64,000 bases of DNA from Okamejei kenojei (GCA_035221665.1 CM069132.1:141112001-141176000); one strand, 5' to 3'. Numbered from the stretch's first letter, positions 1 to 64,000 are shown. The notes: generated from the sequence alone by a model not told the origin. Made by a program: numbers and translations.

Positions 1-779
1 AGGTAATCCCTTGGTGAAGAACTGAACAAACTCATCAAGCTGGAACTCAGCTGAGCATTACTATTCTTTCTAGAGTGCTTGAAGTCTGGTTTACCTAGCT
101 ACAACCTAGGGGAATCAATCATACAACTGAACTCAACAATTACTCGTTAATTGCTAATACTAAAAGTACTGCATTTACAGAAGGAAATCTCGTGGTTTAA
201 ACATGTTATTCAGATTTTCAGTTACTGGCTGCATAGAACAGATTTCATTTGGGGAAAAAAAAAGAAATAGCTTTAATTTGTTAGCTTAAATAGGTTACAT
301 TAATATTGACTACTTATGAAAGCAATTATAAAACAACTTTAATTTCACTCTGCCAGAGCACTATATTTAGCTAAATGGAAGAAATAGTGTTTGATCAACA
401 TCTTTCATTGTAACCATGGCAGCAGCAATATAATTTAAATCTTACCCGGTGAGGAATCCATTTATTTCCTCCATTTATCTACCCTGGAAGCAATCTTACA
501 GTAAGATAAAGAGACAGAATTGTCCATAGAATCACTCATTCTATGTTCTTAGTGAGAATATAAAGGAACTGGGGTGAGGGAATAGTTTATACAATGGGTT
601 TTGGACGTTAATTGGCTGCAGTAAATTGTTCAAATGTGTAGTGACTGGTTTTGAAAGTGGGATACAGAACTAGTGTGAGCAGGTGATCAAAGGTTGGCAT
701 GGATTTGGTGGGCCAAAGGGCTTGTTTCCATGCTGCACCTCTTCGTAAGTACTAATTAATACTCCATGATTATTTTATT

Positions 780-892
780 GTGTAGTAAGGAACTGCAGAT
801 GCTGATTTAAACCGAAGATAGACACAAAAAGCTGGAGTAACTCAGCGGGACAGGCAGCATCTGTGGCGAGAAGGAATGGGTGACGTTTCGGG
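780..892 (-). mobile_element. Short Penelope-derived unit, truncated at the hammerhead
   Basis: Same sequence family as the 3' end of the Penelope at 60385-60484; flanked by ttattttatt at 770-779 and 893-902. Confidence 0.75.
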
Positions 893-1244
893 TTATTTTA
901 TTAATGTTTTTATGTGAAATTGTGTTTAATTACACGCCCTAAATTATTGGAAACAATCCCTGTGAACAATCACATTGGAAGGCTTCCTGGAGCTCTGGAG
1001 TCCTTACTTAAATCTCCTAACGTTCTCTTCTGTTTAGTAGACCCTCCTTGGACACTCGTCTAAAGGTCTCTTCCTTTGACTCAGTGGATTATCCGATTTG
1101 ACTTCAGTGAAGAGGCTTTTGGTGTATTTCATTAAGAAGACAATATTAATGCAAGCCACCCTGGAGTTGCTGGTTACATTTCTCTGCATGATGATAGTGA
1201 CTGCAGAGTAAAATGAATGGGTTTGGTTGTAAAGAACAATGGGC

Positions 1245-1555
1245 CAGCACAGTGGTGGAGGAGCAGCAGGCACAAAGGTTGATTCCTGATCTCGAGTGCC
1301 ATCTTTGTGGAATTTCCCGGCTCTTCATGTGACCGTGTTGGTTTCCTCTAGGTACTTTGGGGTCCTCTCATGTCCCAAGGGTGTTGCGTTACTGTCCTGA
1401 GTGGGTAGGTGTGTGGTAGAATCTGGGCAGGGTGGCGGTGATGAGTGTGTGGGGAGAATACAACATCATGGAATTAATGTTGGATTAAGTTACTGCAAAT
1501 GCTTGGGAGATGATTGGAATGGGCCTGTTGGGCTAAAGAGCATTTCTGCACCGCT
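1245..1555 (+). mobile_element. Old degenerate V-SINE (other partial copies at 3065-3272 -, 10560-10815 -, 18795-19090 +, 23205-23420 +, 27835-28020 -)
   Basis: Decayed A/B boxes and V-domain tgtggaattt..gtgaccgtgttggtttcctct. Confidence 0.65.
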
Positions 1556-2147
1556 TCTATCTGCCATTCTCTCCGACAACGTGAAGACATAAATGCAACT
1601 TCTTTATTTTGCAACTATGGATAACATCAGGCAATCGTTGGCTGAAAGGTTATGGGTGAAATCTTGGCAAAGCATATTAGTAGTGTAGGAAAAAAAAAAA
1701 ACTGCTGGAAGAACTCTGTGTTGCAAACAACATCTGTGGAGGCTGTAGAACGGTTGACATTTTGAGTCGAGACCATGCATCGGGACTGAATGTAGGATCT
1801 CAACCCAAAATATTAATCATCCCTTTGTGTTCGCAGATGCTGCTTGGCCTGTAAAACGTTATTCCACCTGTTTCTGTCTGCCTGACGTGCATAGGGATAG
1901 TATAATATATTAAAGACATTATAAGGGGAAGAATTATTTTAAATAATGCATTTCATGCAGCAGCAGAATCATAATCATCTCAAGAGATTTATGTCCCGCG
2001 TTGGCTTGGAACGTCTCTTCAGACTGGAGAAGGGTCCGAACCAAAATATCGTCTGTCCATTCCCTCCACAGATGGTGCACAACTCCATCTGTCATTTCTC
2101 CATTCATTTCTGTGGTTGATCTATAATCCCACCGTATACTTTAATGG

Positions 2148-2246
2148 TAGACAAAAATGCTGGAGAAACTCAGCGGGTGAGGCAGCATCTATAGAACAAA
2201 GGAAATAGGCAATGTTTCGGGGCGAAACCCTTCTTTAAACTGAAGG
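2148..2246 (-). mobile_element. Short Penelope-derived unit with degenerate hammerhead core
   Basis: Family match; 10-bp TSD actttaatgg at 2138-2147 and 2247-2256. Confidence 0.78.
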
Positions 2247-3469
2247 ACTTTAATGGGCTTCCTCGCTGTCTGTAATGGCAGCAATCTTGGAGTCGTTTGT
2301 AAACTTACTAATCAACCGATCCACATTTATGTCCAAGTCATTTATATATATCTCATAGTTAGCACTTTTGAAGCATAGTCACTAAACCTCACACTAATAA
2401 AAACTGGCTGTAATTTCACTGCTGCATTTTAATGGGCTGCTACATTTCAACAGAGACCAAAACTGCTTCAGGACATCCTGACATTTGGAAATATTCTCTG
2501 TAAACTCCTTATTTTCTTTTAGATCACCTCGATCACCTCTGACTGAGCCAACATCAGTGACTACAGCTTGAAAATTGATGTGAGTGCAGCTCTAGACCAG
2601 AGTTCAGATGCAAACCCAAATCCATCAACAAGTTTGGTATTACACATACCATATACCTGAATTCAGCCCAATTTGCTCCAGTGAACTCCAGTGCAATTTT
2701 CTAGTTCAACCACTCTCAACAACCATTGCTCCAAAATTTAGATGCATCCATTTCTTTGGCAGATACAATTATTTTGGTTTATCAGAGCAGATAAAGCTGA
2801 AAGACTGTAGTATAGGAAATGAAGATTAAAAAATACTAGCTGGTGGAAATCTGAAACAAAATCATAATCATACTTTATTAGCCAAGTATATTTTGTAACA
2901 TACGAGGAACTTGATTTGCCAAAAATAGAAAATGCTGGAACAACTCAGCAAGTCAGACAGCGACTGCAGAAAGAGAAACAGTCAGTGCTTTGTGTCGGTA
3001 ACTGGGAGGAAATAAATTTTCAGTAGGTGGGAGAGGGATATGTAGAACAAAGGGAATGGATATAAGTTTAGTTTAATTTAGAGATCCTGCAGAAACAAGC
3101 TCTTCAGCCCAACGAGTCCGCACCGCCCAGCGATCCCTGCGCATTAATGCTACCCTACATACACTAGGGACAATTTACACTTATATCAAGCCAATTAACC
3201 TACTAACCTGTATGTCTTTGGAGCGTGGGAGGAAACCGAAGATCAGAAAAAATCCACACGGTCGCGGTGAGAACATAGAATGGGATTGAGAAAGATAGAT
3301 CAGCCATGATTGACTTGCGGAATAGATTTGATGGGCTGAATGGCCTAATTCTACTCCTAGAATTGCAGCAGATGATAAGTAGTGTCGGAAGTGAAGTGAT
3401 CTTTCTTTCCTTGCTAGACTAGTGTATGGTCCATGCGCATGGATACAAGGTTCTTGATGCCACCTCAAA

Positions 3470-4100
3470 TGTTGGTCATTAATTTGAGCATTCTGGACCA
3501 GAGGTTCCCACAAGTTGGAGGAGATGTTACAATTTCTCAAAGAGGATTTTCCTTTCTCCTCCTGGTAACCTGCCATGTCACTTTCTGTCTGTTGACAGTC
3601 TGCTTTGGAGAGTTGGTGTTGGGCGTGCAAATGATGTGACCTGCTCCTAGAGTTTTGGTGGTGGGGACATTGGGGTGGGTGCAGACACTGACTTGATTTA
3701 CTTCGTTTGCTGGTGAACTTAGAGGATTTTGCAAAGCCTTGGTGGTTTCTCTCCAATGCTCTGAGGTACTTGCTGTAAGCAATGTGTGCTTCAGAAGCAC
3801 ATAGGAAGGTCATTGTAGAATATTTGAAGTCTTGATCTTCAAACAGCCTTTTCCTCAACAACCATTCCTCAAATGGTGTGCAGGTCCACTGTACAGCAAG
3901 GGCAGTTGATTGAGGATCTCAGTCTTTGTGGAAACTAAGTGCAAGTACCTTCCCCTTGGTACACTTCACTGAATGAGCTGGTGATGTGTTTGAACTGGTG
4001 CATACACAAGCAGACTACAGCTCAACTGATGTGGTTGGCATGACCTAAAAGGGCCAATGGTGGTTAGAAAGAGGGTAGCTCACTGATAAGCATGGAGTCC
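3470..4100 (-). mobile_element. RTE-clade LINE, decayed C-terminal RT region
   Basis: LRKRLFEDQD..LCASEA..YSKYLRALERNHQ, FHKD*DPQST and KYLHL.. segments resemble RTE ORF motifs. Confidence 0.7.
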
Positions 4101-4149
4101 ACTCATTCTTCAACACTGTCAAGGTCATCTAAGACCTGAACAACAATGT

Positions 4150-4950
4150 CCTCTACCCCACTGAGAATCAAGTGGAGGTGGACTAATCAAGGACAGATAG
4201 GCAGTCAACCCCCACTGGAAGCAACACTGGAAGAACTGCTCAATCACGACCCTGCCCTTGATTCCATCCCACAGAAAACTGCCCAGACTATTTTTCCCAC
4301 CAACCCTAACCAACAAAACATCAGAGAAAAAAAAACCAAGGCTTCGGAACAAATGAAGATGCAAAATGTGGCAAAGGTAATTAATTCTTAAAGATACATT
4401 TCATAACCTCATCTTCTATGTAGGAAGGAACCACAGATGCTGGTTTCAACCGAAGATAGACACAAAATGCTGGAGTAACTCAGCGGGACAGGCAGCATTT
4501 CTGGCGAGTAGGAATGTGTGATGTTTCGGGTTGAGACCCTTCTCCGTCAGTCTGAAGAAAGGTCTCGACCCGAAACATCACTCATTCCTTCTCTCCAACA
4601 TTTTGTGTCTAACCTCATCTTCTATGAATGGGAAGAATGGAAAATGCCTCAGAAATGCCATGCTCATGACTCACTCATCTGGCAATGGCAGCTATAGAGG
4701 TCTCGTGCCAAAGGGATGGTCTTTGTCAGGGTTTTCTCTACTACTAACTACTACTGTCCAGCAGCCACAAATCTGCCTGAATCACAATGCAGATTCTGCC
4801 TGCTTAGAGTCACAATTATTACATTTTGCTACTTCAAGAGAAATGTAGAGAGCAGCATCAACCAATACACATGTTCTTTCTGAACTTAACTAAAGCAAGT
4901 ACACTACTTCCTTACCTTTGCATAACATTGCTGAGTCTCTGGAGTCATGA
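4150..4950 (+). mobile_element. RTE-clade LINE, decayed N-terminal RT region in the opposite orientation
   Basis: WKQHW..ELLNHDPALDSIPQ; GSYRG..LPESQCRF; QEKCREQHQPIHMFFLNLTKA. Confidence 0.7.
4421..4609. mobile_element. Fold-back Penelope-derived unit with two opposed hammerhead-like cores, inserted in an RTE remnant
   Basis: Inverted arms around about 4545; perfect 17-bp TSD taacctcatcttctatg at 4404-4420 and 4610-4626. Confidence 0.85.
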
Positions 4951-5749
4951 GGCGATTGCATCAGTGAGTAAATTAAAAAATTACCTCATTCCACAGCTGG
5001 GAAAAAGTCCAATACACCAAATATTCTGTAAAATCTGAGAGACCTTGGTAAACACTTCTGAACTTCAACACAGTTATTAAGTGAAATCCATTAAAAACAT
5101 TCTGCTTTTGTGAATCTTCAATTTAATAGTTTTTCGTGATTTAATCTGATTCCTCCTTGGTGGATTCAGAGCCTGAATACACAAGGACAAATCAAACCAA
5201 AGGCAATTTCACCCTCTGAGGTTTCATTCCCCACTTGAAGCAAAAACATTTGCGAATTGATAGGACTGATATGCTCTTACTTATTATCAGACGGGTTAGA
5301 GGTTAGGTGGTACTAAATATTCAAAAGATTCTGGCAAATCCGGGTACTGAGTTCCATCAGTCAGGTGGTCACTTTGTATATTTTCACTTGGTTTGGAGAT
5401 GATCCATCAGAAACTCATCGTGGATACTGTTTCGGAGAGGGAGGACAGTTTGCACAGTATGCTTTTTTTTTTAAGGCTATCTCTAGTATTATATCTAAGT
5501 CGGTTGCCATGATCACCAGAATTAAGGTGACTGTAACCTCTCCTTCATATCTCTTCCCTGGAGCAAGACCGAGATTGGGAATTCACTTCACTGATTCATC
5601 TCATTTTTCATTTAAGAGTCAAGTACAATAATTTATCCTTTTCTCAAATGCTTGTACCTTGAAAATTGCTAGGTAGCAGACGACTTTTCCATTTCAATAT
5701 CAATATCTGGCACTCAAAGATCAGACCTTTGCAATATGGGTGTAAGAAT

Positions 5750-6570
5750 ATAAGAAATAGAAGCAAGAGTAGGCTATTTCACCCTTCTCACATCTGTCAC
5801 CGTGAAATCAGATCATGACTCATCTTTGACTTCAGCACATTTCTTGACTCCACTATAATCCAAAAATCTAAAACTTAATGCGCCTATCCTTCAGAGAGGA
5901 GTCTCCATGTTAGACCTTTCTCATGGGCAGCCCACGTAACCTACTTCAGTCTGAAGAAACATCTTCAGCAAAGAAATTCTTTATCATCTCATTTTTAAAC
6001 GGATACCCTTTTTCCCCCAGACTGTATGCCTCTAATCCAAGACTCTTCCATGAGGAGAAATATCCTCCCGATATTCTTATCCAATATTTGTGCACTGTTG
6101 ATGGCTTTATTGCTCCTCTAATCCCCAATGAGATTTCTGCTGACTGGATAGCACGCAACAAAAGCGTTTCACTGTACCACAGTTCATGTGACAATAAACT
6201 AGAAACATAGAACATAGAAAGTAGGTGCAGGAGTGGGCCATTCGGCCCTTTGAGCCAGAACCACCATTCAACATGATCATGGCTGATCATCCAAAATAAG
6301 TACCCTGTTCCTGCTTTTTTCCCCCCATATCCCTTGATTCCTTTAGCAATTCTGGTCTACACTGATTGGTGCATATTCAACCTGCTCATTGTTAGACCAG
6401 CACTCCATATCCAGGATCATTCGAATGAACCTTCTTGAAATAATGATAAATAATGATATTTATTTCATTAGGGGAACTAAAAACTGTATACAGCACTCCA
6501 GATTTGGTCTCACTAAGGCCAAGAGCAGTTGGCATAAGACTTCACTGCTTTCATATTCCAACCCCTGAGG
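5750..6570 (-). mobile_element. Degenerate CR1 3' fragments with nested younger tails
   Basis: CR1 tail motif at 5750-5830 and 6200-6350; decayed RT C-terminal sequence to about 6570. Confidence 0.65.
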
Positions 6571-7649
6571 CTACAGATTGATAATATTTAATCGCCATTC
6601 CAAGTATGAAGTGTTGAACTATTAACCAGGTTATTGACACAACCGTGCTGCTGCAAAGTATGGCTGCTGCATAGTTGGAGGGTTGATTCCCATTATCCGA
6701 ATAAATGATATGTTTAAATGATACAAACATTCAGCACTAATTAATTGCACGTGACATGGTGTCAATTTGCTCCCAGCGTTCCTTTCTACGTGGAAACATG
6801 CATTAATACTAAGTAATGCCCACTCGATCCCCTGCACAGGTAATGAAAAGATGAGCTGAATGTTGCTGATTCTGCTCCTATAATGACTCAGCCAATGCAG
6901 ACTATCATTACTGCAGTTTACACTTAGAGACAGGTTCCTCTCTATTTTACCAAACACTGTCAGTAAAAGCAGTCAGTAAATTGTCTGACACTTTGAGCGC
7001 ACTGTGAAAATACAAGCCTTCCCCAGAAATAACTATTGATCTATTATAAAAGCTGATAAATCACACAGCTCCCTTTGTAAATAATGACACACAGCGAGTT
7101 ATTTGCCAAAAGATAAATACAATGTTTGATCGTCAAGTGCATTGAGAGAAATTACAAAGATGAGAAACACAATGAACAAATATGGGTCTGACAATCTAAA
7201 TGTGCTCTGATTTTCTTCCCTTCACAGCAATTATCCTTTATTTGCCCTCAGTGTAATTTAATGATTACACACTTCCAATACAAGGCAGAAACTCATTAAA
7301 TATCTTGAGTATGGTATGCTTGCTCATAATATTTTTATTAATGAGAAATAAAATAAGATTTCCACTATATTTAAATTGCATTTTCGCTTTGCTTAACATA
7401 CCAAGAGACAAGGTGAACTCAGATTAAACCCAGGTTGTACTTAACTGGCTGATCTCAACTGGTTGAAATTTCCTTTCATATCCTTGAGTAGGACAAAGGA
7501 ATAGAAGCAAATAAATCTGTACCTAAGTAAATGTGTATGTGTACGTACAGAGGTGGATGTTAATTTATTGAGTACAGTGGCAAAATGGTTTAGTAGCGTT
7601 AAACCAGCCAGAGTGTTAGACTATTGGTATAGATGCATGCACTTGAATC

Positions 7650-8105
7650 ATAGTCATAGAGTGATACAGCGTGGAAACAGGCCCTTCGGCCCAACTTGCA
7701 CACACCACCCAACATGTCTCAGCTACACTGGTCCCACCTGCCTGTACTTAGTCCATATCCCTCCAAACCTGTCCTATCCATGTACCTGTCTGTTTCTTAA
7801 ATGTTGGGATAGTCCGAGCCTAAACTACCTCCTCTGGCAGCTTGTTCCATACACCCACCACACTTTGCGTGAAACATTTACCTCTCAGATTCCTTTTAAA
7901 TCTTTTCCCCTTCACCTTAAACCTATGTCCTCTGGTCCTCGATTCACTCACTCTGGACAAGAGATCCTATGCATCTACCCGATCTATTCCTCTCATGATT
8001 TTATACACCTCTATAAGATCACCCCTCATCCTCCTGCACTACAAGGAATAAAGTTCCAGCCTACTCTACCTCTCCCTTTAGCTCAGACCTTCTAGCCCTG
8101 GCAAT
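7650..8105 (-). mobile_element. CR1 (HER1-like) 3' fragment
   Basis: Reverse complement of GATCTTATAGAGGTGTATAAAATCATGAGAGG..GGGCCGAAGGGCCTGTTTCC tail. Confidence 0.85.
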
Positions 8106-8369
8106 CCTGCTAAAATAATCAAGTGAATATGGAAACTAGAAAACACGCTCATTTCTCTGTGAAAAGCCTGCATTCTTGTAAACCCACACACAACAATGTG
8201 GTTGCCCTTCAACTGCTTTCAGTGAAGGGAAATGAGGGATGGACAATAATTTGACAGCAACATCCTGCAAATGAATAAATAGTAAAAATTTAAATTTGGG
8301 TGAGGATGGCAGATTGCAAAGCTTTAGCTAAATGTTCTTACTCACTAAGCACAACTGACGACTGAGTCA

Positions 8370-9800
8370 TCCACTTTGGTAGAAATTATAGAAAAGTAGA
8401 ATGTTTTTCAAATGGTGACAGGAGAAGATGTTTCTATGACTGGATTTGTCAGGAACTAAGGGATGGATCGTTCGGGACTGAGATAGGAAATCAATATTTC
8501 ACCTGGAGTTCACAATAATATTAGCAAGATCCTAAATGAATACTTCTTATCCAGAAGTAATCACCAGAGAGAAGGGCTGGTGGGTGGAGAATTGAGAGGG
8601 GGGTATGCTGATATTCCAGAACAAATATGTATCAGGAAAGCAGAAGTGGTATGAATATTGGAGCACTTTAGAGGGTTAAATGTCCAGGGTCACATGGATA
8701 TATCTCAGGTCTTGGGCTGAGATTTTTTGTACTTTTATTAGTCACAGGTGTGTACCAGAAGACAGGAGGATAGTTAGCGTTGTTCAAAAAAGGCTGTCGA
8801 GATATGCCTCGAAATTCATGCTGGTCAGTCAGACTTCAACGATAGGGAAGTTGTTGGAAAAGATTCGGAGGGACAGGATTTATGTTCACTGTAAAAGATA
8901 GGGAGTGATTAGAAGAGGCCAATGTGGTTTTATGGAGGGGAGAGATTATGTCTCACAAATCTGATAGGAGGCTTTTGAGGAGGTGCCCATGTGTTTTTCC
9001 TGGAGAGGAAGATACTGAGGTACGACCTGATATTGGCATATAAAATTATGAGGAGGGATTGATTGGATAGAAAGTTAAAATATTGTTCCCATGGTGGGAC
9101 AAAAGGGAATAGGCTTAAGGTCAGAGGTGAGAGGGGATCTAAAGAGAAATCTTTTCAACAGAGAGTTGTATGAGACGAGTATGAAGTGGGGGTGGAGGAA
9201 GATACTCTCACAATAATTAAGATACTTGAATTGGGCTAACCAAATTGATAACATTGCTAAAAATCACTGAAATATAGAAGGCTGAGAGGAGTTCTTATTG
9301 AAACATATAAAATTCTTATGGAATTGGACAGGCTAGACACAGAAAAAATAGAGAGAGTCATAGATTAATACAGTGTGGAAACTTGCCCACACCGGCCAAC
9401 AAAATGTTCCCAATGTTGGGGGAGTCCAGAACCAGGGGTCACAGTTCAAGAATAAGGGGTAGGCAATTTAGGATTGAGGTGAGGAAAAACATTTTCACCC
9501 AGAGTGTTGTGAATCTGCAGAATTCGCTGCTGCAGAAGGCAGTGGAGGCCAATTCACTGGATGGATTCAAGAGAGAGTTAGATATAGCTCTTACGGCTAA
9601 CGGAAACAAAGGATATGGGGAAAAAGCAGGAAAAGGGGGCTGATTCTGGATGATCAGCCGTGATCATATCGAAGGGCATACTCCTGCACCTGCAGTACTT
9701 TCTATGTTTCTAATACAGATCTATAGAAGGTAAATAGGATTAATGTGGATGGCTACAATGGACAGCAGGTCAAAGGGTCTGTTTCGATGCTGTTCAACTT
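8370..9800 (+). mobile_element. Composite of decayed CR1 fragments with a younger nested 3' fragment (about 9275-9712)
   Basis: VPEDRR..LVSQTSTIGKLLEKIRRDRIY; MFPMLGESRTRGH..IFTQSVVNLQNSL. Confidence 0.75.
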
Positions 9801-11106
9801 TATTACCATAGGTTCGAATGTGAGCAAAGAACTCACCCAGAGAATAGCTTAAAAATTATTGCTTCTTCCTTTTGTAAACTACATCTGACAATTTTCAGAA
9901 GCAGAACCTAATTATGGACAAATTTTAATATCACCAGGGTTACTCTATTTTCCACTTTATTACTCTATTATCCACTGTGTCAAGTTCTAGCACTATAGTA
10001 ATACTAATTACATTTCAACATCTCTACAGCAGAAGGTTAAGAAGGTTATCCGAGTTACCTTCAATGAAAATTATTACAATGGCCATATTTCCTCCCCAAT
10101 TATCTCACAAACATATAAGAAAAGGTTTCAAAAGCAGTAAATAATACAAAAAAGTTGCATGGCAAACACTCTTAAGTTCTTAAGCTTTTGTCTAGTTGAA
10201 CACATGGCAGACTTGGATCTAAAAGCACTTAATATGATAATCACTTCCAAAGCCTCACCTATAAAAATTGTCAGATCCACTTTACTCATTCCATTCACTG
10301 CCATCATCGATAAATATTGATTTTTTTTTCTCTCTTTCTCAATTACATGAGTTAATGTCACTGGAGATCTCAAAATAACAAACTCTTAATTTAAACCATT
10401 TCCCATGGCCCGGGATGAATTAGAAAAGCTTTGGTTAATTGAGGTTTTTACTCTGTCCGTGTTATGTTAACGCAAACAGGGATTTCACAGAAAATTGATC
10501 ATGTCAAGTCATTTTCGGTTTTTCGAAAGGAACCATGATCAAAACTGATTTTTAGCTCAGAGATGCAGCATGGAAATAGGCACTTTGGCCCACTGCGACC
10601 ACGCCAACCATTGATCACCTGTTCACACCTATTCTATGTTAGCCCATTTTCTCATCCATTTTCTTCACACTAGGGACAATTTACAGAAGCTAATTAATCT
10701 ACAAAACTGCACGTCTTTGGATTGTGGGAGAAAACCGGAGCAGCTGAAGGAAACCCATCCGGTCACAGGGAAAACGTGCAAACTCCACACAGTTCACACC
10801 AACCAAGGTCAGGACTTGGTGCTTTTAACCCCTCGGTTGCTTGTTAATGAAAAATGCATCATCTGAGGAATGGTGCCCTACCGAGCAGAACATTTGGCCC
10901 TTGATATCTTGGGGAAGAGACCCGACTTTCCTTAGGTCAGCCCTGGCAGTGGTAATACTCACATAGTTTCTCCCACAAGTCTGAATGGCCCTCATAACAG
11001 CCATACAAACAGATGAAATAGGGATGAGCCATTCAGGCTTACCTTGAGCCTGGTTTGCCATTTAAAAGGACCATGGCTGATCCCTTTGGAACCTCAACAC
11101 CATGTA

Positions 11107-11142
11107 GCACTGGGCACTGGGCGCTGGGCACTGGGCACTGGG
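11107..11142. repeat. Tandem 7-mer (GCACTGG)x5
   Basis: gcactgggcactgggcgctgggcactgggcactggg read directly. Confidence 0.9.
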
Positions 11143-11199
11143 ATGTAGCCCAGTCAGTTTTCATTGATTGATATAGCACAACGTGCTTTAGATTTAGTT

Positions 11200-11665
11200 T
11201 TATTAGCTGATAGGTTAGTTTATTACCTTATTAAAGTACAATGAAACTTTTTTTTTTGCTGTGTGGTAGCCAGTAGGCAAAATGACTATACCTAATTACA
11301 ATTAAGCTGTCCACAATGTACAGATAAAGGATATGGGGAATGACATTTAGTGCAAGATAAAGTCCAGTAAAGTCAGGTGAAAGATAGACCAAGCATGAGG
11401 TATGTGGTAGGTCAGGGCTGCTCTCTACTTGGGGATAGGATGGTTCAGTTGCCTGATAACAGCTGGGAAGAAGCTGTCCCTAAATCTTGAGGTGCACAGT
11501 ATCACACTTCTGTACCTCTTTCCTGATGGGAGAGGGGAGAAGAGAGAGTGACCAGGGCGAGACTGGTCTTTGATTATGCTGGTGGACTTGCCGAGGCAGC
11601 GTGATGTGCAGATGGAGTTAATGAAAGGGAGGTTGGTTAGCCAGATGGCCTGGGCTGTGCCCAAA
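11200..11665 (-). mobile_element. Rex1/Babar-type LINE 3' fragment
   Basis: SIIKDQSRPGHSLFSPLPSGKRYRS..TSRFRDSFFPAVIRQLN plus 3' UTR. Confidence 0.82.
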
Positions 11666-12229
11666 GACTAAGTTAATGTTCCACTCAAAAAGAAGCACCG
11701 TAGACAGTGCTTCACTCCATCAGTGGTGTATGGGAAGGTCAGATTAGTTAATGCGTTCAGACATGAGTAGGATTTGAACGTACTACAAACTGAAGGGGAA
11801 AGGCATTCGATGAAAGAACCATGGTCATGATGAGGGGAAAACAGAAACAATTTTTATTTTTACTGCATTGGCTTATATATTTTATTTTAACATTTTAAGT
11901 CTGATTGGACTGTATGCAATGCCAAAGTTCAAACACTCCACTTTCCATGGCAAGGGAGTATCTTTCAAGAGTTTTTCAGCAGAAAGTTAATTTAATCACA
12001 AATTGGTACAACCCAGGAACTATTCAATCACATCTCTGCAGCTCCTTTAATGTAAAAAAACATTCCAATGTTTTTCACAGAGGTAGAATTCACTATAAAC
12101 ACACACGACAACGCACTTTCTATCAGGCTTGTACTTGAAGTGAATAGCAACATCTTTTGGGTTTCCGAGCCAGATAATGATGAGTGAATAATTAATCAAG
12201 CAGACTCCATTTCGTGTAAAACAAATAGA

Positions 12230-12647
12230 CAATAGACAATAGGTGCAGGAGTAGGTCATCCGGCCCTTCCAGCCAGCACCACCATTCTCTGTGATCAAGG
12301 CTGATTATTCACAATCAGTACCCCGTTCCTGCTTTCTCCCCATATCCCTTGACTTTGCAATCTTTAAGAGCTCTCTCTAACTCTCTTTTGAAACATCCAG
12401 AGAATTGGCCTGCAGTGCCTTCTGAGACAGAGAATTCCTAAGATTCACAACTCTCTGGGTGAAAAGGTTTTTCCTCATCTCTGTTCTAAATGGCCAACCC
12501 CTAATTCTTAAATTGTGGCCCCTGGTTCTGGACACCCCCAACATCGGGAACATGTTTCCTGCCTCTAATGTATCCAATCTCTTAATAATCTTATATGTTT
12601 CAATAAGATCCCCTCTCATCCTAAATTCCAGTGAATACAAGCCCAGT
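12230..12647 (-). mobile_element. CR1 3' fragment, left half of the copy split by DIRS
   Basis: YSLEF.MRGDLIETYKI..SRTRGH; continues at 17221. Confidence 0.9.
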
Positions 12648-12858
12648 AGATTAAACGAGAACTTACCAGTTTGAAGTTTGATCTTTATTTTATGAGGAGT
12701 CGAGTTGAGGGACTACGTGAATAGAAGCCCGTACAGCCGTTGGTGCGTCAATCTTCAAAGCAGCGGAATGAATTCACAGCTAACAATGACCGAAGTATAA
12801 CGGTAAGATGATAAAACTAGAACTACCAGATGAGATCTATGAGGGTGGGAGCGGAGGG

Positions 12859-12965
12859 CACGTAGTCCCTCAACTCGACTCCTCATAAAAATAAAGATCA
12901 AACTTCAAACTGGTAAGTTCTCGTTTAATCTTACTATTTTACTTCGGAGTCACGTGAGTTACTAC
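12859..12965. repeat. DIRS internal complementary region (ICR)
   Basis: 12859-12931 is the reverse complement of 12648-12719 (one indel). 12936-12965 is the reverse complement of about 17191-17220 (one mismatch). Together they reconstitute the circle junction aatcttactattttac. Confidence 0.92.
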
Positions 12966-13179
12966 TTGAAGAGTTCAAAGCACTGTGAATTCACGCCGCA
13001 GACTCAAATCCGCCGTTCACACTGCCTGGATTGACTCAAAAGTCGTTAACAATCAATCATGCATCAGTAATACATTTGTTAAATGGAATAACAGTTTATT
13101 TACAAACAAATCATAACAAACCCCTCTAACTCAGGGGAAAAATGTAACAGTACTGACACCAGAATCAGCAAACACCCCG

Positions 13180-13998
13180 AACCTTGAAATCGGCTTGTGA
13201 TAAAACCTCTGAAATTAGCTCACTGAACCATCCTGCGGCCGCGAGGACCTTGAAATCGTTTGCACCGACACCTTACTGTGTGGTTTTTTGTGACTAATAA
13301 ACAAACCAACTCTGTTTCTCTCAGAGATTTAGTAATCTCAATGTAACGAGATAAATGTGAGACTATACAGAAGCGATCATCTGCGGAGTATGCTGAAAAC
13401 ACAATCTTACATCCTGTCATGCCTCTTTTATTATGTGTAAGGAAATCATAGACATAAAATATAATGGCATCAGCCGACACATGCATTCTATCTAGCCGTA
13501 GCTTTTGCAACATTTATACACGTTGAGCTGAAACCAACGCCATAAGCATGACCACCTTCATAGATAATTTGGCTACTGATAGGCTTGTAACAGGAGCCCA
13601 CTGGCGACGAGCCATAAAAACTTCACTCAAATTCCAAATACCGGCATACCTGGGTTTAGGAGGATTAAATTGAAAACTCCCTTCATGAATTGTGAAACTA
13701 ACGGATGTCCCTACTGTATGCAATTCTGCATTCATAGATAAATAAGACAGAGCACTTCTGGCTGAATTAATCGCACTGTAACTTAATTTTTTCGGTCAAT
13801 TAAAGAGTTGACAAACTCCAATACATCCGTGATCCCTGCAGTGTGATATACAATATCCTGCTGTAGGCAGAATTGCTCCCACTTGCTTATATAGGTGATA
13901 TATTGCTGCTGTGTACTATCCCTGCAGGTCGACGTTAGAACCTCCACCGTCCGATGAGACAGTCCTCTCCCCAGGTATGGCCTCCTTAAAATCTGCAA
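13180..13998 (-). pseudogene. DIRS tyrosine recombinase, disrupted
   Basis: Fragments RDSTQQQYITYISKWEQFC, PPKPRYAGIW, KLSMKVVMLMALVSAQRV and C-terminal VLAAAGW..FQRFYHKPI. The HxxR box appears to be deleted. Confidence 0.85.
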
Positions 13999-14017
13999 TT
14001 AACAGATCAATACGATC

Positions 14018-15700
14018 CTATAAAGGATGTTGATCCCCAGTGACTGGATTTACCAGTAGATTTTTATTCTTGGGCATAAGCATGTAAGGCTCCCTAGCCA
14101 TTTGTAATACAACGGGAAACCATGCCCGTGTAGGCCAACCTGACACTACCAATACCCCTGAAGCGGAGTCCTCCTTGATCTTTTGCAAACATCTGCTGAT
14201 GAGACAGAATGGAGGAAATACATACACAAACATTCCTCCCCAATGCAGCGAAAATGCATCCACTGCTACTGCCCCAGAATCTGGTTACCATGAAACATAT
14301 CTAGGTAACTGATGATTTAATTGAGATGCAAACAAGTCAATACCTGGGCAATGCATACTGATCAATCATTTGGTTAAATACATCCTGATTTAACATCCAT
14401 TCAATGTTGTCATTAAACTGACGTGACCTCTTCCTGGCAAATAAAGTGCTGAAAGTCAGATATTTTGGTCAATACACCAGCTCCAAATCTGGTTAGCCAG
14501 TCTATCACAAGACTGTGACTTAACTCCACCCATGTGGTTAACATATGCCACTGCTGTGGTGTTGTCAATCTGACCTGCACATGCATATCTCTCCTTGTAG
14601 AACAATAAGCTTTGAGCCCATACCAGGTGCCCAACAACTCTAAATAATTCATCCCTCTTAATTGAGGAAGCGATGTCTCATCATCCATATTCCATCCGCC
14701 TCCACAACTAGAAGACATATCTGTTGCACCCCAACCCAGTGCACTTACATCAGTCTGTAATATCAGTGACGGTGATTCCACCAAAACCTTCCTTAAAATT
14801 TTGAAACATGTACTATCCACCATTGTATGTCAGCAATCGCCCCAGCTGACAACGGCATAGGCCTATCAAAAAATGGCCCCTTTGTATTCTCAGTGCCTGT
14901 TCCTTTGATAGTTGTAATTGTTGATAATGCAGAGGACCATACTGCACAGCTGGAAAGGCTGCAACAACTTCCCAATAAAGCTGGCTACTTGTCTAATCGA
15001 AGGCCGTTGTTCTCCAACGAGCTTAACACAGTCCTCAATTAACTGATTCAATTTAGCCCTGGGCAAAGTTACCAACATGTGATTGGAATTAATGGTAAAT
15101 CCCAGATAATCAATAATTTGGACTGGTGATAATTTAGATTTTATCTGGGTGAATAACAAATCCCATTTGTTCAAAAGTGATTTTAACAACTGAAACTGAT
15201 GATTGAGTTTCAGCATGAGTCTTTCCAACTATCAGAATATCATCTAAATAGGCCATTACCACATGCCCCTAAGCTCTAAGTAATGCTAACACAGGTTTTA
15301 CCAATTTAGTAAATAATCTAGGAGCTGAAGTTAATCCATTCGGCAATGTCCTGAATTGCCACAGCACAGTCATCCAAATAAATTTCAAATATCTTCTATC
15401 ATGACCATGAATAGACACTGTGTAATACGCATTCTTTAATCAACGGTTGCCATATAATACCCTTTGGACACTAGATGTTTGCCCGTGGTAAAGGTCTCCA
15501 TTTTGAAATGCCTATAACAAACAAATTTGTTCAAATTGGATAAGCCCAGAATAATTCTACATCCCTCAGTCTTTTTAGATCTGGGAAATATACTTGACAG
15601 AAATAGTTGACTTTGATATACAGAAGGCTCAATTACCCCTTCTTACGTAACGACTGAATCTGCTTAAATAAGCACATTTTCCTCATCTGAAAATAAGTTT
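14018..15700 (-). pseudogene. DIRS pol: reverse transcriptase, RNase H and C-terminal adenine-methyltransferase-like domain, disrupted
   Basis: RT motifs LPNGLTSAPRLFTKL (about 15300-15350) and AYLDD (YLDD at 15239-15250) with an in-frame TAG between them; IDYLGFTI; RNase H motifs LQTDVSALGWG and NYLELLG; MT-like DAFSLHWGGMFVYVFPPF..WPTRAWFP (14018-14263). Confidence 0.9.
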
Positions 15701-15792
15701 ACGACTAGGAAAATGTTGACTAGGTAGACTGCCCTTATAGTAAAATCCAATTTTTCACCCCTTCAATACACTAAGTATGAATAAATCTGATG

Positions 15793-16888
15793 TCAACTGC
15801 TGCCATTGTTTGAGAAACAATGTTTACCTTCCCCAATTTGAACAGGAACATCAGTTAATTCATCTTCTATCAATGGTATATTCCTTACCAGCATATTTCC
15901 TTGCGGCCTTGTTGTCCTCGACTTCTTGTAGAGAACCTTTTTTGCCTTGCTTCCAGCTGGCTTAATGAGGGCCATGGTTATAACAACCTCATAACAGTCT
16001 TTGACCCTTTTTGCAAGGTTACCACCAAACAACAGATTTCGTGGTGGTACACTGGTTTCAAAATGCATTACAAAGGAGTTCCAGTTCATCCTGCTGTGCT
16101 TCAACCATATCATTTGTATCAATAACTTTCACCACAGCTGTAATACCTGCTGACAACAGTTTAAGCACTTTTTAAAACTTCATGTCCTGGGCCCTGGCAG
16201 GCAAACCCATCTATGACCAAATTTGGTGATTAACCACCGGTATCTTCAGGAGATCACAATTAACAGGAGCTTTATAGTTTTTTGCTACTTCATCCATAGC
16301 TAGCTCCTGTAACTGGTGGGAGAGCATATACTGAATGGCTTCAGCCAATTCTACATCAATCGCCTTTCCTGCCTCTCTACACTCAGCAAACTTCCCAGCA
16401 ATGTTCGGAATTACCTCCAACCGAACACCTTTACTGCTCTCCCCCAGCATAGAATCAGTGTCAGCAAACTGCACTGATGGAACATCCTCCTCACAGGCAG
16501 GATAGTTCTGCAGCCCTGAAACAGGTGCTGCTAACACAAGCTCTCCATCAGCCTGGCTTGGGCACCACTCCTCCTCACGGAGCTGGTCCCTGTCGAGCAT
16601 TCTTTTGAAATAGAATCTCGACGTGGGAGAGCCGTGAGCAAACGGACTCTCCTATGGAGGGTATAACCTCCAGGCCCGACTCATCTACGGGCCTGACAGA
16701 CTTGCCAGTGGCCTTCCCCCTACTGACAAGCCTCCACTGCCCCCCGGCAGTGGGTCCGCAACCACTGGCTGTGTAGCCAGCACCGGACCAGGTGTACCAG
16801 ACGGGCCTCCATCCTCAACACTCTCCTGGTCACTCTCCTTTCTACCCCCGGAGCGCCTCGCCGACACCTTCTTCACTTTCTGCAACAT
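15793..16888 (-). pseudogene. DIRS ORF1 (gag-like), broken into fragments
   Basis: Consecutive minus-strand ORF pieces 16685-16888, 16211-16600 (..YKAPVNCDLLKIPVVNHQIW) and 15793-16122 (..LLFGGNLAKRVKD) lie at the 5' position of the element. Confidence 0.75.
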
Positions 16889-17220
16889 TCTCTACCCAAA
16901 CTGTCGCGGAAAAGGACATGCGGTAAAAGTTTTTAAAACCTTACCTGTTTGAACTTTGTTAACAAACTGCAAATGCTGGAGAATCGAGGGTGAAGTCTGA
17001 AGAAGGGTCTCGACCCGCAACATCGCCCATCTCCCTCGCTCCTTAGATGCCGCTGCACCCGCTAAATCTCCAGCCTTTCGTGTCACGCGGTTTACACTTA
17101 CCGCTCGGAGGAGCGCTGCTGCTCCAACCGCCCGACTGCACCAGCGTCTGACGTCATGACGCACCAACGGCTGTACGGGCTTCTATTCACGTAGTCACTC
17201 ACGTGACTCCGAAGTAAAAT

Positions 17221-17556
17221 ACAAGCCCAGTCGCTCCATTCTTTCAACATATGATAGTCCCGCCATCCTGGGAATTAACTTTGTGAACCTACACTGCACT
17301 CTCTCAATAGCAAGAATGTCCTTCATCAAATTTGGAGACCAAAACTGCACACAATACTCCAGGTGTAGTCTCACTTGGGCCCTGTACAACTGCAGAAGGA
17401 CCTCTTTGCTCCTATACTCAACTCCTCTTGTTATGAAGGCCAACTTGCCATTAGCTTTCTTCACTGCCTGCTGTACTTGCATGCTTACTTTCAGTGACTG
17501 ATGAGCAAGGACACCCAGATCTCATTGTACTTCCCCTTTTCCTAACTAAACACCAT
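17221..17556 (-). mobile_element. CR1 fragment, right half of the copy split by DIRS
   Basis: QVQQAVKKANG..LEYCVQFWSP..ERLGLY, contiguous in CR1 coordinates with 12647. Confidence 0.9.
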
Positions 17557-17594
17557 TCAGATATGATGTGAAAGAAGCCAATACTGTGACAAGT

Positions 17595-17812
17595 TCACAA
17601 GTTCTAGTAGAATTAGGCCATTCGGCCCATCGAGTCTACTCTGCCATTCAATCATGCCTGATCTCTGCCTCCTAATCCCATTTCCCTTCTCCCCATAACC
17701 CTTGACACCAATTCTAATCAAGAATTTGTCTGTTTCTGCCTTAAAAGTATCCACTGACTTGGCCTCCACTGCCCTCTGTGGCAATGAGTTCCACAGATTA
17801 ACTACTCTCTGA
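17595..17812 (-). mobile_element. CR1 3' tail fragment
   Basis: Reverse complement of the tail family seen at 29908-30152. Confidence 0.8.
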
Positions 17813-18254
17813 CAGGCAAAAGAAAACAGCTTTTAAGTTGTTTGATGATTGAATTGTTTAGAATTTTGGTAATGGGTTGTTTGGTAAATAGCAATGTTCC
17901 CAATGTATCATTTTCTTACCAAATTATATGAGTTTTGTGGGAGCAAGCTGAATCGGTGCGAGCAACAGATTAATTCTGCTAGCCTGTGGAGTTGGTTCAG
18001 TAACTGTGACCCTTGCACAGTCCTTACATTAATCTATATAGAGGTATGTCAGAACATTAATAGTGCAGAATCATTCTTTAAAGGAACAATATTCGATCAT
18101 GAAAATAAATTGGTATGACCTTTGGCTATAGTATCAGGTTTCACGACAAATTCAGTTTGAGAGAGTAGAAGGTCACCTTGAGAAGTAGCTTGATACTACT
18201 GAACCCAAACCTGGAATAATAAGAGCTGGAATATATGCTGGCTGCACTCTTAGA

Positions 18255-18645
18255 TACTTAAGAAGGATGAGAGGAGATCTTATTGAAACATGTGAGATTA
18301 TTAAGGGTTTGGACACGCTAGAGGTAGGAAACATGTTCCCGATGTTGGTGGAGTCCAGAACCAGGGGCCACAGTTTAAGAATAAGGGATAAGCCATTTTG
18401 AACAGAGATGAGGAAACACTTTTTCACACTGAGAGTTGTGAGTCTGTGGAATTCTCTGCCTCAGAGGGTAGTGGAGGCCTGTTCTCTGGATACTTTCAAG
18501 AGAGAGCTAGATAGGGCTATTAAAGATAGCGGAGTCAGGCGACATGGGGAGAAGGCAGTAACAGGGTACTGATTGTGGACGATCAGCCATGATCACATTA
18601 AATGGCGGTGTTGGCTCGAAGGGCTGAATGGCCTACTCCTGCATT
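18255..18645 (+). mobile_element. CR1 3' fragment
   Basis: agaaggatgagaggagatcttattgaaac..ggcctactcctgca. Confidence 0.88.
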
Positions 18646-19156
18646 ATAGTTAATAGATTCATACAATTAAAATGGCTACCTAAATGAATGTGGAAAATCC
18701 ATACCCAATACCTCCCCACCATTACTCAGCTGTAAAGCCGTGCTTGAAATAGAGCTCTAAATCAAGTTATACATCAAGTTTCAATTATACTGCTGGGCAA
18801 CGTAGTGTCACAGCTAATAGAGTTGCTGCCTGCGTAGAGTTTGCACATTCTCCCCGTGACTGTGTAGGTTCCCCCTGACTGCTTTACTTTGTTCCTACAT
18901 CCCGAAAATGTCAAGGTTAGTGGATTAATTAGCTACTGCATGTTTCCCCTCAGGTGTAAATGACTGGTATAATCTGGAGAATAGAGAAATGATGGGAATG
19001 TGGGAAGAATTAAATGGGTTAATGCAGGATAAGTGTAAAAATGGTGCTTTGTCATAAATCTCATGGAAGTTGAGTCAAAAGGTTTTCCACAGTTTATTTG
19101 GGATGTCACTTTTTAAAAAAGAGAGGGTAATAGGCTGGCCAGGCCGAATCACCCCC

Positions 19157-19530
19157 TTCTTAAGGGGTTGGACAGGCTAGATGCAGGATGAATTGTTCCC
19201 GATGTTGGGGAAGTCCAGAACAAGGGGTCACAGTTTAAGGATAAGGGGGAAGTCTTTTAGGACCGAGATGAGAAAATCATTTTTCACACAGAAAGTGGTG
19301 AATCTGTGGAATTCTCTGCCACAGAAGGTAGTTGAGGCCAGTTCATTGGCCATATTTAAGAGGGTGTTAGATGTGGCCCTTGTGGCTGAAGGGATCAGGG
19401 GGTATGGAGAGAAGGCAGGTACAGGATACTGAGTTGGATGATCAGCCATGATCATATTGAATGGCGTGTGCAGGCTCGAAGGGCCGAACGGCCTACTCCT
19501 GCACCTATTTTCTATGTTTCTATGTTTCTG
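19157..19530 (+). mobile_element. Young CR1 3' fragment
   Basis: FPMLGKSRTRGHSLRIRGKSFRTEMRK..; tail ttctatgtttctatgtttct. Confidence 0.9.
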
Positions 19531-20097
19531 AATCGAGGATGTAGTTTGAAATGGCAGAGCAGTTGTGCAAGAATCCACCACTATCACCATCCGCACTTTC
19601 TGCTTAAGAAACCTCGTTCATCACAGATGAGCTGTGGTTTCTCTTACTTTGCTAAATAAACTAGCAATTCTTTCATGACAGTGCGGCAAGTATCTCTTTC
19701 ATGACATGAGAAATGGGGATAACACAGAACTAGTGGATAGCACGCAACAAAAGCTTTTCACTGTACCTCGGCACATGTGAAAATAAACTAAACTGAAACT
19801 AGTGTGAACAGGTAATTGATGGTCGGCATGGACACGGTGGTCTTAACGGCCAGTTTCCTCACTTTATCTCTAAATTAAACTAATGTATGTTTATTGATTG
19901 TGCTTAGCTAAAGGATAATGTAAGTGAATGCATTAGAATATTTATTTACTTAGTCAGTTATTATATGACAAGTTAAAGTGTTGCCAACATTAGACAAATT
20001 GATGGAAAAAGATTGATTAATTTATCTTAGCTTATCTTATCTTTAGCTTAATGTATCATTGATATGTGCATTGGCACCTTTTCGTCTATGAAATGAA

Positions 20098-20345
20098 AAC
20101 ACAGACGGAAAATAAAACTGGAGTAACTCAACGGGTCACGAAGCATCTCTGGAGAAAAGGAATAGGTGTTCGACACAAAATGCTGGAGTAACTCAGCGGG
20201 ACAGGCAGCATCTCCAGAGAGAAAGAATGGGTGACGTTTCGGGTCGAGACCCTTCTTCAGACTGAGAGTCAGGGGAAAGGCCCAGTCACTCCAGCTTTTT
20301 GTATCTATCATCAGTTTAAACCAGCATCTGCAGTAACTTCCTACG
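20098..20345. mobile_element. Tandem and fold-back Penelope-derived unit
   Basis: Two tandem arms followed by an inverted arm; intact core at 20233-20260. Confidence 0.75.
20233..20260 (-). ncRNA. Minimal hammerhead-ribozyme-like core (Penelope-associated type)
   Basis: Minus strand CTGAAGA-A-GGGTC-TC-GACCC-GAAA-C-GTC gives the CUGANGA box, helix II, the GAAA box and a palindromic ACGU helix III with a GUC triplet. Helix I looks very short by eye. Confidence 0.65.
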
Positions 20346-21663
20346 CTGACAGAAACTATATGTCAATGGCATTTCATTGGCTATAAAATGCTTTGAAACC
20401 TCTTGCAGTCTAGAAGCAATTTATACATTTATGAGCCTTCTCCTTTTAATTCATAGACCTTTTATCTTTTCAGTTTATCTAATCGAAAATATCATTTTGA
20501 ATTGTGACTGCACAAATTGGTTCAATCATTAGTAATGTTAAGAAAAGGACAGTTTATAATTATACCCCTTCCATTGTAAATCTGCAAAATCCAGAACTGC
20601 AACTTAGTTGCATTGGAGCCAGACAGGAATTTGATGAAAACTGTAGATGCCTCTGTGGTACCAGTCTGTCACACTGCATGTACTGTATATAACCAAGGCT
20701 TACTGTTAATATTTTTTAAGGCAAGGCATGCTTGTTTTTTTCCCAAATGACTAGTAAAAATTTGTCATCGGTCCATCTATATTTCATGTTTTGATCATCC
20801 TTTCCATCTGTTATAAACGTCAACAGTTCTTTCCTGAGTTTTGATATGAAAGAGATGCGTGAAACAGAATGATCATGGGTGGCATGGGCTTTATTCCATT
20901 GTATAATTGATAGGGATTTTCTGTTCAATTTCTTTAAGATGCCTTGGATACTGGGTGGTCAAAATTCAATACCAATGCAGAGAGGACATACAGACCAATT
21001 CAATCAATTTTACATTCATAATGCTTACTATGCTACTACGGTACTATAACAACCTTTAAAAGCCACTTCGACAGGTACATGGGGAGGAAAGATTTCATAT
21101 CACAAGACATAGGAGCAGAATTAGGCCATTCAGCCCACCGAGATTACTCCACCCTTCGATTATGGCTGATCTATTTTCCCTCCCAACCCCATTTAATTCT
21201 CCTGAAGGATTTTGAAGGATATAGGTCCAGTGTGGGCATGTAAGACCAGCTTAGACAGGACATCTTAGTCAGCATGTTTCCGTGCTATGTGACTTCATGA
21301 CTAATATTTTGGAACTTACAACCTGTGTCTTTTATACTTTCACTGCCGCTAATGACTGCTTGGAAGAATCCAATAGCAAAGAAATAAACTGCTGTAGGAA
21401 TCTATTCCTGACAAGAGATGGAATAGCTGTGTTTGAATTGTATCCGCATGGAGACAAGATGAAACATATAGAGAAGACATAGCCTATTCATTAGGCCAAT
21501 CTTTTCTGTTTTATTTCAGTATTGCAGATATTGGTCCATGAGACATGGACTAGCAATAACTAAAAATGTACATCCAGCGAGTGGCGAGAATGTAAATAGG
21601 GAAATAGGTTCACCACAGGGAACAAATTAGGCAAATATTGTTGATGCATTTTCAGGGAAGTTA

Positions 21664-21877
21664 AGGGCCTGTCCCACTTTCACGACCTAATTCACGACCT
21701 TTGTTACTCGTGGACATTTTTCATCATGTTGAAAAACCCCAACCTACTTGATGCCACGAGTACCTATCACTAGCATCACGACCTACCTACGACCTCGTGA
21801 CGACCATGCTGTGAGTATGAGTCAAGGGCAAACTCGGCAGAGGTCGTGAATTAGTTCGTAAAATTGGGACAGGCCCT
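21664..21877. mobile_element. PIF/Harbinger (Tourist-like) MITE
   Basis: TIR AGGGCCTGTCCCACTTTCACGACCTAATTCACGACC with an imperfect inverted copy at the right end; 3-bp TSD TTA. Confidence 0.85.
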
Positions 21878-22679
21878 TTAGATAAATATACGAGGCAGGA
21901 ACAGAAGGATAAACAGACTGGGTTAGATACAGGAGGATTAAGATTCTTTGTTGCATAAATATGGGGACAGACCCTTTGGACAAATGGCCATTTCTGTGCT
22001 TCATTTACCTTTGAAAAACCTTCTGTGGGATGCCTGGTGGGACTTTCTTTCTCACGCAACTAAAACTTTTCACTGTACCTCACTACATGTGATGATAAAC
22101 TAACCTAAACTGAACTCTTTCAAGGCAACTTGCTTTTCCTCAACTCGGAAAAAGTAGGAATAAGGATGGCAGAGTGATGATGTAGGGAGTACTGATATCT
22201 CCCTGGTTTCCTTCCATACCTCCAAGATGCCAAGATTGCCCCTCATGTAGATGGCTGGTGCGAGAATGAATGCGTTAATTAATAGGCATGTGTGCAATAA
22301 ATGGTTACAGGAATTGTGTGTTGGAATACGGGATGTCGTAATCGCTTTGAAGCCCAGGAAGGTTTTCATGGGCCAAATGGCTTTTCTAGATGGTACCAAT
22401 TTGCTTTCTGTGCCTGTCACTAAGATAATTAAGGCAGAGACACAAGGCAAAGAATCTAGTTGGGCAAAATACTAGAAGAATTAATCCAAGGAAAGGTCAT
22501 ACAATTTGTTCAATTTCAAAGTAAAAGCACTGACAGAAACTATATGTCAAAGGCATTTAATTGTCCATTCAATAGTTAACTACTGAACAAATCTTTAGCA
22601 AGCCCATTCCATTGAACAGGCAGCACCAGAGCAACAGATTAAGAAAAACATACCTTTCTCACTGACCTTTCTCTGCTTC

Positions 22680-23020
22680 AAGTCCTCCCAAAGTGATTTA
22701 TAGTCACTGAAGTGCTTTTGAAAAGTGGTCAACTTTTACAATGTAGGAAGCACAGTAGCCAATTTGCACATGGCAAGTTACATTAAATTAACCTTTATTT
22801 CTTCAAAATAGTGCCTTGGGATTTTTCATGTACATCTGAGAGAGGGAATAAAGGCCTCCGTTTAACATCCAATTCAATAGGCAGCATTCTGGACAAAATA
22901 GCATTCCCTCAGTAACTGAGAGCGAGGAATATTGGGCTCTAGCCTCAAGAGAGGGACTTGAACCTGCAACTTTCAGACTCAAGAGGATAAAGTGCTGCCA
23001 AGCCATCTCTGCCTGCCAGA
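22680..23020 (-). mobile_element. Ancient Deu-domain SINE (SacSINE1/LmeSINE1-like)
   Basis: Minus strand ggcagcactt..gagtctgaaagttgcaggttcaagtccc..ctgagggaatgct..atcccaaggcactattttgaaga..tgtgcaaattggctactgtgcttcctacatt resembles the recalled consensus. Confidence 0.6.
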
Positions 23021-23061
23021 GTAAAGGCACTCATGCCGTGGGACCAATTTCCATAAAGCAG

Positions 23062-23200
23062 CTGAAGATAGACACAAAAAGCTGGAATAACTCAGTTTGT
23101 CAGGCAGCATCACTGGAGAAAAGGAATAGGTGACGTTTCGTGTCGAGACCCTTCTTCAGACTGAGAATCAGAGGAAAGGGAAATGAGAGATATAGATGGT
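23062..23200 (-). mobile_element. Penelope-derived unit with hammerhead-like core
   Basis: gacgtttcgtgtcgagacccttcttcag at 23132-23159 with the family arm upstream. Confidence 0.75.
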
Positions 23201-23419
23201 GTCCATACAAAGTTTGTACATTCTCCCTGTGACCGCGTAGGTTTTCTCAGAAATCTTCGGTTTCCTCCCACACTCCAAAGACTTCCAGGCGTGTAGGTTA
23301 CTTGGCTAAGTGTAAATTGTTCCTAGTGTGTGTAGGCTTGTGTTAATGAGCGGGGATCGCTGGTCGGTGTGGATCTCGGTGGACCGACGGGCCTGTTTCT
23401 GCGCCATATCTCTAAAACT

Positions 23420-23720
23420 ACAAAAAGAAAGGTGGAGCCCACAATTGTCCATTGTTGGCTGTGGGCTAGATGATAACGGGTTATAGTGAAACTCAACAGG
23501 AGGACATTGTGAAACAAGTACGACGACTAGGGTGAGGGAGAGAGGATGCAAGGGTTACTTTAAGTTAGAGAAATCAATATTCATACCACTGGGTTGTAAA
23601 CTGCCCAAGCAAAATATGAAGTGCTGTTCCTCCAATCTATGTTTGGCCACCCCTTGACAGTGGGGGAGACCCAGGACAGAAAGGTCAATATGGGAATGGG
23701 AAGGGGAGTTAAACGAATCA
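23420..23720 (-). mobile_element. Penelope-like GIY-YIG C-terminal fragment and 3' UTR
   Basis: FNSPSHSHIDLSVLGLPHCQGVAKHRLEEQHFIFCLGSLQPSGMNIDFSN, homologous to the copy at 60120-60280. Confidence 0.85.
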
Positions 23721-23724
23721 GCCA

Positions 23725-23785
23725 GCGGATTCAACCGTAACCGCGCGTTGAGGGGACGGGACCCAACGGGTCCCCCTTGGTCTAG
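23725..23785 (+). mobile_element. Helitron-like 3' terminus
   Basis: GC hairpin GGGACCC-AAC-GGGTCCC (23758-23774), then a 7-nt spacer and CTAG (23782-23785) followed by T. Confidence 0.6.
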
Positions 23786-24534
23786 TAAAAACATAGGTGC
23801 AGCAGGCTCACAAGACGTCCGAGGATTTTGCTACCTTTCATTTGAACATTGACGCATATGGTGAAACGTGGCCCAATGACGAAGCAAACTGCAGCCTGCC
23901 GCCGAACCCAACCTGCTGCATTTGAAAAAGAGAGCCTGATCAATAACTGCATTGATTAACTAGCCCAAATACTTTAACCTTGAATTCTGCCTCTTCGGGT
24001 ATCATCACCGGCAGAAGACTGTTCCATACATTCTCTGTCCCATGACATCAAAAATATGGAAAAAAAATCAATAGCAATTACATGCCACAGACACAGCTCT
24101 GAAATATGTTATCAGCCACTTCCATATGAGTTAGAATTTCATCAGCAGCTTCAGATGACCCAGTGCCCAAGGTCTGAGATATTTTGGTTGTTTCTTAACT
24201 CAGCTATTACTTTCCTTAAAAAAGTCAGCTATTGCTTTATTATCCCATTACATGGCTGTCCAGATTCATATTCTGCAGCAGTCTAATCCTTTATTAGAAG
24301 GGATTACATCAGTATCACACAAACAGGAGCAACCGTCACCTGTATGATAAGCTGGAATGAAAATCATGATGCTTGCTTCCTACACGTAGCCCTGGGAACT
24401 TGCGTTGAGTAATTTACACTCACAAGGTTGGACGTGTTGCATTTTTGTAACACTGACCTGTAAAATCTGCCCTCACAAAGGTTTCTCACGGGTCTGCCCA
24501 CAGAAAGGTTTCTCACAAGTCCGCCTTCACTATG

Positions 24535-24720
24535 TTAGACACAAAAAGCTGGAGTAACTCAGCGGGACAGGCAGCATCTTTGGAGAGAAGGACTGGGCAG
24601 CGTTTCGGGTCGAGACCTATCTTCAGACTGAAGAAGGGTCTTGACCCTAAACGTCACCCATTCCTTCTCTCCACAGATGCTGCCTGTCTCACTGAATTAC
24701 TCCGGCATTTTATGTCTACA
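24535..24720. mobile_element. Fold-back Penelope-derived unit
   Basis: Near-palindrome centred on cttcagactgaag (about 24627) with two opposed cores. Confidence 0.8.
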
Positions 24721-25419
24721 GAGCCATAGGTTGGGTAGATAATCAGAACCTTTTTCCCAGGGTAGAAATGTCCGACATAAAAGGGCAGAGCTACAAGGTG
24801 AAAGGGGGAAATTTTAATTGAAATGTGCAGGACGTTTTTTTTTACACAGAGAGTGGTCAAGGCTTTGAATACACTGAAGTGCAGGGAATACAGGGATATG
24901 GATATGGTTTAGTTTAGTTTATTGTCACGTGTACCAAGGTACAGTGAAAAGCTTTCGTTGCGAGCTATCCAGTCAGCAGAAAGACAATACATGCTTACAA
25001 TCAAGCCATTTACAGTGTATATATACACATGATAAGGGAATAACGTTTAGAGCAAGGTAAAGCCAGCCAAGTCCAAACAAGGAAACATTGTGGGCTGAAG
25101 GACCCTCTCCTGTGTTGTGCTGTTCTATGTTCTAAGTGAAGTATATGTCAGGCTAGGCATTCATAATGCCATTGGATATCAGTACTATTTATTATTATTC
25201 ATAACTTGCTGCCATCATTTTCTAAAATAGGTATTAGAGATAAAAATGACAAACAAATATTACTGTTGGTGTTGAAGTCTGGAAAAAAAAAAATCCCAAG
25301 TACTGTAAGATTGTAACTGTACAAGTTGCATCTGTGCAAAGGGAAACCAATTAATGTTTCAGATCGAAGAATCCAGTGCTGATGAAGGGTTTTCAATCTG
25401 AAATGTTGACATTTGAGTT

Positions 25420-25935
25420 CAGAGATACAGTGTGGAAACAGGCCCTTTTGGGCACACTAATTCTGTGCCGACCATCGATCACCCAAACACTAGTTCTATC
25501 CCACAAGGGACAATTACTCTACTCAGCAGCCAAAAATCTGTAGCCTCCCTATGATCTGGTATTTTGTTGGTTCACATGCTTCATCAATGGTGTTTTATCA
25601 TTAATGTTTTATTATTATTAATGTTCAGTGTTTTCTGAGTCATTCGTAACTGACACTGTATGTCATGTGTGTTACTTGTGGGCAGAGCACCAAGGCAAAT
25701 TCCTTGTATGTGAATACTTGGCCAATAAACTACTTACATACTTACTGAAGCCAATTGATCTAAACACCTGCACGTTTTTGGAATGTGGGAAGAAACCGGA
25801 CCAACTGGTGAAAACCCACGTGGTCACACGGAGAATGTACAAACTCTGTATAGACAACACTTGTAATCAGAATCGAACCCAGGTCCCTGGCGCTGTAAGA
25901 CCGCAACTCTACTGCTGCCTCACCGTGCCGCCCCA
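25420..25935 (-). mobile_element. V-SINE interrupted by a LINE tail
   Basis: Head at 25750-25935, tail at 25420-25515. Confidence 0.78.
25520..25747 (+). mobile_element. Rex1-type LINE 3' tail nested within a V-SINE
   Basis: Ends in GCACCAAGGCAAATTCCTTGTATGTGAATACTTGGCCAATAAA plus (ACTT)n-like repeats; SINE sequence resumes on both sides. Confidence 0.6.
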
Positions 25936-26319
25936 TAAACCATCTCTTTCCACAGATGCGGCATGAGTGGATGAGTTCTTCTAGAATTTTCTTTTATTGT
26001 TGCTCAAAAGGACTACATAAATTGGTTTACTTACCACCAGTGTCAGCATTGCAATGCAGGGCAGCTACCTTGCAAGATGAACTTAAGCCTCCCTTGCAAC
26101 AGCAGAAATAATTCAATCATAGACAAAAGTTGGAAATTGAATTTTACCTTGTGGTCTTCTGATAGTCAGACTGATCCCCTCACTTCACCAGAATAGTCCG
26201 AATGATATTCACTTTGGCTGAGGCCGAAAAAACCATTGACAAAGTCGCTGTGTCTGCTTCATGGATTTCAATCATTTTCAAACTAGCAGCTGGGACAAGT
26301 ATAATTTTGTTTAGGAATC

Positions 26320-27065
26320 ATAGAATCATAGAAAATAGGTGCAGGAGTAGGCCCTTCGGCCCTTCGAGCCTGCACCGAATACTATACATAAATACAATCG
26401 TCAAACTCAATAGATAATGGACAATAGGTGCAGGAGTAGGCCATTCGGCCCTTCGAGCCTGCACCGCCATTCAATATGATCATGGCTGATCATCCAACTC
26501 AGTATCCTGTACCTGCCTTCTCTCCATACCCCCTGATCCCTTTAGCCATAAGGGCCACATCTAACTCCCTCTTAAATATAGCCAAAGAACTGGCCTCAAC
26601 TACCTTCTGTGGCAGAGAATTCCACAGACTCACCACTCTCTGTGTGAAAAAAGATCTTCTCATCTCGGTCCTAAAAGACTTCCCCCCTATCCTTAAATTG
26701 TGACCCCTTGTTCTGGAGTTCCCCAACAACGGGAACAATCTTCCTGCATCTAGCCTGTCCAACCCCTTAAGAATTTTGTAAGCCTCTATAAGATCCCCCC
26801 TCAATCTCCTAAATTCCAGCGAGTACAAGCCAAGTCTATCCAGTCTTTCTTCATATGGAAGTCCTGCCATCCCAGGAATCAGTCTGGTGAACCTTCTCTG
26901 TACTCCCTCTATGGCAAGAATGTCTTTCCTCAGATTAGGAGACCAATACTGTACGCAATACTCCAGTTGTGGCCTCACCAAGACCCTGTACAACTGCAGT
27001 AGAACCTCCCTGCTCTTGTACTCAAATCCTTTTGCTATGAATGGCAACATACCATTAGCTTTCTG
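26320..27065 (-). mobile_element. CR1 LINE 3' fragment
   Basis: ORF 26499-27050 (LVRPQLEYCVQYWSP..RRLRGDLIE..FFTQRVVSLWNSLP) plus the 3' tail. Confidence 0.93.
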
Positions 27066-27115
27066 GTAGGCTGCTTTTTCTGGCTAATTTGTATGCTTCA
27101 TCTTTAGTTTTGATA

Positions 27116-27831
27116 CTATCCCTGATTTCCCTTGTTATCCACTACCTTCCCTGATTTATTTTTTTGCCAAACTGGGATGAACAACTGTTGTAGTTCATCC
27201 ATGCAGTCTTTAAATGCCTTCCATTGCATATCCACCGTCAACCCTTTAAGAATCACTTGCCAGTCTATTTTGGCCAATTCACGTCTCATATCCACAAAGT
27301 TACCTTTCTTTAAGTTCAGAACCCTTGTTTCTGAATTAACAACGTCACTCTCCATGCTAATGAAGAACTCAACCATATTATAATCACTCTTGCCCAAGGG
27401 GCCACGCACAATAAGACTGCTAACTAACCCTTCCTCATTACTCAGTACCCAGTCCAGAATAGCCTGCTTTCTTGTTGGTTCCTCTACATGTTTGTTTAGA
27501 AAACTATCCCACATACATTGCAAGAAATCCTCTTCCTCAGCACCCCTGCCAATTTGATTCACCCAATCTATATGTAGATCGAAGTCACCCATTATTACTG
27601 TTTTACCCTTGTTGCATGCATTTCTAATTTCATGTTTGATGCCATCCCCAACTCCACTACTACTGTTAGGTGGCCTGTACACAACTCCCAGTAGCGTTTT
27701 CTGCCCCTTAGTGTTTCGCAGCTCTACCCATATCGATTCCACATCCTCCAAGCTAATGTCCTTCCTTTCTATTGCGTTAACCTCTCTAACCAGCAACGCT
27801 ACTCCACCTCCATTTCCTTTCTGTCTATCCC
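27116..27831 (-). mobile_element. CR1 ORF2 AP-endonuclease fragment
   Basis: RDRQKGNGGGVALLV, ESIWVEL, GVVYRPP, IMGDFD, PTR..AILDWVL, LGKSDYN. Confidence 0.92.
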
Positions 27832-29188
27832 TAGGAACAGGCCCTTCGGCCAACCGAGTCCAGGCCAACCGTCAATCACCCGTTCATATTAGTTCTATGT
27901 TAGCCCAGTTTCCCATCCACTCCCTACACAATAGGGGCAATTTACAGAAACCAATTAACCTACAAACCCACCCGTCTTTGAGGTGTGGGAGGAAAGCGGA
28001 GCACCCAAAGGAAACCCACATAGAGTCATAGAGTGATACAGTGTGGAAACAGGCCCTTCGGCCCATCTTGCCCACACCGGCCAATAATGTCCCTGCTATA
28101 GTCCCACTTGCCTGCGCTTGGTCACAGCCACCAGGCTATTAAACTTGGTTCAGACAAAACTGTGAACATGACCAGCCCTCTGTTTCCGAATAGCCCAATG
28201 TTTTCTCGTTATCTTGTTTCCCTCAATGTACATAAAATCTCTGGATTTTCCTTCATATTATCTGTTCTACCCCCTTTTCGCACTCCTGTGATGACAAAAT
28301 GGAAAGCCTTGCAGAGATGGTGTGGGAGATTTGGATATAATTCTCAGTGGTGTTTCAGGCCTTTTTCTGTCGCACGTGATTAGAAACAGTTTCAGGAACA
28401 CTGACACCTGAAATTTAGGAAAAGCATTCTCACTCACTGCGAATTAAACAGAGAGAGAGAATTCTAAACTCCAATATGCTCCAACGTTCTAGGTGAGAGG
28501 CTGAAATGTCATGGCATAATATTGAACAGAAAGGGTTCAAAGGTATGATGGACAAATGGGATCAGCTGAGAATACCAACCTGGTCAAGGTGGGCCAAGGG
28601 GACTGTTTCCATGCAGTGTAGCTCCATGGCTCCCTGAACTCCAGTGTCCCACCAAATTTTAATCTTTCAAATAAAGTCTCTAAACTATATTGCCCGGATA
28701 AACAACCTTCGCTGCTTGCCTGCTCCAGAATTCACACTCCTGATAAGAGTTATTTACAAAGCAAGCTAGTTTATAGACTCATGATATCTACAGTATGTCA
28801 CTTTTAATCCATAGTGAACAAGAGTCATACAACGTGGAAACAGGCCCAACTTGCCCACACTGACCAACATGTCCCATCTAAACTAATCCCAACTCCCTGC
28901 ATTTGGCCCATATCCCTCTAACCCTGTGCTATCCATGGACTAAACGATTACGTCCATATCCCTCTAACCCCATGAAAATATAATAAAGGCACATAAACTG
29001 TTTGGGATTTTTGGCAAGGGTGGAAACAACTTTTATTTCCTATCAAGGTGTGCTGTTGGTGTAGCAAGAATTCTTATGAAGGTCAGTTTGATATTAAATT
29101 CTATGGGCTGAAGGGAAAATAGTCTTAGAAAGGGGGAAGAACAATTAAAAAAAATATTCTTTAGCACAGATTCCTCAATCCCAACAAT

Positions 29189-29426
29189 AATTTAAAAAAG
29201 ACACAAAGTGCTGGAGCAACTCAGCGGGTCAGGTAGCAAACCGAGGCAGCATGGATAGATGGTGTTTTGGACTGGAACCTTCTTCAGACTGTCTAAGGAA
29301 GGATCCCAACCCAAAACGTCATCTATCCGTGTTCTCTAAGGATGCTGCCTGACCCGCTGAGTTACTCCAGCACTATGTGTCTATTTTTGTAGACCAGCAT
29401 CTGTATTTTCTTGTTTTCATATTAAG
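29189..29426. mobile_element. Fold-back Penelope-derived unit (older)
   Basis: Inverted arms; flanking direct repeat atcccaacaat at 29178-29188 and 29427-29437. Confidence 0.75.
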
Positions 29427-29724
29427 ATCCCAACAATCATGTGCTATGTTTGAAATTGGCAGAAGCTGCTGCCCCAACTAGTACAGATCCAAATAAAGCC
29501 TTTCAGAAGATTAGCAGAAATGAGGGCGAGAGGCACCGCTTCACTGGGACTGATTTAACTTTGCCTTTTGGCAAAGTCATCAGCAGCCCACCTGTTCCTT
29601 TTGGAAGGTTACAAACCTCACCGCTTTATGCCTCGATGAAGATTTATGAACAGTCCTTAAATTAGGTGTTACAGCAACAACAGAAAACCACGATACAGCC
29701 ATCAACAGTATCCATCAAAACACT

Positions 29725-29855
29725 GTGTAGGAAGGAACTGCAGATGCTGGTTTACACCGTAGAGACAAAATGCTGGAGTAATTCAGCAGGTCAGGCAGCA
29801 TCCCTGGAGAAATAAGGAATAGGTAAAGGTTTCAGGGCGAGACCCTTCTTCAGAC
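29725..29855 (-). mobile_element. Penelope-derived unit
   Basis: gtgtaggaaggaactgcagatgctgg..gagacccttcttcagac family match. Confidence 0.72.
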
Positions 29856-29907
29856 ACTTCTTTCCAAACACACATAAATAAGGGGAACTATGACAGCTAG
29901 AGGAGGT

Positions 29908-30152
29908 GAGGAGGAACTTCTTTAGTCAGAGGGTAGTTAATCTGTGGAACTCGTTGCCCCAGAGGGCTGTGGAGGCCAAGTCAGTGGACATTTTTAAGGC
30001 AGAAATAGACAAATTCTTGATTAGAACAGTTGTCAAGGATTATGGGGAGAAGGCAGGAAAATGGGATTAGGAGGCAGAGATCAGCCGTGATTGAATGGCG
30101 GAGTGGACTCGATGGGCTGAATGGCCTAATTCTACTCCTAAAACTTGTGAAC
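29908..30152 (+). mobile_element. CR1 3' fragment
   Basis: gaggaggaacttctttagtcagagggtagttaatctgtggaactc..ggcctaattctactcct. Confidence 0.82.
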
Positions 30153-30789
30153 TAGACTGGTGTGAACTAGACTAGTGCTGTAGGAAATCAGCAGGTTAGG
30201 CAGCATCGGTGGAGGGAATGAGGAGACAACGTTTTTGGTCGGAACCCTTCTTCGGGAGTCTTCCCTTTGATAACTTGATGATCTTCATCGCTTAGATACA
30301 GCAGACCAAGTTTCTTTTACGGAAAGGATGGTGTTGTTTGCTAGCAATAGGGTTGCAAATCTTCCGAGATTGAGGAACAGCACCTCATCTTTCAGTTTGT
30401 CCTCTGGACACATTCAGCAACAAAATCAGCAATATTATCTTTGGAGATCTATTTCACATAACAGGTAATGGCAGCTATGATTTTGCTATTCCCATTTAAA
30501 CCATCTCTAGAGAAGCCAATTGTTTCTTTACTTACTCCATTAACATCCCATTTTACATTGCATGATCATCCTTCTGTCATGTGATCTCTCCTGCCTTCCA
30601 CCCTATCTAAGATCTTGCTTTAGTTCATTCCTTCAATGTCTCTTTCCATCTTATAGTTCCTTAAAACCAGTTACCTCTCCAATATTTGCCAGCAACGATG
30701 CAAGTTTAGACTAACTTTGTATCTCTTTTCACAGTTTCTGCTTTTAAATGCTTACAGGATAATTGGTCCAAACAACCTCAAGGTCTCAG

Positions 30790-31780
30790 ACTAATGGAGT
30801 GTGTCAGGGATCGGTTCTGGGCCCATTCCTGTTTGTCATCTATATCAACGATTTGGATGAGAATGTAACAAGCATGATTGGTACGTTTGCTGATTATATT
30901 AAAATTGCTGCTATCGGAGACAGTGAAAATGGTTGTTGAGAATTACAGCAGGATCGTGATCAGCTGGACAAGTGGGCTGAAAAATGGCAAACAAAGTTCA
31001 ATTTAGATAAGTGTGAAGTGTTGCAATTTGGAATGTTAAACCCGGACAGAACCTTCACATTGAATGGTCGGGCCCTGGGGACTGTTGTCGAGCAGAGGGG
31101 TCTAGGTATACGAGTACATAGTTCCCTGAAAGTGGCTTTGCAGGACGATAGGTTGGTGAAGAAGGCTTTTGACATGTTTGCCTTCATCAATCAGGCAATT
31201 GAGTATAGATGGTGAGACATTATGCTACAGTTGTACAAGACTTTGGCGAGACCGCACTTGGGAGTATTATGTTCAATTTTGGCCACCTCCGCTATAGGAA
31301 AGATGCCATTAAACTGGAAAGAGTGCAAAGAAGCTCTATGAGGATGTTAACAGGATTTAAGGACCTCAGTTATATGGAGAGGCAGGGCAGGCTAGGACTT
31401 TTCCTTAGAGTGCAGGAAACAAGAGGTGATCTTACAGGGGTGTATAAAATCATGATGAGAAGGGTTATGGTGAATGCACGGTCTTTATCCCAGGGTAGGG
31501 GAATCAAGATCTAGAGGTTACATGTTTATGGTGAGTGGGGAAATATTTAATAGGAAGTTGAAGGTCACCTTTTCCACACAATGGGTGATGGATACAGAGA
31601 ACAAGTTACCAGAGGTGGTAGTTATGGCAGGTATAATAACAAGATTTAAAAGACATATGAACAGGTACATGGAGCAGCTTAGAGCATATCGGGCAAATGT
31701 GGGCAAATGGGACTAGCTCAGATGGGGCATCTTGGTGGGCATAAAGTTGGCCCGAAGGGCCTGTCTCCACGCGGTATGAT
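30790..31780 (+). mobile_element. Older CR1 RT and 3' fragment
   Basis: Decayed GV.QGSVLGP, FADY, LQQD.DQL.KWAEKWQ, LERVQR motifs with stops and frameshifts. Confidence 0.85.
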
Positions 31781-31798
31781 TAGAAACATAGAAAATAG

Positions 31799-31896
31799 CA
31801 GTCTGAAGAAGGGTCTCGACCCGAAAACGTCGCCTATCTCCTTCGCTCCTTAGATGCTGCTGCACCCGCTGAGTTTCTCCAGCTTTTTGTGTACCC
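31799..31896 (+). mobile_element. Penelope-derived unit with hammerhead-like core, inserted in a CR1 tail
   Basis: CTGAAGAAGGGTCTCGACCCGAAAACGTC from 31803; flanked by tagaaacatagaaa(a/t)tag at 31781-31798 and 31897-31914. Confidence 0.78.
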
Positions 31897-33192
31897 TAGA
31901 AACATAGAAATTAGGTGCAGGAGTAGGCCATTCAGCCCTTCGAGCCTGCACCGCCATTCAATATGATCATGGCTGATCATCCAACTCAGTATCCCGTACC
32001 TGCCTTCTCTCCATACCCTCTGATCCCCTTAGCCACAAGGGCCACATCCAACTCACTCTTAAATATAGCCAATGAACTGGCCTCAACTACCCTCTGTGGC
32101 AGAGAGTTCCAGAGACTCACCACTCTCTGTGTGAAAAAAGTCTTTCTCATCTCGGTCTTAAAGGATTTCCCCCTTATCCTTAAGCTGTGACACCTTGTCC
32201 TGGACTTCCCCAACATCGGGAACAATCTTCCTGCATCTAGCCTGTCCAACCCCTTAAGAATTTTGTAAGTTTCTATAAGATCCCCTCTTAATCTCCTAAA
32301 TTCCAGAGAGTATAAACCGAGTCTATCCAGTCTTTCTTCATAAGACAGTCCTGACATCCCAGGAATCAGTCTGGTGAACCTTCTCTGCACTCCCTCTATG
32401 GCAATAATGTCCTTCCTCAGATTTGGAGACCAAAACTGTACGCAATACTCCAGGTGTGGTCTCACCAAGACCCTGTACAACTGAAGTAGAACCTCCCTGC
32501 TCCTGTACTCAAATCCTTTTGCTATGAAAGCTAACATACCATTTGCTTTTTTCACTGCCTGCTGCACCTGCATGCCTACTTTCAATGACTGGTGTACCAT
32601 GACACCCAGGTCTCGCTGCATCTCCCCTTTTCCTAATCGGCCACCATTTAAATAATAGTCTGCTTTCCTGTTTTTGCCACCAAAGTGGATAACCTCAACA
32701 TTTATCCACATTATACTGCATCTGCCAAACATTTGCCCACTCACCCAGCCTATCCAAGTCACCTTGCAGTCTCCTAGCATCCTCCTCACAGCTAACACTG
32801 CCCCCCAGCTTAGTGTCATCCGCAAACTTGGAGATATTGCCTTCAATTCCCTCATCCAGATCATTAATATATATTGTAAATAGCTGGGGTCCCAGCACTG
32901 AGCCCTGCGGTACCCCACTAGTCACTGCCTGCCATTGTGAAAAGGACCCGTTTTACTCCTACTCTTTGCTTCCTGTTTGCCAGCCAGTTCTCTATCCACA
33001 TCAATACTGAGCCCCTAATACCGTATGCTTTAATTTTGTATACTAATCTCTTATGGGACTGTCGAAAAGCCTTCTGGAAGTCCAGATATACCACATCCAC
33101 TGGTTCTCCCTTATCCACGCTACTAGTTACATCCTCGAAAAATTCCACAAGATTCGTCAGACATGATTTACCTTTCGTAAATCCATGCTGAT
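31897..33192 (-). mobile_element. Young 5'-truncated CR1 (HER1-like) LINE: RT and 3' UTR
   Basis: [55 protein letters not shown]; tail (tttctatg)n. Confidence 0.95.
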
Positions 33193-33479
33193 TCAAGATT
33201 CAAGAGAAACGTTGCACGGGATTTTAAGCATTTGTCATTGCTTTTTCTGGACTATTTTTCCTATTAGTCATAAAAGCTATGGATGAGAAAAACACAATTT
33301 GACTGAAAATCAATTAGGTGATTGAAGTGAGAAGGTTCTCCGACAGAGAGAACAAACCTATCAAACAAGCAATGGTGGGAGCTTGACAGTGGGGACATTG
33401 CTGGTGGATGTTTATGTGATGTAATCTCCCGCAGTATGTCCAACTGGAATTGACAGCTACACTGATCAAGGACCCCATG

Positions 33480-33980
33480 CATTTACAAAGTCTGCTCTTT
33501 GGTGGGAACATGTACTATGAAAGAAACTCAATAACAGACCATATTTATCACTATGGTTGAACTTGCAGCTCTCATACTGGACTATTAAAGTCTCACACCT
33601 CCTTAGCCACCTTTAAGATTGAGCTTAAAAAGTTTCTCATCATGTCCTGAGTTCTGACCTCCAGCTTTTTGTAATGCTATTTATGAGCTCAAACTACTTC
33701 TGTTGACTCTTATCTCATACTATACCTTATTATTTTATTTATTTTCATATTTTTAATTTCATATTTTTAATTTTCATTCTTAAACTGTATTATTGTTTAT
33801 TATTGTCTTTTTTATTTCTCCTACCCCCTGATTTGCCATTAACGCTCATTTTCAGATGGGAGCGGACTTTGTATGAGCCCTCTGGGCTTCCCTTCCTTCC
33901 CAGCACTGTATGGTATTATAAATTGATCGTTTGTCTTCTTTTAAAACATGGTGCAAATAAATAAACAACCAAACAAACTA
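33480..33980 (+). mobile_element. Probable L2/Crack-like LINE 3' end
   Basis: Decayed ..SLATFKIELKKFL-type C-terminus, AT-rich UTR, a gagccctctgggcttc stem-loop and an AATAAA(CAAA)n tail. Confidence 0.45.
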
Positions 33981-34925
33981 TTAATTCAGTGATCAGGCAT
34001 AATAATGTAGGGGAACACCTCTGAATGTCTATATCTCAGAACTGAACACGAATGATGAAAATTATTTCAAGAGCGTGGATTTTTTAAGAACCCAACTGGT
34101 TCACCCGAATCCTTCAGAGATGGAACCAAGCTATCCTCACTCAGGGAGACGATCTGTGGATCCAGTCCCCATGGATGTGGTTCACTCTCAACAGAGTAGC
34201 ACGCAACCTAAATGTATCAAGCTGCCGATGATTTGGAAAGGTCATAAGTGATAGGAGCAGAATTAGGCCATTCAGCCCATCAAGTCTACTCCGTCATTCA
34301 ATCATGGCTGATCTATGTCTCCCTCCTAACTCCATTCTCCTCCCCTCTCCCCATAACCCCTGACAGTTGTATTGATCAAGAATCTATCTATCTCTGCTTT
34401 ATAAAATTCCATTGGCTTGGCCTCCACAGCCTTCTGTGGCAAAGTATTGCACAGATTCACCACACTCTGACTAAAAAGTTCATCATAGACCATAGACCTG
34501 CATAAGAGTAAAGGCAGATCGTCACAAACGGTAAACAGGGAGATGGTTATAAATAATGCATGGAAACAAGGGAAGGGTAATAAATGATGATCATATCAAT
34601 AACAATCAGATCCTAAGTAGCAATAAAGAAAATATAAAGACTAAAATTACATTTTTGGCCATGTCAGTTAATAAAATGAAACAGAAAGGCTTTCAGAGGT
34701 CTGTTGATGGATTTTGCATTAGCTCACTAAATCCACTGATTTATTTTGAAATATGATAGTGGTGCACAGTTTCTCCTACCTCAATAAGCACTTTGTATCA
34801 TTAAGTGGCTTGAAGGGTAAACTCAAGAATATTTTGCCATTTGCTGGTAAAGGCCAAAATTATACAGGGATATAAATGAAAGATTGCAAATAATAGATCC
34901 AGAAAGAAATAATAATGGGGAACTC

Positions 34926-35090
34926 GTGTAGGAAGGAACTGCAGCTGCTGGTTTAAACCAAATATAGACACAAAATGCTAGAGTAACTCAGCGGGACATG
35001 AAGCATCTCTGGAGAGAAGGAATGGGTGACGTTTCCTTCTCTCCAGAGATGCTACCTGTGCCGCCGAGTTACTCCAGCATTTTGTGTCTC
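34926..35090. mobile_element. Fold-back Penelope-derived unit with the central cores deleted
   Basis: Inverted arms joined at gacgttt|ccttctctcc. Confidence 0.72.
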
Positions 35091-35331
35091 AAATAGGGAA
35101 TTCACTCTAACAGGAATAGTCAAGGCGAAGAATAAAAATGCATTTGGGAAAATCTAGAGAAGCATGTGCGGGAGAAAGGAGTAGAAAATAACATTTATCA
35201 AATGGATGAAAAAAAAACCGAGCCAAGTGTAGCGTGCAACATAAAATTCTACACTGCGTATACTGTGAAATTTTACTTATTCTGTTACTAAGAAAGAAAC
35301 AGAGGCTAGGTTATTCTAACCAAACTAACGA

Positions 35332-35650
35332 TGGCACGATGGCGCAGCAGTCGAGTTGCTGCCTTGCAGCCCTCGCGGCGCCGGAGACCCGGATTCGATC
35401 CCGACTACTCGTGCTGTCTGTACGAAGTTTGTACGTTCTCCCCGTAACCTGTGTGGGTTTTCTCTGAGATCTTTGATTTCCTCCCACACTCCAAAGACGT
35501 ACAGGTCTGCAGGTTAATTGGCTTGCTATAAGTGTAAATTGTCCCTAGTGTGTGTAGGGTTGTGTTAATGTGCGGGGATCGCTGGTCGGCGCGGATTCGG
35601 TGGGTCGAAGGGTCTGTTCCCGCGCAGTAACTCTAAATTAAACTAAACTG
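35332..35650 (+). mobile_element. Full-length HE1/V-SINE-like SINE
   Basis: Same architecture as 52764-53084. Confidence 0.87.
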
Positions 35651-36184
35651 AACAAACTCGTCTACAAAAAATCAAATTTTAAAGACTTAAAAAATGAAAT
35701 TTGGTTAAAGCCTGCCTTTGTTTTTTTTTTTAAGGTTGCTAAGATTGACAGCTAGGCAATCTTCACTTGTCTGCCAACAGTTCTGTTGGTGAGCGAGGGG
35801 GAGAGAGGAGATTATTTCTCCCTACTTGAAGACAGTGAATCCATTTTTATAAACTAATTGGCTGTCACACTTCCTGTATTTTATTACCGATTAAACTTCC
35901 ATTCACGTCCCATTGACTATGAAGTGCTTTGGGATGTTCTGACGTCAAGAAAGACACCTTATGAATGTAATCATTATTTTTCTGAGATACCTAGGGCAGA
36001 GAGCATGGGAAGCATTTTCACAGCAACTGTTTATGAAGCTATACAATACACAGCAGCAAAGATTGGGATTAGGGCACTTTGTATGGAGGATAAAGCATAG
36101 ATCACATAGCACGCTTCCTGTTTACAATCCCCTACGCAATTTTTATTTGTGCCTTATTCAATTTAACGCTCATTAAAATGTTAA

Positions 36185-36630
36185 CATTAATGCCTCTACT
36201 TCCTGAGGAGACTGAGGAAATTCGGCATCTCTCCAATGGATCTTACCAACTTTGACAGGTGCACCATAGAAAGCATACTGTTCCCAAACCAACAAGTTTG
36301 GTTTGGGAACAGCTCTGGCCAAGACTGCAAGAAATTGTGGATGTAGCCCAGTCCACTCCATCACACGAATCATTGACTCCTTCTACGCTTTACCCTGCCT
36401 TGGAAAAACATAATCAAAGGCTTGTCCCATCCCAGTCATCCCTTCTTCTCCCTGCTCCCATTTGGCAGAAGGTACTGAAACTTGAAAGCGTGCACCACTG
36501 GAGTCAGTAAAAGATTTGTCCCCTCTGTTATCAGGCTACCTACCCCATTGCAGAACTTGGACTTTCACTTTGGAATTGATGCACTACAATGCTGAGATCT
36601 AAATTATGCACTCTGCATCTACGCTTTGCT
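36185..36630 (+). mobile_element. Rex1/Babar-type LINE 3' fragment
   Basis: LYFLRRLRKFGISP..LTNF.RCTIESIL; HPSHPFFSLLPFGRRY. Confidence 0.8.
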
Positions 36631-36639
36631 TTTAGTTAG

Positions 36640-37205
36640 TCAGTTAGTTTAGTATATTGTCACGTGTACCAAGGTGCAATGTAAAGCTTTTGTTGTGTGC
36701 TAACCAGTCGGTGGAAAGACTATACAATCGAGCCCTCTACAGTGTACAAATACACGATAAAGGGAATAACATTTAGTGCAAGATAAAGTCCAGTAAAGTC
36801 CGACTAAAAGTAGCCCGACAAAGTTAACAATGAGGTAGACTGTGGCTCTCTACTTGTTGATAAGATGATTCAGTTGCCGGGTAACAACTGGGAAGAAACT
36901 GTCCCTGAATGTGGAGGTATGTGTTTTCACACTTCTGTTCATCTTGCTTGATGGGAGAGGGGCGAAGAGGGAGTGACTGTGGTGAGACTCGTCCTTGATT
37001 CTGCTGGTGGCCTTGCCGAGGCAACGTGAAGTGCAAATGGAATAAATGGAAGGGAGGTTGGTTTATGTGATGGTCTGGGCTGCGTCCACAATTCTCTGCA
37101 ATTTCTTGCGGTCTTGGATGGAGCTGTTCCTAAACCATGGTGTGATACATCCCGATAAAATGCTTTCTGCGGTGCATCTGTAGGAGTTGGTAAGAGTTGT
37201 TGGCG
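36640..37205 (-). mobile_element. Rex1/Babar-type LINE 3' fragment, tail-to-tail with the previous copy
   Basis: Same family as 11200-11665. Confidence 0.82.
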
Positions 37206-38320
37206 ACAAGACTGCCTATTGCATTGATTGCATGCATAACTTTGCACTGTAGCTCAGTATATGTGACAATAATAAACCTAAACCAATAATTCACTATTTC
37301 CAATTCCCACGACTTTAATCTTCTTTTACCCCTTTGCATACTTTGTGCCAATTCCTTTCCTCAAAATTCATATTATCATGTATTCAAAACTGAAAAAGGT
37401 TTGCCCAAAATCTACATTTCTGAAGATTCTACAGAAAGATTTAAAAAAAACCTTACCTTGAGCATATAATGATATAGAAAATATACAAGTATTGTATTAA
37501 GAAAGCTTCCATTATCTGTTGGAGCAGAAAGATCTTACAAAAAATAATTTAATTGAACATTTAGTGATATATAGAACATTCATCTGAGGCAAAGGGGAAG
37601 CTGCTGTTATCTGTTGGAGCACAATCTTGAAAAATGTTCAGGCATATTTAATAATGCACTAGAAATTTAACAATGACAGCCTATTCAAAGCAGAAAATAC
37701 ATTCTGACAGAACTTTATACCAAAAAATAGGATTCGAACTGTGATAAAATCTAGTTTAGTGAGAGGAAAGCAGAAAATCGCAATTGCAATAAAAGATAGA
37801 TACTGTAAGCGGGAATGTAGTGTGAACCTGCCATAAGATTTCCTAAATAACTTGCATTGTTACCAGGGCCCTGGCTGATTGAAAGCAGCAGAGCACAGGT
37901 ACCCGTATGCGACTAATAAGCCAGAGTGGCTAGAAAACAAGCGATTACTGAAAAGAACTGACCTGAAATAAAGGATCTAATGGTCCACTGAGAACTCCAT
38001 GAACCTAATGAGCAGTTCCTCTGCACACTATCCCCAATCTTTGATCTCAACACCGTGTTAACTAATTATCACTCATAACTGAATTAGTACGTTGGAAATA
38101 CGGGTCATTGATTAGTCTGCAAATTGCTATTTGGTAAGCAATGCACGGGGATTAGTACAATAAAAAGTCAAATGGAGGAAGTACTCAAGAATCACATACG
38201 AAAGCTTTATCTCTTTACTGACCTGCAGTACAGCAAATACAATGACCAGCTACATACATCCGCTTCCTAGAAAATGCATCAATATTCCTTCTTTCAACAG
38301 GCTCTCCCTTTTGCTTGTAA

Positions 38321-38546
38321 AGGGCCTGTCCCATTTTCACAACCTAATTCACAACCTTTTTTACTCGTGGACATTTTTCATCATGCTAGAAAAACGCCCC
38401 GATCTACTTGGATGCCACAACTACCTTCGACTAGCATCACGGCCTGCTACGACCTACCTACGACCTGGTACGACCTCGTGACGTCCATGCTGCGAGCATG
38501 AGTCAAGAGCAAACTCGGCAGAGGTCGTGAAAGTGGGACAGGCCCT
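38321..38546. mobile_element. PIF/Harbinger MITE, same family and orientation as 21664-21877
   Basis: Same TIR; TSD TAA. Confidence 0.85.
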
Positions 38547-39816
38547 TAATTCTCCCTCTTGCCCTTCACATTAATTAATTCAATATAAACCTTCATCTTT
38601 TACACATTTTAAATGACATCCTTCACTTATCTACAACCTATCAATTTTATTAATTCACCCAATAATCCAGGCTCTTGCGATTCCTCCCCAAACAACACTA
38701 CCTCCCTCTGCACCTTACAAGATGACATTCATAACCTTGTTCTTGGATCAGGGTCCTAGTTTTCTCCTCCTCTGGCAGCATCAAGGTTGTACAAACCCGT
38801 AAATTGCAGAACATCTCCTTGCCTCTTTAAATAACAATGTTTTGTACTGAATTTGCAATGAAATTGCTTAACGGTTAGATGACTATACCAGATGCATAAA
38901 CACCAGGTACATGATAGTTTGCTGAATTAAGTGCACAACATAGATGCAAGTTGCTCTCCTTGGAATGTAGAGAATAATGTGTTGGCTACGGGGCATTGCT
39001 TAACGTGACAGGAGAAAGAGTCCAGATAATTACCATGTACAGGCTGATAGAGCAGTGAGTAAATCATTCCAACAACCAAGTCTCATAAGTACAAGGAAAA
39101 ATAGAAATAAAGACAGTAAACATCAGACAACCAGCACCCCAAATGATGCAGTTTTTTTTTCTCCGTTGTATAAGTATTCTGGTTCTTTCAGCCAATACTA
39201 ACCCTTCAGGAAACTTGATTAAAAACAAAAAAGATTACCTGAATATTATCTCATTACTGTTTTGCTGGCTTTGTGTAGATTGGAAGTCACATTTCCTGCA
39301 TCACTATCAGTGACCTCACTTCAAAAGCACATACTTTGCTGTAAATGTATTTTTGGGGAATCTCCATAGGCTGTGGACTGTGGACAGTCCAATATTACAG
39401 CAAGTTCCTTCCATTTCTTTCTGTTCAAAATTCTTTGCTCAAAAATTGGCACCATCAAAATATGACACGGGCATGCGTACAAAAAAATCAATACTCTCCA
39501 GAACAGAAAAAAAGCAGAAAAACAGAATTAAGGATGGAGTTAAGTAGATGAGCGTGTAACAAAACACTAACCAGCTTGTTAAATGAAAATGCTTAATTGA
39601 AGAAAGGAGAAAATTAAAATCAAGCACATTAATGTTATCATCCCAAACCAAGAAATTAAAAACAGTGCCGCTCAGTTACTCAAATCATTGTAAAATCTAG
39701 TTAACAGCCAAATCTAAGAGAACAGTTCAGTCAATGCAGGGTATCCAAACCTCATACTATTTCAAATAGTTACTGCCTGTGTTTGCTTCAGCATCTTAGC
39801 ATGTCTACTGACAATG

Positions 39817-40130
39817 TTTAGTTTAGTCTAGTTCAGAGATACAGCGCGGAAACAGGTCCATTGGCCCACCGAGTCTGCACCAACCAGCAATCCCCGCACA
39901 TTAACACTATCCTACACTAGCGACAATTTTTACATATATACCAAGCCAATTAAACAAAAAAAACTGTGGGTCTTTGGAATGTGGTAGGAAACCAAAGTCC
40001 TCGGAGAAAACCCACGGAGGTCACGGGCTGAATGTACAAATTCTGTACAGACTAGCACCCGTACCCCCAGGGTCAAACCAGGCTCTTTGGTGCTATAAGC
40101 ACTGTAAGGCAGCAACTCAACCACTGTGCA
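39817..40130 (-). mobile_element. HE1/V-SINE-like SINE
   Basis: Reverse complement of the same family. Confidence 0.85.
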
Positions 40131-43100
40131 ACCCTAAATATATAGAAGCAGTCTCACAACAATTCCTCTGGACCGGCTGACACTGGAGAATTCATTTACT
40201 TTAACTTTATTTCTAATGATCTCTTCAGGGTACAAATTATAAACCATCCAAACTAATTTGTGGTTACCAGTGATTGTTTGGTAATGTGAATAATAGAAAT
40301 TACAACACTGTCAAATATTCTCAGCGCTGAAAACCAAATTGAAGAATCATGGATCCAGATATGATCTATCCATATTTTTTCCTGCTCACATTTCATACTG
40401 CTCATTGAGTTTCACATAGGATTCACATACATGTCGCAAATCTCACTTGAGAGTGCTATTTTTAACTCTGGGCAATATGGGATGGGTCGTGGGGGAACTT
40501 GCTTGAACCCATGCTACCTAAAAATTAAAAATATAAGATATTTGACGTGATGGCATGTTGGGTTGAAGGGCCAGTTTCCACACTGCAAGACACTATGACT
40601 CTATATGGGAAGCATAGGCCTATTTGACATAGTCAAGTGTGATTCCATTAAGACACGATGAATCGTGTGAGTGAAAAGATTATGCATTTTTAAACAGTCA
40701 CCCACAAAAGTAATTCAACTGCAAAGAATGACAGGAAGTGAATGCTGGTTGCCTCCCATCAATCGTGGTTGCCTTCCATCATTGTGAGGCTAATCCTAGG
40801 GATGCACAATGATGATTGCAGAATGCTACATTCACAACTTCAGGAATAATGAAGTTCTCGCCTACATGCAGCCGAACCTGGACAAAATCCAGGCTCGGGC
40901 TAATCGAGGACAACCAACATTCACAGCACACACGATCATCTCCAAATGAAAGAAAGTTCAAATTAGCTATCTTAAAGATACAAGCGTTCCTTCATCAACA
41001 ACCAGGTAAACCCTGGCCAGAAACAAGCGATGCCACGGCTCTGCATAGGTGAGAGGCCCAGTCTTCAACAGTGATGATTCACTTCCTCATTCCCCAAAAT
41101 TCTTCCATATGTATAAAATGCAACCAGGAGATGATTAAATTATAAAGTGGAACCAGGAGATGATTAAAACATTATTTTCCCTGCGTGACTGAGAGTGCAA
41201 CGTTTAAGAAGATGAGCTGAAGGTTGCAGGTATATGGAACGAGAGGAAGTAGTTGAGGCAGATACTATAATACCATTTGAAAGACACTTGGACAGGTACA
41301 TGAATAGGAAAGCAAATGTGAGCTAATGGGACGAGCTTGGATGGGGCACCTTGGCATGGGCGAGTTGAGCCGAAGGGCCTGTTTCTGTGCTGTATGACTA
41401 TGAGCACCATCTAGGATATGAAGCCTTTTCATCAGCACCTCCTCCACCATTGGAATTACATTGCTGCCATCTACAAAATGACCATCTACAAAATGTATTA
41501 CACCAACTTGTCAAGATTTATGTTACACCACCTCCCAAAAAAAAAAAAACACCTGGAAGATCAAGGACAGCAAGCAAGCAAGAAAAGCACCATCTTCAAT
41601 TTATGTACAACTATGCCTGGGATATAGCTGGCAGATCCTTCAGCGCAACTGTCAAAAACATATAGCCCTGACTAGCACTGTATCCTCATGTATGATATGA
41701 AGCAGGTCAACAAGGGGACCCATTGCCACCTCCTCCGAAGGAATCAGAAATAACAGCAGGACTTTCATCTCATGAAAAAGATAAAAACAAGTGTTCCCAT
41801 CTGGTAAAATGTGTTTCTGGAACTGCTTAGCCTCGTACAGCAAAAAATTCCACCATCTCCATTCCTTGTATAATTAATAAACATAAGCATTCAATGAAAA
41901 TGCATTCCTCCCTACTTGACCTTTTTTTCCATGACACTTCAATGCATCTGGATAGCCCTCTTCTAACTTGGGGGACTGCTGTACTCCTTTGTGGGAGCCT
42001 CAGTGCAGTTCAGTAAACTCCCAAAATACCATGAAAGTCATCTGAACTGCTATTCATCACCTCATCTCAAACTCGGCCGACAGTGAGAGAACAGTTGCTG
42101 AATTTCAAAATTGAATTCAAAGAAAATTCTAATCTTATGTGGGAGGTTTTGAGACGTCAAGGAAAAAAAGTTACAAATAGGAAAGTAGGAGACATGGGAA
42201 CTCTGAACAGACAGAGATATTACAGAAAACAACTGTAGCGAGCCAGCAGGATTCTGTTTGCAAAAAATACAAAATATTCAAATAGTGTTCAGGCGGATAC
42301 AAAAGGATGCAGCATTTCACATTATGCTGTCTTGGTTTGATTTGTATTCCTGATGCCTTTGAACTTTTACTCTGCATAGAGAACAGAAAATGATTTGCAA
42401 AACGTTCCACAGCTGACGAGATATGATTTTGTTTTTTTCTACTGATAATAGGACCATCTTCACAGAAATAGGAATTTATCTCACTCACAAAGCAAAGTGA
42501 ACAAGGTTGGTGTGTGAACTGTGGTGCATTCTTTCGAAGCACTAATCAAGTGAGGGCAAATACAAATGCCAGTTAAGGATCAAAGCTGTGGGCTGCTGAC
42601 CCGAGAGTATCCGTGCAGGATTTCGCAATCGTTTACTCCCTGCATGAGATCACAGGAAAAGAAAAAATGCAATAAAACATTACAGCGCACCAACCTGAAC
42701 CAAATGTGGTTCTTGTTGATGAATCCAGACAGTGTGTCACTACGATGGTGTTTGTCCCACCTGAAAGTGTTAACTAGCTTGAAGCAAAACCCAAGGTCTT
42801 TGTGAGCATTGAGACAGAAACTAGATAGGCATTATTAAACAGCGCAGAACTTTAGCAGCTTGCAAATCTAGTCTATATATTTCCAATCTTAAAACATTTT
42901 TACAGGCGGATTACTCGAGATAACGTGACAGCCTTGAGATATGAGGCAAAAGTTGAGGGCAAAGAAAACATATTGCAGTGGAAGCTTTGAATTTATCATG
43001 AAATTCCAAAGATTTCATTTAATACCACTGAATGCAAAGACTTCATACTGATAAACCCTGAACTCAAAATAAGAAACTAATCAGCTCTCTATGCTTGGCT

Positions 43101-43932
43101 GCAAAGACAGCAAACCTTAAAGGACAGAGAAAGGTTAACTTAAGAAAATAAATTGCCCCAGATATGAGCCAATGACAGTCCCAGAGAATGACACCCGCTG
43201 CACAGTTAGACGGGTACATGGATAGGACAGGTTTGGAGGGATATGGACCAAGCGCAGGCAAGTGGGACTCGTGTAGCTGGGACATTGTTGGTCGGTGTGG
43301 GCGAGTTGGGCCGAAGGGCCTGTTTCCAGACTGTATCATTCTATAACTCTAATGAGCAGTGTTAGCAGACAATCCCATGAATTAAACCATTAATAATTCA
43401 ACTTACGATGAGTTTCCAGAGTGTATTCTCAGCAATTGAGTTAAGAGCAGAAAATAAATTGCACTGTTTGGCAGCACACACAATGGCGTTGTAATCATTT
43501 GGTGGAATTGAAGATAATCTTCAAGTGATCACAGTCCTGATCATGTCAGGCCTTGCAGTCCACCAAAAACAGCCTGTTGGGGCATTCTGGTTCATCAGAT
43601 GTTTCCAAATTTAGATGCCCTTGGTTTTGGGGATGGAATGGATTGACTGACTAAAGATGACAACTTTCTTGACAGGGAATAATGACTAAAAAAAAAACCC
43701 CACACACTGCGCATGTTCATGCCGCAGTGACTGACTCAAGAATGACATTTGGAGAAGCTACTATTGTGGTAGTGAAGTTGCAAGATAAATGGAAAAAAAT
43801 AAAGGTTTTGCGAATGGGATTGAGGAAGAAAGGAAAAAGTATTTGTACCGTTAACATTTCTCTGTGACGCTAAGGTTAGCCATCTTCTTCACAATACCTG
43901 CTGGGGAAAGCAACAAAGAAGCTACCACCCAC

Positions 43933-44170
43933 CTGGGATCCTTCTGAATGCTGTCGATGGAAGGCGACCGTGCCAGGGTGCTCTCGGGAGGGATGGCTGG
44001 CCCAGACTTGCTGTATGGCGACTCCACTGAGGGGCAATACTGGAGTGTCCGGTAAGGGTCTCCGTAGTTGGCGGCCGGTCCGGTGGCATAGCTTGACCTC
44101 TGGTAGGTGGCTGTGTTCTGGCTGCCCGTGCGCTGCAAGGGTACGGAGTCAACAGCAGGGGAGGACGGGG
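43933..44170 (-). CDS. CTNND2: Internal coding exon of delta-catenin (catenin delta-2), immediately upstream of the first armadillo repeat
   Basis: Minus-strand translation (A)[78 protein letters not shown](R) matches my recollection of vertebrate CTNND2 (..[38 protein letters not shown]). Acceptor tccctactttcccactgtag ends at 44171 and donor AG|gtgggt starts at 43932. The exon is 238 nt, phase 1 to phase 2. Confidence 0.93.
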
Positions 44171-44550
44171 CTACAGTGGGAAAGTAGGGACAAAGCAAGA
44201 AACTGAGGACCTGCTCACAGAAATGGTTCACCAGGTCTAGGCAAAAGGATCACCACATATGTACAGAGGGGGGTGGGGGATTTGAGAGGGGACACAAAAT
44301 TAACATCAGAGTAATGTCAGACATTCCAAACAGAGCAGAAAATACATCACACTGCACAACACGGAAGCATCTGAAGCATCTTTAACTACACTTGGCCCCA
44401 GCACATTGATAGCTCATTGAGTTTATTACAAAGTAATAATGTTTTAAGGAATATGGATTACATTTCTGCAAGTCTAGTTGAGTTACTGCTTAGCTGTGAT
44501 CTTGAGAAAGGAAGATGTACTGTACATTTCACAAGTTCAGAAGAGTCTAA

Positions 44551-44778
44551 AGGGCCTGTCCCACTTTCACGACCTAATTCACGACTGCTGCCGAGTTTGC
44601 CCTTGACTCGTACTCGCAGCATGGTCGTCACTAGGTCGCAGGTAGGTCGTAGCAGGTCGTGATGCTAGTCGTAGGTACTCGTGGCATCAAGTAGGTCGCG
44701 GCGTTTTTTCTAGCCTGATGAAAAATGTCCATGAGTATAAAAGGTTGTGAATTAGGTCGTGAAAGTGGGACAGGCCCT
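44551..44778. mobile_element. PIF/Harbinger MITE, opposite orientation
   Basis: Same TIR; TSD TAA; internal sequence is the reverse complement of the other two copies. Confidence 0.85.
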
Positions 44779-45607
44779 TAAAGGTTTTACAATTGAACAA
44801 AATACTTTCAATACTTTAAATCCATTGCTCAATTGATAACTTTCAGATCTTTGAGTCAGAGGATTATTTCACCCTAGAGACTTACACACAAAACAGTCAA
44901 AATTCCAAAACAGTGCTGTGTGGGGTCTGTGCTTTCAAAGGAACTATCTTGTATCAGTCCCAACTACTCCTCAAGCAGTTATAAAAAGGTCCCGTGATGG
45001 TGTCTGGAAAAGAGCAGGAAACTTCTCTCCAGTGAAGCCCCACTCTCTCCATAATCATGGTCATTCAACTAATCACACAAGAACATATTTTCTTGTGACA
45101 TTCCTGGAATCTTTTTTGTTATTTCATGCATCAATTGCATTGGAGTAGTAACTAAACTTCGTATATCATTGGCTGTATAATGCTTTGAGGGATCTTGAGC
45201 AAACAACAATACTTTATTTTTTAGTAGCAACATATTTTGCGAGAGAACCACATCTTAGTACTAAGCATATTGCAAAAGACATGCCATCGCCCTATCATCA
45301 AAACTAGCTGTCGATCAGAAAAGCCTAACTTTCTATTTCAACTGGGTGAATTGCAACTTATTTTAAACCAAACTGTGCAACAGGTTTTGAACCTGGAGGG
45401 GCACTTGCTTTAAAATGTACAGCCTATGCAGAATAGAACTGAGAGAATGCATAATGTATTAGGATTTCAATAAATATACTTTGCAGATCTACTTTGTTTT
45501 GTAATTAATGACACAAAGAATTGTTCCTTACCTAATAATTGGAAAACAGTAATTGAAGTAATATTTTGATCAGTGGCCGAAAGCGTAATGCATGTCTGCA
45601 ATATAAT

Positions 45608-45915
45608 TTAGTTTCTTTTCGAGATAGACCGCGGAAACAAGCCCTTCGGCCCACCGAGTTCCCGCTGACCAGCGATCCCTACACATTGGCACTATCTTAC
45701 ACACACTCGGGACAATTTACACTTCTACCAAGCCAATTAATCTACAAACTTGTACGTCTTTAGAGTGCGGGAGGAAACCGAAGATCTCAGAGGAAACCCA
45801 CGGGTGGAACGTACAAACTCTGGTACAAACAGCAGCCGTAATCGGGGTCGAACCCAGCTCTCTGGTACTGCAAACGCTGTAAGGCAGCAACTCTACCGCT
45901 ATGCCACACTGCGCT
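45608..45915 (-). mobile_element. HE1/V-SINE-like SINE
   Basis: Reverse complement of the same family. Confidence 0.85.
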
Positions 45916-46804
45916 GCCCTGAAGCATTGACAATTTGCATTGATAATTTGCAGACGAACCTACTGTGTGGACCAAATAACGAACAATGACAATGTCATAA
46001 GGAATAGGAGTAGAATTAAGCCATTCGGCCCATCAAGTCTACTCTGCAGATACATGCAGCATCATGGAATTTGCTTGGTTACTAGGAAATGGACCCTTTG
46101 GCCCACAATTTGCCATATATGATAGCAAGTTACATTGATCTCATCTTCCTGTACATGATCCACATCCCTGCACTTCCATGTGCCCATCCAAGAGCCTCTC
46201 AAATGGCACCATTGTATCTGTTTCCACCACCATCCCTGGCAATCAATGCATTCCAGGCCCCCTCCACTCTGCATGTAAAAAAACGTGTCCCATACATCTC
46301 CGTTAAATTTTCCCCCTCCCACTTTATAATTCAGTTCTTAATAGTGTATATGTTAATCTGGACAAGTAGCGTATCTCATTGAAGTCCAGGATTCCTTGCA
46401 TAAAGAAGGAAATAACATGGCATGTTTCAGCTGCGGCTAGCAAAGATTCTTGGTGGATACATGTGCATGGACAGTGGTGAGGGGAGTGCAGGGCTCGGTG
46501 ATAATGTTTTCCCCACCTCAGATTAAATACCAACTTACATTAACATAGCCAGCCGTTAGATATAGCCTTTTGGGCTAACGGAATCAAGGGATATGGGGAG
46601 AAGGCAGGAAAGGGGTACTGATTCTGGATGATCGGCCATGATCATATTGAATGGCGGTGCTGGCTCGAAGGGCCAAATAACCTACTCCTGCACCTCTTTT
46701 CTATGTTTCTGTTTCTAACACAAGCCCAAACACTCTGCAGAAGTAAGATCAGAACAACAAACTTCTACTCGATTTTACAGAAATGATTGTACTTGTATTA
46801 GAAG

Positions 46805-46895
46805 GTAGACAAAAATGCTGGAGAAACTCAGCGGGTGAGCCAGCAACTATGCAGCAAAGGAATAGGTGACGTTTTGGGTCGAGACCCTTCTTCAG
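46805..46895 (-). mobile_element. Penelope-derived unit with hammerhead-like core
   Basis: Family match; imperfect 14-bp TSD acttgtattagaag (46791-46804) and acttttatttgaag (46896-46909). Confidence 0.75.
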
Positions 46896-47049
46896 ACTTT
46901 TATTTGAAGTTGCTGACGTTTCTTTCTTAAGTTGACAAGATGGTGCCGGAGCATGGCAACTCTTTGTGTGCTCTTCCCAGAGGAAGATCTACCATCATCG
47001 CTTGACTGTTTTAAATCACTTCTATACCTGCAATTCAGCCCCTTTGCTC

Positions 47050-49380
47050 TATCTAGTGTACGGAAGGAAATCCACATTAGGCAGGAAATGGTGTTGGGTA
47101 GACTGATGGCACTGAAGGCTGACAAATCCCCAGGGCCTGATTGTCTGAATCCCAGGGTACTTTAAGGAAGTGGCTCTAGAAATTGTGGATGCATTGGTGA
47201 TAATTTTCCAATGTTCTATAGATTCAGGATCCGTCCCTGTGGATTGGAGGGTAGCAAATGTTATCGCATTTTTTAAGAAAGGCGGGAGAGAGAAAACAGG
47301 GAATGATAGACGAGTTAGCCTGAAATTGGTGGTGGGGAAGATGCTGGAGTCAGTTATAAAAGATGAAATAGTGGCACATTTGTGAATGGTATGTATGTTA
47401 GCGTTCATAGCAAAAGGATTTGAGTATAGGAGCAGGGAGGTTCTACTTCAGTTGTACAGGGTCTTGGTGAGACCACACCTGGAGTATTGCATACAGTTTT
47501 GGTCTCCAAATCTGAGGAAGGACATTATTACCATAGAGGGAGTGCAGAGAAGGTTCACCAGACTGATTCCTGGGATGTCAGGACTGTCTTATGAAGAAAG
47601 ACTGGATAAACTCGGTTTATGCTCTCTAGAATTTAGGAGATTGAGAGGGGATCTTATAGAAACTTATAAAATTCTTAAGGGGTTGGACAGGCTAGATGCA
47701 GGAAGATTGTTCCCGATGTTGGGGAAGTCCAGGACAAGGGGTCACAGCTTAAGGATAAGGGGGAAATCCTTTAATACCGAGATGAGGAAGACATTTTTTC
47801 ACACAGAGAGTGGTGAGTCTCTGGAACTCTCTGCCACAGAGGGTAGTTGAGGCCAGTTCATTGGCTATATTTAAGAGGGAGTTAGATGTGGCCCTTGTGG
47901 CTAAGGGGATCAGAGGGTATGGAGAGAAGGCAGGTACGGGATACTGAGTTGGATGATCAGCCATGATCATATTGAATGGTGGTGCAGGCTCGAAGGGCTG
48001 AATGGCCTACTCCTGCACCTAATTTCTATGTTTCTATTTGGATAGCAGTAACAGGATTGGTCCGAGTCAGCATGGATTTACGAAGGGGAAATCATGCTTG
48101 ACTAATCTTCTGGAATTTTATGAAGATGTAACTAGGAAAATGGACAAGGGAGAGCCAGTGGATGTAGTGTACCTGGACCTTCAGAAAGCATTTGATAAGG
48201 TCCCACATAGGAGATTAGTGGGCAAAATTAGGGCACATGGTATTGGGGGTAGAGTGCTGACATGGATAGAGAAGTAGTTGGCAGACAGGAAACAAAAAGC
48301 AGGGATTAACAGATACCTTTCAAAATGGCAGGCAGTGACTAGTGGGGTACCACAAGGCTCGGTGCTGGGACCGAAGCTATTTACAATATACATCAATGAT
48401 TTAGATGAAAGGATTCAAAATAACATTAGCAAATTTGCAGATGACACAAAGCTGGGTGGCAGTGTGAACTGTGAGGAGGATGCTATGAGAATGCAGGGTG
48501 ACTTGGACAGGTTGGTGAGTGGGCAGATGCATGGCAGATGCAACTTAATGTGGATAAATGTGAGGTTATCTACTTTGGTAGCAAAAAACAAAAAGGTAGA
48601 TTATTATCTAAATGATGTCAAGTTGGGAAAAGGGGAAGTACATTGGGAGTCTGAAATACAGTCTGAAGAAGGATTTCAACCTGAAACGTTGCATATTTGC
48701 TTCGCTCCATAGATGCTGCCTCACCCGCTGAGTTTCTCCAGCATTTTTGCCTTAGTACAATGGGATCTGGGGGTCCTTGTTCATCAGTCAATGAAAGTAA
48801 GTATACAGTTACAGCAGGCAGTGAAGAAAGCGAATGGCATAACAAGAGGAGTTGAGTATAGGAGCAAAGAGTCATTCTGCAGTTGTAAATGGCCCTAGTG
48901 AGACCACACTGGAGTATTGTGTGCAGTTTTGGTCCCCTAATTTGAGGAAGGACATTCTTGCTATTGAGGGAATGCAGTGTAGGTTTACAAGGTTAATTCC
49001 CGGGATGGCGGGACTGTCATATGCTGAGAAAATGGAGCGGCTGCGCTTGTATACTCTGGAGTTTAGAAGGATGAGAGGAGATCTTATTGAAACATATAAG
49101 ATTATTAAGGGTTTGGAGTCGCCAGAGGCAGGAAACATGTTCCAGATGTTGGGGGAGTGAGTCTGTGGAATTTGCTGCCTCAGAGGGTGGTGGAGGCCGG
49201 TTCTCTAGATACTTTCAATAGAGAGCTAGATAGGGCTCTTAAAGACAGCGGAGTCAGGGGATATGGGGAGAAGGCAGGAACGGGGTACTGATTGGGGATG
49301 ATCAGCCATGATCACTTTGAATTGCGGTGCTGGCTCGAAGGGCCGAATGGCCTACTCCTGCACCTGTTGTCCATTATCTA
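47050..49380 (+). mobile_element. CR1 LINE (RT region to 3' tail) interrupted by a younger CR1 (47383-48035) and by a Penelope-derived unit
   Basis: KSPGPD, VPVDWRVANV, then [27 protein letters not shown] and FADD after the nested copy. The nested copy is flanked by atttg at 47378-47382 and 48036-48040. Confidence 0.92.
48649..48753 (+). mobile_element. Penelope-derived unit inserted into a CR1 RT coding region
   Basis: Interrupts CR1 sequence; 12-bp TSD agtaca(t/a)tggga at 48637-48648 and 48754-48765. Confidence 0.8.
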
Positions 49381-50544
49381 TGGAGTTTGACGATTGTATT
49401 TAAGTATAGTATATCTCATCTGAATGGATAGTACGCAAAACAAAGATTTTCATTGTACCTCATTACAGGTGGCAAAAAATAAACCTAACCCTAAAGTTTT
49501 CTTTTCTTGCTTTTTAATCTGAATCTGATTTTCTGAGTAAGTTGTCTATGTGCTGGAAAATAGGTTGTTTGTTGTACCTCCTAACCTTGCTTGCGTTAAA
49601 CTAACCAGATGACTACGGTAATAAAATATACTTAGTAAATAAAGAAAGTAAAAGGAAATTGGTTCCTTTGAGACAAAAATAAAGTTTGCTGCTGGCAATG
49701 GAAAGGTTTTTAGTAATCCATGTTGTCGATCAGATATCAGGACATGATTAATTAATAGCAGATACTGTGTGCTGTTCGTGCCTGTATTATGATTAATCAA
49801 GGCATTTTTCAGAATCATTATTCCAAGCATGTGGCTCATTTAAGTGATGAAAATTACACACTGCATGCTTAAATAATGATGATTATCTGTGGCCATTTTA
49901 AATAGTGCAAATTATCCATGATTTGTTTCAATTGTGCATTTGATTTAAGATATTTAAGTGGTGCTAATAACTCGTGAAACAGTTAAATAGAACAAATAAA
50001 CTTTCTTCACACAGGCCAACAATGCAGAACAACATTTTTCCAAAATATGAATGCAAAATAAACCTTTCAGACAAATTATTTGCCAGAACTACCCATGGCT
50101 CCCCACTCTTATATAGCTGCAGTATTAACGTCCTCTAGAAATAGTAAGCTGTTAAAGGGTTGATAAGCAGATTGTGGACAAAGTCCAGAGATGTAAATCA
50201 GAAGTCGTGAGACAAAAGGATTGAAGAGTTGTGGATTGTGAAGCTAGAGGAAGGAATGTTACCTAAAATTGGAGAATACAATGTTTATACCAATGTAAGC
50301 TACCCAAGCATTTAACCAGTTGTGATTTAATCTATGTGAAGGCTTGAGGTAGGCAATCTTTGAGCAGTACCTGAATAAGTGGCGTTGCCATCTTGAGAAA
50401 TTAGATTTAAAGACACATGGGATTTTTTTTCACTCTTAATAAAAGGGCCCATTTTAAAGAAACAAACAAAATAAATTAGCTCAGCTATAATTCATTTAGG
50501 GAGATGCTAGAAAAGTAGACGAGACAAAAGGAATCGAGATGTAG

Positions 50545-50972
50545 ACAATAGACAAGTGAAAATAGGTGCAGGAGTAGGCCATTCGGCCCTTCAAGCCAGC
50601 ACCGCCATTCAATGTGATCATGGCTGATCATCCCCAATCAGTACCCCGTTCCTGACTTCTCCCCATATCCCCTGACTTCGCTATCTTTAAGAACCCTATC
50701 CAGCTCTCTCTTAAAAGTATTCAGAGAACGGGCCTCCACCACCCTCAGAGGCAGAGAATTCCCCAGACTCACATCTCTCTATGTGAAACAGTGTTTCCTC
50801 ACCTAAATGGCTTACCCCTTATTCTTAAACTGTGGCCCCCTGGTTCTGGACTCCCCCAACATCAGGAGCATGTTTCCTGCCTCTAGCGTGTCCAAACCCT
50901 TAATTATCTTATATGTTTCAATGATCCCCTCTCATCCTTCTAAACTCCAGAGTATACAAGCCCAGCCGCTTC
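50545..50972 (-). mobile_element. CR1 3' fragment
   Basis: Same family as 12230-12647. Confidence 0.88.
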
Positions 50973-51213
50973 CATATATATGGAAAAGGTTAGATAAGAA
51001 AGATGAGAGGAGTCATGGTGAATATTAACACCTGCACAAACCTATTGCTCTGAACTGCCAATTTTAGCACTAACAGGAATAATTATTGGACTTCCTTTGA
51101 AAATAAATGGATTCAACTGTTTTATGCATCCAATAGTGGCTGAACAGCTGCCAGGGCCTTTCAATGCTCAATTCACCACAAAGTCTATTGTAGAAGACAA
51201 AGCTGAAAATAAG

Positions 51214-51458
51214 ATAGACACAAAATGCAGGAGTAACTGAGCGGTATACGCAGCATTTCAGGAGAGAAGGGATGGGTGACATTTCTGGCCTAGACCCTTC
51301 TTCAGTCTGAGTTACTCCAGCTTTTTGTGTCTATCTTCGGTTTAAACCAGCATCTGCAGTTCCTTGTGTAGGAAAGCAGGACGGACAGCATCTCTGGAGA
51401 GTAGGAATGGGTGACGTGTCGAATCGAGACCCTTCTTCTGTAGTTCCTTCCTACACAT
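51214..51458. mobile_element. Rearranged multi-arm Penelope-derived unit
   Basis: Alternating arms with two cores; flanking gctgaa(a/t)ataag at 51202-51213 and 51459-51470. Confidence 0.72.
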
Positions 51459-52229
51459 GCTGAATATAAGGACTGGTGTCACTCAGAACATCCAATATGT
51501 CAGTGTGAGGCATGTTTCCAACAATCGTCGAACAAATCCCAAATCCAAATGAGGAACAGCAATCCCCACCCAGTGCAATTGTTTAATGACATAAAGCGAT
51601 TAAATTCACTCCATGCCTCGTTTCTTCTTGCAGGGTGATGTCCCACAAATCCTCAGAAGACTCTAATACTCTTCATCTCTCACCTCCTGGGCTTCTTGTC
51701 ACTGCATCAGTGACAAGTCTGCTTCGACTCTCTGGACCCTGTGCCCTGGAACTCTACCTGTAAACTTGCACCTCGAACCATGACCCTCTTTCCTCTTTTG
51801 AAACCTAACTCTGACCAAGCTTCTTGATCAACTTACCCAGAATCTCTTCCGTTGGTTACGACTGATTAAAATGTCTGTGAAGCACCTTGAAACGTTTTAA
51901 TACATTAACTGATCTGCGCAAAGGCAAGTTGTTGAGTGTATTGAATGCAGTTCCTCACAAAGAAGCTTCACATGGCTAGATAGGTCAGACATTCGAAAGG
52001 TAACAAAGCATTGAGTCTCTCTCAAAACCATATTTATGTTTATTCATGAATAATCTGAGCAACAGAATATTAAGAAAATAACTTCAATATATCAACTGGC
52101 CAAACAATTCACAGCTTCATTCTGTTCCTATAACTTATGAAACGTCCTTTTAATGGGCAACAATGTAGTGATAACTTTGAGGAGAATTTGCCTTTTGTAT
52201 TTGTGCATTTCAGACCCTGTGACATAGTT

Positions 52230-52575
52230 ACCTTGCCTCCAAATCAGATACCCTTGGGTCCAAATCCCATTCCAGAGATTTAAGCACAAAAATGTAGGCT
52301 GAGACACTGCACTCACACTGCTTGAAAATACATTAAACCGCTCACTCTTGCTTAGACTTAAATTATCTCAAGGTACTGTTTTGAAGAAGAGCAATTCCCC
52401 AGACAATACTTATCCTGCAAACAACATCATAAAAACCGTTTATCTGTTTCTGGGAGTGTGATGTGTGCAAAGAGGCTGCTCCATTTCTTCCATTACAGGT
52501 TTGAATCTACTTCTAAAGCGTTTCACTGGGATATTCTGAAGGAGATAGGTAAGGTGCTAATCTAAATCTTCTCTT
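52230..52575 (+). mobile_element. Ancient Deu-domain SINE
   Basis: ccagagatttaagcacaaaaatgtaggctga..ttgaagaagagcaattcccc..tgtgtgcaaagaggctgct. Confidence 0.58.
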
Positions 52576-52763
52576 CATCAGAACTGTTCACTATTCACAA
52601 TGGCACCCTTCAACTCATAGCAGTACTTGGGTTTACAAACTAGCAAGATCTTATCACAAAGGCCAGAGAAAAAGTAAACTTAAAAGTCAGCAGACTTATG
52701 TTTTTATGCAATAGGTGCACTGACGGGGAACCATTTATAAAGGGAAGTCAGCTAAACACAAGA

Positions 52764-53084
52764 GGTGGCACGGTGGTGCAGCGGTAGAGTTGCTGCCTTA
52801 CAGCGCTCTCAGCGCCAGAGACCCGGGTTCGATCCCGACTATGGGTGCTGCCTGTACGGAGTTTGTACGTTCTCCCCGTGAACGCGTGTTTTTTTTCTCC
52901 AAGATCTTCGGTTTCCTCCCACACTGCAAAGACGCACAGGTATGAAGGTTAATTGGCGTGGAGTATGTGTAATTTGTCCCTAGTGTGTGGAGGATAGCGT
53001 TAATGTGCGGGGTGATCGCTGGTCGGCGCTGACTCAGCGGGCCGAAGGGCCTGTTACTGCACTGTATCTCTAAACTAAACTAAA
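52764..53084 (+). mobile_element. Full-length tRNA-derived HE1/V-SINE-like SINE
   Basis: A box TGGTGCAGCGG, B box GGTTCGATCC, V-domain GGAGTTTGTACGTTCTCCCCGTG..GGTTTCCTCCCACAC, CR1-like tail GGGCCGAAGGGCCTG and (CTAAA)n. Confidence 0.88.
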
Positions 53085-53569
53085 GGGAGAAAGAAACAGG
53101 TGAGATGAAGGATGAGGAGTCAGCTCATGTGGAGCATGAACACTGATGCAGATCTGTTGGGTCAAATTGTTTGTTATGCAAATATTAACTACCTCCATTA
53201 ATATTATTTTAAAGGCAATGGAACTGAACATTTCTGGAAAATACTTTTTGGAAAATAGCATTTTATTCGTTATGGCCGCTCAAAAATGAACATTATGGCT
53301 TCACCTAGCATTCGAGGCTCTAGATCATATAATTTTCTCAAAATGGCAGGAAGTTAGTAAAGAAGAAGACTCCAAAAGGGATGGATATCAAAGGTAAGGT
53401 CATATCAACCTCTATACGCTACCAGGAATGTTTCTGCGCAAAATAAAGCAGTATCAAAAAACTGATTAGATTAATTGATAAATAAACATGGCTTATTTTA
53501 CCTAGCATTTGGAAGAATGACAGATAACTGGATGAAGATAGTTTTTCAAATGTTGAGAAACATTTGAGA

Positions 53570-54088
53570 AGCCATTCGGCCCTTCAAGCCAGCACTGCCA
53601 TTCATGGCTGATCATCTAAAATCAGTACCCCATTCCTCTTCTTCCGCATATCCCTTAATTCCTTTAGGCCAAAGGGCCAAATCTAAATCTCTCTTGAATT
53701 GGCCTCCACTGCATTCTGTAGCAGAGAATTCCACAGATTTAGAACTCTCTGGGTGAAGAACATTTTCCCCATCTCACTCCTACATGGCCTACCCCTTATT
53801 CTTAAACTGTGACCTCTGGTTCTGGACTCCCCCAACATTGGGAACATTTTTCCTGCATCTAGCCTGTCCAATCCTTTAAGAATTGTATATGTTTCTGTAA
53901 GATCCCCTCTCATCCTTCGAAATTCCAGTGAACACAAGCCCAGCTGACCCATTCTTTCATCATATGTCAGTCCCGCCATCCCGGTAATTAACCTGGTGAA
54001 CATACGCTGCACTCCCTCAAAAGCAATAATGTCCTTCTTCAAATTAGGAGACCAAAATTGCACACAATACTCTAGGTGAAGCCTCGCC
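53570..54088 (-). mobile_element. CR1 3' fragment
   Basis: ORF 53683-54063, QFWSPNLKKDII..RRMRGDLTETY. Confidence 0.9.
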
Positions 54089-54419
54089 GTTTATTACATC
54101 TTCAAGATAGATTATATACCAATAAACTACTTCCAGTGGTGGGCAGAAATCGACAACAGGGGTACAGTCTTAAAAGTTGAGTTAGATTGTGAAGGGATAC
54201 TGTTAGGAAGCACTTGTTCAAACAAAACTTTGATCTCTCTTCCCCATTAATGCTAGGAGCCCAACTGAAGTTAAAGAAGGATAGACTTCTAATTGGCAAG
54301 GTTATCAAGATATATGAAGTGAAAGAGAGTAAAGGGATAGAAGTTCAGTAACTAATTGAATAGGGGAGCTGATGTACAAACTTAATAAGCGACTCTTCCT
54401 AAATTTCCCAAATACAACT

Positions 54420-54983
54420 GGCGGCAAAGGTCCTGAGCAAGATTCCTCTCTGATGGTACAGGTTGAACAATGAGGATATTGTCCAACGGTCTCCTCGTGG
54501 TTCTGACTTTAAGTACATTACCGCGGTAATGCACGGTGCTTCCCTATCGCCCCAGGATTTTGGAATGTTCAAAATCCTCACCGTGCGCCAACTGCGTGAC
54601 GTATCCCTTGCACACGCTAACGTACTGATGGCGTACGCTGACGTACTAACAGCGTGCGTGTAGTGCGTGGTGATGCATGGTTACGCACGGTGACGCATGA
54701 ACATTGCCTGTCACCGTGCGTCAACATTCTTAACCATGTGTCGCCGCGCGCCGCCCGTACGCCATCGGCGCGCTACTTGCGCATCATTTGAGGGCCGCAC
54801 CACATGATCACCCGTGTATAAAGCACGGCGAGCTTCGAAAGATTTCACTGGGATAATCCTTTCCACGGAGACTGGCGCTACTTGCGGCGCAACTGTCGTA
54901 CTGCTAGACGATGTTCGCGTGACAGTCACTGCCGGCCTGCCACATAAATGACGCGCAAATGACACCCAAGTGGGACAGGCCCT
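54420..54983. mobile_element. CpG-rich partial Harbinger-type element sharing the MITE TIR
   Basis: Ends in AAGTGGGACAGGCCCT|TAA at 54983. No left TIR is visible, so the left boundary is approximate. Confidence 0.6.
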
Positions 54984-55074
54984 TAACCTATAATCCATAT
55001 CTAACTAGGTGGTAATCCAGGGTTGATCTTGAGTTAGCTACTCATTGAAATGGAGAACACAATGGGAACACTAT

Positions 55075-55889
55075 GTGTAGGAAGGAACTGCAGGCGAAAT
55101 GTGTAGGAAGGTACTGCAGATGCTGGTTTAAACCGCAGATGCTGCTATAAACCAAAGATAGCACAAAATGCTGGAGTAACTCAGTTACTCCAGCGAGTGG
55201 AGGAATAGGTGAAGTGGAGAGAAGGAATAGGTGAAGTTTCGGGTTGAGACACTTCTTCAGACCGAACGATGATCTGAAGAATCAAGGAGCGCAGGAGGAT
55301 GAGGGGACATCTTATAGAGGTATACAAAATCATGGGAGGATTAGATTGGGTAGATGCACAGTCTTTTACCCAGAGTAGGGGAATCGAAGACCAGAGGACG
55401 TAGGTGAAGGGGAAAAGATTTAATAGGAATCCGAGGACAAACATTTTCACACAAAGGGTGGTGGGTGTATGGGACAAGCTGCCAGAGGAGGGAGTTGATG
55501 CTGGGACTATCCCATTGTTTAAGAAACAGTTAGACAGGTAGATGGATAGGACAGGTTTGGAGGGATATAGACCGAGCGCAGCAAGTGGAACTAGTGTAGC
55601 TGGGACATTGTTGGCGGTGTGGGCGAGTTGGGCCGACGGGCCTGTATCCACACTGTATCAACATGACTCTAAGGAGGGTCTCGACCCAAAACGTCACCCA
55701 TTCCTTATCTCCTGGGAACACAATGGTTGCCCTCAACACTCGTGTGACTGGATGTGGCTCAACTCTGGCATCTTATTGTAGGAGCAATGCTGGTTTACAA
55801 AAAAAAACCCAGAATGCTGAAGTAAACGAGTGGCTCAGGCAGCATTCCTGGAGGATATGGATAGGTGACGTTTCGGGTCGGGACCTTTC
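55075..55889. mobile_element. Nested cluster: Penelope-derived arms interrupted by a CR1 3' fragment (about 55283-55670, plus strand) and by the Gypsy element
   Basis: Family arms at 55075-55265, 55670-55715 and 55775-55889; the last arm resumes after the LTR element at 57628. Confidence 0.7.
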
Positions 55890-56090
55890 TGTAGTGAAGG
55901 TACACAGACACCTTTAGGTCTTCACTACTTCATTAATCATACATCATATAGCCCTGGCTGTACGTGGTCTGTCACGATCACCAGAGAGAGAGCTAGGGGC
56001 GTGTGGGTTACAATTATACTAACTGGTGGGGGGGTGGTTAGCATGGACATTGTCACTATCAATTAAAGGTGTATACACATATCATCTACA
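55890..56090 (-). repeat. 3' LTR of the Gypsy element
   Basis: Direct repeat of 57427-57627 with TGTA..TACA termini; adjacent to the PPT on the minus strand. Confidence 0.93.
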
Positions 56091-56182
56091 TCCTTCCTCT
56101 ACCAAAACAAACAGTGAGTGACAGGACGACCACGTCTCATTCGCTAGGGTAAATGCAAACAGTAAAGCACAGGAATACAGAA

Positions 56183-56785
56183 TCACATGTAATCGCCGTA
56201 ACGGACCGGCGGCCTGACCAGGCGACCAGACCGGGTCCGCACCTCGCCATCACCTCCTTCCCCGACGGGAACAAGCGGAGACGATGCCGGGGCATGGTGG
56301 GGGCTACGGACAGGAGAACCCCTGGGCGATGAAGGCATCGGGGGGGACGATGAAGAGAAGGGCGAGGAAGCCGGAGAAAACGGGACCGCAGCCGGGAGGC
56401 GGACAGGAGGAGAACGGGGGGGGGGGGGGGGTGACCCCAGAGGAACGGGCAAAGCACTGGGCCGCGACAGTGGCAGGGGGGGGGCATACGGAGCCGCCGG
56501 GGGTGGGAGAGGCTCGTTCACGAGCCGGAGATGCTGGCGGGACCGGCGGTACACCCTTCCGTCGTGGTTGACAAGGTACAAATGAGGGGAACCGGCAGAA
56601 CCGACGACCACGGCCAGCTTGGAACGGCCAGAAGTGGACCTCATACGGACGACCTGGCCGGGGAGAAGAGGGCAGAGGACACGGCAGGACCTGTCGTGGG
56701 AACGCTTCTGTATACCGTGTTTTTGGGCACTGCGTTTCCGGACCAAGGCAGGTTTAAAGACGGAGGGGGACAGGGACTGCTGAGT
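56183..56785 (-). pseudogene. Gypsy integrase C-terminal tail
   Basis: LLPGQVVRM..YLVNHDGRVYRRSRQHLR, a proline-rich linker, then VRTRSGRLVRPPVRYGDY: a typical Gypsy pol C-terminus ending just before the PPT. Confidence 0.8.
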
Positions 56786-56802
56786 ATCCAGGACCCGGTA
56801 TG

Positions 56803-57408
56803 TCTGCCTGCAGATCCATGACGGGGTGCAACTGCCTGTGTCCTACGCATCCCGCACAATGACGACCGCTGTACAACACTATGCCCAGATTGAAAAGGAG
56901 CTGCTGGCTGTTGTCTTTGCCTGCTCCAAATTCAAGGACTATATCCTGGGCAACTGCATCACTGTCGAGACGGACCAACAGCCTCTGGTCACCATCCTCA
57001 ACAAGCCGATACACGTGGCCTCCTCCCGGCTCCAGCGCATGATGCTCCAGCTACAACGCTTCACTTTCACAGTGGTTTATCGCAAGGGCAAGGACATGTT
57101 TGTTGCTGACACGCTGTCTCGGGCGCCTCTCTCATCCACAACCCAGCATCCGTACGAGACGTCCGATCTGATAGTCCTAAACGTTAATTTCGTGCCCTCC
57201 AGTCAGTTGAAGTCCCTGGCCAAGCACACGGCGGCTGACGCTTCGCTACAGCAACTGGCCGCGATATTCAAGCAGGGCTGGCTTTCCGCGCTTTTGCCGA
57301 ACGATGGAACATTCGCCATTACACCAGCAGCCCGGAATACCCGCAGAGCAACGGACTGGCCGAGCGCGCGGTCCGCAGTGCTAAAGGATTGTTGGAACGT
57401 TGCCGCCT
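56803..57408 (+). pseudogene. Gypsy RNase H domain fused by deletion to an integrase-core fragment; inverted relative to the LTRs
   Basis: PVSYASRTMT..YAQIEKELLAVVFAC..VETDQQPL..RLQRMMLQLQRF..VADTLSRAP, then in another frame TSSPEYPQSNGLAERAVRSAKGLL (about 57290-57408). Confidence 0.9.
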
Positions 57409-57426
57409 ATCCCACTTCTGACACCA
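57409..57426 (-). promoter_or_regulatory. Primer-binding site complementary to the tRNA-Leu (CAA/CAG) 3' end
   Basis: Minus strand reads TGGTGTCAGAAGTGGGAT directly after the LTR. The plus strand ATCCCACTTCTGACACCA is the 3' end of vertebrate tRNA-Leu as I recall it. Confidence 0.85.
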
Positions 57427-57627
57427 TGTAATGAAGGTACACAGACACCTTAATGTCTTCACTACTTTATTAATCATACATCATATAGCCCTAGCTGTAC
57501 GTGGTCTGTCACGATCACCAGAGAGAGAGCTAGGGGCGTGTGGGTTACAATTATACTAACTGGTGGGGGAGTGGTTAGCATGGACATCGTCACTATCAAT
57601 TAAAGGTGTATGCACATATCATCTACA
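57427..57627 (-). repeat. 5' LTR of the Gypsy element
   Basis: Direct repeat of 55890-56090; contains AATAAA on the minus strand; followed on the minus strand by the PBS. Confidence 0.93.
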
Positions 57628-57919
57628 CCTTCCTCATACTGATCCAACAGTCTGCTTGTGGCCCTGATTATGGGTAGATCTCGACCAGGTACTAACCTGG
57701 GTGAGGAGGTATAAGTGCGGCTGACACGGTCAAGTAGCCATGGTCATGTAGCCTGCTACCATTCCTGTGTGCACATTTATAAATGAAAAACAACCAATAA
57801 AAGGGGCAAAGACCAGTGCGTGTGGGACCATCCCACGGCACAGCAAGTCCCTCAGGAAGGAATTGAGGAAGCGTAATGTAGGAATAATTTTACATTTATA
57901 TAATTCCTTTATAAACACA

Positions 57920-58250
57920 AAAGCAGCCAATATGTGTACAGTAAGGTCCCACAACAGCCACAAGGCCAATTTGCTATTTGAGACATTAGTGATGGTTGGG
58001 ATTAAGAGAATACTGCCCTGCTCTTCCTTGAAATGGAGCCATGGGAGCGTTTACATGTGGCTGAACGTGTCTTGGCTTAATGTACTCGGCTGAATAATAG
58101 CTCATCTGAAGCTGAAGCATTCTCTCGGTGGTGCACTGAAGTGGCAACTTTTGATTTTGTGTTCATCTCTGGAGTCGGACTTGAATCCACAATCTTGTAA
58201 CCTTCTGACTCAGAGGAGGGAGTGCTAACGCAGAGCTATGGCTGAGTAAA
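57920..58250 (-). mobile_element. Ancient Deu-domain SINE
   Basis: Minus strand agcactcc.cctctgagtcagaaggtt..ttcaagtccgactccagaga..ctcccatggctccatttcaaggaagagcaggg. Confidence 0.6.
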
Positions 58251-58262
58251 ACAGAGGCTAAC

Positions 58263-58282
58263 GGGGGGGGGGGGGGGGGGGG
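58263..58282 (+). repeat. Poly-G tract (20 nt)
   Basis: Read directly. Confidence 0.9.
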
Positions 58283-59975
58283 ATAAAACAAATCATTCAC
58301 TGAACAGTAACACTAGCAAAAGAAGCTCAGTAAGATGTAATGTTACCAAACAGTCATTGAGATAACAGTGCAATCGATGCAGAGTCCTTCAGTGCTTGGA
58401 ATTTAGTCTCTCATCTAGCTAATGGGATTTGAAATCTGCAGGTGAAGACGGAACCATTAAGGTGACTTATACAGAAGATTTATTCAGAAAACTTGCTCTG
58501 AAATTTACCAATGAAATTTCTCACTCGAGGTAACCATGGCAATTTGCAGTTGTCCTTGAAATCTTCTGTCAATGTATGATTGTTGCTTGCAGCTGCTCTC
58601 ACTGCAAGAACACTTTCATTCGTTACCATGGAGCAAATGGAGGCATTTTAACCACAGTATTCTTCAATCTCCAAGGATTGCACTGTGACTGCGCCTCACC
58701 TTTCATTAACCATCATTTCGAGCTCGATTAGGGAGAACGATAAAAGTGTGGAGCTGGCAGACTTAACACATTTAACCCATACCCAGGCCCCCCGAATGTG
58801 CCTTGTGGGCCACTAGGCACGCTCGAAAATCCTGAGTAGAGGGATTATAAAAACCTAGCAGCGGACAGAACATTACGGAATTAATGTTGCTTTTGTTGTT
58901 GCAGTATTTTTCAAACATTAAACCAACTACAGCACCCATGTGACGTTTTCCATTTCCTTTCACCAATAGAAACAATATTGCTTTATTAACTCTATCAAAA
59001 CACGACATCATTTTTAAGGTCTGTATTGAATCTCCCTTAACATTTACGACTAGGAGGAGAGCAATCCCAATATTTCCAATCTCCCCCATATATCCAAAGT
59101 CTCTCATCCTTGAAAGATGTCGCAGTCCAGTGCACCAGGATTACATTAACAGCGCACGGAAAGTCTATCACGCCCATTGCTGGATGTTAACTCACTCCTT
59201 CATGTTCCTGCCTGACATTTCACACATCCTGCCATCCAGACATGGGTAGCAGAGGAACATAGAAATGTGATCAAGGCACTCAGCTCCTCGTACACCTTTT
59301 GCATTTCAATCACAATGCGGTTGAGCTGCATTTTAGTTCCATTTACGGGTCGTGCACTGCAATTACTAACGTCTAACCTCACAAATGTTTCTTGGATTCG
59401 GTTTTGAAATATTCAACTGATCAGTTCTGAGAGATGTTCAGATTTCCATTATCATTTTTATGGTGATGGCTTTCTGATCTCATTCCCAGCTCCAATTTAG
59501 TTTGTTCTGGACTTGCCAGCCAAAACCTACAGTAACCTTCAAAATCCTAACTGGACCACTTATTTGTAGTGGGCTGGAGAAAGCCGAGTGCTTGTTGGTG
59601 CTTGCAATTCTACAGGATTTTGACCTTCGTGGAGTTCTTACAATTTGAACCACGATACACTCAGTAGGTTCAAATCTCATTTCTGAGACTCCAGTACAAA
59701 CTCCAGGGCAATCTTTCCCAGATGATCACTTTTGAAATGGATCTAACGTTAGAAAGAAAATACAGAATAACACCAATGTTGTAATGTTTTTTTGTAGGAC
59801 CTTGTTGTGCAGAAACTGGCGTGGAAAATTGACCAATAGTGGCGACACTTCAACATTACATCATTTGCAATAAAGCACTTCTCAGATTATGAGTGCAAAA
59901 ATTAATGCATAGAATTTAGCACAGTACAACACAGGAGCAGGCCCTTCGGCCCATAATAATGCCAAGTTATACTAA

Positions 59976-60484
59976 GCGTAGGCTTGGCGATCGTTTCGTC
60001 GAACACCTCTGCTCGGTCCGCATTAACCAACCTGACAGCTGATCTATATCGGTGAGACCAAGCGTAGGCTTGGCGATCGTTTCGCCGAACACCTCCGCTC
60101 GGTCCGCATTAACCAACCTGGCTCAGCACTTCAACTCCCCCTCCCATTCCGTATCCGACCTCTCTGTCGTGGGTCTCCTCCACGGCCAGAGTGAGCAACA
60201 CCGGAAATTGGAGGAACAGCACCTCATATTCCACTTGGGGAGTCTGCATCCCGGTGGCATGAACATGGCATTTCTCACAATTCTGTTGACCCTTGCTGTC
60301 TCCTCCCCTTCCTACCTCTCCCTCAGGCCTCGGGCTCCTCCTCCTTCTTTTTCCTTTCTTCTCCCTGCCTCCTCCCACCCCCTATCAGTCTGAAGAAGGG
60401 TTTCGGCACGAAACGTTGCCTGTTTCCTTCGCTCCATAGATGCTGCTGCACCGGCTGAGTTTCTCCAGCATTTTTGTGTACCTT
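59976..60484 (+). mobile_element. 5'-truncated Penelope-like element (GIY-YIG endonuclease C-terminus plus 3' repeat with hammerhead-like core), inserted in a CR1 tail
   Basis: YIGETKRRLGDRFAEHLRSVR and AQHFNSPSHSVSDLSVVGLLH..RKLEEQHLIFHLGSLHPGGMN. CTGAAGAAGGGTTTCGGCACGAAACG at about 60390-60416. 14-bp TSD ccaagttatactaa at 59962-59975 and 60485-60498. Confidence 0.88.
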
Positions 60485-61280
60485 CCAAGTTATACTAATC
60501 TCTTCTGCCTGCATGTGATCCATATCGCTTCATTCCCTGCATCTCCATGTGCCTATCTAAAAGCTTCCAAATGCCACCATGCCACATATGCCTCCACCGC
60601 CACCCCTGGCAGTGCCTTCCGGGCACCCACCACTCTCCAGGCACTCACCAATTGCCCTGCACATCTCCTTTAAACTTTGCTCTTCTCACCTTAAATTTAT
60701 GCCCTCCACTCTTTGACATTTCCACTCTGCGAAAAAAGGTTCTGAATATCTACCCTATCTATGCTGCCCATCATTTTATATACTTCCATCAGGTCTTCCC
60801 ACAGCCTCCGATGCACCAGACAGAACTAAAAAGTTTGTCCAGTTTCTGGTAAACCTCGGCTGCACCCTCTTCAAAGCCTCTATATCCTTTCTGTAAAGTA
60901 GCGTACCAGAACTGCATACCATACTCCAAATGTGGCCTAGCCCAATTCCTACAAAGCTGCCAACATGTGTTCCTGGCTCATAATCAATGTCCCGACCAAT
61001 AAAGGCAAACATGCTGTACACCTTCATTATCCTCGATCTACTGGTGTTGTCACTTTCATGGACTTTGAATCCTAATATCCCTCCATATAATAATGCTGTT
61101 AAGAGTCTTTCCATTTACTGTGTACTTTTCTCTCACATTCAACCTCACAAACTAACACCTCACATTTGCTTGGATTAAACTCCAATCGCTCTTTCTCCAC
61201 TCGTTTCAGTAACTGGCCCTATCCCGCTGTATACTTTGGCAGCGTCCCTCACTCCTCCAATTTTGGTGTCATCAGCAGAC
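60485..61280 (-). mobile_element. Older CR1 RT and 3' fragment
   Basis: YRKDIEALKRVQPRFTR; reverse strand near 61260-61280 encodes SADDTKIG. Confidence 0.8.
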
Positions 61281-61574
61281 TTCAAGTTCAAGTCAAGTGA
61301 GTTTATTGTCATGTGCCCCTGATAGGACAATGAAATTCTTGCTTTGCATCAGTGCACAGAACATAGAAGGCATTTACTACAAAACAGATCAGTGTGTCCA
61401 TATACCATATATAAATATATACACACATGAATAAATAAACTAATTAACCAACCCATCTACATGTAATTCCAAGTTGCTTATATGTATCACAAACAGCTGA
61501 GGTCCTAGCACAATTCCCTGTAGAAACCCATTGGTCTAACCTACCATTTCCATAAGCTTTCAATTCAACATTAT

Positions 61575-61910
61575 TGCAATGAAGCTGCTGGACGCTCAGC
61601 AGGTCAAGCAACAAATGTGACGACAAAAGTTGACCTTTTCGGGCCTTGCATCAAGACCTGCACTTTGCCTCCACAAATACAATTCGACCTATTGAGTTCC
61701 CCCAGTTGTTTTTTGTTTGTAGATACAAAATGCTGGAGGTAGTCAGCAGTTCAGGCAGCATCTCTGGAGAAAGGGAAAGGTGATGTTGCGTGTCAACACC
61801 CTTCTTCTGGCCCGACCCGAATTGACCTGACCCGAAACGTCACCTCTTCCTTTTCTCCAGTGATGCTGTCTGACCCGCTGTGTTACCCAGCAATTTTTGT
61901 CTATCTTTGG
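61575..61910. mobile_element. Two degenerate fold-back Penelope-derived units
   Basis: Inverted arms at 61720-61910 and a more decayed copy at 61575-61710. Confidence 0.62.
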
Positions 61911-61999
61911 TGCAACACAGTTCTTTCCTAGGCGTTTTTTTTTTTGTTCCTGACCATGACATCTGCCACCTTTTGTGCCTTCTCCACTATGGAGGGGAC

Positions 62000-63410
62000 T
62001 ATGCTCAAAGGTAAGAGAAGGTGAGAGGCACAACCAATTAGGATTTTTCTACGGAAATAATCCGTGTTGGTGTGAACTGGACAACTACACCTGTGGAGAT
62101 TGTGTCCCGGTGCAAATCCTGAAGGACCGTGTTGGGGAACTGGAGCAGCAGCTGGATGATCACAGGACCATCCGGGAAAATGAGAGCTTAACTGGACAGG
62201 ATCTACGTTGAGGTTGTTACGCCAAGGATACAAGAAGAGCGAAGAGGAAGGGAAGTGAGCGGAGTGCAGGAGACCCCGGTGGCTGTACCTATACAAAACA
62301 GGTACACCCTCTTGCAAGCTGTCGGGATGGACGGCACTTCCAGTCCGAGCGGCAAACTTGTCTTTCAATCAAATCCTGGCTCCGAGGAGCAACCAGAGAG
62401 ACCTACATCAGTAGCGGTTGGTGACTCAATAGTGAGAGGTATGGAAAGGAGATTCTGTGGCAACAGGCGAGACTCCAGGATGGTTTGTGGCTTCCCTGGT
62501 GCCAGGGTCCAAGACGTCTTGGACCGATTGCTGGGCATCCTCAAGGGGGAAGGGGAGCAGCCGGATGTGGTTATGCATATCGGCACAAACGAGGTCGGGA
62601 AGAAGAGGAAGGAGGTTCTACAAGGTGAGTTTAGAGAGTTAGGAAGAAGGCTGAAAAGCAGGACCTCCAGGGTGGTTATCCCTGGTTTGCTTCCAGTATC
62701 TCGTGCTGGTGAGGGCAGGAACAGGGATATAGGGGATCTAGATTTGTGGCTGAGGAGCTGGTGCAGGGGGCTGGGATTGAGATTGATAGACCACTGGGAT
62801 CTCCTCTGGGGTATTGGTGACCTGTACAAAAGGGATGGGTTGCACCTTAACTGGAGGGGGACCAACCTTCTGACAGGCAGGTTTGTTAGTGTTACACGGG
62901 TTGGTTTAAACTAAATAGTGGGAGGGAGGGGTCGACAAATTGGAAGTATAAGGATGGAGTTAAAGGGAAAGAGAGTTCAGGAAAAGTTATAAAAGACACC
63001 CGGATTAATGGGACGGAAAGTTCAACAAGGGATAAGAGAGTAAGGTCAGGTGAAAAAGGAAGCGGTGTGAGAGGGGAGGTGAATACCAAATTAAAGTATT
63101 ATATATGAATGTGCAAAGTATAAGAAATAAAGTGGATGAGCTTGAGGCTCAGTTAGAGATTGGTAGGCATGATGTTGCGGGAATTACAGAGACATGGTTG
63201 CAAGAGGATCGGAGCTAGGAACTGAATATTCAGGGTTATTCATCCTATTGAAAAGACAGGCAGGTGGGCAATGGGGTAGCTCTGTTGGCAAAGAATGAAA
63301 TTTAGTCCTTTGCGAGGGGTGACATAGAATCAGAAGATGTAAATCACTGTGGATGGAACTGAGAAATTGTAAGAGTGAAAAGACCCTAATGGGAGATATC
63401 TACATGCACC
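62000..63410 (+). mobile_element. CR1 LINE 5' portion: ORF1 (Cys motif, coiled coil, SGNH esterase) and the start of ORF2 (AP endonuclease)
   Basis: YTCGDCVPVQILKDRVGELEQQLDD; esterase blocks VGDSIVR, HIGTNE and RDGLHLN (ORF 62255-62914); from about 63095, LYMNVQSIRNKVDELE..VAGITETWL with stops. Confidence 0.9.
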
Positions 63411-63610
63411 CAAACATGCATCTATCTCTGCCTTAAAAATATCAATTGACTTGGCCTCCACGGACCCTATAGGGAGAGAACTCAATTGCAGAATCACATC
63501 TGTGGGTGAGTGAAGACACACAGTATTGGGTTCAGCTTGTAAGGCTTTGTTCCCAGTGGGTTCACAAGGGAGCTTTCTGAACGTTTTGTGAGACATTAAT
63601 GGTGTTATTA

Positions 63611-63905
63611 TGGATTCAGAAAGTATTCAGACCCCTTCACTTTTTCCACATTTTGTTACGTTACAGCCTTATTTTAAAATGGATTAAATTATTTTTGTTT
63701 TATCATCATCCACACACAATACCCAGAATAAAGAAGCAAAAACAGGTGTTTAAAAATATTTATTATTTAGATTTGTTATTTGTTATTAAAGATAATTGAA
63801 ATATCATATTTACATAAGTATTCAGACACTTTGCTATGACACTCAAAATTGAGCTTAGGTTCACCCTGTTTCCATTGATTATCCTTTAGATGTTTCTACA
63901 ACTTA
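63611..63905 (+). mobile_element. Tc1/mariner (IR/DR type) terminal inverted repeat fragment
   Basis: TTCAGAAAGTATTCAGACCCCTTCACTTTTTCCACATTTTGTTACGTTACAGCCTTATT resembles fish Tc1-like TIRs; the inner direct repeat AAGTATTCAGAC recurs at 63816-63827. Confidence 0.8.
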
Positions 63906-64000
63906 CATGGAAACATAGAAAATAGGTGCAGGAGGAGGCCATTTGGCCCTTTGGCACTTCGAGCCATTCATTGTGATCTCGGCTGATCGTTCCGCTATCA

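Follow-up and report, generated by a model that had tools for sequence, protein, structure and literature searches.

Judged by their sequence, the short units scattered through the 64-kb window (the whole stretch of skate DNA analyzed here) represent the pLTR (terminal-repeat) end of a Penelope-like element (PLE) and have a consensus that includes a minimal type I hammerhead; the source PLE was probably of the Neptune type. We lean toward reading them as short integration products, that is, by-products, of autonomous, probably Neptune-type PLEs. The informative features, which an earlier note on this DNA had overlooked, are a fixed 5' boundary, head-to-head pairs and a tail.

We built a profile HMM from 19 seed segments in the window; it returned 40 matches at E<1, and the best match in the reversed-window control had E=0.81. 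Three matches with E>0.05 were removed to leave 37, a false CR1-end match (12214-12263) and one tail-only piece were also discarded, and the final set comprised 35 segments at 25 loci (Table 1), totaling 4,296 bp at one locus per 2.56 kb in the window. The earlier count of about 20 short non-coding Penelope-derived units, roughly one per 3 kb, was thus borne out. Unit positions use the C of CUGA as their origin. Of the subfamilies, A, B1 and B2 are young and C is older; each young subfamily has one copy extending upstream past the short-unit boundary, and B1 has no GIY-YIG-bearing copy in the window. The host gene is CTNND2 (catenin delta-2), a gene with a neural role, on the minus strand, with an exon 99% identical to that of Amblyraja radiata. 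Because this one exon lies within the window, two CTNND2 introns are spanned rather than the single intron of a neural gene described earlier. The units showed no strand bias relative to CTNND2 (14 sense and 10 antisense, p=0.54), and therefore no sign that sense copies harm its pre-mRNA. Three unit loci gave sub-threshold miRNA matches in an Rfam scan.

Table 1. Unit loci, best-preserved hammerhead core and host exon in the 64-kb window
Feature	Position	Strand	Details
Monomer	780..893	-	+16 to tail end; TSD 10 bp, 770/893
Old head-to-head pair	1684..1879	.	~70% identity; one arm with tail
Old remnant	2018..2078	+	Junction of pair type
Monomer (A)	2148..2246	-	~-8 to main end; TSD 10 bp, 2138/2247
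Old fragment	2920..2981	-	Starts +30
Head-to-head pair	4420..4609	.	Minus arm with tail; plus arm with internal deletion; TSD 17 bp, 4404/4610
Plus unit (A) from -3 and inverted tail-only arm	16958..17086	.	Within DIRS-like element
Composite	20103..20346	.	Minus unit of B1, -25..+89; another minus piece, B2-like, +27..+90; inverted arm with tail, +68..+128; TSD not clear
Best-preserved minimal type I hammerhead core (predicted)	20233..20260	-	CUGAAGA, extra A, 4-5 bp stem II, GAAAC/GUC, 2-bp helix I
5'-truncated PLE, subfamily B2	23062..23730	-	GIY-YIG C-terminus 23728-23561; unit 23165-23062; other repeat (23197-23417) splits pLTR; core boxes intact, C3 at 23159
Palindromic head-to-head pair	24535..24720	.	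Arms 91 nt, 84% complementary, main end on both; TSD not found
Old fragment	25945..25995	+	Starts +39
Head-to-head pair, older subfamily C	29199..29424	.	Plus arm with tail; exact 11-bp TSD 29178/29427
Monomer	29725..29855	-	-2 to tail end
Old monomer	30170..30253	-	Starts +2
Monomer (A)	31799..31896	+	-4 to main end; within CR1 3' end; 18-bp TSD (1 mismatch) 31781/31897
Head-to-head pair	34926..35090	.	Truncated +20/+33; minus arm with tail; possible TSD, sub-threshold score
Sole CTNND2 exon detected in window	43933..44170	-	Host gene context
Monomer (A)	46805..46898	-	From ~-3; 14-bp TSD (2 mismatches) 46791/46896
Monomer (A)	48649..48752	+	From -4, short 5' piece duplicated; within CR1; 12-bp TSD (1 mismatch) 48637/48754
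Composite	51211..51457	.	Minus unit from -5; an arm +65..+123 in inverted orientation; another minus piece +2..+66; tail pieces; TSD 12 bp (1 mismatch), 51202/51459
Unit from -5	55072..55280	-	Tail pieces repeated; tiny inverted 5' stub
Fragment -1..+50	55668..55717	+	Adjoins another repeat
Old monomer with tail	55778..55890	-	Starts ~+5
5'-truncated PLE, subfamily A	59976..60484	+	GIY-YIG C-terminus (YIGETKR motif, duplicated piece, frameshifting deletion), pyrimidine-rich pLTR, hammerhead unit 60385-60484; 14-bp exact TSD 59962/60485
Old fragment	61586..61643	-	Starts +17; weak, E=0.0065
Head-to-head pair (+2/+15)	61719..61930	.	Junction pieces duplicated; tail remnant, plus arm

The Penelope origin of the units, as proposed earlier, is supported by two copies (59976..60484 and 23062..23730) that are still joined upstream to a GIY-YIG C-terminus, and the unit at 60385-60484 does lie downstream of one. 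A profile of these GIY-YIG ends matched 392 proteins, the best of which, P0121, matches both ends. A Cys linker was found upstream in 10 of the 22 matches having the GIY-YIG N-terminal motif (P0123, P0139 and P0148 are among the higher-scoring ones); a Cys linker between RT and GIY-YIG is given as a Neptune/Nematis trait in the sections of PMC8557442 drawn on here. The window copies are truncated before the position of this linker. In P0178 and P0215, two proteins from elsewhere, the GIY-YIG end seems to read through into unit-like sequence. No RT-bearing PLE copy was found in the 64-kb window, and no long ORF starting within a unit was seen by eye. The GIY-YIG C-terminal fragments had no match in Pfam, where the N-terminal 30 aa of the fragment reached GIY-YIG at only E=0.029 and did not pass the cut-off; a word-indexed homologue search with fragment 23570-23749 returned zero matches, and the profile search succeeded. 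Mobilization by a PLE RT/GIY-YIG, suggested earlier, is the probable route.

The consensus of A, B1 and B2 contains the CUGANGA and GAAA boxes, an extra nucleotide before stem II and G10.1-C11.1, supporting a minimal type I hammerhead; the old group has a majority A at G12, a CpG site. Helix III has no loop (GAAAC-GUC), in keeping with the absent-or-palindromic form, and helix I is just 2 bp with A-C as the third pair, short of the 4-5 bp expected of PLE minimal hammerheads. A minimal type I descriptor search gave 5 matches compared with 0.57 per shuffled window, and no hammerhead family was among the 7 Rfam matches at E<=5. The core sequence reported for 20233-20260 on the minus strand was confirmed. 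The description of the units as hammerhead-core-bearing is correct for the consensus but not for most copies, as the core is intact in only 4 of the 22 segments that span it: 3/3 upstream-extending copies versus 1/19 others (post hoc p=0.003). In the fold, 81.6% of cells were paired, far above slid controls. Covariation analysis showed pairing no better than in shuffles (219-370 of 500 reached the observed values), RNAalifold favored a different pairing, folding z-scores ranged from -2.05 to +0.48, and for three copies the constrained dimer fold was predicted to lie 9.5-17 kcal/mol above the minimum-energy cofold. The conservation test posed by the earlier note had a mixed outcome: with all copies included, the core was about twofold better conserved than expected (8 mismatches vs 18.8), but in short copies the difference from the flanks was not significant (8/158 vs 61/717 mismatches, p=0.19, or p=0.75 when two trimmed copies were scored as mismatched). 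Core defects in short copies were scattered, often at CpG, and CpG decay was similar in the core (14/71) and at other CpGs (10/67). On the CTNND2 sense strand, 2.9 kb separates two cores with intact boxes (C3 at positions 23159 and 20260); more speculatively, these might pair and cut CTNND2 pre-mRNA.

The 5' ends of the units were concentrated where the hammerhead begins, between -8 and +2 (16/25 loci, 21/35 segments), and 16 of the 19 loci reaching this zone stop there. The ends spread over ~11 nt and not at a single base; those of inverted pairs were adjusted by eye, and at about five loci with neither TSD nor partner arm the apparent boundary could be loss of homology. If PLE insertions were simply truncated at random from the 5' side, this would suit the nine of 25 loci whose 5'-most end falls beyond the zone (downstream in 6, upstream in 3), and single motifs are attributed to truncated PLEs in the main text of PMC4209133. 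However, the observed clustering was far stronger than in simulated truncation under five models, geometric or uniform (p<=1e-4). Among CR1 pieces from this window, which served as a control, no more than 2 of 22 ends fell within 9 nt. The length distribution is thus not the random-truncation continuum against which the earlier note had set its claim, and for this window random truncation is the most improbable of the readings considered.

Only 2 of the 35 5' ends were near the GUC cut site. This bears on the "retrozyme-like" label of the earlier note, under which tandem transcripts cut by the hammerhead would give monomeric or circular RNAs that serve as templates for reverse transcription before insertion. 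Non-LTR retrozymes share the hammerhead consensus and long TSDs, originate in PLE pLTRs and are known from a chondrichthyan (bioRxiv 10.64898/2026.07.22.740005, in the part cited), and the piece at 20168 begins at +27. Nevertheless, none of the 19 TRF rows was a tandem array of the unit, the paired cores are on opposite strands, and canonical hammerheads in 150-450 bp tandems would be expected from the portion of PMC7229834 cited here. With tandem arrays absent, ends off the cleavage site and a non-canonical hammerhead, the label was dropped, and we regard this origin as highly improbable.

The short copies appear to be independent insertions with TSDs, as claimed. A boundary-anchored scan gave scores >=8 in 9/25 loci compared with 9/600 mismatched left/right pairs; one of the nine (61706/61937) is poly-T and doubtful, and 29178/29427, outside the search zone, was not caught. 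Four of the seven direct repeats listed earlier are exact (4404/4610, 770/893, 2138/2247 and 29178/29427), but the other three are imperfect, which had not been stated (48637/48754 and 51202/51459, 11/12; 46791/46896, 12/14). Two additional TSDs were found, one of 18 bp at 31781/31897 and one of 14 bp at 59962/60485 around the entire GIY-YIG-bearing copy. The empty site for 48637 is spanned by two other CR1 copies (one of three sites tried was confirmed); the search gave no spanning match for 31781 or for 59961, whose query coordinates were approximate.

Two classes of 3' ends were observed, at ~+90 (main) and ~+130, and the ~38-nt difference is referred to as the tail. Nine loci are inverted head-to-head pairs, in eight of which the tail was confined by eye to one arm, an asymmetry of borderline significance (conditional p=0.053). 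Pair junctions varied among loci and none was found at two loci; a protein search for junctions at other loci with a pseudo-peptide across the 24536-24718 junction gave no candidates. In the pairs shown, the arms are not joined at the stem II palindrome, although this is the stronger one. Snap-back self-priming is disfavored as the only source of pairs, since the arms mostly terminate at different start sites, and a MITE, with fixed terminal inverted repeats and a short fixed TSD, was rejected because arm length and junction vary and TSDs are 10-18 bp. The loci do display the features of EN+ PLE insertions, namely GIY-YIG upstream of the terminus (2 loci), a tail, an inverted copy and a variable-length TSD.

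The boundary is also a good splice acceptor, with 71-90% pyrimidine followed by CAG, and in all three copies retaining upstream sequence this tract adjoins helix I. TCAGT at the boundary matches what we take to be the Pol II initiator consensus. In D. virilis Penelope the intron likewise ends at helix I, and the start site is ~120 nt upstream of there. By eye, no upstream exon end able to extend helix I after splicing was seen in two pLTRs, nor was a common upstream exon sequence. The units could accordingly arise from long templates, as by-products of reverse transcription that meets a barrier: starting in the 3' pLTR, it would cross the hammerhead and stall at the splice-acceptor-like tract, where the RNA may be processed or bound by protein. 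Alternatively, trimming would bring the junction back to the TCAG/CTGA microhomology. The placement of the tract against helix I and the ~11-nt scatter of 5' ends would fit such a barrier, and palindromes are known at inverted PLE junctions (PMC3846280, in the sections cited). However, the TSD-bounded monomers 31799, 48649, 46805 and 2148 stop at the same spot without a partner arm, and both the position of the pair junctions away from stem II and the upstream exon result stand against it; we consider a barrier unlikely.

In the by-product reading that we prefer, the ~+90 and ~+130 ends would be internal reverse-transcription start sites, and priming from a GIY-YIG nick in AT-rich DNA would leave the 10-18 bp TSDs, both by analogy with in vitro work on an Anolis PLE. 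Reverse transcription would end by running off the RNA at a fixed 5' boundary, which is probably where transcription starts. Both target strands may be primed, one per start site, giving head-to-head pairs whose arms would be joined via microhomology in the quasi-palindrome TCAG-T-CTGA. The hammerhead would be carried along uncut and decay after insertion, with selection on it acting in source elements and not in short copies. In the portion of PMC11167929 cited, most templates are RNAs that have not been cut, the tail is defined by two internal starts, and the template 5' end sets product length; the scarcity of 5' ends at the cut site agrees with the uncut-template result. Against the by-product reading, the window has only three upstream-extending copies, conservation taken over all copies is higher in the core than in the flanks, and the boundary doubles as a splice acceptor, with the D. 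virilis start site lying elsewhere.

Alternatively, the units could be a self-propagating, SINE-like non-autonomous mini-PLE of 95-135 nt with an internal promoter and RT start sites, transcribed on its own and copied in trans by a Neptune protein. Both ends of the unit are fixed, short copies outnumber upstream-extending ones (16 vs 3), and the loss of intact cores outside the latter could reflect relaxed selection in short sources. In the parts cited, PMC2377424 describes an internal promoter in D. virilis Penelope, PMC3846280 indicates that cis-acting pLTRs are enough for trans integration, and PMC8557442 reports non-autonomous PLE derivatives in Chlamydomonas. On the other hand, short and long copies share subfamilies (with only 3 long copies in the window), pair junctions never recur between loci, the scattered core defects fit post-insertion decay, and a tRNA gene search of the window found none. 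The separate non-autonomous family of the earlier note is not established by these data, as A, B1 and B2 each hold an upstream-running copy and inverted-pair junctions are locus-specific. We judge self-propagation rather unlikely, and its separation from the by-product reading is weakly resolved.

Tentatively, the skate genome might either preserve PLE run-off cDNAs of a "strong-stop-like" kind as a vast fossil record or contain a ~100-nt promoter-plus-RT-start, SINE-like mini-PLE, with one protein dimer priming both strands at two start sites. If so, the tail and the inverted pLTR would be explained in vivo, and hammerhead cleavage would be bypassed. The ribozyme itself is unsurprising, because PLE hammerheads, tails and inverted ends are already known; the fixed 5' boundary and one tail per pair bear on PLE integration and on the purpose of the hammerhead. 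If the density, extrapolated from one window, is typical, the skate genome holds many thousands of TSD-bounded events, and run-off, dual priming and non-autonomy would be testable purely computationally. Unit pairs also risk misannotation as MITEs or miRNA hairpins and place long hairpins in a neural pre-mRNA.

Comparison with known systems was based on the parts of each paper cited. Non-LTR retrozymes (Cervera and de la Pena 2020, PMC7229834; Li et al. 2026, bioRxiv) resemble the units in their type I hammerhead, PLE pLTR origin, non-coding nature and long TSDs, whereas the units lack head-to-tail tandems, carry a minimal rather than canonical hammerhead, end at sites unrelated to the cut and are <150 bp. 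The PLE minimal hammerheads of Cervera and de la Pena (2014, PMC4209133) share with the units the core boxes, the extra base before stem II, G10.1-C11.1, the palindromic C-G at 15.2/16.2, the pLTR location, a mainly dispersed single occurrence and opposite-strand pairs. They differ in stem II (4-5 bp in the units) and helix I (2 bp in the units and in D. virilis, 4-5 in Schistosoma), and their main text has no description of a fixed 5' boundary at the motif, although skate or shark motifs may appear in its supplements or in those of the bioRxiv preprint. Poseidon PAc of Anolis (Frangieh et al. 2024, PMC11167929) is similar in its two internal RT starts that give a tail, AT-rich targets, priming of both strands, uncut RNA template and starts shortly downstream of the hammerhead; in contrast, the skate element looks Neptune-type, with no long ORF seen by eye to start in the unit. 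A fixed-length run-off genomic class is not in the main text of that paper, and its figure S2 (genome coverage) may show a similar 5' boundary. Finally, PLE insertions (Craig et al. 2021, PMC8557442; Arkhipova et al. 2013, PMC3846280) have, like the units, an inverted 5'-truncated copy, a 30-40 bp tail at one end, a palindrome at the inverted junction, 8-10 bp TSDs and solo pLTRs, whereas the units consist of only the last 95-135 nt, with arms without an intervening ORF, and occur at high density.

A profile built from 19 seed segments of the unit, the short terminal-repeat (pLTR) end of a Penelope-like element (PLE) bearing a minimal type I hammerhead (min-HHR), gave 40 matches in the window; the best match in the reversed window had E=0.81. 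Three weak matches, a false match to CR1 and a piece consisting of tail alone were discarded; the 35 segments retained make up 25 loci, corresponding to one locus per 2.56 kb of the window. Segment identity to the consensus was 70-95%, indicating that the insertions were spread over a long time. With boundaries set by visual inspection, a flanking repeat scoring at least 8 was present at 9 of 25 loci, compared with 9 of 600 mismatched pairs. Among these nine loci, one repeat was poly-T; the 11-mer at 29178/29427, an exact repeat, went undetected because it lay outside the search zone. Of the seven target-site duplications (TSDs) listed in the earlier note, four were exact and three carried 1-2 mismatches. 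At 48637/48754, the reconstructed empty site was spanned by two other CR1 copies.

Counting the C of CUGA as position 0, the 5' starts fell within -8..+2 in 21 of 35 segments (16 of 25 loci), and 16 of the 19 loci reaching this zone stopped there; the 5' end values of head-to-head pairs (two inverted unit copies in one locus) were set by eye. This clustering gave p<=1e-4 under four geometric and one uniform truncation models, and in the CR1 control, whose pieces include internal fragments, no 9-nt stretch contained more than 2 of 22 ends. Random truncation was thus ruled out. At about 11 of the 16 boundary loci, a TSD or partner arm defined the end, so lost homology cannot account for those. 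Cleavage-defined units were also ruled out, since only 2 of 35 5' ends lay near the cut site, predicted after +27. The units had been called retrozyme-like; no tandem array of the unit was found in the window, and retrozymes as defined in the available parts of PMC7229834 and bioRxiv 10.64898/2026.07.22.740005 were therefore rejected.

According to the accessible text of PMC2377424, the PLE transcript starts in the upstream pLTR, so that the RNA can contain two copies of the reverse transcriptase (RT) start region. Synthesis primed in the 5' one would soon have to run off the RNA end, and with an Anolis PLE in vitro, product length was set by the template's 5' end (PMC11167929, available part). 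The short units are probably such run-off cDNAs. Their boundary would then mark the 5' end of the RNA, at TCAGT, an initiator-like motif that matches the initiator consensus. The boundary site was an equally good match to a splice acceptor and, by the description available in PMC4209133, is homologous to a D. virilis intron end; the boundary may therefore be set, less probably, by a stop at this splice-acceptor-like site. Each of the young subfamilies A, B1 and B2 contained a copy reaching past the boundary, which fits production from long sources, as the run-off reading would have it. The unit could also spread on its own, if its promoter is internal.

The core at 20233-20260 read as first reported. 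The unit consensus fitted the min-HHR description in the available part of PMC4209133, with the two boxes, an additional base preceding stem II, G10.1-C11.1, a palindromic C-G and a helix III without loop; helix I had only 2 bp. An Rfam scan of the window returned no hammerhead match, and a hammerhead descriptor found 5 sites in the window versus 0.57 per shuffled window. By strict criteria, 4 of 22 core-spanning segments had intact cores: 60382, 23181 and 20285, all three copies extending upstream, and 31799, where an A insertion was ignored in projection. The greater conservation of the boxes than of their flanks, on which the earlier proposal depended, held over all young copies (8 non-CpG core mismatches versus 18.8 expected from base-matched flanks, with subfamily-diagnostic columns removed and insertions ignored; p=0.003), but not for the 20 short segments alone (core 8/158, flank 61/717; p=0.19, or p=0.75 once two copies trimmed at +2 were scored as mismatched). 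In these short segments, core CpGs decayed as other CpGs did, and the core-flank comparison gave no evidence of selection on the hammerhead of the inserted short copies. Covariation support for the fold did not exceed that of shuffles, and predicted folds preferred other pairings. We conclude that the hammerhead motif is real and was probably kept in the source elements. Published min-HHRs cleave poorly (PMC4209133, in part) or need the PLE protein (PMC11167929, in part). A competing pairing between the 5' strand of stem II (+8..+11) and bases past the cut site (+28..+31) was retained by most of the 17 copies aligned; it would leave the monomer's hammerhead inactive.

Two loci continued upstream into the endonuclease C-terminus. 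Pfam alone matched these GIY-YIG ends weakly, and a profile of the two ends retrieved 392 proteins, the best being P0121, whose full GIY-YIG domain matched both ends and whose RT portion, at the N-terminus, may come from a LINE fused to it. An upstream Cys linker was present in 10 of 22 relatives having the GIY-YIG start motif, and the available part of PMC8557442 assigns this linker to Neptune and Nematis; the source element is therefore likely Neptune, judging from these relatives and not from the window's own sequence. In the related proteins P0178 and P0215, the domain read through into unit-like sequence, which hints at the same domain-unit arrangement elsewhere. PLE GIY-YIG pieces were embedded in three predicted host proteins, P0122, P0123 and P0165 (a GPCR, DUF4518 and NYAP), which points to exonisation or mis-annotation being frequent.

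The top match of the single catenin delta-2 (CTNND2) exon among 1,142 hits was from Amblyraja radiata (99% identity). Tblastn with two full-length proteins found no further convincing CTNND2 exon in the window, which thus appears to span two CTNND2 introns of a skate or a near relative. About 31% of the window sequence was repeated within it.

Features of the window (window positions)
Position	Strand	Feature
~12648-17221	-	DIRS-like element, decayed; ORF pieces resembling recombinase, RT and RNase H called by eye, no Pfam match; inverted repeats 12648-12931, matching end 17157-17221; hosts unit 16958-17086
~21660-21880, 38318-38548, 44548-44780		MITE, 220-235 bp, 3 copies, presumably Harbinger-like; ~40-bp terminal inverted repeats, apparent TAA/TTA target duplications
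23730-23062	-	Unit continuing into endonuclease C-terminus
23197-23417		SINE-like 220-bp repeat (about nine more sites); splits the pLTR of 23062-23730
25373-25412	+	Diverged hammerhead-like core, CUGAUGA box, outside the family HMM's matches; possibly an older PLE family
30170-30253	-	Old unit
30366-30398	+	Short weak match to PLE GIY-YIG C-terminus, ~110 bp away from the old unit, with which it perhaps forms a single, very old inverted insertion
43933-44170	-	CTNND2 exon
56183-57431		Broken LTR-retrotransposon fragment with RT-RNase H domain, presumably Gypsy-like
59976-60484	+	Unit continuing into endonuclease C-terminus; whole copy enclosed by 14-bp TSD
62192-62914	+	CR1/L2-type ORF1 esterase (GDSL) region; at least 22 other CR1 fragments in the window

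A literature search covering mainly papers outside subscription returned nothing on this skate family or a fixed-boundary run-off class. On solo pLTRs it returned only PMC3846280, the available part of which reports solo pLTRs and palindromic junctions in rotifers; the accessible part of PMC2746220 has no such description. The units form a new, dense example of a kind already known, and one feature of them merits a genome-wide test. The 3' ends fell into two classes, ~+89..+97 and ~+128..+131; the longer, with ~38 extra nt, is the PLE tail, which PMC11167929, as far as available, attributes to a pair of internal RT start sites. Junctions of the head-to-head pairs varied by locus, several exploiting TCAG/CTGA microhomology, including an arm starting at +65. 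By eye, the nine pair insertions carried the tail on one arm in eight cases, on neither in one and on both in none (conditional p=0.053 for the one-tail asymmetry). The same arrangement, with the tail on one arm only, is described for PLEs in the available part of PMC8557442.
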